Shown piece by piece: positions 1 to 64,000 of a stretch of 64,000 nt of DNA (position 1 is the first letter of the stretch; each line of letters starts with the position of its first letter). The notes beneath the pieces are model-generated. The model was not told the DNA's origin, searched no databases, and saw only the letters and a list, made by a program, of their open reading frames with translations. The stretch is from Azolla caroliniana (Eukaryota; Plantae; Polypodiophyta). Made by a program: the position numbers and the translations under genes. The DNA lies in assembly GCA_043228905.1 (NCBI GenBank), contig JBHGNT010000006.1, forward strand, positions 10,912,001-10,976,000, in the 5' to 3' direction.

Positions 1-1247
1 GAATTTTGTGTTTTTGATTCTGCTGTAGTTCACTCATTCCAAGCACGTTGTGATCTACAATTTGGCATATTCTTGACTTTTGTAATGTCTCTCTATACTC
101 TTTGTAGTGCCCATATATCTATAGGTTGAAGTTTGCACACCTATCTCCAAGATTGTAGCCTGATAGGAGGTGGTGGATACAACTCCCAATTCTCTTTTGA
201 ATCTCCTCAATCTCATTCCTTGCATTAAGAGAGAGCCTCCCCACACTTCTAGCTAAGGTCAAAGTGGAACTTAGTTCATTAAACAACACAAATAGTTAAA
301 ATAGTTCAAATTTTATAAGAGGAGTTTCTCAAGAATGCCAGTCATTTTCCTTTTATTAGCTACCTGCCTGGATGGTTTCTCAAACAGAAACATAGTTGCT
401 TACCTAAGCAGTGGGGTTTGCTAAAAGGTTCTGCAAAAGCTGAAGCAAATTGCAAAGCATTCCCAAACAAAGCCAATAGGAAAGAAATCGTGATACGAAG
501 AAGTGGACTCTGATATTCTTCTATGATGATACTGTTTAATAAAATACATCCAAGCATTGTATGTCTACCTACACTTGGTTAATCAAATTTCCTGCATCAG
601 CATAGATTTTTTTGTCAAACGCAATTTCCAACTTGAAATGCCAACATAGACCACTTCTAAGACAAGCTAGACTGTTAATCAAAAAATTCTGCAGTCTCTT
701 TCACTCAAAAATTCTGTATCATATGTTACCTAGACGTGTTCATTTCTGCAAAACTAACATCTACGTGGGCAATATTATCCCTTGGAACTATACTAAAAAT
801 TCAATTACTATAATTAGTTCACAGAACATAAAACCAATACTCAATCACAATAATAAAGTTCAGAGGACATAAATCCAACACATAGGACTTGAGCATTAAT
901 ACCATGTGAGTTTGATTAAGAAAATGAATATGTTGGGGCACATCTTTGTTCATAAATTAACAGATGTGCTGAGAGGTCCAAGCACCCATCTTTAATGTTC
1001 TTTGAAAAATCTTCCTCGCACATCACACACCCTGTAGTGCTTCTTTCACTAACACTATACTTAAAATGTAACTTATTCTCAACTCACATGCTTCTACTAA
1101 TCTCAGAGAAAACTCTATATCAACCGATTACCCTGGCATGTGCAAGCAATGGAAATGCATTAGTAAAGGAAAAACCATGCAAACAAATTGTCATCATAAA
1201 AATATAAAGAACGAGTGCCAAAGATGGATGGAAATCTATATCCCCAC

Positions 1248-1610
1248 TTAAGCTGACGCAGCAACTGGTACTTCTTGAGATGGAGGAATCGACACTGTCG
1301 ATGCTTGAGCTACCACTGGCTTTGCCTCAGATGCTTCCGTGGTAGGCAGTGGTGGTGGTGTTGTTGGAGGAGGTTTCATATGAGCTGGTGGGTTATGTTT
1401 CAGCTTCACTAACACTTGCCTCATGCGTGAAAGATCAGTTGCTTTCCCTGGTTTAGGTCCATGGTTGATTACCACAGAAGGTTTCTTCTTATCTTTACCA
1501 CGAGACTTTGATTCCATGGAAGGCAACTCATGAGGCACAAGCTCAGCTACTGCCTTCCAATAATGCTTGTCAGCCGTCGCATGAAAATTGGTCAGATTCT
1601 CTACAAATAC
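1248..1610 (-). CDS. CLC: Clathrin light chain, exon 3 (VFVEN...[12 protein letters not shown]...[25 protein letters not shown]...stop). Spliced protein is about 376 aa.
   Basis: ttttcAG acceptor at 1612-1611, plant CLC C-terminal motifs, TAA stop at 1250-1248. Confidence 0.93.
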
Positions 1611-1739
1611 CTGAAAATTTTGCAACCAGTCAAAGACAAGCAAATAATGGCTCATCCTAACAATGAAAATCAGCAAATCAAAGCACATGATCTGAAGTCC
1701 ATAATGAATGAAAGCTTATGTATGGCTACAAGACTATAC

Positions 1740-2304
1740 TAGCAATGGGCCCGGTTCGGTTTGGTTTCTTTGCCTTGAAGCTGAACTGAACCAAACCATT
1801 TATATAAAACAAAAACCAAACCAAACCGTTTATGAAGTTTCAAGCCATTAAACCAAACCATTTAAGAAAAGGTAAACCAAACTATTTAAATCAAAACCGT
1901 TTAAGGAATAAGCACATTTTAGCCAAACTAATTAGAAAATTAAATAAATAAAAATACACTAAATTAAATAAGCATTTATGTTTAATTAAATAAATAAATA
2001 TTAATTAAGCCATTAGATTAAATAAACATTTAAGTTAAGTGAATTAAATCAATAGAAAACATTAATTAAACCATTAAATTACATAAACATTTAAGGGATA
2101 AAAAAAGTTAGCCCAAAAACCTATAAACCTTTAAACCAAACCACTTAAACCTATAAACAGATAAACCCCAGTTTCAGAACCAAACCGAACCGTTTATTAA
2201 TAATTAAAACCAAACCAAACCATTTAATTATTTTGGAACTTATAAACCTTAAACCATGGCTTAACGGTTCGGTTCAGTTTGAGCAAAAACTGGGCCGATT
2301 GCTA
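1740..2304. mobile_element. Non-autonomous hAT-type MITE in CLC intron 2
   Basis: TIRs tagcaatgggcccgg / ctgggccgattgcta (13/15 match). 8-bp TSD gactatac / gattatac. Many AAACC subterminal repeats around an AT-rich core. Confidence 0.85.
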
Positions 2305-2513
2305 GATTATACATACAGGGAAAAACTCTGAAATATATCCAACCTTTCCTTTATTTCCCAAAATGTGCCTTGGTTTTTCCTTATTCCCCCAAATTTCCTT
2401 GAAATACCCCCAATTGAACAAAAATATGTGCTCTTTGAGAAATTCTATTGTCACCTCATCACCTTTTCTCATTACTCATGCACTTATATATCAATTCACC
2501 CACTTTTTCTATA

Positions 2514-2705
2514 TATAATTGTTGAACGTGGCATGAGAGTTGATTAGATTTTCTCAAGCTTCAACTTAAATCAGCAAATCATAAGGCACCCATTGACGTG
2601 CACAAACTATAATTGTTGAACGTGGCATGAGAGTTGGTTAGATTTTCTCAAGCGTCAAACTTAAATCAGCAAATCATAAGGCACCCATTGACGTGCACAA
2701 ACTAT
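2514..2705. repeat. About 94-bp tandem duplication in CLC intron 2
   Basis: tataattgttgaacgtggcatgagag...ttgacgtgcacaaac occurs twice, starting at 2514 and 2608. Confidence 0.9.
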
Positions 2706-3236
2706 TGAAGTCCGTGTGCTGCTAAGATTCTATTTATGTAAGTTGAGGACAAAAAACTGTGTGAGTGATTAAGGGGCCACATATCATATAGGCTAGGGAT
2801 GCATTGGTAAGATTTCCAGGGAATAAGGAGCAAGGGTGACAACAAAGATAATCATCCGACATGATGTCCCAAGAAACCAAGAAAAGATGCATGTATCACT
2901 GGGGATCGATTATAAATCTCAACAATAGACAGCAAATGAAGCTCAGAATGTGCTGCTTAGAAGCTATATGCAATATAAGTTAGGGTAGATCATTGTTCAC
3001 AGTGGCATGAAAATTGCTACATTTCCAGGAATAACTCAAGGGCCATGACCAATCAAGATATGCAAATTATAACACACACCATGCGACCTAAACAATCAGT
3101 GATGCATAATTGTAGCTAAGAGCTGTAAATAATAACCCGGGCACAATAATGGAGCAGTACACATAAGAGGATACATTTTTAACCATTCAGATTTCCAATA
3201 TCATGCTATAGAAGGTAGAAAGGCATAAAAAAAAAC

Positions 3237-3390
3237 CTTTTCTTTGTCACGGTTGTTAATCTTATTTGCCTCACAATTCCTTCTTCGCTTCTCATAGAAC
3301 TCATCCTTGAAGGCATCTGCTGCATCGATGATCTGGGAAAGCTTCTCACGCTCTTGTCTAAATTTCTCCTCTAGATGGATAGCATTCTTA
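3237..3390 (-). CDS. CLC: Clathrin light chain, exon 2 (KNAIHLEEKFRQEREKLSQIIDAADAFKDEFYEKRRRNCEANKINNRDKEK)
   Basis: Read manually: tgcAG acceptor at 3392-3391 and GT donor at 3236. The 154 nt keep the frame between exons 1 and 3. Encodes the heavy-chain-binding helical region. Confidence 0.92.
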
Positions 3391-3604
3391 CTGCACTCAA
3401 ACAGCCAAAAGATTGCTTATTCTCTTAAGAAGAGCTACTACGGAAATGGTTATTTAAGTGAGACTTCAACATAATTATTTGAGAAAAAAGCAAGCCTAGA
3501 TTTTCCAATCTTCTTCTACTCTTTATTCATATCGTGCAAGGAAATCACATAGAACATTTTCTAAGGGTCACTGGATCAAGTGATATTCAGTAGAGTATGC
3601 ATAA

Positions 3605-4380
3605 ACTTAATCGGGATGTCTTTACAGCTGTTTTTATTAACTTGATGGAGAGAACTTTCTGCAGTTTCCAGCAAACTTGATCAGGAAATTTTCACTTCAT
3701 TCGGAATTACCTTAATCAAGAGACATTTACTGTAATTTCAAATAGCTTAATCAAGAGACATTTACTGTAATTTCAAATAGCTTAATCCAGAGATCTTTGC
3801 TGCAGTTTATATCAACTTAATCAAGCGATATTACCTCTTGCAGATTCCATTAACTTTTATCAAGAAATTGTTACCTCAGTTGACATTAACTTAGAGCGTA
3901 ATCTTTAGTGCAGATTCTATTGGGAGAAATTTAATTCAAAATCCGTTAGATCTACACTGCTACTTCCAGAAACTGGCCCAATAGATCAGTTTCATTACAT
4001 TAATCAGGATATCTTTGCTGCCAGTTTCCATTAACTTAATCAAGAGATCTTACTGCTGATTACATTAAATCTAAAGACATTAGGCTCTGGAAAAATCTAG
4101 CCTTTGATAAAGAATCCATTTCCTGAGTCTTGAACAGGTCTAATCTGAACAGGAAATCATGGAAAGTGAATGGTTAAGCCTAATCTGCTGCAATGTACCT
4201 AGCCTGAGAATACAAGCCAAAAGGATCGAAGTAACTTTAAACTTAACAAATTCCATTTAAATTTAATCAGGAGATAGTTACTGTAGATTCAATGAGTTTA
4301 ATGAGGAGATATGTAGAAGAGTTTCCATTAAATAAATTGAGAGAACTTCACTGTAGTATTTTGTTCTCTTAATCAGAAGA
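3605..4380. repeat. Diverged ~35-bp minisatellite array in CLC intron 1
   Basis: Unit ttaatcaagagacatttactgtaatttcaaatagc has two identical copies at about 3712-3781 plus many degenerate copies either side. Confidence 0.8.
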
Positions 4381-4629
4381 TTCATAAAGCAGTTTCCAAC
4401 AATCTAAGTCGAAGGACTAGAGATCCAGTTCCTCCGTCCTCATTGAAAACCTAATCTGAGCTAAAACAAAAAGAAACTAGGTAGCTAAACTTAATCGGAA
4501 TCTGAAACCAAGAAATCTAGATGGCTAAAACTTAACAGCTGGAGATGAGAAAACAAATCTATATGAAGGGACTTTAAACGTTCAGAATGAGAGAGGGAAC
4601 AGGACATATATATGTATATATAAGGTTAC

Positions 4630-5243
4630 CGTTTCCATTCACGAAGGATGAATCCTTCTTCAGCTTGCATTTCTTCAGGAGGAGGGAGCACCGATCCATT
4701 GAGAGATCCACCAAGATAGGAAGAGGAAGGAGGATATGGAAATGCACCAGAAGAAGAACCAATTTCACCATCAGCAAAAACTTCACCTGCAGCATAACCT
4801 TTACCATTCGATTCCACAGAGAAGCCATGGGCGGGTGGAGAGAACTCAGGCTGAAATGTGGAATCGAAAGGAGAGGGTGAGTCTCCTCCTCCCGTGCTCA
4901 TATCTTCATCAAAGGGGCTTCTGTAAGGAGGAGGAGCTTCTCCTTCTTCTTCTTCATTATTATTATTATTATGATGATGATCAAAACCAGAACGATCTCC
5001 ATAGCTTTGTTCGTGCAGATCTCTGACTTCTTCTCCTCCGTCTTCTTCCTCTCCTTCAGGAGGTGGATACCGACTGTGGCCGCGACGAGGAGAATTGCGG
5101 TGATCTTCTTCTTCCTCCTCTTCTTCATTAAAGTTCTCGAATCTCTGCGATGGAAGCCGAGGGTCGAAGCCAAGGTAGCCATCGCTGTCGAAAGGGCGAG
5201 AAGCCCCTCCAACGTGAAGATCTTCGGTATCGAAGCTGGCCAT
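4630..5243 (-). CDS. CLC: Clathrin light chain, exon 1 (acidic N-terminal region to ...EEGFILREWKR)
   Basis: ORF MASFDTED...LPPPEEMQAEEGFILREWKR carries the plant CLC motif. GT donor at 4629-4628, phase 2. Confidence 0.93.
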
Positions 5244-5384
5244 GGCTAGGGTTTGAATGTGAGCGTGCCTGTGTCTGTGTGTCTGTGAATCTGTCTCTGT
5301 CTGCTCTCAGATCTGCCTGTCCGTCATTTCATTTTCATTTCAGTTTTGTTTGGATTAGCTCAATTTGTCGATTTGTTGAGAAAA

Positions 5385-5387
<3 letters not shown>

Positions 5388-5417
<30 letters not shown>
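5388..5417. repeat. (GA)n microsatellite just upstream of CLC
   Basis: Direct read of the sequence. Confidence 0.9.
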
Positions 5418-5418
<1 letters not shown>

Positions 5419-5477
5419 CTTTGGGAAAGTTACTAGTTTGAGGGGTTTTTTTAAGCACGCACGATGAATGGGTCCAT

Positions 5478-5600
5478 CCATACGATACCCATACCCATAC
5501 CCATATCCATACCCATACCCATACCCATACGGTATACCCATACACAAGGTAGTAGCATGTACAACATATATACACGTATATCCATACCCATACGGTATGG
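5478..5600. repeat. (TACCCA)n repeat cluster upstream of CLC, possibly subterminal repeats of a decayed DNA transposon
   Basis: About 12 TACCCA/TATCCA units. No TIR or TSD could be resolved. Confidence 0.7.
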
Positions 5601-7389
5601 TATATCTATTTGCACCCCAGATCATAATGAGGCCTGGCGAGCGAATTGCGTCCATGGGCGGTACGCGCCGAGGGCGCGTGCAATATGCACGGTCAGATCA
5701 TTATCCAAAAAAATGGTTTGTATCCATTGGATAATTTCTGAATATACTTGCATGATTTCTGAATATACTTGCACTATTATAGAGTGTAATTCCAAATTTT
5801 TCATAATCTAGTATTAGGGTTTGGATTCTTGTGGTTTTTGAATATCATAATTATTTTTATTCTAACTTGCTTGTTGTTCTTAATCCCTAGAACGCACAGT
5901 TAGATACCCAATCCCTGAGTACCCCTTATACAAAGGTTCGTGGTCGAAGAGATGGATTAACTCGGGCCGCAATTAACAAATACTATGAGCCAGATTGTCT
6001 TAGGAATAACTAGCCAGATGGGCTCAATCTGCTATAGAAACACAAAGGAATTCAACCACAGCCGAATCAAGTAAACCACCGATCAGCTCATAATTAACAC
6101 ATTACTTAACAGAATTCAATATAGATATAACAATAAACACAATGGCATTGTATACACAAAACACTTCTATATTAACTCTCAATACATAGCCCCCTTTATG
6201 TACATAGTTCATGCCCCTTTCATAGGTAAGCATGTAAGTTTACAATGCCGAATCGAATCGACACATCCTTTAAGATCATATCTCTAACATTAAGGGTTAT
6301 AACTATTCTTATCTACATCTCTTCATATGATACCATGTAAAGAATGTGTGCAGAAGCTAAGATAGAACACAACCGGCTCAGTAGGACAACAATAGAGAAA
6401 AAATGGAGATACACAGAACGCAGGAGAGACAGAGAGAGCAAAGGACTCCAAAAGCTTCAATTCAAAAATATGCTCTCTGTACATATGATTGTGCTCAGTG
6501 AGCACTTTTATATAAGTCATCAAAGGACGGGCATAAGTACTGACAAGTACTTCAATGCTCATAAATGAGCTATTGACACTAACTCCTAAAGTTATTCCTA
6601 CCGACTAAACTAGGAGCGTAGGCCTCTAACAGTGCAATAACCAAGATCATTAATCCTAAAATAAAGACATAAATGACACAATCATACTGAAAATACGCAT
6701 TACCACCCATCCGCCCCCGCGCTAGAGTCGACAACGCAAGCGAGGAATCTCGATCTGTCCCATTCTAGCCAGGAACTCCGTGTCAGGACCTTGGTAGACA
6801 ACTAGTCCACATTAAAGAGAACTTCGTCAGAACCACTCACGGGGCTCCCCCTGACTAAGGAGAGTATGCCCTATTTATAGGACCTAGGCCATGTAATGAC
6901 ATCTACCTGACCAATCATGTGTGGGGTACCCAATGACACACATTAGATCAGTCCAATAAAGCCGACGACTCAGATATTACAGTATGATAGCCCCCAAATA
7001 AGCACGTCTAAACCAATGAACTTTACATACTCCCCCCCTTTGTTTAATTGCACTCTTGCAATGGGAAGTTAGGAAAATGTTTGCGTAATGTCTCTTCAGT
7101 TTCCCATGTGCTGTCTTCTTCCAATCTATCCTTCCACTTAACCTTATAGCGATGAACAACCTTTGACCTTAGGTTTCTCGACCTATGATCAATGATTTTC
7201 TCAGGTTCATATGGAGCAAAATGATCATCCTCCAATGTCGTTAAATTAGACGGTGATACAACATTATCATCATAACCAATCGCCTCCTTTAATCAACTCA
7301 CGTGGAATATGGGATGAACCATAACGTTGGAAGGCAAATCCAAACGATAAGCATTGGGACCTATACATTTTAAAATTTTATATGGTCCA

Positions 7390-10300
7390 TGTTAAGAATT
7401 ATGTAAGTAATTAAACAAGGGTTAATTAGTACCTAATTATGTGATTAGTTGATCAGCGCAGAAGATTAAGTGATATGTGTGTGAGAGGAAGAGAGAGACA
7501 GACAGAGACAGAGAGATACACTTATGAACAACACAAGGTGGGGATGAGTAAGTATATTAAATTAGCATTATCATCATCAAATACAAAAATACCTACAATG
7601 AGGTATATATAGATCTCATGTGCAAGGGTGCACATGTGTGAGGAGAATATAGGTACAACCGTGTAAGTCCTATATTAAATGACCTTGGGAGTGGAGGATC
7701 TAGAATATCCTACTTAAGTACAAGGTCCTATTTAAGTCGTTATAGTCAACATTTCTAACTCGATTCTATCTAGGTAACTACGAAGTTACATGTTTGACTA
7801 ACTAACTAAACTAAGTTGAGCTTGATCTCTCAACACACCCCCTCAAGCTCAAGTACGTGGCATCTGATGTCCGCTTTGGCTTTCGACGTTTGGATCTTCA
7901 ATTCGGTTGAATTGGCTTTGGCTTTGGATGACCAGTATTGTTTCTTTCGGCGTCGACGTTTTTATGGCAGTTTCGGTTCCTCCCTCTCAACCCGGTGACG
8001 AAGGCTTGTAGTGTCTGTGTGAAGGTTGACTACTTCCACCCATCGTGGGTTACGAGCCGCTTCGGTGGAGCTTTTGGGCTCTTCTTCGGCCGCTACCTTC
8101 ATCGCAAAGGCATAGTGATGGGCCATGTACTCGTTGTAGCCGTGCCGAGTGACAGGGTTCTTAGCTCTAGATGAGCATCGAAGTTTTTCACTCGCCGATG
8201 TGAGCGCCTTCTTTACTCCGGGTGTCCGCATGATGGGTACACCGAACTCACTGTCTAGTGAGGGAGCTAACACATCCGAATCACGGTCGTCGGGGTGATC
8301 GACTTCGTATTCGGGCATCTTACCTTTGCCTTTGTCCAAGTTTGTACTTGGCCGCGACGTGCTTGGGTCGCGTGGGGGCTCTTGTGGCCCATTAGGCCTT
8401 GCCATAATCAGACTTTCTTCGAACATGTGTTTGAAGCAATCTCCATCTTCTACCTCTTGTTCGGCGGATTCCGGGTCGAGCGGAGTCGGAGTCGAAGTTG
8501 TCTCTAGTGCGTACCAGGATGCGGACTCGTCGAAGACTACATCTCGACTTACCTGAACCGCTCAGGTAGAATGGTTGTAGCACTTATATGCCTTCTTCTT
8601 GGACGTGTTATATGTTTTAGGGCTAGGGTTAAGGAAGATGATAATCATGATAAAGATAGACATGGTGGTTATGATGATGATGGAGAGTATGGAATTGATG
8701 GCGAGAGAGATCATGTGCATTGAGAAGCATTGCGGGGTGGGGGGTGGTGCCTAGAATGGCTCCACCCCCCTCCCAAGGGGGTTCAACGTTAAGGGGAGGG
8801 AAGAGAGAGAGAGAGAGATGAAAAGAGAGATAGATAGAGAGAAATGATTCATCCTTCATTCATTCCCCATAAGGGGGTTAAATAGTACAAGAGGGGGTAG
8901 ATACAAAGGGGTGTAAGCCCCATAGAGCATTCATACTGGACACTCACTCACACCTCATCGTATCCCTCCACATGCACACACGTGTGCATGTGTTCACATA
9001 CATATCAACTCACAATTACATTTATGTTCCCTACACATATACAACATCATCATGATAATATTCGACCCTCGCTCATCACACTTGACTCTCCATACAACTC
9101 GTACGGGGTAACAGGACGAGTATCCTATGAGGATACATTCCTCCGACTTCGCGTCGGGCTTATGTCGTTCGTTCAGGATGCGTACATTCGCAATGCTTCT
9201 GAACACCTTGAGGTGCAACATGATCGGCTTCCTTTTGACAAGGAGCTCGTATGGAGTTAGCTCATGCACTCGATTAGTGGTGCACTGGTTCATGACATAG
9301 ACGGTCGTAGATGCTGCTTCGGCCCAATAGAAATTCGGCATGTGCTTCTCATGCATCATGGCGCGCGCTACCTCAAGTATTTGCCGATTCTTCCTTTCGG
9401 CGACTCCATTTTGTTGGGGTGTGTGTCAGCATGAGAATTCTCTACGAATGACTTCACTTTGGAGGTAGGAGGTGAATTCATCAGAGAAGTACTCCTTGCC
9501 TCCATCCGATCGTAGGCATCGAATGTGCCGACTGATTTCTTTTTCGACTTGGGCCTTGAGCTTTTGGAAGTAGGAGAGCACTTCGCTTTTCTTCTTCATC
9601 GGGTAGATCCACGTGTAGCGCAAGTAGTTGTCGATCAAGGTTACGTAGTATCGGCATCTGCTGATCGTCAGCGTTTGAGCCGGTCCCCATACATCCAAGT
9701 GTATGATGTTGAGGAGGCCTTTGCTTGTGGAGCTCTCCTTTGGGAATGGGAGCCGATGTTGTTTGCCGAGTTGACACGCTTCGCATACTCAGTTGACTCG
9801 TTTCGACTCGAATGTCGGAAGTCTGATGACGACTCCCTTGGTTTGCATTGCTTGAAACCGTTGGAGGTTTATGTGGCCGATTCTCTTGTGCCACAACTCG
9901 ATGCTTGTCTCGGTTTTCAGACCTTTAGCGTACATTGCCGATTTCACCTCGTTCGAATCGAGGATGCACATTCGACCATCTCTCCGCCCCTTTGCTATGA
10001 GTCAACCATCTTTCTCGATGAAACAACCTTTGTTGTTGAAGCGGACTTCTATTCCTTGCTCCACGATTTGGCCTACCGAGACCAAATTCTTCGTTATCGT
10101 GGGCACATGCAAGACTTTCTTGATGCAATTGTTCTTGCCACCGTTGCCAAATGGAATGTTGCCGATGTGCCGAATGGGATGCATGGTGTCGTCTCCCGTC
10201 TCTATGTAGCCGTGTTGATCCGGTGTACGCAGTCATTGAACCACTCCTTGTGGGATGTCATGTGATGTGAGGCGCTGGAATCGACGAACCACACGTCTTC

Positions 10301-11578
10301 CAAATTGGAGGTGCTTGCAGAGTTGGAGGCCGTCATAGAGTTCGCTCTATGCCTCATTACGAACATTCCGCCACGGTCGCCGTAGTCGGAATTTGGGGCG
10401 TAATTCGTGAACATTCCTCTACGATTGTCGTAGTTGGAGTTCGATGCGTAGTTTGTGAGTTGTCGACTTGTTGAAGCCGACTCACTTCTCTTTTTCCGAC
10501 ACTCCCCCTCGTAGTGGGTGACTTTGCCGCAATAATTGCAAGTTGCGGGCCTCGTTTGCCGGCCATGCTCAGTGTGAAAGCTCCCCCTTCTTCCAAAGGT
10601 TCCTTGATGGCTTCCGTGAAGGTTTGAGTTCCCTTTGTGTGATGGGTCGAATTGACCTCTTCTACCGCCGTGACCTCCTCCTCGGCCACCATCCGAATTC
10701 GAGAAGAACATTTGTCCGTCTGACGTCTTGCTTTTGGTCCGGACGTGGTTCTCTTAGACCAATAACATTGATTGGAGGTCGAAGAATGGAGGGTTTTCTC
10801 TCGCCAAGATTGCCATCTGAAATGGATCGAATCGTTGTGCGAGGCCGCCTAAGCATACTTGAACCATCTCGTCTTCATCGACATTTCTGTTGATGGAGCC
10901 AAGTGAGTCACAAATGCTCTTGATCGTGGCGGTGTAGTCCGACACGAACATGTCTTTTTGTCGAATGTTATTAAACTCTTGTCGGAGTTGAAGCTTTTGG
11001 GCGGTTGTGTTGGCAGGGAACATTTTCTTTAAGTTCGCCCACGCCTCTTTGGGCGTATTGGCGTCTTGAATGTGGCTTAGCATGTGGTCGTGGACACATG
11101 TTGCCAAGCAATACATGACTCGACTAGCCGCTTGCTCCCATGTTGTGTAGTCGGCGTTCTTTGAGTCGGGTTGATTTTCTTGAACACCTTTGATGTAGCT
11201 CCAATACCCTTGGCCGATGAGCTATTGGGTCATCTTGTACTCCCAAGATGAATAATTGCTCCGGTCTAGCTTTTCACTAGGGAGCGAGCTACCCATTTGT
11301 GTGTTCATGTTGATTGTGTCTTCTCTTCTTTTGCTTTTCTTCCTTCGATCACGTACACATACACGTGCTACGTAGCGGCACTACAGTAGCCGATTACCGG
11401 ATTTTGTCGTCGGCGTCTCGAACACACAATCACGGAGTCGGGTGGGCTTAGTGGATTTTCTAAACCACACGCTTTGATACCATGTTAAGAATTATGTAAG
11501 TAATTAAACAAGGGTTAATTAGTACCTAATTATGTGATTAGTTAATAAGCGCAAAAGATTAAGTGATATGTGTGTGTA

Positions 11579-11624
<46 letters not shown>

Positions 11625-11939
11625 TTATGAACAACACAAGATGGGGGAGGAGTAAGTATATTAAATTAGCATTATTATCATCAAATACAAAAATACCTAC
11701 AATGAGGTATATATAGATCTCATTTGCAAGGGTGCACATGTGTGAGGAGAATATAGGTACAACTGTGTAAGTCCTATATTAAATGACCTTGGGAGTGGAG
11801 GATCTAGAATATCTTACTTAAGTACAAGGTCCTATTTAAGTCATTATAGTCAACATTTCTAACTAGATTCTATCTAGGTAACTACGAAGTTACATGTTTG
11901 ACTAACTAACTAAACTAAGTTGAGCTTGATCTCTCAACA
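7390..11939 (-). mobile_element. Ty1/Copia element 1 with both LTRs (7390-7835, 11483-11939) and gag-PR-INT; RT/RNase H deleted
   Basis: TG..CA LTR pair, 5-bp TSD gtcca, tRNA-iMet PBS tggtatcaaagc (11471-11482), PPT at 7836-7846. Zinc knuckle CNYCGKVTH, protease WFVDSSAS, integrase DVWGP / RSDGGKEY. Confidence 0.93.
8606..9113 (-). mobile_element. Solo LTR inserted in Copia 1
   Basis: tgtta...taaca termini and 5-bp TSD ggacg. Homologous in reverse complement to 17507-17911. Confidence 0.9.
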
Positions 11940-14868
11940 GTCCACAATACCGTGGGGCTAATTTTGCACATGGTCCTATTCTCAATGTTTCTGAGTCCTT
12001 AGGAACCGGTAGAAAAACATGTTGTCCTATGTGGAATTCCCTTGGTTTTCTATCGTGATTTGCATAAAAGACATTTTTGTCCCGTGCCATCCTAAGGTTT
12101 TCTTCTGCTAACTTACGTGCTTCGAGCATATTAAACGAAAGTATGCGAATCAAACAAAACATCAATAGGAGGATGTGAACCATACATCAATCTGAACGAA
12201 CTGTATTTTGTTGATGTATGCGTAACGCTATTGTAGGCAAATTCCACCATTGGAAGGTAAGTCTCCCATAATGAGGGTTTTTGCGCTACATATGCTCTCA
12301 ACATATCCTCTAATATCTTATTCACTCTCTCAGTCTGCCCATCTGACTGAGGATGATCAGAAGAATTGAGACTCAAGGTTGTTTGCAGTTTCTGCATAAC
12401 TTTTGACCAAAATGTACTTGTAAACTTGGAGTCTTGATCACTTACAATCTCGATCGGTAGACCATATAAGCTATAAAGATGTTTAATAAGCTTAATAGCC
12501 AATTGCTTAGCAGTAATTGTGGATTTTGTTGGAATGAATCTTGTCATCTTGGTTAGCTGATCAACAACCACCCAAATGACATTATTTCCCTCGGTGGAAC
12601 AGGGTAATCCAACTATGAAATCCATGGATATACTTTGCCACTTTTCAGCTGGAATATTGAGAGGTTGCAATAAGCCAACTTTTTTCTGTCACTCGGCCTT
12701 AATGACCTGACATTGTGGACAACGTATAACATAGGACTCTACCTCAGGTTTCATTTTTGGCCAGAAAAACCTAGCTTTAATCAAAGCTAATGTTCTTTAC
12801 ACACCTAGATGTCCAACATAAGGGGCATCATAGCATTCATACGGAATTTTATTCTTGATGTCCTTTATGTGTGGTACGCACACCTTACTATTGTGGTACA
12901 ATAACCCATTCGCAACATAGTAAAGGTTCTTCGGGGTGGATGTGGTTCCATAATCGACGTCAATACTTGTTTCAGCTCTCTTCCAGAACTTGGAAAATGT
13001 TCTATCATCAAGGTATTTTTGTTTACCCCGGATCAAATCAAATAAGTTGTCATTAAGTTCCACGAAACTTAGGGCATTAATTTCTGGAATACAACTCAAG
13101 GCATCTACAACGGAATTCAAAGCCCCTTTTCGATATCTAATTTTGAAATCGAAGTCTTGCATCAACTCTCCCCATCTTGCCTTTCGACCACCAAAAGTCT
13201 TTTGAGAGAGGAAGTATTGCAAGGATTTGTGGTCCGTTAAAACAATGAATTTACTACCATACAAGTAATGTCGCCATTTCTTTAAGGCATAAATGATAGC
13301 AAATAATTCTTTTTCTTGAACCGAATAATTTCTTTGGGCCAAATCTAATTTTTTGCTTTCAAAAGCAATTGGTCTCCCAATTTGAAATAATATAGCCCCA
13401 ATAGCATAATCACTTGCATTTGTCTCAACTTCAAATGTTTGATTAGGATCGGGTATAGCTAAAGTAGGTGCATTCACAATTAATGACTTCAACTTATTGA
13501 AGGTTTCTTCAAGAGACACATTCTACTCAATAGGTTTAGTGGACTTTCGTGTAATACCCTTCAATAGGTCCGTAAATGGTGAAGTGTAGGATGAATAGTT
13601 TTGAAGAGATCTTCTTAGGAATCCAACAAATCCTAAGAAAGATCCTAGCTCCTTAACATTTGAAGGTCGTGGCCAATTTAATATTGTTTCTATCTTAGAT
13701 TTATCGATAGAAACATCTGACCTAGATATGTGGTGTCCAAGATACGTAACTTCCTTTTGAAAGAAATCACATTTAGATAGTTTGGCAAATAGCCTGCATT
13801 CCCAAAACTTATCCAAAACTATTTGGACATGACACACATGATCCTCAAATGTGTTACTATACACCATGATGCCATCAAGGAATATGACCACCGCCTAGCT
13901 GATCTCTGAATATATCATTCATCAATTGCTGGAATGTGGCTAGAGCATCAGTCAACCCAAATGGTAGAACTCGAAACTCATAATGACCATAACGAGTTCG
14001 GAAAGTTGTTTTGGAAACATCTTCTTCCGAAAGCCTGATCTGATGATAGCTAGTGCGCAATTCTATCTTAGTAAAATATCTTGCACTTTGGAGTCTATCT
14101 ATCAAGTCATCAGAACGAGGCAAAGGGTAGGAATTGTGAATGGTGAGTTTATTCAAACCCTTGTAAGTTACACACATTCGCCAAGTTCCATCCTTCTTTT
14201 TGGCCAAGATGATGGGAGCCCCCCATGGCAATTTGTTGTACTGGATGTGTCCTATCCTCAAGTACTCCTTGATTTGTCGAGCAATTTCATCCTCTTCGGT
14301 TTGACTCAACCGATAAGGGGGTATGCTCATAGGTTTAGCGCCTGGAACCAAGTTTATCTTATGATCTATAGACCGAGAAGGAGACAATCCTTGAGGTAAC
14401 TTATCCGGAAATAAGTCCTTAAAATGCGACAAGATGTCACGTAGAGCATCTTTCTCAAAAACATCCAATGAACTCTTATCTACAAATTGATACATAGGAT
14501 CATTGGGCTGTAATATACACACATAAAATTGTGCATCGACATTTCAATCGTAAGTATAAAGATGATTAACAGACATTAAATTGTTTGTTGTAGTTCCATG
14601 AATAAAAACTTGTTGGTTCTTATTTCTGTCAAAAGAAATAATATGATTAAACCAATCGATATCAAGGCTATGTCCATTATAAAACCATATGTAACCAAGA
14701 ACTACATCTACCGTTCGTAAACGCATTACATGAAAAGTCAACTTTTTAGTGTAGTTATTTATTACTAGGGGTACACCATGTGCAATTATTGAATGCCTTT
14801 GGACATGGCCTCCTGTAGTAAGGACATTGTAGTTGTGGTCACTTTTGGTTGTTTTTATTCGTAACATC

Positions 14869-17800
14869 TGTTACTGTACGAGACGTATGTGTTATTGATA
14901 AGTGTGATAAGTGAGCGTGAACCGGCCCCTACACACGGGCACATGTTTTGATATATTTACATACATAGTTAAGTACAGGTCAGTGATGTAATTATCCTAG
15001 GTAGCATGAATTCATTAAGTAGGGAATCGAAGAGGATCTCTGTCCGAAAGGACAAAGAATAACAATGATTTAACAATCTGTAAATGGCTCCCTCTCCTTG
15101 TGCTATAAAAGGAGAGGAAAAGGGCCTGAGTAGGGATCGCGCATTTTGAGAGGATGAAGTGCTGTCAAACTAGGAACCGAGCTCTCTCCTCCACCATCTT
15201 TGTTGTTGTTTCTGCAGGGATTTTGGGTTAGGTTGGTTGCCTCTACTGCGTGAAAGCCCGTGCGCTTCCGGTAGAGGCTCCACTGCATATTTCAGTGCGT
15301 GTGTTCGTCTGTGTTGAGTCTATCACCGGCTTGCCGGTTGTAACATTGCAAGCTCAGTGATCTATACTGATATTGGAATTGATTCTTTTGTTTCTGTCTC
15401 TCTGTGTTTCTGCAAATCTCTCTCCCTCTCATCTCTCACACTCCTCGGTTCAGGGCCCCTGCAGTCCCGCCTTCATACGTGAGAGCTTAACAACACGACA
15501 ACGTCGCAAAAGGATACGCAATAGACGTATATTCAAGCGTGCGGTTAACGACAATGTGTGTGTGCAAAAAAGCGTGGTACAAGAGACAACCAAAAAGACA
15601 AGGACGACAACAACAGTCGGAGATGGAGCCGAAACGACGGATGAGCGGCCAAATAGTGGCCGAGGAGCGGCCGAAGAGGTTGGAATAGCTGAACAGTGGC
15701 CAAACGGGCTAGACAGAGAACCGCCAAACGACAACTGGAATGGGCCGAACAGTCGAAATGGTGACGGAGCCGGGACAACGATCGGACGGCAGTGGCCACA
15801 TACCAACGGCTAGAGTGGTGGCCGAACAACAGTGGCCCGGTCGGACAGAGACAGCGGCAGCCGCCGGATAGCGGCTGGATCGATTTCCGGAATGTGCAAA
15901 GACACATAACGGTCAAAGTGGCCGAATAATGCCAAAACGGAGGCGGCCGGACCGGACGGGCCAAACAAACGAACAGAGGACCGGAAAGATAGGCTCGGAC
16001 ATGGACAACTAGCGGCGGCAAAAATCAGCGATCGGACAGACAACCGGAACGGCCCGAGAAGCAGTTAGACAGCAACTGGAACGACCACACCATGCCGAAA
16101 AGCGACAGGAATGGCCGAAACGGTGTTGACGCCGAAACGACGAGCTGGACAACCGAACAGTGGTTGGAGGGTCGGAAAGACAATAACGACCAGATTAGAT
16201 AGACAGACCAAACGGAGTCAGAGACACAGACAGACAGTGCTGGACGAGGACGAACTGACAGACGACAGTGACAGACAGAGACAATGACGGCCGGAGACAG
16301 AGATAGAGATGTAGATGCAGATGCAGACGGGACAACAACGACGACGTCCAGATGGCGACGGTGCAGGACATCGTCAACCGGATGGCAACCAAAATGGTGA
16401 CAAAGATGGACGATCGACACAGGCAATGGGCAGCGATGGTGATGGCCGGAGCGGCGACCGGACAGAGCTGGATAGTGGTCGGAGTGGCCAAAATGGCCAA
16501 AAGGGCCTGGAGATAGCCAGACCAGCCAGAATGGCAAAATAGCAGCCGAAACGACGAGTCGGATTGCCAGAAAGACACGACTGAACAACGACAGAAATGA
16601 AGATAGAGACGACCGAATAATGTCGAAGTTGGACAATGGCCACACAAAGATGGACGACGCGACAGAGATGTGCAGACAACTAATACAAAGAAAACGCAAA
16701 AAAGAATGAAGGGGAAGAAAGCACAAAACAACACAAATAGAGAAGAAGAGAAAGAAAGATAGGAGAAATGGAAGAAGAAGTCATGGAGAGACGGAGAAGC
16801 GAGCACAAGAGACAGAGAAAGAAGAAGAAAGAGGAAAAAGAAAGAAGATAGACGATGAAAAGGCAGAAGATTGGAAGAAGAAGAACACATGAAGAAGGAA
16901 GAAATGCTTCCCGTTGCAAGTAGAATCCAAGGAAAAATAAATAATTATAATAATCATAATCATAAAACAAAAGAGAGGGAAAAAATAAAAAAAAAGGGGC
17001 ATATGAAACCCTGAGGGTACTGAGTGAAATTTTAAAACCTCGAGGGTATATAATAAAATTTTAAAAATCAAAGGGTACTTACGGAATTTCAAAAACTCAT
17101 GAACCTAAAAGAAATGGACATGATCCACACGCAACTCACAATATACATAGAAGAACACACATACATACAATGTTTTTTTGACGACCCAAATGATGTTACC
17201 GAAGTTCGTGAACCGACAGAATGGGAATGTTTGTGTCGATGAAGATTCGCTGACCGACAGGGATGTTCGAGTCAAGCACTCTGATCGAGGGAGTCGATCG
17301 TTGATGTTACCGAAGTTCGTGAACGATAGAACGAGAATGTTCGTGTCGATGAAGATTCACTGACCGACAAAGATGTTCGAGTCAAGCGCTCTAATCGAGG
17401 GAGTCGATCGTTGAGAGGACCGATGGAAGTTTCGTTCGAAGAAAGATTATGATAAAGGCATGTGGGATCGACGTGCAAGGCACTCTCCCACGGGCGTGCC
17501 ATATTGCGTTACCATACGAGATGTACGTGTTATTGATAAGTGAGGGTGAAAGATGTAATGTGTTGATATGTATGTGTGAATGCCAAAGGGGCTTGGACCC
17601 TTGTGGATTTACCCCTTTGTACCTATTTAACCCCTTATGGGGAATGAATGAATACAATAATCATTTTCTCTCTCAATCTCTCTCTTGTCATTTCTCTCTC
17701 TCTTCCCTCCCCCTTAACGTTGAACCCCCTTGGGAGGGGGTGGAACCATTCTAGGCACCACCCCCCACCCCGCAATGCTTCTCAATGCTTGTCAACATCT

Positions 17801-17911
17801 TCATGATCTCTCTCACCATCATACTCTCCATCATCTTCATTATTACACCACGTCTATCTTCGTCATCAACAATCATCATTACCATTAACCCTAACCCTAA
17901 AACGTACAACA
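14869..17911 (+). mobile_element. 3-kb TG..CA non-coding LTR-derived insert (solo LTR with nested sequence, or a LARD-like element) in the chromovirus protease
   Basis: 5-bp TSD acatc (14864-14868, 17912-17916). Ends are homologous to the 8606-9113 solo LTR. The interior has no recognisable coding domain. Confidence 0.8.
17191..17414. repeat. 111-bp tandem duplication
   Basis: tgatgttaccgaagttcgtgaac...gagggagtcgatcgt starts at 17191 and 17302. Confidence 0.9.
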
Positions 17912-18806
17912 ACATCTGCACCATATTAGAGTCAAGAAAATTATGAGTGCTACCACAGTCAAATAGTATAGTTATACTTTGATTGTGGATAGTCCCATCA
18001 GTTTTAAGTAAATCGTGTGGTCCAAGAATAATTTTTTGTAATGCAACGTTTCTTAAAGGCCTTGATCCTCTTCCCAGCTACCGGCACCGCTATCTGCGTT
18101 CCATCGAGCTCTGCGAGATGGTAAGTGCCGTTGTCGTTTGCGCTCGTTACGGCGTAGGGCCCGAACCACCTCCTCGCGAACTTACACATTGCCTTGTGCT
18201 GGTTGTCGAGGCTGTTGTCGTAAACCAGCACCCAGTCGCCTTCCTCGATCTTTTTGGTCGTAGCCAGTGAGTTCGGTCAAACCGGCCCTTGCTCTTACCA
18301 CGTGCAGCCTTGTCCTTGCATGATCCACGTCCTCTGATCTCCGCTCCAGCTGTTGAATCCGTGCCGCCAATAGCTCCTCCCGGCTCATCTCGTCCTTCCA
18401 ATCCACCGCGGCCGAGGAGGAGATCGTTCGCTCCATTGGCATGATCGGCTTCTACCCGTACATCAGCTTTGTTGGCATGAACCCAGTTACCGAACTATGC
18501 GTAGTTCGGTTCGCCCACAATGCGTAAGGTAGGAGCCACGACCAATTCCCGACTCGCCCTTCACATGCCCGTACTAACGCCTTCACGATCGGCCTGTGCC
18601 CGCACTCTATCTTCCTCTTAGCCTCTAGATTGTATGCCGTTCTGAGGGAGAGCTTGACCCCTAACCGGGCGAATAACTCTTCGGCTTCCTGTGCATCCAG
18701 CTCTCCCTGGTCAGCCATGATCTTTCCCACACACCCGTACCGGCATACCACTTCCTCGATCAGAAACCGGCACACAACCACAATCGTCTTATTCTGCAGT
18801 GCGCGG

Positions 18807-21800
18807 TGTCGTGAAGATCCGTCACTACGCGCGGATCGTGAGGCGGAACCGCCGGGGTTCTGGACCGGAAGGACTTGAAGTTGGCGCAAGCTTTAGCGAG
18901 AAAGTACTTAAGCTAGATTGAAAGAGAGAGAGAGAGAGAGAGCTTGAGATAGAAATCTTGATTTTAGATTTTAAGAAACAAGTTACACGATCAATTCGAT
19001 AACGAATTCTCTTCTTCTTAATTTCATAACAAAAAAAAGCCTAACCCTTCTTCTTTTTCATCCCTTCTTTTATAGATGCTCTCATGCATATGATGCATGT
19101 GAGGGTACAAGACATGCATAAAATGCATGTTTGCCATTTGGCGCTCATGTATTACATGCGGTGCATGATAACCATGTCACTCATTTTAGCTCTCATGTAT
19201 GAGAATTTACATGTAAAAGTATAATGATAGAAATATAAATTTAACTAAATCTCATGGCTTAGTGGTAAGCCAATAGACTCCTAACTTGGAGGTGCAAGGT
19301 TCAAATCCTTACTTGCCCTCGTATATGTATATATGTTTATATATTTATTTATCTAGTCGCCGGACGCCGGTTCGCTGGATGCCGTCGTCTGACTAGCGCC
19401 GGATATCGATGCGCCGCCGGATGCCGTCGGTTACCGGTTGCCGCCGGATGCCGGTTCCGCCGGATCACTGGGTACCGGTGTGCCACCATCGCTTTGCGGG
19501 CTGCCGCTAGATCACCGACTCCATCGCCGATCCGGTTTTGGTTGGCCGAAAACCTTTATGAGTAGCTAGGCCACCTCCACTCTTAATTCAATTTACCTTG
19601 AACTCTCTATGCTCCACACATAGACACAAAGATAATAGCTTTTGCTTTACCTTATATATGATGAGAGCCGTATTTGTCGTGCCTATGTGGGATATCTCAC
19701 AGTTTTCTCTTTTCTTTTCACAAACTTTATACCCTCATATCTTGACATTTAGTTGTCCGTTTCTCGTGTAATAAAGTGCATTCGAAAGCTCTTGAAGACC
19801 TCCATCATTTTGTACTTAGATATTAAACTTATTTAAAATGTTATCTTCACTATTATTATTTTATGTGATTCATACTCGATTTTGTACGTTTTATGTGATT
19901 TTCACACTATTGCCGAAAATCTTCACGACATCCACCCCCACCAAACCGCACGTCCTTTGATACGTGCCAAGAAGAGAGAAAGTGAGATTTCGGCTACGGT
20001 GATCAATCAGATTCCTCCATGTCTTCATTTAAATCCGTCCTATTATGTTCATCGTCGAGGTGATCGAGGTCAGGATCCTTGTCTTGTCTTTTCTTGAAAA
20101 TCTTTAGTCTTTTTCCCACAATGGGTACGACCAACCTTGATCCGTCTAGCTCCGCAAGGTGGTATGTGGCATTATCGTTGGCACTTGTCACCACATACGG
20201 CCCGAACTATCTTCTTGCGAACTTTCTTGTTGTATTTTGTTGATTGTCAAGGTTGTTGTCATAAACCAAAACCCAATCTCCTTCTTCAATATTCTTGGGA
20301 CGAAGTCGATGCGTGCTGTCGAACCGAACTTTGTTCTTTACTCGGGCTGCCTCCATCATCTTTTACGCTTTTTCTAGATCTTCAGGTCTTCTTTCAAGTT
20401 GCCTTATCCGCGCCGCTAATAACTCTTCTCGGCTCATCTCATTCTCCCACGGTATCGCTACCCATGAGGCGATCGTCCTTTCGATGGGCATTACCGGCTT
20501 TTGTCCATACATAAGCTCCGTCGGCATATACCCTGTCACCGAGCTGTTTGTCGTTCTGTCAGCCCACAAGGCATAGGGTAATGGTCGTGGCTAATTCCCG
20601 ACTCGACCGTTGCATACCCGTACGATGGCTTTGACGATAGGTCCATGCCCTCGCTCGATCTTCCCATTTGCTTCTGGATTGTAGGCAGTCATGAGGGAGA
20701 GCTTCACGCCTAGTCGTTCGAAGAGCTCCGTCGCTTCGTGCGCATCCAACTCCCCTCGGTCAGCCACTATCTTCCCCACACATCTGTATCGGCAAACAAC
20801 CTCTTCAAGTAGAAATTTGCAAACGGCTAAAGTCATCTTATTTGTCAAGGCTCGTCCTTCCACTTGATTTGTCAAGTCTTCCCTTGCCAACACTAAGTAC
20901 TTCATTTGTCCCACTCCCATTGGCATCGAGACTAGATCCACCATCCATTTGAAGTGTGTGGTGAGTGGGTATGTCAGCTGTAATTCATCACGATGATGTA
21001 TATTTGAATATATTTGGCAAGTTTCACATGTGGACACGAAATGGAGTACATCTTTGTACATGCTTGGCCACTAGTACTTCTCCTTCAACTTTTCGAACGT
21101 CGCCCATGTTCCTCTATGACCTGCCCAAGCACTCTCGTGGAATTCGGTCATCAGCGTCTCTTGTTCTTCTTTCTTCACCACCACTCGACGTGGTATTCCT
21201 GTCCTTCTTTTTGGATGTCGCCAAAGGAATCCTCCCTTCTTCCGGATTCGTAGGGCCTCCTCCTTTGTCAACGAAGCATCTGTCGTCAATGTTCTTAGGC
21301 ATCTACTGATGAGTAACCACTCTCATTCGTACTCATTCTCGTTGAAGGCGTAGAGGGTTTGCGTGTCCTGGTCTTCCGCCGATAATCGAGCCATCTTGAA
21401 GAAGTCGAGGGCGACATCTTCATCTTCCGAAACCATGTCGGTTCCATTTTCGAATCTTGCCCTCGATAGCATGTCAGCCATGGCGTTCTTCTTCCCTGCA
21501 ATGTGACGGATCTCTGGGTTTAAAGACTTGATGTAGGCGATCCACCTTAGCATAGCAAGATCTGGGGTTGCACATCCCGAGACCATTTCGAGAATTAGGA
21601 GACAATCTGTCTCTATTATCACTTCCGACCCGATCAGGTAATCTTTGTCCGTCTTCACTGCCGACACAATACCCCAAAGTTCCCGCTTGACTCGGGCATA
21701 TATTTGTTGTCGTTCGCTGAGAATCTTTGCTCCGAACCGGACGGCATATCGCGCATTATCTTCTCCTTCTTGATTGATGACCCACCCGATTCCGGTTGGG

Positions 21801-24800
21801 CTTGTATCGACGGTCACGTAAATCTGTTTCCCTTCGGCATAGTCGCCTTCCTTAGTGCCGGAGCTTCAAGAAGTAGTTTCTTCAATCTTCGCATCGCATT
21901 TGTGTGCTCGTCTCACCATTCGAACTTCATTCTTTTCTTTAGGAGTCCATATAAGGGTTCAACGACATGAGCATAGTGCGGAATCCAGATATCATAAAAT
22001 GCGCATGCTCCAAGGAACCTTCTAACCTCCGTTTGATTTCCGCATTCTTCTTTCATGTCTTGGATTGCGTTCACTTTGTATGGCGAAGGCTTCCGGCCGT
22101 ATGCCCCACATAAGTGACCTACCACCAAGATCTCCGGTTGCCTGAATGCGGATTTTTCTCCCGAAAATGTCAAATTCGCATCTTCGAGCCTTTGAAGCAC
22201 CTTCTCGCAATCTTTCATATGATCCGCAACGAACTTTCTACAACCTTCCTTATCTTTCAATTCATCTTTCTCCTCATCCGAACATCCTTTTATCGGAATA
22301 TCATCCAAGAATGGCATCGTGATGTCCGGGATGCAATCCTTCAAGACTTTATTCATGGCATTTACCATATGAGCCACCGAGTTCGTTGCGCCTTGGGGTA
22401 AGGTACACATCCGCACAAGCCCGATCGGAGTCCTCATGGTTGTAATGTCCCGACTGTCGATCGTCAATTGGAATTGGTCATATCCGAAGTAGAGATCGCC
22501 AATGGAGTAGATGGACCGGCCCCGCAAATGCTTCGGCAAATTCGTCCATGTTTGGACCGATTCTGGCATTTCAAATTGTCACATTGTTGACGGGTTGAAG
22601 ATCTTGGATGAATCGCAATGATCCATTCTTCTTCGGCACCGTGAACCACCTATTGGAATAAGGAGCATTCGACGGTTCTAGAAGTCCCATACTCACCTTC
22701 TCCTTTAAGAGCTCGATCAGCTTCGGAAGGTGTGCTCTCGGAACCGGCATCGGTTTCAAATTCCAAGGCACATGAGGCACCGTGAAGATCACCATCGGCT
22801 CTATAACCTTTGGGTCGGCACATCCGATTTCTCATGGGAAGAATGCGAAAGCCTTCCCATGTCTCTCAAGCATATCACGAAACATTCGCTCCTCTTTAGG
22901 GAGAAGGAAATCCTCCTTTCCAACTCATAGCTTCCCCTTTGTCTCTTCGGTGAAGACATGACCTATCGTCTTCGGATCTCTTAAGGTTGGATCATTAGCG
23001 ACTTCCTTCATCTTTTGCCAGCTATCTTCCGGTAGCGGAACCACAACTGGCTTGATCTTCTAATCCACCGTTTTATATTTCGTGTTGATGTCAGCTTCCT
23101 TCATCGAGATGCCATGACGGTATTCATCGATGATAGTGTACATGTTGACGGAGTTAACCGAAATCACGCGTTGGTCGTGAAGATAGCTCAAGTCCACGAC
23201 GTCCTCGATTTTGCCGATGGTGTCGTTAAATGAGGCTTCTTCCATAATATGAGTCACGAACTCTCCTTCTTCTATTATGTTTTCTTCTTTCAGCATCTTC
23301 TCGAATTCTTGTATCCGAAGCTTGTCCTTCTTGTCGGGTAGTACTAGTTTACGTGCGCCACTAGGTGTGACACATGTTGCTTCTCCTCGCAATCCAAACA
23401 CTCTTCTTACTTGTGGGGTCTTGTGATTGCTCGGACTATTTGTGCCCCATGCTTCAATAGTCCGCTCTAAAAATCTGAGGATTCGCCTCCAAGACTATCT
23501 CGATTCCTTTCATGATTGTCTCACACCGTTAGGAATTGGACTGATCTTTGGTTGTCAAGACTCTTTATTCATGCGAAGGCTGCTCCATTATCGAACACTT
23601 TGGTCTCCATCCGAGATGATGTGATATAAGGTTGCCCTAGGATGACAGGATGTGACACCGATTCTTGTACGAAGAAGTGTTGATCCATCTCCACATCGCC
23701 GATCGTGACTTTGACATTGGGACAAGCTCCGTAGACTTTGTTTCCGCGTGAATCTTCCATCCGTGGTTTGTATTGATTGGCCATCTTCCTTTTTTGTAGA
23801 AGTTGGTTGACATGAGGTTGATCTCCGAGCCATGGTCGATCAAAGCTACCACGGTCTCTTTCTTCTCCCCGATCTTCACCGGCGTCTCCGTTGTCGTTCG
23901 TGCCCAATGAGGTCGAGTATAGTGGCTGTCCATCATATCTTCATCGACTTCGTCTCTTGCCATCATTATGGCATTCGTTTTTGCTTTTTGCGGCTTCTCT
24001 TCTTCCTCGTCTGATTGTTGTCTTTTTCTCTTTACAAGGACCACGATCGTGTCATGGAACTCCTTCGTAATGCCAAGCAATTCCCTCAAGGACAAAGTTC
24101 TTCGAGAATCTTCTTTAGGTCCGTCGTCTGCTCTATGTTCGAGCTTAGCTTATAGGTAGGCATAGTCCTTGTCCTCCGAGTAGGGTCTTCAACACTAACC
24201 TTCACGGGCCGAACCGTTTCTTCAACTCGTATGCTCGGCTCCCCTTTTCAGCTTGATTCTCGTTCCTCCGTTTGTAAAGGTCGACTCGTCTTCGTATCGT
24301 CCTTCTTTTTCGCGTTCCTTGTTTCATGTCTTTTTGATGGGCCTTGCTCTTCTATTCTTTTTCTCTTTTCTTCGACAAACACCTCATGGTTGTCACACAT
24401 CACCTCCGCGAGTATGGTGTTGTCGTCCACCGGATCCAACCATCCGGTTATACTTTGTACACTTTCCCGACGCAACATAGTGCATCGCATCCACATGAGT
24501 CACATCAGCATCCTCCATAGATTTCTTCATTCCCCCTCTTCCGAAATTCACCCGTAGGGGTCTTCTAGTCTCCCTCGAGCAGATCATGTTGTCATCTATG
24601 TACACGATATTTTGTCGGATCGCCTCTGGAAGGCTCGCACAATCCCTTCTCATGTGGTCCATGCTATCGCACCACACACATCTAAAGGGTTCTTTTCCTT
24701 TGGGCCCTCGACGATTCATGTTGGCTAGCATGACCTTCTCGAACTTCTTCGTCAGTTCTTCGATGACATCATCACCAATATTCTTTTCTTCCACGTCACT

Positions 24801-26642
24801 TTGTTTCGGAGGCTCAACTACTTTCGGCGGTCTTGCTTTCTCCGTAACAGTCGATCCCACCAAGTCGGTGTCATCAACCCACTGACGACGCTTGTTGAGC
24901 CTATTGCATGCTCACTTTATCGCAACCCAGTCCGTCACAAGCCCGTTCGCTTGGGTATCATCTTTGAGAAGAGTCCCCAACTCCCGTCTATCCTTGATGT
25001 CCACAGCCTTCGGGAAGTACAAAGTCTTGTCCTCTTCAAGTAGCACTTGATCTGTGTTGGGGAGATGGCCAAACATCTGGTCAAATTCATCGTACATCCT
25101 CGAGGCGCTCATCTTCTTATTCTTCTTCTCTCTCCACTTCATCAGGGCATGTCGAGTCATCCTTGTTGAGTCTTCAGTCACGAACTCCGCTAATATCATT
25201 TTCTCGAACTCAGACCATGTTGTCTTACCTTCTTGAAGTTCGATGACGCGTCTTTGAATGTTGTTGGCGACAACTCTCTTGAAGCTTGCGATTTGACGTG
25301 CTTCGAACACGTCCCTCTGATTCATTTCCCTTTTATATGCATAAAGGAACTTCGTAACGTTCCTTCCATCGAATTGGCCCTCAAGCTCTACGACACGATC
25401 AACAGCCTTTTCCACGCTCGCATCGTTGTCCCGAGATCTCATCATTTGCTCGACGATTAGCATCATCCTTTCGAGCTCTCCCGCTTGGTTGCTTGAGGAC
25501 GCCATCTCCAAGTATTAATCTCGGCTTGATCCTTCCTCACGTCGGGTTCACCACTTAATTATGTCGTGAAGATCCGTCACTACGTGCAGATCGTGAGGTG
25601 GAACCGTCGGGGTTCTGGACCGGAAGGACTTGAAGTTGGCGCAAGCTTTAGCGAGAAAGTACTTAAGCTAGATTGAAAGAGAGAGAGAGAGCTTGAGATA
25701 GAACTCTTGATTTTAGATTTTAAGAAACAAGTTACACGATCAATTCGATAACGAATTCTCTTCTTCTTAATTTCATAACCAAAAAAAGCCTAACCCTTCT
25801 TCTTTTTCATCCCTTCTTTTATAGATGCTCTCATGCATATGATGCATGTGAGGGTACAAGACATGCATAAAATGCATGTTTGCCATTTAACGCTCATGTA
25901 TTACATGCGGTGCATGATAACCATGTCACTCATTTTAGCTCTCATGTATGAGAATTTACATGTAAAAGTACCGCTTAGGTTTAAGCTTTCCGGGAATAGT
26001 ATTCGACAATGATAGAAATATAATTTTAACTAAATGTCATGGCTTAGTGGTAAGCCAATAGACTCCTAACTTGGAGGTGCAAGGTTCAAATCCTTACTTG
26101 CCCTCGTATATGTATATATGTTTATATATTTATTTATCTAGTCGCCGGACGCCAGTTTATTGGATGCCGTCGCCGGTTACCGGTGGCCGGTGTGCCACCA
26201 TCGCTTTGCGGGCTGCGGCCAGATGACCGGCTCCTTGGCCGGTCCGGTTTTGGTTGGCCAAAAACCTTTACGAGTAGCTAGGCCACCTCCACTCTTAGTT
26301 CAACTTACCTTGAACTCTCTATGCTCCACACATAGACACAAAGATAATAGCTTTTGCTCTACCTTATATATGATGAGAGCCGTATTTGTCGTGCCTATGT
26401 GGGATATCTCACAGTTTTCTCTTTTGCTTTCACAAACTTTATACCCTCATATCTTGACATTTAGTTGTCCGTTTCTCGTGTAATAAAGTGCATTCGAAAG
26501 CTCTTGAAGACCTCCATCATTTTGTACTTAGATATTAAACTTATTTAAAATGTTATCTTCACTATTATTATTTTATGTGATTCATACTCGATTTTGTACG
26601 TTTTATGTGATTTTCACACTATTGCCGAAAATCTTCACGATA
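18807..26642 (-). mobile_element. Trp-lineage Gypsy copy A: full length but degenerate; LTRs 18807-19930 and 25562-26642
   Basis: 4-bp TSD gcgg, PBS 25537-25553, PPT 19931-19943. gag, PR (IDHGSEIN), RT (FLDD), RH and INT are present with stops and frameshifts. Confidence 0.95.
19255..19316 (+). ncRNA. tRNA-like Pol III A/B-box cassette inside the LTR (also at 26040-26101, 55352-55409, 62200-62261)
   Basis: A box tggcttagtgg and B box ggttcaaatcc 43 nt apart. D-like stem ggctt/aagcc, anticodon-like stem ctcc/ggag, T-like stem aagg/cctt. No acceptor stem. Confidence 0.7.
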
Positions 26643-27574
26643 GCGGCCCTCGACTTGGTTCGTGAAGTCCTCTCGCGCAAGCACCAGGTACTGCATCTAC
26701 CCTACCCCCATCGGCATCGTCACTAACTCTACCATCCATTTGAAATGGACGGCCGACGGGTAGGTCGGGTGTAGCTCGTCTCGATGTCGGATCATGGAGT
26801 GCATTTGGCAACTCTCACACGTCGTAACGAACTGATATACATCCCGGTATAGCCATGACCACCAATACTTCTCCTTTAGCTTCTCGAATGTGGCCCACGT
26901 CTCGCGATATCCGGCCCAAGGACTCTCGTGATATGACGTCAGCAATGCCTTCCGCTCTTCCTTTCCTGCCACTACGCGGAGTGGAACGCCACCTTGCTTT
27001 TTCGGGTGCTTCCATATGTTCCCGTCTCGCAGGAAGTACCGATACGCCTACTTTCAGATCCGGTTAGCTTCGTCTCTCGTCCACGCTGCGTCTGGCGTCA
27101 TTGTCTTCAAGAACCTACCGATCTAGATCCACTCTCCGTTGTACTCGCCTTCATCGAACTCGTTAAGTGCTAGAGTGCTCCCTGCCCTTGTAGTCACGTA
27201 CGCCAACTTGAAGAAGTCTACGCCGACTTCCTCGTCCTCTGATACCATGTTGTCCTCGTCGTCGAATTGTGCTCTCCAAAGCATGTCGGTGATGGTGTTG
27301 TCTTTCCTGGAGATATGCCGTATCTCCGTATTCAGGGACTTCACGTACACGATCCACCTAAGCACCGCCAGGTCCAGTGTCGCGCATTCGGAAACCATAC
27401 GGAGTATCGGTAGGCAATCCATCTCGATTATCACCTCCGTCTCAATCAAGTAGTCTTTATTGGCCTTGAATGTCGAAACGATACCCCACAATTCATGTTT
27501 AACCTGGGCGTATCCTCACTGTTGCTCGCTAAGTACCCATCCGATCTCGGTCGGGCTCGTGTCTACGGTCACAT

Positions 27575-29549
27575 TGTATTCTAGTTCCGTGGGGGTCTTG
27601 AACTGAGGGATTTAAGAGATCAAAGGAGAGAGAGATACGCGAGTGTATCGTCAGCTAGGCCTGCTCGTGGCCGACAATGTTGCTGGCCAAATAAGACTTG
27701 AACGCGTATAGTCTACGAACCTGGTACGCGCTCACCAAACAAGGTAGAGGGTACTCACGAGATCACAAGAGAGAGAAAACAGAAGTTTGAATTCAGTAAC
27801 TAGCAAGGTTACAATGTATACACGATTACAATTGGCAAGCCGACAACAGACCCAACACAGAGAACCCACGAACACACACGCAACATAGAGAACGCACGAT
27901 GGAGCCCTGCTGGAAGCAAGTGGGCTTACATGCAACAACAACAACCGACGCAGAAACAGAGTGGAGAGCAACGATGGAGGAGGAGGGAGCTCGATACCTA
28001 GTTCGACAACACCTCGTCCTCGCCAAAAACGTGATCCCTTCTTCTTTATCTCCCCTCCCTTTTATAGGTCGTCGAGGAGGCCGTTACATCAAAACACATC
28101 AACTTTATTCTCTGTCCCTTCGAACAATGATATGCGTTGATTTTTTAGCTAATAAATATGTCATACCGAGTATATTTACATAAACCATCCTATTCCTAGT
28201 TATGTATAATGTATCAATTCGCGCACACTCATGCAAGGGTGGGTTCACGCCTTTAATTCCTTGATTCCTCTTAGAGCCGGTTTTCTTCACAACATCCACC
28301 CCCACCAAACCGCGCATCCACCGGTATGCGCAAGACACTAACAATCACTGGAGGAGACCGGCCCGTAATCATCTGTCACTTCCCGGATCCTCGTCTGCTC
28401 CGAACCGGTCGTCGTCGTCGGTCACGCTTCCCGGGTTCGGCTCGCCCTCCTGCCACTTCTTGAACGTCTTGATCCGCTTCCCGGTTACCGACACTGTTAA
28501 TTGCGTCCCGTCGAGCTCCGTAAGATGATATGTCCTGTTGTCCTTCGCGCTCGTTACGACCCGAACCACCTCCTCGTGAATTTGCGCGTACACCAGCACC
28601 CAATCGCCTTCCTCGATCTTTTTTGGCCGCATCTGGTGCATCCGGTCAAACCGGCCTTTGTTCCTCTCCCTCACTGCATGTAGCTTTGCCTTTGCATGCT
28701 CCACGTCCTTCGGTCTTTGCTCGAGCTGTCAAATCCGCGCCGCCGACAGCTCCTCCCGGCTCATCTCGTCTCTCCAATCTATCACCGCCCATGAGGAAAT
28801 CGTCCAGTCCATCGGCATGATAGGCTTCTGCCCGTGTACATCAGCTCCGCTGGCATGAACCTTGTTACCGAACTGTGCGTAGTCCAGTCCGCCCACAATG
28901 CGTAAGGAAGGAGCCGCAGCCAATTCCTGACCTGTCCGTCGCACGCGCGTACCAGCGCCTTCACGATCGGCCCGTGCCCGCGTTCTACCTTCCCGTTGGC
29001 CTCCGGATTGTATGCCGAGGTGAGAGAGAGCTTCAATCCTAGCCGGTCGAAGAACTCCTCAACTTCTTGCGCGTTCAACTCTCCTTGGTCCACCACGATC
29101 TTCCCTACGCACCCGTATCGGCATACTACCTCTTTGATCAAAAACCGGCACACCGCCGCAGTCGTCTTTTTTGCAGTGCGTGGCCCTCCACCTGGTTCGT
29201 CAAATCCTGTTAGGAAACAGGTCCCTCCGGATGGGAAGTGAGAAGAACAGAAACCGGATGACGAGTACCCGGCAACGGAAGACCCGGTGAGAACCGGATG
29301 ACGAGTACCCGGCAATGGAAGACCCGGTGAGAACCAGATGACGAGTACCGGGCAAGAGCCGGATGGTGAAGGCCCGGTGAGAAGTACTCACCGGATGAAG
29401 GGACATATTCGTAAATATGTTTTCTGAGAGTCCATCGGGGCTATATTTGTAAATAGCCGAAAAGTCATATTAGTATAAATATGACTTAGGGCAAACTTAT
29501 TGTGGTGGTTGTCATTCTTGTTGGTGCAAGATTAGAGCGCATAATTGTG

Positions 29550-29591
<42 letters not shown>

Positions 29592-32500
29592 GAGGTTGTT
29601 TCCTCTGTTGTAACCGCCGCCTGTGGCGAAGATAGCAAGCTCGAGGTCGTTGCCTCAGTGCTTTACTATTGTACATTGTGATATAGTGATAGTTTGTAGT
29701 CTGTGGGCTGCCGTGGTTTTTCCCTAGTTTGGTTTTTCCACGTTAATATCCTGTGTACTCTTCTCTTCATTGTGTCGTGCGTTCATTACCCATTTTCTGT
29801 GTTTGATCCTAGGCTCGGTTGTGGCCGAGCGTTGTTCATCGGGAGCGTGTATTCCTGTCAAATCCTCCCGCGCAAGCACCAAGTACCGCATCTGCCCTAA
29901 CCCCATTGGCATCGTCAGTAAGTCTACCATCCACTTGAAATGGACGGTTAGCAGGTAGGTCGGGTGTAGCTCATCTCGATGTCGGACCATGGAGTGCAGC
30001 TGACAGCTTTCACACATCGTCACGAACTGGCGCACATCCCAGTACAGCCCAAGCCACCAATATTTCTCTTTCAGTTTCTCGAATGTGGCCCATGTCTCGC
30101 GGTGCTCAGCCCAAGGACTTTCGTGGTACGCTATTAACAACTCGTCCTGATCTTCCTTTCTCGCCACTACGTGGAGTGGAACGCCACATCGCTTCTTTGG
30201 GTGCTTCCATATACTTCCGTCCCGTAGGAAGAATCAATACGCTTTCTTCCGGATCCAGTTAGCCTCCTCTTTGTCCTCAGGAACCTCCCAATATGGAGCC
30301 ACTCCCTGTCATACTTGCTCTTGTTGAACTCATTAAGCGCCGGAGTGCTCCCCGCCCTTGTCGCTACGTGAGACGACTCGAAGAAGTCTACGCCGACTTC
30401 TTCGTCCTTCGAAACCATGTCGTTCTCGTCGTCGAACTGCGCTCTAGAAAGAATATCGGCAATGTTGTTGTCCTTTTCGGATATGTGTCGTATCTCCGGA
30501 TCCAAGGACTTAATGTACGCGATCCACCTAAGCATTGCCAGGTCCGGAGTTGCGCATCCGGAAACCATACCGAGGATCGGCAGGCAGTTCTTCTCGATGA
30601 TTACTTCTGTCCCGATCAAGTAGTCTTTATCAGTCTTGACCGCCGAAACGATACCCTACAGTTTGCGCTTAACTTGGGCGTATCCTCGCTGTCGCTCACT
30701 GAGAACCTTCACCCCGAACCGGATCGGGAACTGTGTGCCGCTATCGTCCTCCTGATTGATCACCCATCCTATCCCGGTCGGGCTCATATCTACGATTATG
30801 TAGATTGGGGCCTCCTTGCCGTAAACCACATTCCGGAGAGCCAGTGCCACAATAAGCGCCTCCTTCAGTCTCCAGATCGACTCCGTATGCTCCTTGCCCC
30901 ATTCGAATTTACGCCCCTTCTTCAGTAGCCCGTAGAGTGGTTCCGCGACGTCTGCGTAGTGCGGAATCCAAAATGCACATGCCCCCAAGATCCTTCGGAC
31001 CTCCGTAACCAATCCGCAATCGTCCTTCATCGTAGAGATGGCCTCCACCTCTGCCGGAGACGGTTTCCGGCCGAAAGGCCCGCACAAGTGCCCAACTACC
31101 AGGATCTCCGACTGCCCAAAAGTTGACTTCTCTCCGGAGAAGGTGAGCCGCGCTCTCTCAAGTCTCTGTAGCACCTTCTCGCAGTCGTTGATGTGGTTCG
31201 CGATGAATTTCCAGCATCCGCCCGGCCCGACCGATTCATCCTTATTCCCCACAGGACATCCCTTGATCGGGATGTCGTCCAAGAATGGCATGGTGATGTC
31301 TGGGATGCAGTCCCTCAACACCTTGTTCATTGCATTCACCATGTGTGCCACCAAGTTGGTTCCTCCCTACGGTAGGGTACACATCCGCAGTAGGCCGAGA
31401 GGAGTCTGCATTGTCGTGATATCCCGGGTCTCTACGGCTAGTTGGAACTAGTCATACCCTGAATATAGATCACTGATTGAATAGATTGACCTTCCGGCGA
31501 AGGCTTCCGTGAACTCGTCGATTGTCAGTCCGATACTTGCGTTTCGAATGGTCACCTTGTTGACTGGCTATAGGTCTTGTATGAAGCGCAACGTGCTGTT
31601 CTTTTTCGGCACGGTGAACCACCGATTCGAATACGGCGCTCTCGATGGCTCGAGGATGCCTATCTCCAATTTCTGTTTCAGCAACTCCATCAACTTCGGG
31701 ACGTGAACTCTGGGTACCGGAATCGGTTTGAGATTCCACAGCACATGCGGCACTTTGAATATCACCATTGGTTCTACGATCGTCGGGTCTACGCACCCGA
31801 TCTCCTCCAGTGAGAATGCGAAGGCCTTCCCGTGCCTTCCGAGCATCCTCCGAAACCGGTCCTCCTCTGCCGACAGTAGAAAGCCACCCCCACCAACCTT
31901 GAGCTCCCGTAGCGTTATGTCGGTGAACCGGTGTCCTATGCCAGTCGGATTCCGCGAACTTGGGTCGAACACGACCCCTTTAAACCACCCCTTGCTGTCC
32001 TCCAGCAAGGGAGCCACGACTAGCCTCACCTTCCGGTCCACAGTCTTGTACCTTGTATCCCCGTGAGCCGTTCGGTTCGACTTGACCCTTTCTCTGAAGT
32101 TAGCAATGACTTCGTACATCTCCACCGAGCTAACCGGAATTGTCCGGTCTTCACTAAGGCCTTCTTCGACCACACTGCGTAGTTTCCCCAAGGTGTCATC
32201 GAAGAAGACCGCCTCCATGGCGCCGCCAATCTCTTTGTCAAGGCCGAGGACGCCGCACACCCTGAATCTTTCCTCCGCCTGCTTCTTTTCCCGGCTGCTG
32301 ATGCCGGCTATAGTACAACCTCCATTATCGGAGAACCAAAATTTCCTATCTATGGTACATGTGTGGGGTTTTCCCGGGTTGTCCGGACTACCGTGGCCCA
32401 GCACCTTGATAGTCCTCTCTAAAAATCCCCTCAGCTATCGCCTCCGAGGGTCTCGCGGTTATGCTCATGATTCGGCCTCACCATCAGAAATTGAACGGAG

Positions 32501-34708
32501 CGCTGCCCATCCTGGCTCTTCACGCGCGTCTATGCCGAACCAATGACTAGCACCTTCGTTTCCATGCGTGCCACTGTAATGTACGGTTCGCTGAGTATCA
32601 CCGGGTGCGAGGATGTCTCCCGCACAAAGAAGTCTTGATCTATCTCGATGTCGCCGGTCTTTACGCGTACATTCGGTCACACACCATGCAACTCCTCCAT
32701 AGCGCGCGTTGCGGCGCGTATCTTTCATCCGTGCTTGGTGTTGATCGGCCATTTCCCCATTTTATAGAAATCCATGGACATCAGGTTGATTTCGGATCCA
32801 TGGTCTATCAATGCCACCACCGGCTCCGAAACGTGCCCGATCCGAACAGGGGTCTCCATAGTGGCTCTGGCCCAATGCAACTTCGAATAGTGTCTGTCCG
32901 CCAACTCGTCCTCTAGGGCCGTGTCTTCTAGGCGTGTCATCCGCACCTCCACAGGCTTCTCTGGCTCCATCTCCGTCGAGAGCCGCTTACACTTTACCAA
33001 GTCTACAATGGAGTCGTGGAACTCCTTCTTGGCAATCATGAGTACCTCCCGTAACGACAGCTACACCTTGCTTTCGAGGATCCGTTCCTCAAGGACCTAT
33101 CATAGGTCCGTCGTTCGCTCGATCTCGGTGTTCAACCGGAAACCAGCCGGCTTCTTTCTATCCGGCACGCCGGTGTTGGCGGCATCGTTCGGCTTTGGTC
33201 CGAACCGGGTCTCATACCGTTGTGAGGGACCGGCCCCTCCACCCTTTCCCGCGCGCTTGTCTTCTACCAGAACCTCGTAGTTCTGGCATGCGGCTTCAAC
33301 AAAGCCAATCTTTTCTTCAACCGGATCGTCCCATCTAGTGACCTCCCGAATCCGCTGCTCCGTGCGGTCCGCTTCCTCTTTCCTCAACCGAACCCCGGAG
33401 AGGCCTTTTAGCACTAGCGGCCAGAATCCGGAGTCTGTCGCCTTCCGACCCTCAGCGCCCCCGACCCGAATACCCGCTGACGCAGAGTAGTGGATGGCCT
33501 CTGCGTGTCGTGCCACGGCTTCCTCCATTAACCGCTTCATTCCGCCGCACCCGGTATTCAACTCCAAGGCTTTCCGAGTCTCGCTCGCATGTACCCGCCC
33601 ATTCCAGAGGTACACCGTGTTATTCCTGAGTGCTTCTGCAAAATCCGCACATTCCTTCCAGATGTGACCGACCGCGTCACACCACATGCACCGTTGCCAT
33701 GCCGGCGGCCTCCGGTCACGAGGCTGGTCGCCGTTGTCTCTCCGGGCCTGCACGATTTGGAGTTCCCGCACCATTTGTGTCAGCTCTTCTAGAGCTGACC
33801 CCCTGGAGAGACCCTTGACCACGTCGGACGGGCCTGCACCCAACTCCAACCAAGTTCGAGTCACATCTTTCCTTACCAATGCCGGCTCCTCGAACTCCCT
33901 TGCCGGGACTGGCCTTGCCGGGACTCGCCGCTCCATTCACACCGTTTGTTGAACAGACTACAAACTTGTTTTACCACGACCCAATCTATCGTGAGCCCTT
34001 CACACGTCTCCAATAGGAGACCCACTTTCTCCCGAACGTGTTCACGGTCCGGTCCAGCGCCAACAACCGATCAAACCGTTTTTCGAATTCTTGGAGGAGC
34101 ACAGACGTGTTCCTCGCCTTTCCGGGGGTCTCCACCCACCCCAAGAACTCTCGCTTTGATAGCCGAAGCAAGTCATCGAGCCCATATTTCTCGAGGATCT
34201 GACCTTCAAACTCTCCCCAGGTCCGGCATCCAGCTTGTACATCGAGCACCTCTGTGTGAATGCCTCGCGTCACCACCCGAGGGAAACCGGCCAACCGACT
34301 ATCTTCTGGAATGTCCCTCATCACCATTTCGGCCCGGTAGGCCTCCAAATAACTCGTGGTGTTCTTACCATTGAACCGGCCTATCGCGCTGACAATCACT
34401 TCAATGGCCTTGTCGAGGGCGCCTATGCCCTCGCAAGACCTTACTATCCGATCCACCGCTGCCGCCATGCCATGGCTTCGGCAAGCTCCAATCCCCTCAT
34501 CTCCAATCCCTCTGCCGCCTTGTTTCACGTCGGGTTCACCAAATTGTGTCGTGAAGTTCCACTCACGCAGGAGAAACTAAGGCGGGACCGTGGATGTCTT
34601 AAACCGAGGGGTTTAAGAGATCAAAGGAGAGAGAGATACGCGAGCGTATCACCGGCTAGGCCTGCTCGTGGCCGACAGTGTTGCTGGCCAAATAAGACCT
34701 GAATGCGT
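27575..34708 (-). mobile_element. Trp-lineage Gypsy copy D (different LTR subfamily): partial 3' LTR 27575-28294, full internal region, 5' LTR 34547-34708 cut by copy E+
   Basis: PPT after 28294, PBS 34524-34541, gag/PR/RT/RH/INT fragments in the ORF track. Confidence 0.9.
29208..29860 (+). mobile_element. Solo LTR with ~39-bp internal tandem repeats, inserted in the copy D integrase
   Basis: tgttagg...cctgtca termini, 5-bp TSD aatcc, TATA-like tataaat at ~29474. Confidence 0.9.
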
Positions 34709-36585
34709 TGTCGTGAAGAAAACCGGTCATAGGCGAAATCGGAGAAAAAGGCGCATGAACCGGCTCTTACATGGGTGGACACGAGAATTGATATTTTGTA
34801 CATAATTCATAATTAGGTCGGCTGATGTAAATACTAGGTAGTACACATTTATTAGGGGATTTGTGAGTATCTCTGTCAAAAGGGACAGGGAATAAAGCGA
34901 TTTGACTAGCGGAGAAGGGTCTCCCCTTTACGAACTATTTAAGGAGGGAGAGAAGGAAGAAAAGGGATCACGCGTTGGCGAGGACGAAGTGCTACTGTAG
35001 AACCGAGGGCCGAGCTCTCTCTCGAGTAGTGACGCCGAGCATCCACACGGAGGTGCTCGAGGTACTGGACGGATGCCAGACATGGGAGGAGTTCGAGCTA
35101 CAACTCCTCGAGAAGTACGGGTTTGATGACTCGCTTCGGCTGTCGAGGCGGGACTTCATGGTGTGGGTGGAAAACCCCGAAAAAGGGAGGAACATGTCGG
35201 CGCTCCTCCAGGAGTTCGAAAAACGATTCGCGCGGCTGTCGACGCTGGACCGGACCGTGCTCAAAATCATTCGAGTACTACTATTTGTCAAGTCGGTGGA
35301 CGCGCTCGACAGGGAAAAGGTGGGTCCCCTATTGGAGACGGACGAAGGGCTCACGGCAGACTAGGCCGTGGTAAAACGGGTCTGCAGCCATTTCGAGAAA
35401 CGGCGCGAGTGGAGCGACGAAAGCTCGTCGAAGTCAGGACCGGTCCTAGCGAGGAGGCTCGAGGAGCCAGTATCGGTGCTAGCCAGAAGGAAGGAAGAGA
35501 CCCTAATTTGGATGGAGTCAAGGTCGGCATCGAACGACGTGGTCAAAGGCCCATCTAGAGGAGCGGCTCTGGAGGAGCTAACACAGATGGTGCGCGACCT
35601 GCAGATCGCACAGGCCCGGAGAGATAGCGGCGAACAACCTTGCGACGGGAGGCCGCCGGCTAGGCAGTGGTGCGACGCAATCGGTCACATTCGGAAGGAT
35701 TGCACGGATTTTGCCGACGCACTCATGACCAACGTGGTGTACCTCTGGAACGGGCGGGTGCACGCGAGCGAGACCCGGAGAGCCCTAGAACTAAATACGG
35801 GGCGTGGCGGAATGAAGAGATTGATGGAAGAGGCAGCGGCACGGCATGTAGAAGTCGTTAACTACTCAGTGTTGGCGGGAATTAGGGTTGGGGGTGATGA
35901 GACCCAGAAGGCGAAGGACTCCGAATTCTGGCCGCTAGTGCTAGAAGGCCTCTCCGGAGTTTGGCACCGCATGTACTGTGGAATCTTCACAGTACCAAAT
36001 GTACTGTGGAATCTCAAACCAATTCCGGTGCCGAGAGCTCACATCCCGAAGTTGATGGAGCTTCTGAAGCAAAAGGTGGAGATGGGCATCCTCAAACCGT
36101 CGAGTGCCCCATATTCAAATCGGTGGTTTACGGTGCCGAAGAAGAACGGCACGGTCCGCTTCATTCAGGACCTGCAACCGGTCAACAGGGTGACCATTCG
36201 CAATGCAAGAATCGGACCGACCATAGATGAGTTCGCGGAGGCCTTCGCTGGAAGGTCGATCTATTCTGTCGGTGAATTATACTCGGGGTACGACCAGTTC
36301 CAGCTAGCCATGGAGAGCAGGGATATCACAACGATGCGAACTCCTCTCAGCCTAGTACGGATGTGTACCCTACCACAAGGCGGGACGAATTCGGTGGCGC
36401 ATATGGTGAATGCAATGAACAAGGTGCTGAGGAACTGCATCCTGGACATCACAATGCCATTCTTGGATGACATCCCGATAAAGGGGTGTCCGGTGGAAGA
36501 TGCGGACGAGACTGTCGGGCCAGACGGATGCCGGAGGTTCGTCATGAACCACATCAACGACTGCGAGAAGGTGCTGCAGAGGCTC

Positions 36586-37229
36586 CGGATGGGAAGGGAG
36601 AAGAACAGTGCCGACGAACAAACTCGGCCGAGGCCGAAACGGTATGAACCGGATGGGGAGAACCCGACTTCGGAGAGTCGGATGGTGTAGGCCCGGTATG
36701 AACCGGATGAGGAGTACCCGACTGCGGAGAGTCGGATGGTGTAGGCCCGGTATGAACCGGATGAGGAGTACCCGACTGCGGAGAGCCGGATGGAGCCCAT
36801 CGAGGCTACATTTGTAAATAGCCGAAAAGTCATATTAGTATAAATATGACTTAGGGCAAACTTTTAGTTGTGTGTTGTCATTCTGGTTGTTATTCTTTTC
36901 GTTGTTGCAAGAAGAAATCTGAGCGCGTAACTGTACAGAGAGAGAGAGAGAGACGAGGTCGTTGCCTCTGTTGTAACCGCCGCCTGTGGCGAAGATCTGA
37001 GAGCACGAGGTTGTTGCCTCAGTGATCTCACTGTTGTATATTTCTACATAGTGACAGTTTGCAGCTTGTGGGCTGCCGTGGTTTTCCCCCTATTTTGGGG
37101 TTTTCCACGTATACTCCTGTGTATCATTTCTCCTCTTCTGTGTCGCGTTTCATTACCTGTTTTTCTGTGTATGTAAAGAATCTCGGTTGTGGCCGAGCGT
37201 CGGACATAAGGAACGTCAAGTTCTCAACA
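36586..37229 (+). mobile_element. 5'-clipped solo LTR (same family as 29208-29860) with ~54-bp tandem repeats, flanked by an 84-bp direct duplication
   Basis: Shares the gtaaatagccgaaaagtcatattagtataaatatgacttagggc block and ends in caaca. 36502-36585 matches 37230-37313. Confidence 0.85.
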
Positions 37230-37528
37230 GCGGACGAGACCGTCGGGCCAGACGGATGCCGGAGGTTCGTCATGAACCACATCAACGACTGCGAGAAGGT
37301 GCTGCAGAGGCTCGAGAGCGCACGACTCACCTTCTCCAGAGAAAAATCGGCGTTCGGGCAGTCGGAGATCTTGGTGGTCAGATACCTGTGCGGGCCTTAC
37401 GGTAGGAAACCGTCTCCGGCAAAGGTAGAAGCCATCTCCGCGATGAAGGACGACTACGGGTCAGTTACGGAGGTCCGCAGATTCTTGTGGGCATTCGCGT
37501 TCTACCACATCTGGATTCCGCACTACGC

Positions 37529-38192
37529 TGTCGCGAAGATGCGCGTGCGAGCGTGCTTCGCTTGAGCGGGACCACCGGGGTCTTGGACCAAGGAGGATGT
37601 CCGTCAAGGTATTGAGAAGAGGACGATGTGAATGTAAGATTGGAAGAAGACCTATTACACTTGAGAAGATTGAAGATTGTACACTTTCAGAAGTAGATAA
37701 ATAATTACAAGATAGATGCGAAGAAGAAGAAATAGAAGCTTATATTATTGATGGTGATGATGATGGTCATATCATATTGAGCCCCCACCTTACACAAGCC
37801 GTACTAGGGGTTTTATAGGTTTGTCCATGCACAAAACCATGGGCTTGGAGCCATGGTTTTTGTGCACACAGTTTTGCTTTGTGACATGCAGGAAACCATG
37901 GGCTTAAAACCGTGGTTTTGTGTACACAGTTTTGTTCGTTTGTTTCCTACGGAATACTGAATATGAGAAAGAAATATAGAACATCTAAAGCACTTAGTAG
38001 TAGCTTTAGTGGTAAGGTAATTGCCTCTTACCTTAGAGGTGCAAGGTTCAAATCCTACTTGCAACCCTCTACATGCACTCAATGCCATTGTGACCTAGGT
38101 TTATTTATTTTCATTTTTACAAGTATTCGTGAAATGTGTGTGGATCCTCAATTTTTGAGTTTTTCTCGCACTAGACATGCCACATCATGACA
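37529..38192 (-). mobile_element. Solo LTR resembling the Trp lineage (tgtcgcgaag...catgaca)
   Basis: 4-bp TSD acgc; removing the insert restores the host codons PHYAHVA. Terminus resembles the lineage LTRs. Confidence 0.85.
38001..38062 (+). ncRNA. tRNA-like Pol III cassette in the solo LTR
   Basis: tagctttagtgg ... cctct/agagg stem ... ggttcaaatcc. Confidence 0.65.
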
Positions 38193-39037
38193 ACGCGCAT
38201 GTTGCGGAGCCGCTTTATGGGCTATTGAAGAAAGGGCGTAGGTTCGAGTGCAGGACAGAGCACACGGAGTCGGTCCGGAGGATGAAAGAGGCGCTTGTTG
38301 CGGCACCAGCTCTCCGGAAAGCGGTTTACGGCAAGGAAGTCCCCATTTGCATGACGGTGGACACGAGCCCGACTGGGATCGGGTGGGTAATCAATCAGGA
38401 GGACAATTGAAAAGGGGGTGTAGCTTTGAGTAGAGGACGGAGCACACGGAGTCGGTCCGGAGACTAAAGGAGGCACTTACGGTAGCACCAGCTCTCCGTA
38501 AAGCGGCTTACGGCAAGGGAGTCCCCATCTACGTGACGGTGGACACGAGCCTGATCGGGATCGGGTGGGTGATCAACCAGGAGGATGAGGACGGTGCACG
38601 GTTCCCGATTCGGTTCGGGGCGAAGGTATTGAGCGAGCGGCAGCAAGGATACGCCCAAGTCAAGCGTGTACTATGGGGTATCGTTTTGGCAGTCAAGGCC
38701 GACAAGGACTACCTGATCGGGACGGAGGTAACAATCGAGACGGACTGCCTGCCGATACTCGGTATGGTTTCCGGATGCGCGACGCCAAACCTAGCAATGC
38801 TCCGGTGGATAGCGTACATTAAGTCCCTGAACCCGGAGATACGACACATCTCCGGAAAGGATAATGCCATGGCCGACATGCTTTCGAGAGCGAGGTTCAA
38901 CGACGAAGACGGCCTGGTTTCGGATGACAAAGAAGTCGGTGAGGACTTCTTCGGGTCGACTAATGTGACGACGAGGAAAGGGGACACTCCGGCGCTTAAC
39001 GAATTTGATGAAAGCGGGTACGAAGGAGAGTGGCAGT

Positions 39038-42000
39038 AAAAGGCCACCCCCACCGACCTTGAGCTCCCGTAGCGTTATGTCAGTGAACCGGTGCCCTATG
39101 CCAGCCGGATTCCGTAAACTTGGGTCCAACGCGACCCCTTTTATCCGCTCCTCGCTGCCCTTCGGCAAGGGTGCCACGACTGGCCTCACCTTCCGGTCCA
39201 CAATCTTGTACTTTGTATCCACGCGGGCCATCCGATCCGACCTGATCCTTTCCTCGAAGTCTGCGATGACTTCGTACATTCCCATCGAACTAACCGGAAT
39301 GGTCCGGTCTTCTCTAAGGTCTTCACCGATCACCTTTCGCAACTCGCCCAAGGTGTCGTCAAAAGAGACCGCCTCCAGGGCGCCACTGATTTCTTCGTTG
39401 GGGGAGAGGACTCCGCATCCCCTGAGCCACTCCTCCGCTCGCTTCCTTTCCCAGCCGCTGACGCCGGCCATAGTACAACCTCCATTGTCGGAGAACCAAA
39501 ATTTCCTACCTATGGTACAAGTCTTCTTCCGTACGTTACATTTGTGGGGTTTTTCCCGGGTGTCCGGACTATCGCGGCCCCACGCCTTGATAACCCTCTC
39601 TAAAAATCCCCTCGGGTTTCGCCGCCGAGGGCCTCGCGGTTACGCTCATGGTTTGGTCGCACCGTCAGGAACTGGACCGAGTGACGCCCGTCCTGGCTCT
39701 TGACTCTTGCATAGGCCGAACCGTTGTCCAGCACCTTGGTCTCCATCCGTGCCATTGTGATGTTTCCTGCACGAAGAAATGTTGATCTATCTCGACATCA
39801 CCGATCTTTACGCGTACATTCGGGCACGCACCATGCAGCTCCTCCGTAGCACATGTCGCTGTGCGTATCTTCCACCCATGCTTGGTGTTGATCGGCCATT
39901 TACCCCTCTTGTAGAAATCCATGGACATCAGGTTGATTTCGGATCCATGGTCTACCAAGGCCACCACCGGTTCCGGAACGTCGCCGATCCGCACAGGGGT
40001 TTCCGTAGTTGCCCTGGCCCAATGCGGCTTCGCGTAGTGGCTTTCTGCCAACTCGTCTTCTAGGGCCGTGTCTTCTCAGTGCGTAGTCCGCACCTCCACC
40101 AGCTTCTCCAGTTCTGGCTCTGTCGAGAGCTTCTTCCGTTTTACCAAGTCTACGATGGAGTCATGGAACTCCCTCTTGGCGATTCCCAGCACCTCCCACA
40201 ACTTTACTGTCGAGCATTCGCTCTTCAAGGACCTTCCGTAGGTCCGTTGCTCTCTCGATTTCGGTGCTCAACCGAAACCCCGCTTACTTCTTCCCATCCG
40301 GCGCGCCTGGGTTGCCGGCACCGGTCGGTTTCGGTCCGAACCGGGTCTCGTACCTCTACGGGGGACCGACCCCTCCGGCCTTTCCTGCCCGTTTTCTCTT
40401 CGACCGGATCGTCCCATCCGGTGACCTCCTAGACCTGTTGTTCCATGCGGTCCGCCTCTTCCTTCTTCAGTCGAACTCCAGAGAGACCTTCTAGCACTAG
40501 CGGCCAAAATCGAGAGTCCTTCGTCTTCCGGGTCTCATCACCCCCGACCCGAATTCCCGCCGACATTGAGTAGTTAACGGCTTCTACATGCCGTGTCGCG
40601 GCCTCTTCCATCAACCTCTTCATTCGGTCGCGCCCTATATTCAGTTCTAGGGCTCTCCGGGTCTTGCTCGCGTGCACCCGCCCGTTCCAGAGGTACACCA
40701 CGTTGGTCCTGAGTGCGTCGGCAAAATCCGCGCAATCCTTCCGAATGTGACCGATCACGTCACACCACATGCACCGCTGCCCAGCCGGTGGCCTCCGGTC
40801 GCAAGGTTGTTCGCCGTTGTCTCTCCGGGCCTGTGCGATCTGCAGGTCACGCACCATCTGTGTCAGATCCTCTAGAGCCGCTCCTCCGGATGGGCCTTTG
40901 ACCACGTCGTTCGATGCCGACCCCAACTCCAGCCAAATTCGGGTCTCTTCTTACCGGCTGGCACCGATACCGGCTCCTCGAGCCTCCTTGCCGGGACCAG
41001 TCCTGACTCCGATGAGTTTCGTCGCTCCACTCGCACCGTTTGTCGAAACGGCTGCAGACCCGTTTTACCATGGCCCAGTCTACCGTGAGCCCTTCGTCCG
41101 TCTCCAATAGGGGACCCACCTTTTCCCTGTCGAGCGCGTCCACTGACTTGACAAACAGTAGTACTCTACTCGTTTCAAGAACGGTCCGGTCCAGCGTCAA
41201 CAGCCGCACGAACAGTTTCTCGAACTCCTGGAGGAGCGCCGACGTGTTCCTCCCTTTCCCGAGGCTTTCCACCCAAGCCATGAAGTCCCACCTCGACAAC
41301 CGAAGCAAGTCATCAAACCCGTACTTCTCGAGGAGCTGCAACTCGAACTCCTCCCAAGTCTGGCATCCGGCCAGCACCTCGAGCACCTCCGCGTGGATGC
41401 TCGGCGTCACCACCCGAGGGAATCCGAACAGCCGCCTATCCACCAGGATATCCCTCATGATCATTTCGGCCCGATAAGCCTCCAAATAACTTGTGGGATT
41501 CTTCCCACCAAATCGGCCTATGTTGTCAACAATCGATTCAATGGCTCTGTCGAGGGTACCCGTCCCCTCACGAGCGCTCACCAGCCAGTCGACGGCTACC
41601 TCCATTGTCTCTTCTAGCTCCGATCCCCTCATCTTCCGACTCCTTTGCCGCCGGTTCACGTCGGGTTCACCAATTATGTCGCGAAGTTTCGCGTTCACGT
41701 GTAGGAAGAGGCGGAACCACAAGGGTCTTGGATCAAGGAGAGAGTGTGAGAGAGAGAGAGAGAGTTGTAGATACACAGAAAGAAAATAAGAGCAAGAAAC
41801 AGGAATCCAATTACTATAATCAGTAGCTTACAACTCGAACAGTTACAACCGGCAACCCGGTAATGGACCTGACACGGGGTCCTACTCACGCACACAGACG
41901 ACAACCACACGACTCGAAGAAACAAAAAAAAGGGGGGGGGGGGCAGGGGAAGAGAGAGAGAGAGAGCCTCTGCTGGAAGCACATGGGCTGTCCACGAAGC

Positions 42001-42299
42001 AGAGGCAACGAACGACGATCGGAGGAGAGAGAGCTCGACCCTCGGTTCTGCAGCAACACTTTGTCCTTGCCAACGCTTTGTCCTTTTCTTCGTCCTCTCC
42101 CTCCTTAAATAGTTTATTCCTTGTCCCTTTCGACAGAGATACACACAAATCCCCTAATAAATGTGTACTACGTAGTATTTACATCAGCCGACCTAATTAT
42201 GAATCATGTACAAAATATCGATTCTCGCGTCCACCCAGTAAGAGCCGGTTCATACGCCTTTTTCTCCGATTCCGCCTATGGCCGGTTTTCTTCACGACA
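39038..42299 (-). mobile_element. Trp-lineage Gypsy copy E-: 5' LTR 41677-42299, gag, PR and start of pol
   Basis: PBS 41655-41672, gag ORFs 40429-41640, protease VDHGSEIN, frameshift site at ~39600-39609. Confidence 0.9.
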
Positions 42300-43877
42300 C
42301 CGTGCCCCTCGGCCTCTTCGTAGGCCCGCCCTCTCCTCTCTTCCGAATTGGTTATCCGGAAGTCCGCGCCGCCCGGTTCTCGTCCAGGTCCATCCGTCAT
42401 TCTCTGGATTGTCGAGTCTCGTTCTCTTGCCACCACCGTCCTTTCCTATAGGACTCACGTCGGCACTTGGGCCAACCGTCGGATCGGTGTGATGATCTCC
42501 GTAGGACTGGTCTTCATTCTCCGCTTGGTCCCTTGTACTTCTCCTAGACTTGTCGTTGCTCTCCTTGCTGCGTTCCCGCCTCCATCTTCCATCTCTTTCG
42601 GTCTCCCGTTGCTACGTCGGCCGAACTGCCGAAGTCTCCGGACAGGATGTGGGGTAACCGATTTCGCAACGTCTTTCGGCAACTCGTCCGGGGCCACCGA
42701 CCATTTTAGTGGTGTCGGTGGAAAGCATCCGCTCTGTGATCAACCAAGCCCCTCCTGGGCTTGATTCTCCAATGTCCGGAGTTTTGGCTCCGATGCCGAT
42801 ACTACCGGACTCGTTCTGAACCCTTGATCACCTTCTTCCCGATTCCCGACCTTCGCCTGGCCGGTCTTTCTCCCCATGTAAAAGAGGGCGGCTCGTTTTG
42901 CACCCTCTCCTATATCGGCACCTTCATGGCGATTCTGGCCCTGATCAAACAATCCACGACCGGATCGTGCTCCACCCGAATCGGAGCGTCGCACGGTTCG
43001 GTCCCCGGTCAGGTCGTTTCTTGGTCTCTTCGTCGACCTTCTCACAAGCCATCTCCCATCCATCTTCGTTGGCATTGTGCCAGGACTCCTCGATACCGTC
43101 ATCCATCTCCTCGGTCTCACATGGGCGTAAGGGCCCGAATGCCGAGTTCCCCGGATTTGGACCCGAGGGCTCTTGTTCGTTCCTTCCCTGTATCGTCTCG
43201 CCGGTGATTCCTGGTCTCACACCACCGCTTTCCTCCGCTCGGGACTCACGTGGGCACTCGAGCCCAACTGCCATCGTCTTGAGAGCAAGTGTGGGAAGAC
43301 GCGCAGAATCGCCCGTCCTATTTACGCCCTTGTCCGTAGCCACCAGCTCCTCGTGGTCGGTGGTCGTCCCTTTTTCCATCGCGCAAGCCCCGCCTGAGCT
43401 TGCTTCTCCAATGTCCGGAGTTTCGGGATGACGTGCCTAAAACCACCAATCCCAACGTTCTGATTCTGCATCGGCATCTCGGCCTTGTCCTTGGCCGTTC
43501 TATTTCCGCAAGCCGAGAGGGCATTGTCAGGAATAGTACTAAACAGAGAGAGAATTAGTACTAGAGAAGAGAAGTGCTATTAGTACTAAGAGGATGGGAC
43601 TGCGTAAGATTCCCGAGAGAGGAAGAGAGAAGGGAGAGAGAGAGAGATAGCAAGAATGAGAGAGAGAAAGATGATGACAGCAACTAATATATTATGTGAA
43701 AGATAAGTACAAGTGGCTAAGAGGCTTAAGACTGGCGTTGAACCAATTTGGTTCAAAACAATGCCTTGTGCCTCCTTTTATAGTGTTTTTAGGAATAATC
43801 CTGAAGCTTCTAGAAGTATACATCAATTTTCTATGATAAAACATAAATGAAAATAATATCTTACAAATTACAATTCA

Positions 43878-43935
43878 TAGTCTAATGGTAAGAGCTCGAC
43901 CCATGTAGCATAAGTTCATGGGTTCGAGTCTTGCC
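43878..43935 (+). ncRNA. tRNA-like Pol III cassette in the chromovirus 2 LTR (decayed copy at 49154-49212)
   Basis: tagtctaatgg ... ggttcgagtc with the same 43-nt A-B spacing. Confidence 0.55.
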
Positions 43936-46900
43936 ATATCATGACAGTATCTCCCCCTTAAAGACGACGAGTGGAACGAGTCGGCGTTGATTGCGAACCG
44001 GGTTTTGTCCGGATACTTTTAGTGGAAATCAACAAGAAGATCCTGAGCATTGACAACATGCTCGACGGGTTCCCAAGAACGTTCGCTTGGACTATAATCG
44101 AGCCAATCATCCATATAATAAAGTTTGTTGCGAACAAGTTTGGAATCGAGAATGGCAGCAACTTCATACTCTGGGCCGACGTCCAACTCCAGCGGGGGCG
44201 GCGGTGGTGTAACACGATTGGGAATAGTGTTTGCTTTATAAGGTTCAAGAAGAGAACAATGGAAAACCGGATGTATCTGAAGCTGCAGAGGGAGATCAAG
44301 GCGGAATGTGACATCATTAACCTTACCCGTAATACGAAAAGGACCGAGTCGTCGATAATCCAACTTGTTGCACGGTCGAGTAGTCTTGATGTGACGACGT
44401 AAGAGCCATACTCGATCTCCGATGGCAAAAGCGGGGGGAATCCGATTACGATCCGCATAAGTCTTATGTGTGTGTTGAGCATGACGAAGGTGAGTAGAGA
44501 GATCCATATGGATCTTGCGTAGCCTCTCCAAATGATCCTCGGCACGAGGATTGGTAGGTAGCTCCAAGGTGTTGATCACCAACCAACGAGGATGGAAACC
44601 GGTATAAGCGAAAAATGGGGAGACCCGAGTCGAGGAGTGAATAGCATTATTATACGCAAACTCCGCAAAGTGGAGAATCTCAGCCCAATCGTCCTGTTGA
44701 TAACTCAGGAAACACTGGAGATATTATTCGAGTGTTTGGTTTGTTCATTCCGCCTGCCCATCGGTCTGGGGATGGTAGCCGGAGGAGAGGTTGCAAGAGA
44801 CCTTGAGCATCTTGAAGAGATGTTGCCAAAATTTGAAGACGAATTGAGCTCCTCGGTCACTGATGATACTGTCTAGGAGGCCATAATGCCTAAATACCTC
44901 ACGCATGACGAGGGCGGCAGTTTCCTCGCTAGTGATGGCCTTAGTACACGGCACAAAATGTGCCATTTTCGTATATCGATCGATGACGGTTAAGATAGAA
45001 TCGAACCCCTTTGAGACCGGCAGATCGGTGATAAAATCAAGACAAATAGATTGCCACAACTTACTTGGAATCGGTAAGGGTTCCAACAAGCCGTATGGAT
45101 GGTGTCGTGGCATCTTTGCTCGATAGCAACCATCACAGGTTCGAACGTAGTCGTCGACAAAACGGCGCATGTGGGGCCACCAAAAAGATCGCTCCACTAG
45201 ATCCAACGTCTTAGTACTACCTAAATGTCTCGCCGTATCAGTGTCCTGAAATTTCTGGACGATTTGAAGGCGACAGGAGCAATCGGGGACATATACGCGC
45301 TTTTTAAAGAATAACAAACCATCATGATATTCGAATTGTCGGTAGTCAATACCTGGTTGTTGAGACTGAGAACAGGATGCCCGAGAAGTATCAATGTGCG
45401 CCAGGATGTCTTGAGCAAAACTATCCGTCTTCAAGTTTGCACGTATGTCATCGGTAATCCGTGAATCCATCGGGTTGTGAAAAATCCGCGTTGTGCGCAA
45501 TCGTGTTGGTCCCAAGATTACTTGCCTTTGATTATCAAATGTTGGATCACCAGGACGAGGTGCAAGATATGAACGCCGTGATTGTGCATCTGCTTTTCCT
45601 TGCTGCTTCCCCGGTCACGATGTGATTTTGAAGTCGAAACGCGTGAGGAATTGAGCCCAACGAGCTTGCCGTCGATTTAGTACACGAGCGTTCTGGAAAT
45701 AAGAAAGATTTTTATGATCACTAAAGACAATGACCTGATGTGGAGAGCCCTCTAAGAAATGGCGCCATTGCACACATGAATCCAGGATGGTTAACAACTC
45801 CTTGTCATGTATTTCGTAGTTGATTTCCACGACATCGAATTTGTGCGAATGGAAAGCCACAGGATGTAACTCTTCTTTATCTACTTGTTCAGAAAGGATG
45901 CTACCGAGGGCGAAATCTGATGTGTCGGCCTCCATGATGAATGGTTTTCTTGTATCCACATGAGCAAGAATCGATGCTGATGTAAATGCTTTCTTAAGAT
46001 GCCGAAAAGCCATATCTGCTTCATTGGACCAAGGAAATGTTTGTCCCTTCTTCATAAGTTGTGTGAGAGGTAAAATAATCTTCGAGTAATCCTGTATAAA
46101 CTTACGGCAGAAGTTAGCAAAACCTAGAAAACATTGTATATCTCGTACCGACTGTGGAATTTGCCACTCTAGTACAGTTTGGACTTTAGCTACATCCATG
46201 GCGATGCCCTTTGAGGAGATGACCTAGCCTAGAAATTCCACTTGCTTGCAGTCAAAGCTACATTTTTCTAGCTTGGCAAAAAGACCATTCTCGTGGAGTC
46301 GCATTAGTACTAATAGTACATGAGAATCGTGCTCTTCCTGGGTCTTCGAATAAATCAATAGATCATCCAGATAGATGATGAAACAGATATCCAAGAGGTC
46401 TCTGAATATATCATTTGCCATGTGTTGGAAGACTGCGGGTGCATTGGTTAGACCGAACGGCATAACAATATATTCACAATGCCCATACCATGTGCGAAAA
46501 GGCAGTCTTCCATTCATCTCTCGGTCGGATCCACACGGGGTTATACGCTCCTCGTAGATTGATCTTTGTAAAAAACTTGGCACCATTAACTCGCTCTAAA
46601 AGACTTGATATAAGAGGAAGTGCATACCTATTATGGATGGTGACTTTATTTAAGCCACGGTAATCAACGACGAGACGAAGTGAGCCATCTTTCTTCTTGA
46701 CAAAGAAGATGGGTGCACCGGCCGGAGATTTCGAATGACGAATGAACCCACTTGCCAAGTTCTCCTCTATGTAGGCTCAAAGGACTTCTAACTCGGTGGG
46801 TGACAAGTTGTAAATTGGTCCCCATGGTGGCTCGGTTCCTAGTTGTAAATCGATGGGACAGTCATAGGGACAGTGATGAGGAAGGGTACCAGCTTTTACC

Positions 46901-47113
46901 TTGTCAAATACATCGGCATAAGGATGATATTTTGTCGGAAGTTGTATTGAGTATTCCTTCTTAATAGTGGTGGAAGGATGTAATGATATTGCAAATAGGA
47001 ACATTGCCTCCTTGTGTCCTTCTTCGCGTAATTGATGGAGTGAAATGGTCGAAACTCGGTGAGTAGATTCTTGGGGTTGTCGATATCAGACTTCTCTTGT
47101 TCTCCAATCTATG

Positions 47114-47257
47114 GCTGGATTATGTAATTCAAACCAAGGTAATTCTAGGACAATAGGATGCTCTGGACTACTAATTATATTAAATGCTGGATTATGTAAT
47201 TCAAACCAAGGTAATTCTAGGACAATAGGATGCTCTGGACTACTAATTATATTAAAT
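47114..47257. repeat. 72-bp in-frame tandem duplication in the chromovirus 2 protease
   Basis: AFNIISSPEHPIVLELPWFELHNP occurs twice in ORF 47086-47604. Confidence 0.92.
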
Positions 47258-47771
47258 GCTACTACACACACAAAACTACCTAGGACAACTTGAATGGGTT
47301 CTGATTCTTCTACAATATTCCCGGAAGCAATGGGACGACCATCAATGACTACTACAAATGCGGGACAAGGAAGTTTTCTTAAGGATATCTGAGAAGCTTG
47401 GGCAAAATTTCGATCCATGACACAGGAATTAGCTCCGGAATCTAAAAGTGTTAGGACAGGTACTGGGGCAATACTTTTAGTACTAACAATGACTTGGGCT
47501 AGGAACACATTGCTAACTTGCTTGGAAGGAATGGAACCACTAATGGGTTGTACAGATCTTGGGCTATTGTCCAACCAAATGGCTCCTATTTTAGCTGGAC
47601 TCAATCGTTTAACTCTTCATCTAATTGACTAAGGATTTCAAATTTGTTTGAGATACTTCGACTATTAGTATTATTAATACTATCAAACACTCTATTAGTA
47701 CTATTAATAATATCAGACACTCCTAAGGGAAGAATTGACTCGGGTTTAGTACAGGCTACAATTTGATTTAC

Positions 47772-48758
47772 CTATCTTCTTGGCGTATGGGGACAACTGA
47801 TTGCGATAAGCCTTGGTCCACCGCAATAAAGACATAATCGATTTGCACGTCGTCGTTGCTTTTCTTCTTCCGATAACGGGCCGCATCGATGCATGGTATC
47901 GATCTCCATCAGTGTCGAAGTATTTGCTTGAGGTATGTCTCGTGCAAACAGTTTAGCCGCGACTGAGGCGTAAGTGGGCTCCGGCCTAGAGCGTGGTATC
48001 TGTAATTGACGTTCCGAACGTCGTTCGAAAAGACGGTTGTCACATCGGACCGCTCGACTGATTGCTTCCATAAGAGACTTTGGTTCTTCGAGGAGAGTTA
48101 GAAGTACATCTTTGACATCATTTCGTAGGCCATAGCGAAATTGCTCCATTAGTGCCTGATCATCCCAGGGGATATCTGAAGCGAGTAGGCGGAAATCCAC
48201 CGCGTAGGCAAAGGCTGGACGATCGCCTTGACGCAATCGTCGGATCTCGTTGATCACCGTCCTGATGTTGTCGGTGTCTCCAAAGCAGGCTTTAAACTCA
48301 TTAATAAAATCCTCAAAGTTATTAAGCAAGGGCGATTGTTTTTCTAGAAGCGGAGCGAACCATGCCAAGGCTGAGCCGCTAAGCAACGTGCCTATTAAGC
48401 CGACTCGGGATGCATAAGTGGGGTATCGGGAAGGATGCATTTGGATGACTAATCGTACCTGATTAAGGAATCCCCTAAATTGCGATTGCGTTCCATCAAA
48501 TTTCACAGGAAGTCCAATCTTCGGCTCTTTATGAAATCCTTGGGGACTTGATCCTTGTTCTTGCAATGCCACTTCAAGTTGTTGCACCTGTAACACTAAT
48601 TCCCCATGATGTTGTTGCGTTTGTTGTTTTTCTAGAGCGATTTGTTGCAGATCCCCTATCAGCCGTTGCTTTTCTTGTTCCAAGGCAACAAATTTTTCTT
48701 TTAGGCATTGTAGCTCGGAGAAAACGGATTGATATTCTTGGGCGCTAATAGTAGCCAT
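47772..48758 (-). CDS. Ty3/Gypsy Gag, 328-aa open frame
   Basis: P.KFDG..SQFRGFL, LSGSALAW, LRQG motifs and a degenerate LCLYCG zinc knuckle. Confidence 0.85.
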   Translation of the reverse strand: MATISAQEYQSVFSELQCLKEKFVALEQEKQRLIGDLQQIALEKQQTQQHHGELVLQVQQLEVALQEQGSSPQGFHKEPKIGLPVKFDGTQSQFRGFLNQVRLVIQMHPSRYPTYASRVGLIGTLLSGSALAWFAPLLEKQSPLLNNFEDFINEFKACFGDTDNIRTVINEIRRLRQGDRPAFAYAVDFRLLASDIPWDDQALMEQFRYGLRNDVKDVLLTLLEEPKSLMEAISRAVRCDNRLFERRSERQLQIPRSRPEPTYASVAAKLFARDIPQANTSTLMEIDTMHRCGPLSEEEKQRRRANRLCLYCGGPRLIAISCPHTPRR

Positions 48759-49223
48759 AGTATAGGGAAAAGGGTAGGCTTGAGACCAAATTGGTCCAAA
48801 TTGTCAGGAATAGTACTAAAGTAGAGATGGAATTAGTACTAAAGAAGAGGATGGGACTGCGTAAGACTCCCAAGAGAGAGAGAAAGAGAGAAGAGAAAAG
48901 AGAGATAGTGAGGATGAGAGAGAGAGATGATGATAACAGCCAATATATTATGTGAAGGATAAGTACAAAATGGCTAAGAGGCTTAAGACTGACGTTGAAC
49001 CAATTTGGTTCAACATAATGCCTAGTGCCTTCTTTTATAGTGTTCTCAGGAGTAATCCTGAAGCTTCTAGAATGTTCCAGAGAAATCTAGAATATACATT
49101 AATTTCCTATAATAAAACTTAAATGAAAATAATATCTTACGTATGATAATAGATGGTATAATGGTCAAGAGCTCGACCCATATAACATAAGGTTATGGGT
49201 TTGAGTTTTGCCATATCATGACA

Positions 49224-51974
49224 CGTTCGACGTCTTGTGACAAGGGAGCATTCGGGCGTGCCCATGCACCTCTCCTCATAAAGACGTACGGGCATTTGTG
49301 TTTGTGTTATCGTCCCCTTGTATGTTCATCTTGCGTGCTCATCTTTGCTTGTAGCCGTTTGATCACTTGGCTCATGCGGTGATCGGGAAGTGATCTTGTC
49401 GTAAAGCAAACCTCGGGTCTTCTCTATCCCTTCAGTACTCCCTAGTTCAAGACCCCCGTGGTCCCGCCCAAGTAACACACACGCTCTAAACTTCGCGACA
49501 CCGTTGGCCAGCACCTTCGTTTCCATCTGAGCCACCGTAATGTAAGGTTCGCTAAGAATCACCAGGTGGGGGGATGCCTCCTACACGAAGAAATGTTGGT
49601 CTATTTCGACGTCACCGCATTCACCCTGATGTTCAAGCACACACCATGAAGCTCTTTGGTAGCGCGGGTTGTTGCACGTATCTTCCAACCATGCGTCATG
49701 TTGATCGGCCACTTCTCCATTTTATAGAAATACATCGACATCAGATTGATTTCCGATCCATGGTCGATCAAAGCCACCACCGACTCCTTAACATTCCCGA
49801 TCCGGACCGGGGTCTCGGTCATCACTCTAGCCCAGTGTGGGTTCATATAATGGCTATCCGGAAACTCCTCTTTCATCGCCACCTCTTTGAGGTGGGCCGC
49901 CTTCACTTCGACCGGCTTCTCCGGCTTGAGCTCTGACGAGAGTCACTTCCTTTTTACCAAGTCCACGATGGAATCGTGGAATTCCTTCTTTGTGATTCCC
50001 AGCACCTCTCGTAACGAGAGCTCCACCTTCCTACCGAATTTGTCATCCTCTCTATTTCCAAGCTTAACTGGAAGCTCGGAATCTTCGCCTTCCCCTGTGG
50101 GCTGGGTAGGCCTCCATCATTCCTTTTTGACCCACTCCGAGTCTCATACCAGTTCAAGGATCGGCCCCTCCGACCATTCCAGCTCGGTTGTCCTCGACCA
50201 GAACCTCATAGTTATTGCATGCGGCTTCTACAAAGCCAGTTTTCTCTTCAACCAGACCATTCCATCTGGTGCCTTCTCGGACCTGCCTCTCCACGCGGTT
50301 TGCCTCTTCCTTCCGTAGCCTCACCCCCGATGTGCCTTCTAGTACAAACAACCAGAATCCGGTATCATTTCCGAATCCAATGCCCTTCTCTCTGCCGACA
50401 CCGAGTAGTGGATGGCCTCAACATTCCAGGCAGCGGGTTCTTCCATTATCCTCTTGATGTCGCCTCATCCGGTATTCACCTTGAGAGGCCTTCACGTGTC
50501 TCACGTGTGTATCCACCCGTTCCAAAGATACACAATATTGTTCTTGAGTGCTTCGGCAAAATCGGCGCACTCTCTTTGGATGTGGCCAACGGCATCGCAC
50601 CAAATGCATTGTTGGTCGACCAGAGGCCTCCGGTCACATGACTTTCTCCCGTCGTCTCTTTGAGCTTGCGTGATCTGGAGATCACGCACCATCTTCGTCC
50701 GCTCCTCCAGAGTTGTGCCCCCGGATGGGCCCCTGACCATGTCGGTCAGACTCGTGCCCGACTCAAGCCACCTTCATGTCTCTTCAATCCGTGTTAGAAT
50801 CGGTTCCTCCGGCTTCTTCCCGGCACCCGGGCCGGTCGCCAATGACCCCGCATCGTTCCATTCTCACCATTTGTCGAAACGGCTACAAACCCTTTTTACC
50901 ACAGCCCAATCGGTCGTGAGCCCTTCATCCGTCGCCAACAGGAGACCCACCTTTTCTTGATCGATCAGATCGACCGATTTGATAAACAATAGGACCTTGA
51001 TTGTGTCGCGCACAATCTGGTTCAACGCCGAGAGCCGCGCAAATCGTCTTTCGAACTCCTGGAGGACCGTCGATGTGTTCCTCCCCTTTTTAGGGATCTC
51101 GACCCACTCCATCAGCTCCCTCTTCAATAATCGGAGCAAGTTATTGAAACTGTATCTTTCAAGGAGCAGCTCCTTGAACTCCAGCCAACTTCAGTAGTTG
51201 GCCTGCATCTCGAGCACCTCTGCGTGGATGCTCGGCATAACTACCCGTGGAAACGCAGACAACCGTCTATCGTCCGGAACATCTCTCATCAGCATCTCAG
51301 CCTTGAAGGCCTCTAGGTAGTTCATGACGTCCTTTCCATTGAATCAGCCCATCGTGTCGACTACCATTTCCACGGCTCTATCGAGGCCTCTAGTGCTCTC
51401 ACGAGCGTTAGCCAAGCGGTCGACATCCACCGCCATTGCTTCGGCGAGTTTGCTTCCCCTCATTTTTGGACTCCTCTGCCACCCTTCTGTCGGGTTCACC
51501 AAAGATGTCGCGGTATTCCATGTGGATGTGTCGAAACGGAGGGGACTATGGGGGTCTCAGACCAAGGTCTTCTAGATATATTCGTCGGATCAGTTAACGG
51601 TCGCGTACCCAGTCCGGGTCGGTTCCCCAATGCCAGACAATGAGTGCACAAGATCATAGATGTGTTTTGTTCTGGACCGGTCCTTGGATAACGACTCGGG
51701 ACTCGGATAAACGCGGGCAACAAACTGAGACAAAATGGAGATGCGTACACAACACACAAAGAGAAATCAAATGCAATGAAACGAAATAGATTATTCAAAG
51801 AGGAATATGACCGGACCTGGCCGGTATCAGAGCTACGCGCTCTCGGAACACGGACACACATAGAAACTCAAGACGATGAACCTCTGGTCGGGAGCTCACG
51901 GGCTTCCTGTGCGAGTAGAGGCTTCACCTTCTTCCTAGGGTCGGTACAGAGCACGAGAGAGAGAGAGAGAGAGA
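49224..51974 (-). mobile_element. Trp-lineage Gypsy copy C: partial 5' LTR 51507-51974, gag and PR followed by non-pol sequence
   Basis: PBS remnant gtcgggttcacca at ~51489-51501 and protease IDHGSEIN. Similarity to the family stops after METKVLANG. Confidence 0.82.
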
Positions 51975-53850
51975 TTATATTATCGTCATCAAAGGTCAAA
52001 TATGACCTATGAGACCAAAAATATTACATTTCACGTGATACGTGTGAAAGTGAGTAGTGACTCTTGATGTTCAAGAACTTTACCAATGAATGTTGCAATC
52101 AAGAGTGCACATTGTGGTTGTGAGAGGAATTCATTCAAGCAATGGGCTCGGTCGAAGAGATGTGGAAAGCGTGGTCGAATATGATCAAAAGCAGAGCATT
52201 GTTTCAAAGTGTGATACTTAGACACGCGAACTTATTTAGGGCAAAGTGTGCATACCTGACCACTTTCATCACTTGTGCCCCAACGCCCTGTCTCACATCG
52301 CAATGCATGTGATTTAAGTCGCATGGAAGCAATGGTTCAAATGTCAGATAACCATATGGGCTCTAACATGTATCGATGTGTACGATTTCCCCGTTCCGTA
52401 AAGAATATGGTTTTGTAGTTAGGTGCAACATGTGTAGTATAATGTGTGAAGCGTGAGCCTCCACATTTGTCCCATGTCATGATACATTGACGTTGCAAAA
52501 AGGCCTCATTTACAGAGGAATCTAATGATGCCTCATGAAGCAAGTGTCTCGCATCCCATCTACCAAACCATTTTCCTATATCTTACATGTAACCGGAACA
52601 CAAAATTTTGCTTTTATTCGTCTTTTGGATATTTTTGCTTGCTTCCCATGCAATTCTAGGAAGTCGAGATGCAGGACTTTTTTGAACCTTAGCATGTAGT
52701 CAAGAACCCTTTCCATGGCCATTATCTCAATGGGAAGCGATCCCATCTCAAGGAGGAGGAGGGTGTAGGGCGTTTGTTTCTTAACTTGTAGAAACTTTGT
52801 AGGAAAATGTTTTTGGACATTTTCAAACTCTTTCCACATAGATTTAGGGATGTTACCGCCCCATACTTCCACCCCATAGAGAAGAACTGGTGTCACCAAA
52901 GTGTCGAATAAGATATTTATTGAGGACCCAACACTTAATATCTCCAAGATTGCATGTGTTCTCAAATGCATAGTATGCTCGCTTACCCGCCTCTAAGCAG
53001 CATGTAGCACATTCATTCCATCTATGATTTGAAGGAACTTCAAGGCCAAGCTATTTGAAGCTTTCCACACATTCAAGTGGCTCATTGTTGTACATAATGC
53101 ATGGTTTATCTCTTTTTTGGCTCTTCACAAGCATAATCTTTGTTTTAGAGCTACTAACACTTAATTAAGTATGCATGCAAAAAATTTCCAATGCCTTCAT
53201 AAGCTTTTGTGCATCTCCTAAAGTATTTCCAAAAAGCACTACATCATCTGCATATAGCAAAAGCATAATCACAACATTCCTAATGGCAACTTCTTCAACA
53301 CATTCTTCCTTTCCAAACTTGGTAACCATTTCTTCCAATTCATCAATGCATAGACCAAATAGTGTTGGTGAGAGTGGGCATCCTTGCTTAACACCAATAG
53401 TGCTTTTGAAAAAATCTGAAAGTTTATCTCTCATGCGCACACAACATATAACCTTCTCCTAAATTCGGGAAATTGCAAGCATATATTCACTTGGCACCTC
53501 AAGTTCTTCCATTCGCCTCCAAAGATGCTCACAAAGTACCATATCAAAAGCTTTCTTGAAATCTACAAAGCAACAATATAAACCCTTACCTCTAAGGCGA
53601 CTTTCCTCCATTAATACTCGAAGGGTGACAAGGTGATCAATGGTGCTATGGTGTTTTCGAAAGCCGGCTTGTCCATAAGCTCTCTTACCATTTTTTTTAG
53701 CCCATACACTTCTTTGATTCCATTATACATCCAAACAGTTTTGTCATTAATGAGCCAACCATGATGGTTCGATAGTAGTTTACATTATTTATATCTCCAC
53801 CTTTATGTAGAGGTTTGATCTAATTTGTACTCCAATCGTATAGCATACCA
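51975..53850 (-). mobile_element. Non-LTR retrotransposon (LINE, RTEX/L2-like): RT and C-terminal part, degenerate; interrupted by Copia 2
   Basis: KPLHKGGD...YRTIMVG, GVKQGCPLSPTLF, LLYADD motifs; C-terminal RLKSHALRCETGRW plus Cys/His motif. The 3' end abuts (GA)n. Confidence 0.88.
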
Positions 53851-55961
53851 TGTTACAATGCATCATTAAACATATTTGAAACGAATAGTGTGTGGAAGCA
53901 ATAGGAAAACCGAACAACAGAAGACGCAGGTTTAATGGAAAGCTTAGGTTTGCATTGTACGCACAGGAGAGACAGAGAGAGAGTAAACACACAAAACTTA
54001 ATTCCAAAATAATACTCAATCTGTACATAGGATGTGCTCAATGAGAACTTTTATACAAGCCCTGACAATGGGCTGACATAAGTACTGACAGTACTTGACT
54101 GCTCATAAATGAGCCTCGACACTTACTCCCAAAACTATTCCTTGCGAGGAATATCTTTCTAACGGCCTTTCGGTCTACGCACCGATACGGCCTTCCTACG
54201 CACCGGTCTTCGTACCGGCTTTACGCATCGAATTACGCACAAATGTTGAGCTTGTTTCTCAACACTCCCCCTCAAGCTCAACTTGAGGTTCCGCCTGCTC
54301 TACCGGATCTACGCTCCGGCTTCTCCTGGCTACACGCCTCGCTCACGCTCCTCGGCCTGTTCGACTCCGCGCGCTTCGACCCTTCTGGTCGGCTTGTCTC
54401 CTCCCATGGCCCTTCATAGCTCCCTTGTTGTCGCGGTGTTGGTGCTTCTCCTGCTGCCTTCTTTTCCGCTTGGCCCTCGGTTGATTTAGTGTATCTGAAT
54501 CAAACATCCGAACCGACTTGGCTACCTCCGATCAGTTTTCGCTCTTGTCCGAGTTGGCTGTCTCCAACTCGTCTTCGGTCTTCTCGCCTTTGACGGCGTC
54601 ATCTCCGCCATGCCTGGTTGGCTCCGGCATTTTCTTTCAGCTACTCCCCTTACGTCCGCTTTCAGACTCTTCCGCGGATCTGCTCTCGGCTTCTTCAGTC
54701 GAGCCACGGTCTTTTCCGCTCCTTTCCTGCTCCCTTCGTGGTCATCGGGGACGTTTCTCCCCCTCAAGTTCGGCACGTCGAGGTGACGCAACCCAAGCGC
54801 ACCCGAGAATTGCCGTAACTTGTCCAGACCAAGAGGCTTGGTGAAGATGTCGGCGGTCTGCCGATTCGTCAGAACATACTGAAGTTCGACTTCACCAGAA
54901 AGGACACGCTCACGGACAAAATGGTAATGCACCTCAATATGCTTGGTCCGTTGTCGTGAAGATCCGTCACTACGCGCGGATCATGAGGCGGAACCGCCGG
55001 GGTTCTGGACCAGAAGGATTTAGAGTCGATACAAGCTTTGGCGAGAAAGTACTTAACATAGATTGGGAAAGAGAGAAGTTGAGATTACACGATCAATTTG
55101 ATAACGAATTTCTTCCTCTTAATTTTCATAAAAAAAACCGTGTTTTTCTCCTCCCCCTTCCCTCTTTTATAGATGCTCTCATGCATATGATGCATGTGAG
55201 GGTACAAGACATGCATAAATTGCATGTTTGCCATTTGGCGCTTAAGTATTACATGTGGTGCATGCTAACCATGTCACTCATTTTAGCTCTCATGGATGAG
55301 AATTTACATGTAAAAGTACAATGATAGAAATATAATTTCAACTAAATACCATGGCTTAATGGTAAGCCATTTGACTCCTAACTTGGAGGTGCAAGGTTCG
55401 AATCCATACCGGTGCCGCCGCCGGATACCGACGCCGACGTTGGATACCGGTGCCGCATGCCGCCGCCGGATTGTGGTTGGATGCCGTCGGATCACCGGCT
55501 CCATCGTCGGACCGGTTTTGGTTGGCCAAAACCCTTTTCGAGTAGCTAGCCACCTCCACTCTAAGTTCAACTTACCTTGAACTCTCTATGCTCCACACAT
55601 AGACACAAAGATAATATCTTTTGCTCCACCTTATATATGATGAGAGCCGTATTTGTCGTGCCTATGTGGGATATCTCACAATTTTCTCTTTTCTTTTCAC
55701 AAACTTTATACCCTCATATCTTGACATTTAGTTGTCTATTTCTCGTGTAATAAAGTGCATTCGAAACCTCCATCATTTTGTACTTAGATATTAAAAATGT
55801 TATCTTCACAATTATTGTATTACGTGATTCATACTCGATTTTGTACGTTTTATGGGATTTTCACACTATTGCCGAAAATCTTCACGACATCCACCCCCAC
55901 CAAACCGCACGTCCTCCGGTACGTGCCAAGAAGAGAAGAAGTGAGATTTCGGCTACGATGA

Positions 55962-58900
55962 TCAATTAGATTCCTCCATGTCTTCATTTTCATCCGGCCT
56001 ATTATGTTCATCGTCGAGGTAATCGAGGTCAGGATCCTTCTCTTGTCTTTTCTTGAAAAGCTTTACTCTTTTCCTCGCAATGGGTACGGCCAACCTTGAT
56101 CCGTCTAGTTCCGCAAGGTGGTATGTGGCATTATCGTTGGCACTTGTCACCACATATGGCCCGAACCATCTTCTTGCGAACTTCCTTGTTGTACTATGTT
56201 GATTGTCAAGGGTGCTGTCGTAAACCAAAACCCAATCCCCTTCTTCAATCTTCTTGGGACGAAGTCGATGCGTGTTGTCGAACCAAACTTTGTTCTTTAC
56301 TCGGGCTGCCTTCATCATCTTTCGCACTTTTTCTAAATCTTCAGGTCTTCTTTCAAGTTGCCTTATCTGCGCCGCTAATAACTCTTCTCTGCTCATCTCG
56401 TTCTCCCACGGTATCGCTACCCATGAGGCGATCGTCCTTTCGATGGGCATAATCGGCTTTTGTCCATACATAAGCTCCGTCGGCATATACCCTGTCACCG
56501 AGCTATGTGTCGTTCTATCGGCCCACAAGGCATAGGGTAATAGTCGTGGCCAATTCCCGACTCGACCGTTGCATGCCCGTACGATGGCTTTAACGATAGG
56601 TCCATGCCCTCGCTCGATCTTCCCATTTGCTTCCGGATTGTAGGCAGTCGTGAGGGAGAGCTTCACGCCTAGTCTTTCGAAGAGCTCCGTCGCTTCGTGC
56701 GCATCCAACTCCCCTCGGTCGGCCACTATCTTCCCTACACATCCATATCGGCAAACAACATCTTCAAGTAAAAATTTACAAACGGCTGAAGTCGTCTTAT
56801 TTGTCAAGGCTCGTCCTTCCACTTGATTTGTCAAGTCTTCCCTTGCGAGCGCTAAGTACTTCATTTGTCCCACTCCCATTGGCATCGAGACCAGATCCAC
56901 CATCCATTTGAAGTGAATGGTGAGTGGGTATGTCAACTTTAACTCATCACGATGACGTATATTTGAATATACTTGGCAACTTTCGCATGTGGACACGAAA
57001 TGGAGTACATCTTTGTACATGCTTGGCCACCAGTACTTCTCCTTCAACTTTTCGAACGTCGCCCATTTTCCTCTATGACCTGCCCAAGCACTCTCGTGGA
57101 ATTCGGTCATCAGCATCTCTTGCTCTTCTTTCCTTACCACCACTCGACGTGGTATTCCTGTCCTTCTTTTTGGATGTCGCCAAAGGAATCCTCCCTTCAA
57201 GAAGTATCGGTAAGCTTTCTTTCGGATTCGTAGGGCCTCCTCCTTTGTCAACGAATCATCTGTCGTCAATGTTCTTAGGAATCTACCGATGAGTAACCAT
57301 TCTCCTTCGTACTCGTTCTCGTTGAAGGCGTGGAGGGTTTGCGTGTCCTGGTCTTCCGCCGACAATCGAGCCATCTTGAAGAAGTCGAGGGCGACATCTT
57401 CATCTTCCGAAACCATGTTACTTCTATTTGAAAATCTTGCCCTCGACAGCATGTCAGCCATGGCGTTCTTCTTCCCTGCGATGTGACGGATCTCTGGGTT
57501 AAAAGAATGGATGTAGGCGATCCACCTTAGCATAGCAAGATCTGGGGTCGCACATCCCGAGACCATTCCGAGAATTGGGAGACAATCTGTCTCTATTATC
57601 ACTTCTGACCCGATCAGGTAATCTTTGTCCGTCTTCACTGCCGACACAATACCCCAAAGTTCCCGCTTGACTTGGGCATATCTTTGTTGCCGTTCGCTGA
57701 GAACCTTTGCTCCGAACCGGATGGCATATCGCGCATTATCTTCACCTTCTTGATTGATGACCCACCCGATTCCGGTTGGGCTCGTATCTACAGTCACGTA
57801 AATTGGTTTCCCTTCGGCATAGTCGGCCTTCCTTAGTGCCGGAGCTTCAAGAAGCAGTTTCTTTAATCTTCGCATCGCCTCTGTGTTCTCGTCTCGCCAT
57901 TCGAACTTTATTCTTTTCTTTAGTAGTCCATATAACGGTTCGGCAACATGAGCGTAGTGAGGAATCCATATATGATAAAACGTGCACGCTCCAAGGAACC
58001 TTTGAACCTCCGTTTGGTTTTCGCATTCTTCTTTCATGTCTTGGATTGCGTTCACTTTGGATGGTAAGGGCTTCCGGCCGTATGCTCCACACAAGTGACC
58101 TACCACCAAGATCTCCGGTTGCCCGAATGCGGATTTTTCTCCCGAAAATGTCAAATTCGCATCTTCGAGCCTTTGAAGCACCTTCTCGCAATCTTTCATA
58201 TGATCCGCAACGAACTTTCTACAACCTTCCTTATCTTTCGATTCATCTTTCTCCTCATCTGAACATCCTTTTATCGGAATATCATCCAAGAATGGCATCG
58301 TGATGTCCGGAATGCAATCCTTCAAGACTTTATTCATGGCATTCACCATATGAGCCACCGAGTTCGTTGCCCCTTGGGGTAAGGTACACATCCGCACAAG
58401 CCCGATCGGAGTCCTCATGGTTGTAATGTCCCGACTATCGATCGCCAACTGGAATTGGTCATATCCGGAGTAGAGATCGCCAATGGAGTAGATGGACCGG
58501 CCCGCAAACGCTTCGGCAAATTCGTCCACGCTCGGACCGATTCCGGCATTTCGAATTGTCACCTTGTTGACGGGTTGAAGATCTTGAATGAATCGCAATG
58601 ATCCATTCTTCTTCGGCACCGTGAACCACCTATTGGAATAAGGAGCATTCGACGGTTCTAGAATTCCCATACTCAGCTTCTCCTTTAAGAGCTCGATCAG
58701 CTTCGGAAGGTGTGCTCTCGGAACCGGTATCGGTTTCAAATTCCAAGGCACATGAGGCACCATGAAGATCACCATTGGCTCTATAACCTTTGGGTCGGCG
58801 CATCCGATTTCTTGTGGGAAGAATGCGAAAGCCTTCCCATGTCTCTCAAGCATATCGCGAAACATTCGCTCCTCTTCAGGGAGAAGGAAATCCTCCTTTC

Positions 58901-59456
58901 CAACTCGTAGCTTCCCCTTCGTCTCTTTGATGAAGTCATGACCTATCTTCTTTGGATCTCTTAAGCTTGGATCGTTAGCGACTTCCTTCATCTTTTGCCA
59001 GCTATCTTCCGGTAGCGGAACCGCAACTAGCTTGATCTTCTTATCCACCGTTTTATATTTCGTGTTGATGTCAGCTTCCTTCATCGAGATGCCACGACGG
59101 TATTCATCGATGATAGCGTACATGTTGACGGAGTTAACCGAAATCACGCGTTGGTTGTGAAGATAGCTCAAGTCCACGACGTCCTCGATTTCGCCGATGG
59201 TGTCGTTAAATGAGGCTTCTTCCATAATATGAGTCACGAACTCCCCTTCTTCTATTATGTTTTCTTCTTTCAGCATCTTCTCGAATTCTTGTATCCGGTG
59301 CTTGTGCTTCTTGTCGGGTAGTACTAGTTTACATGCGCCACTAGGTGTGACACATGTTGCTTCTCCTTGCAATCCACGCACTCTTCTTTCTTGTGGGGTC
59401 TTGTGATTGCTCGGACTATTTGTGCCCCATGCTTCAATAGTCCGCTCTAAAAATCC
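55962..59456 (-). CDS. Pol (RT-RNase H-integrase), uninterrupted frame entered by a predicted -1 frameshift
   Basis: The 1139-aa ORF extends upstream without a stop to GGATTTT at 59456. Motifs: FLDD, TVDTS, HHCC (H-H-C-C), D,D,E core, GPY module. No chromodomain. Confidence 0.93.
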   Translation of the reverse strand, partial: GFLERTIEAWGTNSPSNHKTPQERRVRGLQGEATCVTPSGACKLVLPDKKHKHRIQEFEKMLKEENIIEEGEFVTHIMEEASFNDTIGEIEDVVDLSYLHNQRVISVNSVNMYAIIDEYRRGISMKEADINTKYKTVDKKIKLVAVPLPEDSWQKMKEVANDPSLRDPKKIGHDFIKETKGKLRVGKEDFLLPEEERMFRDMLERHGKAFAFFPQEIGCADPKVIEPMVIFMVPHVPWNLKPIPVPRAHLPKLIELLKEKLSMGILEPSNAPYSNRWFTVPKKNGSLRFIQDLQPVNKVTIRNAGIGPSVDEFAEAFAGRSIYSIGDLYSGYDQFQLAIDSRDITTMRTPIGLVRMCTLPQGATNSVAHMVNAMNKVLKDCIPDITMPFLDDIPIKGCSDEEKDESKDKEGCRKFVADHMKDCEKVLQRLEDANLTFSGEKSAFGQPEILVVGHLCGAYGRKPLPSKVNAIQDMKEECENQTEVQRFLGACTFYHIWIPHYAHVAEPLYGLLKKRIKFEWRDENTEAMRRLKKLLLEAPALRKADYAEGKPIYVTVDTSPTGIGWVINQEGEDNARYAIRFGAKVLSERQQRYAQVKRELWGIVSAVKTDKDYLIGSEVIIETDCLPILGMVSGCATPDLAMLRWIAYIHSFNPEIRHIAGKKNAMADMLSRARFSNRSNMVSEDEDVALDFFKMARLSAEDQDTQTLHAFNENEYEGEWLLIGRFLRTLTTDDSLTKEEALRIRKKAYRYFLKGGFLWRHPKRRTGIPRRVVVRKEEQEMLMTEFHESAWAGHRGKWATFEKLKEKYWWPSMYKDVLHFVSTCESCQVYSNIRHRDELKLTYPLTIHFKWMVDLVSMPMGVGQMKYLALAREDLTNQVEGRALTNKTTSAVCKFLLEDVVCRYGCVGKIVADRGELDAHEATELFERLGVKLSLTTAYNPEANGKIERGHGPIVKAIVRACNGRVGNWPRLLPYALWADRTTHSSVTGYMPTELMYGQKPIMPIERTIASWVAIPWENEMSREELLAAQIRQLERRPEDLEKVRKMMKAARVKNKVWFDNTHRLRPKKIEEGDWVLVYDSTLDNQHSTTRKFARRWFGPYVVTSANDNATYHLAELDGSRLAVPIARKRVKLFKKRQEKDPDLDYLDDEHNRPDENEDMEESN
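59392..59456 (-). promoter_or_regulatory. Predicted -1 programmed ribosomal frameshift signal (G GAT TTT plus H-type pseudoknot)
   Basis: Slippery heptamer, 5-nt spacer, stem cggactatt/aatagtccg; loop tgggg is complementary to downstream cccca. Conserved in copies A, D and E-. Confidence 0.8.
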
Positions 59457-61739
59457 GAGGATTCGCCTCCGAGACTATCTCGATTCCTTTCATGATTGGC
59501 TCGCACTGTTAGGAATTGGACCGATCTTTGGTTGTCAAGACTCTTTATTCGTGCGAAGGCTGCTCCATTATCGAACACTTTGGTCTCCATCCGAGATGAT
59601 GTGATATAAGGTTACCCTAGGATGACAGGATGCGACGCCGATTCTTGTATGAAGAAGTGTTGATCCATCTCCACATCCCCGATCGTGACTTTGACATTGG
59701 GACAAGCTCCGTACAAGTCCTCCGTAGACTTTGTTGCCGCGCGAATCTTCCATCCATGGTTTGTATTGATTGGCCATCTTCCCTTTTTGTAGAAGTCGTT
59801 TGACATGAGGTTGATCTCCGAGCCGTGGTCGATCAAGGCTACGACGGTCTCTTTCTTCTCCCCGATCTTTACCGGCGTCTCCGTTGTCGCTCGTGCCCAA
59901 TGAGGTCGAGTGTAGTGGCTGTCCACCATATCTTCATCGATTTCGTCTCTTGCCATCGTTATGGCATTCGTTTTTGCTTTCTGCGGCTTCTCTTCTTCCT
60001 CGTCCGATTGTTGTCTCTTTCTCTTTACAAGGTCCACGATCATGTCATGGAACTCCTTCTTCGTAATGCCAAGCAATTCCCTCAAGGACAAAGTTACGTG
60101 GCTATCAAGAACTCGTTCTTCGAGAATCTTCTTTAGGTTCGTCGTCTGCTCTACGTCCGACCTTAGCTTATAGGTAGGTATGGTCCTTGTCCTCCGAGCG
60201 GGGTCTTCGACACCAACCTTCACGGGCTGAACCGTTTCTTCAACTCGTATGCTCGGCTCCCCTTTTCGGCTTGATTCTCGTTCCTCCGTTTGTAAAGGTC
60301 GACTCGTCTCCGCATCGTCCTTCTTTTTCGCGTTCCTTGTTTCATGTCTTTTTGATGGGCCTTGCTCTTCTATTCTCTTTCTCTTTTCTTCGACGAACAC
60401 CTCGTGGTTGTCGCACATCACCTCTGCGAGTATGGTGTTGTCGTCCACCGGATCCGACCACCCGGTTATGCTTTGCACGTTTCGGTCCGCAAGCTCTACC
60501 TCGTTCGATGTGACTTTTCCCTTCTTCTCATATTCGAGAACGGAAGTCCAAAACTTTGCTCCCGCTCTAGCAGCTTCAGTCTTGTCTTTCCCGACTCTTA
60601 TTCCGGCTGACGCAACATAGTGCATCGCATCCACATGAGTCGCATCGGCATCCTCCATAGATCTCTTCATTCCTCCTCTTCCGAAATTCACCGGCCGACG
60701 CAGCATAGTGCATCGCATCCACATGAGTCGCATCGGCATCCTCCATAGATCTCTTCATTCCTCCTCTTCCGAAATTCACCCATAGGGGTCTTCTAGTCTC
60801 GCTTGAGCAGATCATGTTGTCCTCTATGTATACGATATTTTGTCGAATCGCCTCTCGAAGGCTCGTACAATCCCTTCTCATGTGGTCCATGCTATCGCAC
60901 CACACGCATCTAAAGGGTTCTTTTCCTTTAGGGCCCCGACGATTCATGTCGGCTAGAGTGACCTTCTCGAACTTCTTCGCTAGCTCTTCAATGATGTCAT
61001 CATCAATCTTCTTTTCTTCCACGTTACTTTGTCTTGGCGGCTCATCTACTTTCAGCGGTCTTGCTTTCTCCGTGGTAGTCGGTCCCGTCAAGTCGGTGTC
61101 ATCAACCCATTGGCGACGCTTGTCGAACCTATTGCATGCCCGCTTCACCGCGATCCAGTCCGCTACGAGCCCATTTGCTTGGGTATCATCTTCGAGAAGA
61201 GTCCCCAACTCCCGTCTATCCTTTATGTCCACGGCCTTCAAGAAGTACAAAGTCTTGTCCTCTTCAAGCAATACTTGGTCCGTATTGGGGAGACGACTAA
61301 ACATCTGGTCGAATTCGTCGTACACCCTCGAGACGCTCATCTTCTTATTCTTCTTCTCTATCCACTTCATCAGGGCATGTCGAGTCATCCTCGTTGAGTC
61401 TTCAGTCACGAACTCCACTAGTATCGTTTTCTCGAACTCGGACCATGTTGTCTTTCCTTCTTGAAGCTCGATGATGCGTCTTTGGATGTTGTTGGCGACA
61501 ACTCTCTTGAAGCTTGCGATTTGACGTGCCTCGGACACGTCCCTTTGATTCATCTCCCTCTTATATGCATCAAGGAACTTCGTAACGTTCCTTCCATCGA
61601 ATTGGCCCTCGAGCTCTACGACACGATCGACAACCTTCTCCACGCTCGCGTCGTTGTCCCGAGATCTCATCATTTGCTCGACGATTAGCATCATCCTTTC
61701 GAGCTCTCCTGCTTGGTTGCTTGAGGACGCCATCTCCAA
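59447..61739 (-). pseudogene. Gag-protease ORF1 of copy F, broken by an 88-bp duplication (60603-60778) and a CAA-to-TAA stop (59612-59614)
   Basis: ORFs 60576-61739 and 59612-60739 join if the duplication is removed. Copy A has CAA at the stop position. The frame ends ...GESSDF*. Confidence 0.88.
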
Positions 61740-61774
61740 GTATTAATCTCGACTTGATCCTTCCTACCGCCTCT

Positions 61775-61792
61775 TTCACGTCGGGTTCACCA
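61775..61792 (-). promoter_or_regulatory. Primer-binding site complementary to the tRNA-Trp 3' end
   Basis: tggtgaacccgacgtgaa is complementary to plant tRNA-Trp ...UUCACGUCGGGUUCA-CCA (tRNA sequence recalled, not searched). Confidence 0.85.
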
Positions 61793-64000
61793 CTTAATTA
61801 TGTCGTGAAGATCCGTCACTACGCGCGGATCGTGAGGCGGAACCGCCGGGGTTCTGGACCAGAAGGATTTAGAGTCGATACAAGCTTTGGCGAGAAAGTA
61901 CTTAACATAGATTGGGAAAGAGAGAAGTTGAGATTACACGATCAATTTGATAACGAATTTCTTCCTCTTAATTTTCATAAAAAAACCGTGTTTTTCTCCT
62001 CCCCCTTCCCTCTTTTATAGATGCTCTCATGCATATGATGCATGTGAGGGTACAAGACATGCATAAATTGCATGTTTGCCATTTGGCGCTTAAGTATTAC
62101 ATGTGGTGCATGCTAACCATGTCACTCATTTTAGCTCTCATGGATGAGAATTTACATGTAAAAGTACAATGATAGAAATATAATTTCAACTAAATATCAT
62201 GGCTTAATGGTAAGCCATTTGACTCCTAACTTGGAGGTGCAAGGTTCGAATCCATACTTGCCCTCCTTGTATATGTACATATTTTTATATATTTATTTTA
62301 TCTAGTCGCCGGTTCGCCGGATGCCGTCGCCGGATGCCGACGCCGACGCCGGATACCGGTGCCGCATGCCGCCGCCGGATTGCGGTTGGATGTCGTCGGA
62401 TCACCGGCTCCATCGCCGGACCGGTTTTGGTTGGCCAAAACCCTTTTCGAGTAGCTAGCCACCTCCACTCTAAGTTCAACTTACCTTGAACTCTCTATGC
62501 TCCACACATAGACACAAAGATAATATCTTTTGCTCCACCTTATATATGATGAGAGCCGTATTTGTCGTGCCTATGTGGGATATCTCACAATTTTCTCTTT
62601 TCTTTTCACAAACTTTATACCCTCATATCTTGACATTTAGTTGTCTATTTCTCGTGTAATAAAGTGCATTCGAAACCTCCATCATTTTGTACTTAGATAT
62701 TAAAAATGTTATCTTCACAATTATTGTATTACGTGATTCATACTCGATTTTGTACGTTTTATGGGATTTTCACACTATTGCCGAAAATCTTCACGACACC
62801 GTGCGTGGAAGACGGGGTTCTTCGCGAGGTGGATGCTGCTAAGGTTGTCGTAGTAGATCGTCGTCGGATCGGACACCTCCACCTGCAAATCCTTAAGTAG
62901 CCGCTTCAACCATATGGCTTCGCATGTCGCAATGGCCGCTCCTCAGTACTCAGCTTCAGTGCTCGACAGTGCAACTGTCGGCTGCTTCTTGCTACTCCAC
63001 GCTATTGCGGCACTCCCAAGAGAGAACGTGTATCCGGACGTGGATCGGCGATCTGCGACATTGCCGGCCCAGTCGGCATCGGTGTAGCCGAACAACTGCG
63101 GGGCCATATTGGTCCGATATAGCAGTCCCCGGTCATTAGTGCTGCTTATGTACCGCAGTACGTGTTGCGCACACTGAAGGTGCTCCTCGGTAGGTCGCGC
63201 CATAAATTGACTGATCACCCCGATCGGGTAACTAAGATCGGGTCGGGTGATTGTCAAGTAGATAAGGCTTCCGACAATTTGTCGGAACCTTGTCGGATCG
63301 CAAACCTTGCCAGAATTGGGGCGAAGCTTCACAGTTCTATCCAGAGGAGTCGAGACGGACTTACAGTCTGCCATCCCGAATTTGAAGAGCATATTCAGGG
63401 TGTAATGACGTTGGCTGATCAGTATGCCTTTAGGGGTGTGGATCACTTCGATCCCGAGGAAGTAATGAAGGTCCCCTAGATCCTTCACGTCGAATGATGC
63501 TGCAAGCTAGAGCTTCACGTGGTTGAGTTCACCTAGGTCAGTGCCGATGATGACCAAGTCATCAACATAGAGTAAAATACTGACCGGCCCAAGTCGACCT
63601 TTCCGAATGAACAACGAGGAGTCCGATTTTGACGTCGCAAAGCCCATCCGACGCAGCCGATGCGTGATCTTTGTATTCCAGGCACGCGGGGCTTGCTTCA
63701 GTTCGTAAAGGGACTTCTTCAATCGGCACACTGCCGACGTGTTCGTTCCGGAGTGAAATCCGAGGGGTCCTCAAGCTCACCTTGCAGGAACGCATTCTTT
63801 ACATCCATTTGATGTAAGTGCCACCCCTTGGCCGCGGCTACCATGAGAAAAACACGGACAGTCGTCATCTTCGCGACCGGCGCAAATGTCTCATCGTAGT
63901 CGATGCCGTGTTTCTGCGCATAGCCTTTTGCCACTAACCGGGCCTTGTATCGGTTGACCGAGCCGTCGGTGTTGTACTTGACCTTGTGCACCCACCTACA

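What the first reader, a model, noticed from the sequence alone, without database searches (positions are those of the whole stretch)
18803..62802. Every readable integration site of the lineage is NCGN: CpG-centred target preference
Seen: TSDs gcgg (18803/26643), acgc (37525/38193) and ccgt (54948/62799), plus single-sided flanks gcgt (34705) and ccgt (42300). All 5 have CG at positions 2-3. The other families here have 5-bp TSDs without this central pattern (gtcca, ggacg, acatc, aatcc). Inference: the integrase cuts symmetrically around a CpG, possibly a methylated one. That would steer insertions into old TEs without a chromodomain and explain the nesting.
Basis: partly seen in the sequence, partly recalled or inferred. 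Interest (0 to 1): 0.85.

Follow-up and report, generated by a model that had tools for sequence, protein, structure and literature searches.

The report
Moss retrotransposon that inserts at CpG
These jumping genes sit on four-base sites with CG in the middle, a habit already published for the moss Phygy lineage to which they likely belong; whether their integrase also needs the CG to be methylated is untested.

Summary
All 8 flanks read as stated. Outside data agree. In a flank-blind search, 14 of 19 metagenome flanks had central CG, 4 had CA or TG (decayed CG) and 1 neither. In five public runs the majority flank letters read ACG-. The elements match Phygy: Ty3/gypsy, about 7.8 kb, 4-bp duplication, tRNA-Trp-type primer site (identity recalled), no chromodomain. 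Neumann et al. 2019 (PMC6317226) list Phygy as '4 bp (100%) (NCGN)' for 186 elements. No tree with named Phygy could be made. Likely mechanism: the integrase bends the target at its central step and picks CG by sequence. Methylation dependence is neither shown nor excluded. The nesting argument is weak: families with 5-bp duplications nest here too. The scan noted NCGN before in a fungal genome (e1-10582392; not checked by me).

The parts
54952..62798 (-). Youngest full-length Phygy-type element (E6), 7847 bp; LTRs 54952-55889 and 61801-62798, 99.0% identical; TSD CCGT/CCGT; inserted in a copia-type pol
55965..59474 (-). pol frame P0001, 1170 aa: RT, RNase H, integrase (H2C2 finger, D860-D919-E954, GPY/F barrel); no chromodomain
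59615..60754 (-). gag-region frame with DUF4100 (PF13352)
61776..61792 (-). primer-binding site TGGTGAACCCGACGTGA; read as tRNA-Trp from recall, not checked against a tRNA set
56709..56711 (-). Glu922 of P0001, aligned with PFV integrase Ala188, a target-contact position; E in 84 and D in 17 of 106 relatives
56181..56219 (-). Conserved loop 1086-1098 (L-x-x-Q-H-S-x-x-R-K) between the first two strands of the C-terminal barrel; candidate reader of the central CG (inferred)
18807..26642 (-). Full-length element E1, 7836 bp; LTRs 97.0% identical; TSD GCGG/GCGG; inserted in the integrase gene of an older lineage member
37529..38192 (-). Solo LTR of the lineage; TSD ACGC/ACGC; interrupts the RT region of E4
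34705..34708 (+). GCGT flank at the start of E4 (34709, + strand), inside the 5' LTR of E3; the empty copy lies at about 27704-27707
42300..42303 (+). CCGT flank outside the 5' LTR (41677-42299) of E5; host DNA 42304-43525 unidentified
49501..49504 (+).
15501..15504 (+).

Best explanation
These are Ty3/gypsy LTR retrotransposons, likely of the moss Phygy lineage, that leave four-base duplications centred on CG, likely because their integrase itself picks that sequence when it bends the target DNA. Shown: the 4-bp duplications, the central CG, T avoided at the first and A at the last position, a DDE integrase without a chromodomain. Inferred from the PFV intasome: two active sites cut the two strands 4 bp apart, which forces a sharp kink at the middle pyrimidine-purine step. 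Inferred: base contacts, perhaps from the conserved loop 1086-1098 of the C-terminal barrel, narrow the choice from any such step to CG. Inferred: the choice is near 100% at insertion, and the CA/TG exceptions arise later by deamination of methylated C. Methylation is likely not required; CG-rich old elements collect somewhat more insertions simply because they hold more CG.
For: 7 of 7 window sites; 14 of 19 outside flanks CG, 4 CA/TG, 1 CT against a background of 0.043. Contigs across the LTR end share the letters CGT or CCGT with the reference flank in 58 of 106 (X2), 62 of 89 (X5), 62 of 97 (X6) and 12 of 17 (X7) of the listed flank-side contigs, and the non-matching group still has majority letters ACGG, ACGG, ACGG, ACGC. 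First TSD position over 29 half-sites: G 11, A 11, C 6, T 1; last: T 12, G 10, C 5, A 2, the same edge rule as 4-bp retroviruses (PMC4422553). Central TA was seen in 0 of 19 outside flanks and 0 of 7 window sites, so bendability alone does not explain it. Transitions between E1 and E6 fall on 98 of 580 CG, 35 of 230 CHG and 60 of 1394 CHH cytosines, enough to account for 4 of 19 decayed sites. Model pLDDT 85.6; best fold matches are PFV and Ty3 intasomes. Precedents: ZAM integrase binds and nicks CGCGCg in vitro (PMC2527525, abstract); Ginger1 has CCGG/CCGT duplications (PMC2836005). Phygy: 186 elements, 4 bp, NCGN.
Against: No named Phygy sequence was available, so lineage membership rests on diagnostic features and not on a tree. 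No biochemical or methylome data were seen, so 'methylation not required' is an inference from precedents. All identified hosts of the window sites are repeats, which a methylation-reading integrase would also give. The role of loop 1086-1098 is a guess: the sequence alignment with PFV integrase covers only residues 22-251 of 391. One outside flank (TCTG, L001) fits neither CG nor its decay. Outside flanks are one-sided, come from collapsed assemblies (the two ends in L021 and in L028 do not match each other) and may stem from one campaign. One search lists only the six best groups per run.
Confidence: 0.72

Rival explanations
1. The integrase prefers or needs methylated CpG, so it reads a silencing mark directly and is steered into old transposons without a chromodomain.
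For: All 6 identified or partly identified hosts of the 7 window sites are repeats; the elements show CG and CHG methylation scars; 9 of 16 outside flanks resemble repeats of this window. Cytosine methylation created strong target preferences for alpha-retroviral integration in vitro (review PMC11054761 citing Kitamura 1992, passage). Phygy is among lineages enriched in liverwort centromeric regions (PMC12885004, passage).
Against: The window is almost wholly repeats, so repeat hosts carry no information. 4 of 7 sites in lineage DNA is what its 67% share of CpGs predicts. Non-CpG families nest as well. No methyl-binding or other extra domain in P0001. ZAM targets CGCG in Drosophila, which has almost no CpG methylation (recalled). 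Outside flanks range from CpG-depleted to CpG-rich (o/e 0.46-1.38).
Confidence: 0.2
2. A host protein that binds CpG or methyl-CpG tethers the integration complex, as TFIIIB does for Ty3, and the CG at the cut is a by-product.
For: Ty3, whose intasome is among the best fold matches, is shown bound to a TFIIIB-occupied tRNA gene (entry title). A distant relative, P0110, carries a PHD finger after its integrase, so chromatin readers do occur in the wider group.
Against: A tether would place insertions near its site, not exactly across it; the CG is at positions 2-3 in 7 of 7 window sites. P0001 has only about 27 residues after the barrel.
Confidence: 0.06
3. The pattern is chance, a product of GC-rich hosts, or an artefact of where LTR ends were drawn.
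For: The first five sites were picked after the fact, and three of the seven are the same 4-mer, CCGT.
Against: P at most 7.5e-8 at the highest local CpG density; flank-blind search 11 of 16 at 0.043, P 3e-12; boundaries fixed by paired LTRs and by empty paralogous sites; published for 186 elements.
Confidence: 0.01

Closest known systems
Phygy, non-chromovirus Ty3/gypsy clade of Physcomitrium (Physcomitrella) patens (Neumann et al. 2019, PMC6317226; passages, section 9 and Additional file 5 read)
   Same: 4-bp TSD with NCGN, size within 7656-9968 bp (7847 and 7836 here), tRNA-Trp-type primer site, no extra domain, coding region filling the interior.
   Different: No defining difference found. 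Host species not determined; named relatives are in Riccia and the fern Adiantum nelumboides. Added here: V-C-G-B edge rule and CA/TG decay of the duplications. My searches found no study of the mechanism.
Ginger1 DNA transposons (Bao, Kapitonov, Jurka 2010, PMC2836005; passages read)
   Same: Gypsy-type integrase with H2C2, DDE and GPY/F; 4-bp TSD with central CG (CCGG 75%, CCGT/ACGG 24%).
   Different: DNA transposons with inverted repeats in animals; narrower motif. CCGG itself was seen in 0 of 7 window sites and 0 of 19 outside flanks (one CCAA may be a decayed CCGG).
ZAM of Drosophila melanogaster (Faye et al. 2008, PMC2527525; abstract read)
   Same: LTR element whose integrase binds and nicks a CG-centred target by itself.
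   Different: Six-base consensus CGCGCg; retrovirus-like insect element; not shown to be a close relative.
Prototype foamy virus intasome (Serrao et al. 2015, PMC4422553; passages and section 13 read)
   Same: 4-bp stagger, kink at a central pyrimidine-purine step, T avoided at the first and A at the last TSD position; best fold match of the model.
   Different: PFV shows only a weak preference for any YR step; here CG alone is chosen, and the Ala188 position is acidic (E or D in 101 of 106).

Membership tests
Phygy (REXdb non-chromovirus clade) | Clusters with P. patens Phygy elements in RT/RH/INT trees | not testable with these tools
   REXdb sequence files too large to read; no named P. patens protein among the listed hits
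Phygy (REXdb non-chromovirus clade) | Ty3/gypsy order gag-RT-RH-INT between LTRs | tested here: met
Phygy (REXdb non-chromovirus clade) | 4-bp TSD, NCGN | tested here: met
   3 of 3 two-sided sites and 4 of 4 one-sided flanks
Phygy (REXdb non-chromovirus clade) | Length 7656-9968 bp | tested here: met
   7847 and 7836 bp
Phygy (REXdb non-chromovirus clade) | Primer site for tRNA-Trp (81% of members) | tested here: inconclusive
   A TGGTGAACCCGAC site follows 5 of 5 readable 5' LTRs; its match to tRNA-Trp is recalled, not looked up
Phygy (REXdb non-chromovirus clade) | No chromodomain, no added RNase H | tested here: met
   Pfam scan of P0001 gives RT, one RNase H region and integrase only
TatI (4-bp TSD, tRNA-Trp, in the same table) | Additional archaeal-type RNase H domain | tested here: not met
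   none in P0001
Selgy | 4432-6724 bp, tRNA-Ala primer site | tested here: not met
   7.8 kb
Ginger1 | DNA transposon with terminal inverted repeats and no RT | tested here: not met
   LTRs and RT present

The most novel reading that the evidence does not exclude
The Phygy integrase reads 5-methyl-CpG in its target cleft, through the conserved C-terminal loop and the unusual acidic residue at the Ala188 position. It would be a retrotransposon that aims at silenced DNA by touching the methyl mark itself, without a chromodomain, and the habit might be shared with fungal relatives.
Probability: 0.2. Interest if true: 0.7.

Novelty: already known. Interest (0 to 1): 0.22.

Why it matters
The motif itself is a published lineage marker, so this window adds further examples and little surprise. 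What stays open is why: Phygy was called the one exception to sequence-blind insertion among plant LTR retrotransposons (PMC6317226), and my searches found no study of its mechanism. A young copy with an open pol frame (P0001) and two candidate contact sites make the test easy. If methylation mattered, it would be a new way for a transposon to avoid genes, and a CpG-directed integrase could be useful for mapping or delivery.

Tried and rejected
No host genome was held, so the genome-wide logo was replaced. Viral contigs gave 0 loci. Two protein searches and one cluster look-up gave no named P. patens relative, so no membership tree was built. A preference for G two bases outside the TSD (15 of 29 half-sites, raw P 0.001) was dropped: it is one of 24 comparisons, and none of the 4 majority strings shows G there. 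CpG observed/expected in the 16 outside flanks (0.46-1.38) did not separate methylated from unmethylated targets, and there was no genome background. Pairing CCGT at 42300 with CCGT at 49501 as one duplication was rejected: both are right-hand flanks. Pairing GCGT at 34705 with CCGT at 42300 was rejected: the host LTR's continuation occurs only at 27708. PMC7466625 (passages) has no target-site data and does not say which RLG family is Phygy. PMC6911290 (passages) confirms 4-bp TSDs for Phygy, finds no longer palindrome (285 sites, P 0.94) and reports Phygy nested in Tcn1 in P. patens. Additional files 1 and 3 of PMC6317226 (per-element TSDs, sequences) could not be read and bear on membership and on exact NCGN counts. 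Run shares under 0.2 were not used. No complex prediction was sent.
Full report
Observation. Self-comparison and translated searches resolve the region as a stack of one Ty3/gypsy lineage: E1 (18807-26642) in an older member E2, E3 (27587-34708), E4 (from 34709, + strand), a solo LTR (37529-38192) in E4, E5 (39034-42299), E7 (49505 to about 51975) and E6 (54952-62798) in a copia-type pol. An alignment of ten LTR 3' ends shows two more ends of the lineage, at 49500 and 15500, followed by CCGT and ACGT. The count is 7 of 7 readable sites; ends lost to deletion or later insertion were left out and are listed in the observation check. With CpG at 0.054 in the window and at most 0.096 in any kilobase, P is 1.3e-9 to 7.5e-8. 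The four 5-bp duplications of other families are confirmed.

Independent test. No host genome was held. A pattern for the LTR end that contains no flank letters hit 6 places in the window and none in 100 shuffles, and 28 loci in metagenome contigs. Twelve abut the primer site; of the 16 genomic flanks, 11 have central CG against 0.043 in the neighbouring DNA. Three opposite LTR ends in the same loci add 3 CG: 14 of 19. Four of the five exceptions (CCAA, CTGC, GCAG, GCAT) have CA or TG, the products of methyl-C deamination; TCTG is unexplained. These flanks are one-sided, come from collapsed assemblies and may be one campaign. Contigs of public runs laid on the E6 LTR gave 94, 87, 98 and 73 loose ends at the terminus, unrelated to one another (agreement 0.35-0.38), whose majority letters end in ACGT in 4 of 4 runs. 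Laid on the junction with its real flank, 58 of 106, 62 of 89, 62 of 97 and 12 of 17 listed flank-side contigs run on through CGT or CCGT, and the group that stops at the terminus has majority letters ACGG or ACGC (only six groups per run are shown, and primer-side contigs fall in the last group).

What it is. P0001 has RT, RNase H and integrase and no chromodomain; the gag region carries DUF4100. Named relatives are from Riccia and Adiantum; a chromodomain-bearing gypsy element also lies in the window, so a bryophyte host, likely a moss, is inferred. Neumann et al. [quoted passage not shown] Their table gives 186 elements, 4 bp (100%) (NCGN), 7656-9968 bp, tRNA-Trp 81%, no extra domain. E6 and E1 are 7847 and 7836 bp and have a TGGTGAACCCGACGTGA primer site, which I recall as tRNA-Trp. 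TatI and Selgy fail on domain content and size. The defining tree could not be made, because the reference sequences were too large to read and no named P. patens protein was listed. I put membership at about 0.9.

How it likely works. The integrase model (pLDDT 85.6) matches PFV and Ty3 intasomes best. In PFV a 4-bp stagger needs about 55 degrees of roll at the central step, which favours pyrimidine-purine steps, and T at the first and A at the last position are avoided (PMC4422553). The same edge rule holds here: T first in 1 and A last in 2 of 29 half-sites. TA, also a flexible step, was never central, so base reading must be added to bending. Two candidates come from 106 relatives: Glu922, aligned with PFV Ala188 and acidic in 101 of 106, and the loop L-x-x-Q-H-S-x-x-R-K between the first two strands of the C-terminal barrel. 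That PFV Arg329 lies in the matching loop is recalled, not aligned here. ZAM integrase binds and nicks CGCGCg by itself (PMC2527525, abstract) and Ginger1 makes CCGG/CCGT duplications (PMC2836005), so CG reading by gypsy-type integrases has precedents.

Methylation and nesting. The elements are likely methylated: between E1 and E6, transitions hit 98 of 580 CG, 35 of 230 CHG and 60 of 1394 CHH cytosines (contexts assigned roughly). That rate can account for 4 decayed sites in 19, but it says nothing about the state of the target before insertion. Methylation did create preferred sites for alpha-retroviral integration in vitro (PMC11054761, passage), so the idea is plausible; I give it 0.2. The nesting needs no special steering: lineage-rich DNA is 55% of the window with 67% of its CpGs and hosts 4 of 7 sites, and families with 5-bp non-CpG duplications nest too (AATCC solo LTR in E3, GGACG solo LTR in the GTCCA copia element).

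Literature and earlier notes. Searches for Phygy with target site duplication, for NCGN, for Phygy with methylation and for Phygy alone (9, 11, 7 and 18 papers listed) found the motif only in PMC6317226 and no mechanistic study among the listings; most were seen as listings only, and subscription journals are not covered.

Verdict. Real, strong and already known as the Phygy target motif. Interest 0.22; the open and testable part is whether the integrase senses methylation.

Noticed in passing
P0110: A distant relative (42% over the integrase) with DUF4100 gag carries a PHD finger at residues 1747-1789 after its integrase: a possible chromatin reader in place of a chromodomain.
   Followed up: partly
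window 34709-42299: E4 (+) and E5 (-) are 80-89% alike where they align and meet tail to tail at about 39034, forming a 7.6-kb inverted arrangement; E4 also has an internal deletion from its LTR into gag.
   Followed up: partly
window 29208-29860 and about 36586-37229: Two copies (70% alike) of a solo-LTR-like repeat of another family, both inside Phygy-type pol genes; the first has an AATCC duplication, the second lacks its TG start and is flanked by an 84-bp duplication of the host RT (36502-36585, 37230-37313).
   Followed up: partly
window 43525-49223: Chromodomain-bearing gypsy element (Tcn1-like by domains only) with LTRs 81% alike and unmatched flanks (GGCAT, CGTTC), so likely a recombinant of two copies.
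   Followed up: partly
window 42304-43525 and 15505-16950: GC-rich stretches with open frames of 150-250 aa but no Pfam match and no relative elsewhere in the window.
   Followed up: partly
window 60603-60780: An 88-bp tandem duplication in E6 gag, absent from E1, shifts the frame; E6 may be defective in gag although pol is open.
   Followed up: no
window 14869-14915: The ACATC-flanked element's left LTR breaks off after about 40 bp and runs into a Phygy-type LTR that lacks its first 45 bp or so: a deletion or recombination joint between two families.
   Followed up: no
window about 52900-53900 (-): AT-rich stretch between E7 and the copia LTR at about 53964 that looks like a decayed non-LTR RT by eye; not scanned.
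   Followed up: no

What the first reader, a model, noticed from the sequence alone, without database searches (positions are those of the whole stretch)
19255..62261. Antisense tRNA-like Pol III cassettes embedded in LTRs of three different LTR families
Seen: A box and B box at tRNA spacing (43-44 nt) with D-, anticodon- and T-like stems in the LTRs of copies A and F, in solo LTR 37529-38192, and in the unrelated chromovirus 2. All lie on the + strand, opposite to the elements. The anticodon-like stem shows a compensatory change (ctcc/ggag versus ctct/agag). Known analogue: Cassandra TRIMs carry 5S rRNA Pol III promoters in their LTRs, and TFIIIC-bound B boxes can act as chromatin barriers. 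Inference: a recurrently captured tRNA/SINE head may act as an insulator against silencing, a Pol III promoter or a tRNA decoy.
Basis: partly seen in the sequence, partly recalled or inferred. Interest (0 to 1): 0.8.

Follow-up and report, generated by a model that had tools for sequence, protein, structure and literature searches.

The report
Backward tRNA promoters in retrotransposon LTRs
Several families of protein-coding plant jumping genes carry, just upstream of their own promoter and pointing away from it, a conserved tRNA-type promoter that no longer folds as a tRNA, which likely serves as a docking site for the tRNA transcription factor and would shield the element's promoter from silencing.

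Summary
The cassette is real: 5 exact A-box/B-box matches at tRNA spacing (0 in 100 shuffles) and 2 relaxed ones, all in U3 and opposite to the elements. A/F and the solo LTR are Phygy-like Ty3/gypsy elements sharing one homologous cassette; the self-priming chromovirus has a different one, so there are at least two captures, not three. In related contigs 5 of 17 Phygy-like LTR families carry it, always antisense, 152-189 nt from the TATA box (one copy 224), often as the only interior block that aligns between families; no free SINE copy was seen. Against function: most families lack it, boxes are barely more conserved than the spacer, a key B-box base is mutated in about a quarter of contig depth, and there are no expression data. 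Best reading: a retained TFIIIC/Pol III site that protects the LTR promoter (0.4). It resembles Helenus/Cassandra but is antisense and in coding elements. The scan earlier noted antisense tRNA-like units inside gypsy elements of other genomes, not this LTR cassette.

The parts
18807..26640 (-). Element A, Phygy-like Ty3/gypsy, 7834 bp, 4-bp TSD GCGG; LTRs 18807-19930 (3') and 25562-26640 (5'), 97% identical
19255..19308 (+). A-box/B-box cassette in U3 of A 3' LTR, spacing 43, exact consensus match
26040..26093 (+). A-box/B-box cassette in U3 of A 5' LTR
25817..25824 (-). TATA-like box of A 5' LTR (inferred Pol II promoter); 224 nt from the A box because of a 36-nt insertion
37529..38192 (-). 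Solo LTR S, Phygy-like termini, TSD ACGC; aligns to A/F LTRs only at the cassette
38001..38055 (+). Cassette in S, spacing 44, 81% identical to the A cassette
43525..49223 (-). Chromovirus (gag, protease, RNase H, integrase, chromodomain), Tcn1-like; LTRs 43525-43946 and 48802-49223, 89% identical over aligned bases; flanking 5-mers do not match
43878..43931 (+). Chromovirus cassette, exact A+B match, 69 nt from the outer LTR end; folds as one long hairpin (z -6.8); spacer not related to the Phygy cassette
49154..49208 (+). Decayed chromovirus cassette (B-box C56 changed to T)
48780..48799 (-). Self-priming site: matches 48995-49013 in the LTR (18 of 20), no tRNA PBS
54952..62798 (-). Element F, Phygy-like, 7847 bp, TSD CCGT, LTRs 99% identical; gag, DUF4100, 1170-aa RT-RH-IN frame
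55352..55405 (+). Cassette in F 3' LTR; about 60 nt downstream, including the T-run, are deleted in this copy
62200..62253 (+). Cassette in F 5' LTR: A box 62200-62210, B box 62243-62253, 8-bp hairpin over the A box, 7-of-8-bp stem enclosing the B box (62236-62243 with 62257-62264), T5 run 28 nt downstream
62013..62020 (-). TATA-like box of F 5' LTR (inferred), 185 nt from the A box
61775..61792 (-). PBS of F, complementary to the last 18 nt of plant tRNA-Trp
27580..28294 (-). Control: Phygy-like LTR of family C, no cassette
41677..42299 (-). Control: Phygy-like LTR of family D, no cassette

Best explanation
These LTRs carry in U3 a tRNA-type A-box/B-box module that points away from the element's TATA box and no longer folds as a tRNA, and it likely works as a TFIIIC (with or without Pol III) docking site that would keep the neighbouring Pol II promoter open and buffered from host silencing. 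Shown: the module, its antisense U3 position 152-189 nt from the TATA box in Phygy-like elements (one copy 224; 100 in the chromovirus), its persistence between families whose flanks do not align, and a second, unrelated module in a chromovirus. Inferred: origin from a tRNA gene or SINE head captured at least twice; spread between families by LTR module exchange; selection in replicating lineages; TFIIIC binding. In the 5' LTR it lies between flanking host DNA and the promoter, where a barrier would act; facing outward would avoid Pol III running into the Pol II start. It is accessory, since most families lack it.
For: 5 of 5 exact matches in the window and 5 of 5 in 144,801 nt of 75 related plant loci lie in U3, antisense. 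Between family types the cassette is often the only interior BLAST hit (F vs S 82% over 58 nt; A vs L002 87% over 56 nt; A vs L008 75%). Six homologous types: 0.76-0.79 mean identity in the block against 0.38 and 0.32 in ungapped flanks. Three TATA-to-cassette spacer types do not align (z 0-1.7) yet keep 152-189 nt. 14-17 of 17 box-consensus positions are kept in all 12 aligned Phygy-like cassettes. Carriers are not one clade on a gag tree (at least 3 changes; AU p 0.0004). L067 has two tandem, dissimilar cassettes, both 17 of 17. The upstream 30 nt are 67-87% AT, as at plant tRNA genes (PMC13578239 section 20). Pol III/TFIIIC barriers exist in yeasts. The chromovirus self-primes, so its cassette cannot serve a tRNA primer.
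Against: No binding, chromatin or expression data. 12 of 17 Phygy-like LTR families with mapped ends lack it. Box positions are only slightly more conserved than the spacer (p 0.38 ungapped, 0.06 gapped), which a pure TFIIIC site would not predict. Within A/F the cassette has 5 variable places in 54 nt against 77 in 1040 nt for the LTR stretch, and C56 of the B box is T in 23%, 24% and 47% of contig depth in three runs. The distant cassettes were found with box-based patterns, so their box conservation is partly built in. With only 2-3 independent sources, shared orientation is not significant; one decayed sense copy lies in R/U5 of L073 (E 0.0014). Repeat contigs from metagenome assemblies may be chimeric. 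[quoted passage not shown]
Confidence: 0.4

Rival explanations
1. Neutral or nearly neutral passenger: a tRNA/SINE remnant landed in one U3 and was carried into other families by template switching, for which it serves as a shared homology block; the chromovirus case is a separate accident.
For: Whole block, spacer included, is 57-83% identical among seven Phygy types, near the 80% whole-LTR identity of A versus F; no within-family excess of conservation and frequent C56T; most families lack it; L073 joins an A-type proximal U3 to an L002-type distal U3 at the cassette; Kojima notes many Repbase LTRs contain tRNA-like pieces.
Against: Both flanks diverge beyond alignment while the block stays; position and orientation are fixed; exact boxes at spacing 43 in dissimilar cassettes (L067a, L067b, chromovirus); no copy outside an LTR in 144,801 nt of loci plus the window and no excess contig depth over the cassette; C56 is a CpG site, and two other CpG sites in the LTR change in 14% and 68% of depth, so its decay may post-date insertion.
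Confidence: 0.25
2. The module is a real Pol III gene whose short structured antisense RNA is the product, acting as a copy-number regulator or small-RNA precursor, as foamy-virus LTRs make Pol III miRNAs.
For: A three-hairpin fold is 86% paired across 10 cassettes, with 4 pairs changed on both sides (further pair types 5/500, covariation score 8/500); F cassette z -3.5, chromovirus hairpin z -6.8; spacer conservation fits selection on an RNA; precedent in PMC3993851.
Against: First T4 run lies 10-210 nt downstream and is absent in one of 12, so no common transcript length; Phygy stems are 4-8 bp, too short for a pre-miRNA; G-U versus A-C cells (16 vs 8, p 0.15) do not pick a strand; pairs-changed measure not significant (121/500) and the structure was drawn from these sequences.
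Confidence: 0.2
3. The antisense copy in the 3' end of the genomic RNA base-pairs with the primer tRNA (second part of a bipartite PBS, or an aid to minus-strand transfer), as in Ty3 and as reported for HIV-1 U3-R.
For: Antisense orientation in U3 is what such pairing needs; Ty3 pairs the T and D arms of its primer with U3 (PMC5371799); the F cassette matches tRNA-Trp, its primer, at 34 of 54 positions in exact register (hand count).
Against: Not primer-specific: 36 of 54 to tRNA-Cys and 32 of 54 to tRNA-Thr (hand counts); longest perfect run to Trp is 7 nt; the cassette departs from Trp towards the B-box consensus; the chromovirus has no tRNA primer; most Trp-primed families lack it.
Confidence: 0.1
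4. The block is kept for a strand-neutral reason unrelated to Pol III, such as a hairpin in the genomic RNA 3' end or a Pol II factor site, and the boxes are only a trace of its origin.
For: Hairpins fold about equally well on both strands (F: z -3.5 and -3.2).
Against: The Phygy and chromovirus cassettes share boxes and spacing but neither spacer sequence nor fold.
Confidence: 0.05

Closest known systems
Helenus / TRIMp3 (Kojima 2024, PMC10886601; text parts 1-4 of 6, passages, supplement passages)
   Same: tRNA-derived A and B boxes inside LTRs, boxes kept while the tRNA fold is lost; one plant family (Selaginella).
   Different: Helenus is non-coding, 311-1263 bp, and its Selaginella LTR has the tRNA-like part in sense, proposed to transcribe the element. 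Here it is antisense, beside a TATA box, in 5.7-7.8 kb gag-pol elements.
Cassandra TRIMs (as described in PMC10886601)
   Same: Pol III internal promoter in the LTRs of plant LTR retroelements.
   Different: 5S rRNA-derived, non-autonomous, drives the element's own RNA; no 5S match here.
Foamy-virus LTR Pol III miRNA cassettes (PMC3993851, passages)
   Same: A/B-box Pol III units in the LTR of a coding retroelement, in a region also read by Pol II.
   Different: Those make proven miRNAs from long hairpins with adjacent terminators; here the module is tRNA-spaced, stems are short except in the chromovirus, and no RNA is shown.
Ty3 bipartite PBS (PMC5371799, PMC4974528, passages) and HIV-1 U3-R tRNA-Lys3-like sequence (title seen in reference lists only)
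   Same: U3 sequence complementary, in the genomic RNA, to tRNA D and T arms.
   Different: No specificity for the primer tRNA here, and present in a self-priming element.
tDNA/TFIIIC heterochromatin barriers of yeasts (review passage in PMC13578239)
   Same: Intact A/B boxes placed between host DNA and an active promoter.
   Different: Host chromosomal features, not carried by a transposon; stated not to be described in plants; untested here.
Phygy and Tcn1 lineages (Neumann et al. 2019, PMC6317226; passages and one supplement row)
   Same: A/F/S: 4-bp NCGN TSD, tRNA-Trp PBS, size in range. Chromovirus: chromodomain and self-priming.
   Different: Phygy was defined from Physcomitrella; the nearest named host-gene hits here are ferns. 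No LTR tRNA-like module appears in the passages read.

Membership tests
Helenus/TRIMp3 | tRNA-derived sequence with A and B boxes in the LTR | tested here: met
   32-36 of 54 matches to three plant tRNAs by hand
Helenus/TRIMp3 | Short non-coding element (TRIM) | tested here: not met
   7.8 kb and 5.7 kb with gag/pol domains; pol-less carriers L002 and L067 have 1.9-2.3 kb interiors with a >600-aa frame
Helenus/TRIMp3 | Promoter oriented to transcribe the element | tested here: not met
   all intact cassettes antisense; Helenus-1_SMo sense
Cassandra | 5S rRNA-derived LTR segment | tested here: not met
   no 5S hit in Rfam scans
tRNA gene | Cloverleaf with acceptor and anticodon stems | tested here: not met
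SINE2 insertion | Free interspersed copies with tail and TSD | tested here: inconclusive
   none outside LTRs in 144,801 nt of loci plus the window; no whole genome held
Phygy | 4-bp NCGN TSD | tested here: met
   GCGG, CCGT, ACGC
Phygy | tRNA-Trp PBS; length 7656-9968 bp; no chromodomain | tested here: met
Phygy | RT-RH-INT phylogeny within the Phygy clade | not tested
   no reference Phygy proteins held
Tcn1 chromovirus | Chromodomain and self-priming instead of a tRNA PBS | tested here: met
   PF00385; 18-of-20 match to the inferred R start
Tcn1 chromovirus | Phylogenetic placement with Tf1/Sushi | not tested
   no tree of this element was built
Bipartite PBS (Ty3 type) | U3 segments specifically complementary to the primer tRNA | tested here: not met
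   Trp 34, Cys 36, Thr 32 of 54; hand counts on 3 tRNAs chosen by eye
Foamy-virus-type LTR Pol III small-RNA gene | Pol III transcript processed to small RNA | not testable with these tools
   only contigs, no raw RNA reads
TFIIIC barrier | TFIIIC occupancy and block of silencing spread | not testable with these tools
   needs ChIP and reporter assays

The most novel reading that the evidence does not exclude
Coding LTR retrotransposons of two distant Ty3/gypsy lineages in a fern-like plant have each captured a tRNA promoter and use it, facing outward about one nucleosome repeat from the TATA box, as a portable TFIIIC insulator that protects their promoter from silencing: a transposon-borne anti-silencing cis-element and the first tDNA-type barrier in plants.
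Probability: 0.25. Interest if true: 0.8.

Novelty: new variant of a known kind. Interest (0 to 1): 0.52.

Why it matters
Pol III promoters in LTRs are known from short non-coding elements, where they transcribe the element; Kojima argues that coding partners must rely on Pol II and are unlikely to share long LTR stretches with them. An outward-facing module kept in coding elements needs another job. If it is a TFIIIC barrier, it gives a cis route by which very abundant retrotransposons resist silencing and a direct test of whether tRNA-type barriers work in plants, with natural controls: sister families without the cassette and copies with a mutated B box. It would also mean many extra TFIIIC sites in such a genome.

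Tried and rejected
No whole genome is held, so no genome-wide SINE search. Viral contigs: cassette pattern, PBS pattern and pol query found nothing; the one prokaryote-genome hit was a bacterial tRNA. Attempts to obtain a eukaryotic tRNA-Trp as a locus gave 32 chance matches, so no duplex-energy comparison was run; only hand counts on 3 of about 90 displayed tRNAs, picked by eye. No RNA holder listed; a few contigs of guessed-RNA runs X18 and X19 cover the cassette but say nothing on strand or start. The B-box-like 9-mer at 43751 is the chromovirus self-priming repeat, not a second cassette. Strand asymmetry of G-U pairs not significant. CAA before the inferred start in only 5 of 12. ARAGORN at a lowered threshold gives 40 noise hits and touches only the solo-LTR cassette. 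One search used a structure with one pair on a gap column; one search is the corrected count. The bacterial promoter scan is uninformative. Dropped before the 5-of-17 family count: 46 of 121 loci without the plant-type PBS context, loci too short to hold an LTR, 19 LTRs without a mapped outer end (2 of them, L022 and L054, are carriers), partial L067 (carrier), L038, L045, a partial D LTR and the two chromovirus LTRs. The metagenome scan stopped at 25 of 64 parts.
Full report
Setting. The window is a nest of plant LTR retrotransposons beside a clathrin light chain gene whose nearest named hits are ferns (36-38%); no whole genome is held. Elements A (18807-26640) and F (54952-62798) read on the minus strand, carry gag, DUF4100 and RT-RH-IN, have 4-bp NCGN target duplications, as does solo LTR S, and a PBS matching the last 18 nt of plant tRNA-Trp. 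These fit the Phygy lineage: NCGN TSD, 81% Trp PBS, 7656-9968 bp (PMC6317226 supplement row); no tree with reference Phygy proteins was built. The element at 43525-49223 has a chromodomain and, instead of a tRNA PBS, an 18-of-20 match to its own inferred R start, the self-priming pattern of Tcn1.

Observation. Seven cassettes lie at 19255, 26040, 38001, 43878, 49154, 55352 and 62200, on the plus strand, A box to B box 43-44 nt. A generic consensus matches 5 exactly, against 0 in 100 shuffles and 0 in 200 block shuffles. They are not tRNAs: no ARAGORN gene, no Rfam tRNA hit, acceptor stem 0-2 of 7 pairs in 10 of 12 cassettes, anticodon stem 1-3 of 5. A and S cassettes are 81% identical; the chromovirus spacer is at background (0.20-0.37) with the nine Phygy-like ones and scores only 7.9 bits on a Phygy-cassette profile. 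So the window shows at least two sources. Phygy-like families C and D in the window lack the module.

Related elements. A metagenome scan anchored on the PBS and LTR end, blind to the cassette, gave 121 loci from 25 of 64 parts; 75 had the plant-type PBS context (144,801 nt). Cassettes occur in L002, L008, L022, L032, L054, L073, L079 and twice in L067, all antisense and in U3. Among 27 Phygy-like LTRs with mapped ends (window included), 10 carry it, in 5 of 17 families clustered at 60% mutual BLAST cover; ends were set by motif and some may be off. All 5 exact matches in the loci lie in LTRs, and the profile search found no copy outside one except a weak hit (E 0.24) in a chromovirus-like LTR remnant in L045. 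On a gag tree of 32 rows the 5 carriers need at least 3 changes against 12 non-carriers and one clade is rejected (AU p 0.0004; L008 is a long branch), so there were losses or exchange of LTR modules. Carriers include coding elements (A, F, L008) and pol-less ones (L002, L067).

Conservation, for. Between families the cassette is often the only interior alignment. Across six homologous types identity is 0.76-0.79 in the block and 0.38 and 0.32 in the ungapped flanks. Three spacer types between TATA box and A box do not align with each other (z 0-1.7) but measure 152-189 nt (224 in one copy with an insertion; 100 in the chromovirus). All 12 aligned Phygy-like cassettes keep 14-17 of 17 box-consensus positions. 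Contigs of two runs labelled as other organisms (X6, X20) hold variants of the cassette, and loose ends show further LTR backgrounds. Summed contig depth over the cassette (405,000-426,000 in X2) is like that of adjacent bins (300,000-468,000), a rough sign that no large free family shares the head.

Conservation, against. Boxes exceed the spacer only marginally (0.79 vs 0.76, p 0.38; 0.87 vs 0.73, p 0.06). Within A/F, 5 of 54 cassette positions vary in at least 5% of depth against 77 places in 1040 nt overall. C56 is T in 23%, 24% and 47% of depth (X2, X6, X20); it sits in a CpG, and two other LTR CpGs change in 14% and 68%, so this may be decay after insertion, but it is not evidence of constraint. 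Distant cassettes were picked by box-based searches. Shared orientation rests on 2-3 independent sources, and a decayed sense copy lies downstream of the TATA box in L073 (E 0.0014). Collapsed repeat contigs can be chimeric.

Structure. A non-tRNA fold of three short hairpins (over the A box, the shifted stem, and a 7-8-bp stem enclosing the B box) is 86% paired in 10 cassettes, with modest covariation (further pair types 5/500, score 8/500, pairs changed on both sides 121/500); it was drawn from these sequences. The chromovirus cassette folds as one long hairpin (z -6.8). The first T4 run lies 10-210 nt downstream, absent in one. G-U against A-C cells do not identify the folding strand.

Mechanism. 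A sense role like Helenus is excluded by orientation. Pairing with the primer tRNA fits the orientation and has precedent in Ty3 (PMC5371799 and PMC4974528 passages) and HIV-1 (title only), but by hand the F cassette matches tRNA-Trp at 34, tRNA-Cys at 36 and tRNA-Thr at 32 of 54 positions (PMC13128298 supplement; 3 tRNAs chosen by eye), and the chromovirus uses no tRNA primer. What the two sources share is boxes, spacing, an AT-rich upstream flank and an outward-facing place near the TATA box, which points to TFIIIC/Pol III recruitment. I put a promoter-protecting TFIIIC site at 0.4, a passenger at 0.25, a functional short antisense RNA at 0.2, primer pairing at 0.1 and other at 0.05. Binding, transcription and any effect on silencing are untested.

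Comparison and novelty. Helenus and Cassandra are short, non-coding and transcribed or proposed to be transcribed from their Pol III promoter (PMC10886601, text parts 1-4 of 6); the one plant Helenus LTR is sense. Kojima notes that 'not a few' Repbase LTRs hold tRNA-like pieces and followed only elements under 1000 bp, so like cases may be deposited but undescribed. Foamy-virus LTRs encode Pol III miRNAs (PMC3993851 passages). [quoted passage not shown] Six searches aimed at this arrangement (listings and abstract starts) returned no report of antisense tRNA-type promoters in U3 of coding plant LTR elements; the library lacks most subscription papers, and bioRxiv supplements were closed. PMC5846777 (passages) and PMC11658184 (supplement search, no hit) served only the hunt for tRNA-Trp. 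The C56 importance for TFIIIC binding and tRNA position numbers are recalled knowledge. Verdict: a real, recurrent, probably selected LTR module; a new variant of Pol III-promoter-bearing LTRs; interest 0.52.

Noticed in passing
L035 1150-1224; L060 flank about 300-400 nt beyond the LTR: A cassette-less Phygy-like element sits 203 nt upstream of an ARAGORN-called tRNA-Arg(CCG) that points away from it, the same geometry as the cassette; a relative (L060) has tRNA-like remnants nearby. 1 of 12 flanks has a called tRNA: a weak hint of tRNA-proximal insertion and of a capture route.
   Followed up: partly
L002 868-2718 (+); L067 827-2737 (-): Pol-less Phygy-like elements with PBS, PPT and one intact 616-aa or 636-aa low-complexity frame showing no hit to the F gag or pol queries.
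   Followed up: no
L073 1330-2424 (+): A 364-aa acidic frame just before the PPT, in the element's sense; a possible extra 3' ORF, which the Phygy row of Neumann's table lacks.
   Followed up: no
window 62020-62170 and 37820-37940: The TATA-to-cassette spacers are rich in CATG-centred palindromes in all three unalignable types; they resemble RY motifs of B3 factors (recalled).
   Followed up: no
window 25554-25561 and 61793-61800: The PBS of A/F is set 8 nt from the LTR, against 2-6 nt in most sister families.
   Followed up: no
L030, L080: LTRs that begin like A/F (about 70 nt, 84-91%) but have a different U3 without the cassette: natural controls and signs of LTR module exchange.
   Followed up: partly
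window 29225-29848 and 36583-37216: Two 70%-identical LTR-like inserts of another family inside Phygy coding regions, without TG/CA ends at the aligned borders and without the cassette.
   Followed up: no
L037-like LTRs L006, L074: Arrays of telomere-like TTAGGG-containing repeats within U3/R of cassette-less families.
   Followed up: no

What the first reader, a model, noticed from the sequence alone, without database searches (positions are those of the whole stretch)
54952..62798. Distinct Gypsy lineage: Trp-primed, CpG-centred 4-bp TSD, Gag-PR/Pol frameshift and tRNA-like LTR cassette
Seen: at least 7 copies (A-F, E+/E-) from several LTR subfamilies share, wherever the part is preserved, a Trp PBS, NCGN target sites, protease in ORF1, a GGATTTT frameshift before RT, DHG protease and FLDD RT motifs, and no chromodomain. 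Known: typical seed-plant Gypsy elements use Met/Arg/Asp/Lys-type primers and 5-bp TSDs. Inference: this is a coherent, poorly characterised lineage (possibly Phygy-like or fungal-related) with its own targeting and expression logic. Copy F is reconstructable by fixing two visible lesions.
Basis: partly seen in the sequence, partly recalled or inferred. Interest (0 to 1): 0.85.

Follow-up and report, generated by a model that had tools for sequence, protein, structure and literature searches.

The report
Phygy retrotransposon with conserved frameshift signal
This is a jumping gene that most likely belongs to Phygy, a known family from mosses whose primer type and CpG-centred target site are already published; what is added is a conserved slippery sequence and RNA stem that likely make ribosomes shift frame between the protease and the reverse transcriptase.

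Summary
Copy F (54952-62798, minus strand) is a real 7.85-kb Gypsy element with a 4-bp CG-centred duplication, an 18-nt primer site, protease in ORF1 and no chromodomain. The lineage is most likely not new. REXdb's Phygy clade is documented with 4-bp NCGN sites (100%), tRNA-Trp primers (81%), 7.7-10 kb length and no extra domain. Two Physcomitrium proteins group with F (protease tree 100/99).

REXdb left the coding layout undetermined, and that part looks new. ORF1 ends in G GAT TTT plus a stop, with pol in the -1 frame, in 23 of 23 relatives holding both ORFs. A covarying stem follows, possibly a pseudoknot (weaker). Programmed -1 frameshifting is likely but untested.

The tRNA-like A/B-box cassette is real but not a lineage trait: 11 of 32 LTR pieces, both orientations, and also in a neighbouring chromovirus. 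tRNA-like LTRs are known (Helenus). The scan's other notes on this genome concern a different, PPT-less lineage; none matched this one.

The parts
61801..62798 (-). 5' LTR of copy F (998 bp, TG...CA)
54952..55889 (-). 3' LTR of copy F (938 bp; lacks about 60 nt present in the 5' LTR)
54948..54951 (.). 4-bp target-site duplication CCGT (NCGN), left copy, inside a Copia RT-RNase H
62799..62802 (.). 4-bp target-site duplication CCGT, right copy
61775..61792 (-). 18-nt primer-binding site, 8 nt after the 5' LTR; Trp isotype recalled
59447..61733 (-). ORF1 region: Gag, CCHC knuckle (60908-60867), DUF4100, DHG protease (near 59836); interrupted twice in this copy
60603..60778 (.). Lesion: 88-nt tandem duplication that shifts the ORF1 frame
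   Evidence: (family D14)
59612..59614 (-). Lesion: premature in-frame TAA in ORF1 after the protease core
59447..59456 (-). Slippery heptamer G GAT TTT followed directly by the ORF1 stop TAG
59394..59444 (-). Predicted frameshift stimulator: stem 1 (59444-59436 with 59420-59412), possible pseudoknot stem 2 (59429-59425 with 59398-59394)
55962..59474 (-). ORF2 pol, 1170 aa, open: RT (FLDD), RNase H, HHCC integrase; -1 frame relative to the ORF1 end; no chromodomain, no extra RNase H
55890..55901 (-). G-rich polypurine tract abutting the 3' LTR
55352..55404 (+). tRNA-like A box / 32 nt / B box cassette in the 3' LTR, antisense to the element, about 180 nt upstream of the TATA-like box
62200..62252 (+). 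Same cassette in the 5' LTR
18807..26642 (-). Copy A: full length, same subfamily as F, duplication GCGG, inserted in the integrase of copy B; heptamer reads AGATTTT
18046..27572 (-). Copy B: pol remnant split by copy A (18046-18805 and 26643-27572)
27587..34708 (-). Copy C: other LTR subfamily; primer site at 34541, heptamer at 32428; its 5' LTR is interrupted by E+
34709..39033 (+). Copy E+: rearranged, inserted at a GCGT site in the LTR of C
37529..38192 (-). Solo LTR with ACGC duplication and its own A/B-box cassette (near 38001, + strand)
39034..42299 (-). Copy E-: 5' LTR, primer site at 41672, ORF1, heptamer at 39609, truncated pol; right flank CCGT
49510..52000 (-). Copy D: primer site at 51501, Gag-protease remnant, junction disrupted; right end approximate

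Best explanation
Copy F is a young, ORF1-damaged Gypsy retrotransposon that most likely belongs to the Phygy clade of non-seed plants, and its pol is likely translated by a programmed -1 ribosomal frameshift at G GAU UUU at the end of a Gag-protease ORF. Shown: the layout, the conserved heptamer with a stop right behind it, the -1 phase of pol, a covarying stem starting 5-6 nt after the heptamer, and CG-centred 4-bp duplications. Inferred: most ribosomes stop and release Gag-protease, while a minority pause at the stem (possibly an H-type pseudoknot), slip back one base and make Gag-PR-RT-RH-IN. A host tRNA (Trp by recall) primes the minus strand, the G-rich tract primes the plus strand, and integrase makes a 4-nt staggered cut centred on a CpG. 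The A/B-box cassette is an optional tRNA- or SINE-derived passenger in U3 of some subfamilies and is not part of the lineage's core logic.
For: Phygy row of REXdb Additional file 5: 4 bp (100%, NCGN), tRNA-Trp 81%, 7656-9968 bp, no extra domain, layout ND; the main text names NCGN as the one plant exception. F is 7847 bp. Physcomitrium proteins P0139 and P0169 are 60-62% identical to F over the protease and fall with F, Riccia and Adiantum in one branch at 100/99 against 15 other rows. The RT-RH tree gives the plant group support 1.0 (27 of 148 rows). Frameshift: 23 of 23 loci with both ORFs, out of 74 fetched; 30 of 34 junctions found without using the motif; all three stop codons occur behind the heptamer. 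ORF1 proteins end in DF (21 of 47) or DF plus 5-6 residues (20 of 47), including Riccia and Adiantum models. Stem 1: 94% of cells paired, 5 of 9 pairs change on both sides; RNAalifold alone finds 8 pairs, 4 with compensatory changes; the pol-frame peptide across it varies. G GAU UUU is a described plant-virus -1 shift site (PMC5009743). Outer LTR junctions in the loci are CG-centred in 11 of 17 candidates against 4.9% CG.
Against: No REXdb Phygy reference sequence could be compared (Additional files 1 and 3 were too large to read). The Physcomitrium link rests on two broken gene models that cover Gag, protease and the pre-RT stretch but not RT. TatI also has 4-bp sites and a Trp primer and is excluded only by the missing extra RNase H. 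Stem 2 pairs in only 52% of cells at a fixed register and beats its shuffles at p<0.05 in 8 of 24 rows, not in F (p 0.07). The 74 loci are collapsed repeat contigs whose names share one series, so they are not 74 independent genomes. No frameshift product or transcript was observed.
Confidence: 0.82

Rival explanations
1. It is a separate, unnamed non-chromovirus clade that only shares traits with Phygy.
For: No direct comparison with REXdb Phygy domains was possible. REXdb calls Phygy specific to P. patens, while this group spans liverworts and ferns.
Against: Four independent traits match the Phygy row. Physcomitrium proteins nest inside the group. A liverwort genome paper already applies the name Phygy outside mosses (PMC12885004 passages).
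Confidence: 0.1
2. Pol is expressed by another route, such as splicing as in Ogre or an internal start, and the heptamer and stem are conserved for another reason, such as a cleavage-site peptide or an RNA packaging signal.
For: Ogre and Retand also keep Gag-protease apart from RT and use an intron or a stop. The stem lies in coding sequence.
Against: The phase is -1 in 23 of 23 loci, the overlap is 10-121 nt in 22, the spacer between heptamer and stem is fixed, and the stop codon identity varies while its position does not. That is the classic frameshift layout.
Confidence: 0.08
3. The A/B-box cassette is a selected working part of the LTR: it would bind TFIIIC or fire Pol III beside the Pol II promoter, as a chromatin barrier or enhancer, and was gained several times.
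For: 11 of 32 LTR pieces carry it with a 32-33 nt spacing and nearly perfect boxes, against 0 in 20 shuffles and 0 in 27.9 kb of pol. Where a TATA-like box was found it lies 95-216 nt upstream of it, in either orientation and with unrelated filler sequence. It also occurs in a chromovirus LTR.
Against: 21 of 32 LTR pieces lack it, including close relatives of F. The sister chromovirus LTR fails the scan. Similar cassettes occur in loci at places not shown to be these LTRs. SINE insertion into LTRs is the published explanation for tRNA-like LTRs (PMC10886601). No expression data.
Confidence: 0.25

Closest known systems
Phygy clade, non-chromovirus Ty3/gypsy (REXdb; Neumann et al. 2019, PMC6317226: passages, section 13 and Additional file 5 read)
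   Same: 4-bp NCGN duplication, Trp-type primer site, length within 7.7-10 kb, no chromodomain or extra RNase H; Physcomitrium proteins in the same branch.
   Different: REXdb gives the coding layout as ND and the range as P. patens only. Here the layout is GAG-PROT overlapping RT-RH-INT in the -1 frame, and relatives occur in Riccia and Adiantum.
TatI (REXdb)
   Same: 4-bp duplication and tRNA-Trp primer.
   Different: TatI carries an extra RNase H between protease and RT; none was found here.
Fungal Ylt1-like non-chromovirus Gypsy elements (PMC2864245 and PMC3248453, passages read)
   Same: The nearest outside relatives by RT-RH (33-46% identity) include Smittium, Tilletia, Phenoliferia, Zalerion and Chara proteins; ORF1 look-alikes in the Atlas are mostly Basidiomycota.
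   Different: Ylt1 itself was not in my data, so the label is a lead only. These relatives have DSG, DTG, DNG or DEG proteases, not DHG.
-1 frameshift signals of the G GAU UUU type (pea enation mosaic umbravirus; PMC5009743, passages read)
   Same: Same heptamer, with a stop close behind it.
   Different: Here the stop follows directly, the site joins protease to RT in a retrotransposon, and the stimulator is a local stem. The review says a 2003 survey found only +1 arrangements in plant elements; REXdb later lists overlapping frames for Tcn1 and Selgy, but between Gag and protease.
Helenus and Cassandra TRIMs (Kojima 2024, PMC10886601, parts 1-4 of 6 read)
   Same: tRNA-like A and B boxes inside LTRs; the paper notes that many Repbase LTRs hold tRNA-like sequence.
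   Different: Those are short non-autonomous elements thought to use the boxes as their promoter. Here the boxes sit in autonomous-type LTRs, upstream of a TATA-like box, and often antisense.

Membership tests
Phygy (REXdb) | RT/RH/INT phylogeny within the Phygy clade | tested here: inconclusive
   REXdb references were unreadable. Proxy only: Physcomitrium protease and pre-RT stretches group with F (100/99).
Phygy (REXdb) | 4-bp target-site duplication with NCGN | tested here: met
   3 of 3 two-sided sites in the window and 3 more flanks; 11 of 17 candidate ends in loci.
Phygy (REXdb) | tRNA-Trp primer-binding site | tested here: met
   18-nt site in F, matching sites in 4 more copies, complementary to a CCA-ending plant small RNA. 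The Trp isotype itself is recalled, not shown by a call.
Phygy (REXdb) | Length 7656-9968 bp, coding region filling the interior, no extra ORF | tested here: met
   F is 7847 bp and A is 7836 bp.
Phygy (REXdb) | No chromodomain and no extra RNase H | tested here: met
   None in F or in 7 pol relatives; the same scan finds Chromo in the neighbouring chromovirus at 44019-44723.
TatI (REXdb) | Additional RNase H between protease and RT | tested here: not met
   No such Pfam hit in F or relatives.
Chromovirus (Tcn1 and others) | Chromodomain after integrase; 5-bp duplication | tested here: not met
Ylt1-like fungal clade | RT-IN phylogeny with Ylt1 or Tca3 | not testable with these tools
   No named Ylt1 sequence was returned; fungal proteins surround the plant group but the backbone is weakly supported.
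Programmed -1 frameshift cassette | Slippery heptamer in the right phase, short spacer, downstream structure | tested here: met
Programmed -1 frameshift cassette | H-type pseudoknot second stem | tested here: inconclusive
   Mean helix score 15.3 against 11.5 (shuffled) and 12.0 (downstream windows); 20 of 24 rows above their shuffled mean, 8 of 24 at p<0.05; 52% of cells paired at a fixed register.
Programmed -1 frameshift cassette | Transframe product made | not testable with these tools
   Needs a reporter assay or proteomics.
Helenus / TRIMp3 | Short non-autonomous element with tRNA-like LTR | tested here: not met
   F is 7.85 kb with gag and pol; only the A/B boxes are shared.

The most novel reading that the evidence does not exclude
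Phygy is the land-plant branch of a fungal and charophyte Gypsy group and has kept, across mosses, liverworts and ferns, a pseudoknot-driven -1 frameshift between protease and RT. In addition, its autonomous LTRs, and those of a chromovirus in the same genome, have repeatedly gained tRNA-type A/B boxes just upstream of the TATA box, which work as TFIIIC-bound barriers that keep the promoter open after insertion at CpG sites inside other transposons.
Probability: 0.15. Interest if true: 0.62.

Novelty: new member of a known kind. Interest (0 to 1): 0.36.

Why it matters
The lineage claim is ordinary: Phygy is in the standard plant classification with these primer and target traits. The useful gain is smaller but solid. 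The layout that REXdb left undetermined is filled in, with a compact candidate -1 frameshift signal conserved across non-seed plants. That gives a testable native recoding element in moss-type plants, and it may explain why gene predictors splice across this junction in Riccia and Physcomitrium models. The CpG-centred preference is published but unexplained, and could be tied to methylation. The recurring A/B-box cassette in autonomous LTRs is a lead worth a genome-wide count.

Tried and rejected
No whole genome is held, so genome-wide co-occurrence could not be tested. ARAGORN and Rfam found no tRNA or other credible RNA family in the window; the cassette is not a tRNA gene. Viral contigs gave no relative and no tRNA matching the primer. 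A search for a Physcomitrium RT through a Riccia query listed none among the best 120 of 1092 hits. Of 30 proteins looked up for names, 10 representatives carried an organism name. Sequencing runs: no RNA holder listed; the contigs laid say nothing on expression. Literature searches found no description of the Phygy frameshift or of A/B boxes in Phygy LTRs, and no mechanism for the CpG preference; the library lacks most subscription papers, and the 2003 recoding survey was seen only as summarised in PMC5009743. Scan look-ups by words and by sequence returned nothing on this lineage. Rejected: FLDD as a lineage marker; the cassette as a lineage marker; a PPT-less dual-tRNA design for F, which has a G-rich tract. 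Rows dropped: 10 of 34 junctions were left out of alignment A2 (8 near-duplicates, and the disrupted L018 and copy D junctions). The trees used chosen subsets (148 rows, from 256 full-length hits plus 3 shorter rows; 54 rows; 32); the bootstrap had not settled.

Full report
What is there. Copy F spans 54952-62798 on the minus strand (7847 bp). Its LTRs differ at 11 of 937 columns, so the insertion is recent. It sits in the RT-RNase H of a Copia element, with CCGT duplicated on both sides; a fifth base is not duplicated. An 18-nt primer site starts 8 nt after the 5' LTR, and a G-rich tract abuts the 3' LTR. ORF1 holds Gag, a CCHC knuckle, DUF4100 and a DHG protease, and is broken twice: an 88-nt tandem duplication and a premature TAA. 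ORF2 is open for 1170 codons with RT, RNase H and integrase. Pfam finds no chromodomain or extra RNase H in F or in 7 pol relatives, while it does find a chromodomain in a neighbouring chromovirus.

Other copies. The window holds A, B, C, D, E+, E-, a solo LTR and one more LTR end. The primer site survives in 5 copies, DHG in 5, FLDD in 4 and the exact heptamer with stop in 3. Only three insertions keep both sides of the duplication (CCGT, GCGG, ACGC). E+ entered C's 5' LTR at GCGT, and C's other LTR shows that site uninterrupted. Two further ends have CCGT. All six are CG-centred against about 6% background. In 74 metagenome loci, 11 of 17 candidate outer junctions are CG-centred against 4.9% CG; three misses look like deaminated CG and three are probably not LTR ends. 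These loci are collapsed repeat contigs from what looks like one data series, so they are not independent genomes.

It is most likely Phygy. Neumann et al. 2019 (PMC6317226; passages, section 13 and Additional file 5 read) list Phygy with 4-bp NCGN sites in 100% of 186 elements, tRNA-Trp in 81%, 7656-9968 bp and no extra domain, and single out NCGN as the only plant target preference. Named relatives of F's pol are from Riccia (54-69%) and Adiantum (65%). Two Physcomitrium gene models are 60-62% identical over the protease and fall with F in one branch at 100/99 against 15 other rows (rough bootstrap). They lack RT, and REXdb's own sequence files could not be read, so the phylogenetic test is a proxy. 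TatI shares the primer and the 4-bp site but needs an extra RNase H, which is absent. The Trp isotype is recalled; the site is the exact complement of an abundant CCA-ending small RNA listed as miR894 and mapped to gypsy repeats (PMC5846777, passages).

Wider kin. In the RT-RH tree the plant group has support 1.0 (27 of 148 rows) and sits among proteins of 33-46% identity. Those that carry names are from Smittium, Tilletia, Phenoliferia, Zalerion and Chara. This fits the fungal Ylt1-like group of PMC2864245 (passages), but Ylt1 was not in my data and the backbone is weak. DHG marks the plant group (44 of 47 ORF1 proteins; not seen in the outer relatives whose motif was printed). FLDD does not (68 of 120).

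The frameshift is the real addition. REXdb gives Phygy's layout as ND. Of 74 loci, 23 hold both a protease ORF and an RT ORF; all 23 end ORF1 in GGATTTT plus a stop with the RT ORF in -1 phase, and 22 overlap by 10-121 nt. A search anchored on the ORF1 tail, not on the motif, gave the heptamer in 30 of 34 junctions; two misses differ by one letter and two are disrupted. TAA, TAG and TGA all occur. Among 47 ORF1-length proteins, 21 end in DF and 20 end in DF plus 5-6 residues, including Riccia and Adiantum models. In 24 of the 34 junctions aligned, a 9-pair stem starting 5-6 nt after the heptamer is 94% paired and 5 pairs change on both sides; RNAalifold independently finds 8 pairs, 4 of them compensatory. 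The loop can pair with a downstream C-rich run (4-8 bp; mean score 15.3 against 11.5 and 12.0 in controls), and one subfamily has replaced both strands, but only 8 of 24 rows beat their shuffles at p<0.05 and F does not. G GAU UUU is a described plant-virus shift site (PMC5009743, passages). I put -1 frameshifting at about 0.9 and the pseudoknot at about 0.6. Searches found no description for Phygy.

The tRNA-like cassette. F's LTRs hold a perfect A box, 32 nt and a perfect B box, antisense to the element and about 180 nt upstream of the TATA-like box. It is not a tRNA gene. A fixed scan found such a cassette in 11 of 32 LTR pieces, in none of 20 shuffles and not in 27.9 kb of pol. It occurs in both orientations with unrelated filler, and in one of the two LTRs of the neighbouring chromovirus. 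It was not found in the C, D and E pieces or in most relatives. tRNA-like LTRs are known from Helenus, where SINE capture is proposed (PMC10886601, parts 1-4 of 6). The default reading is a passenger. The steady position upstream of the TATA-like box leaves a TFIIIC barrier or enhancer role open (about 0.25).

Verdict. This is a new member of a known kind, with one well-supported undocumented property (the protease/RT -1 frameshift signal) and one open lead (recurring A/B boxes in U3). The host is likely a moss, inferred from the Phygy and chromovirus content and not tested.

Noticed in passing
window 43526-49224: A chromovirus (YLDD RT, Chromo domain, LTRs of about 420 bp, no tRNA primer site noticed) whose LTRs end in a tRNA-like A/B-box stretch (43878-43930; decayed in the other LTR).
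   Followed up: partly
window 61793-61800 and loci: The gap between LTR end and primer site is long and subfamily-specific: 8 nt in F and A, 4-5 nt in C, D and E-, about 1 nt in some loci. As I recall, 0-3 nt is usual; a longer gap implies longer end-processing by integrase.
   Followed up: partly
window 61775-61792: The primer site is the exact complement of the abundant miR894-class small RNA (PMC5846777), so tRNA 3' fragments could silence these elements.
   Followed up: no
window 18046-42299: Repeated self-nesting: A inside B's integrase, E+ inside C's LTR, a solo LTR inside E+'s RT; E+ and E- face outward from a junction at 39033/39034.
   Followed up: partly
window 29225-29848 and 36583-37216: A related stretch of about 630 nt (72% identical), with short tandem repeats and LTR-like composition, interrupts pol in both C and E+ without TG...CA ends; in E+ a piece of RT is repeated after it.
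   Followed up: no
window 55413-55520 and 62317-62420: GC-rich CCG-type repeat region inside the F and A LTRs that varies in length between the two LTRs of one element; the indel in F's 3' LTR starts right after the B box.
   Followed up: no
L054 1345-1849; L074 1160-2917: Tandem tRNA-Lys(CTT) x3 and tRNA-Arg(CCT)-like x4 arrays next to fragments of this lineage.
   Followed up: no
proteins P0147-P0165, P0168, P0172: A subgroup, including an Adiantum model, has 5-6 residues between the DF dipeptide and the ORF1 stop, so the stop need not abut the heptamer.
   Followed up: partly
window 42300-43525: GC-rich stretch between E- and the chromovirus with short ORFs and no match to F's proteins; identity unknown.
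   Followed up: no
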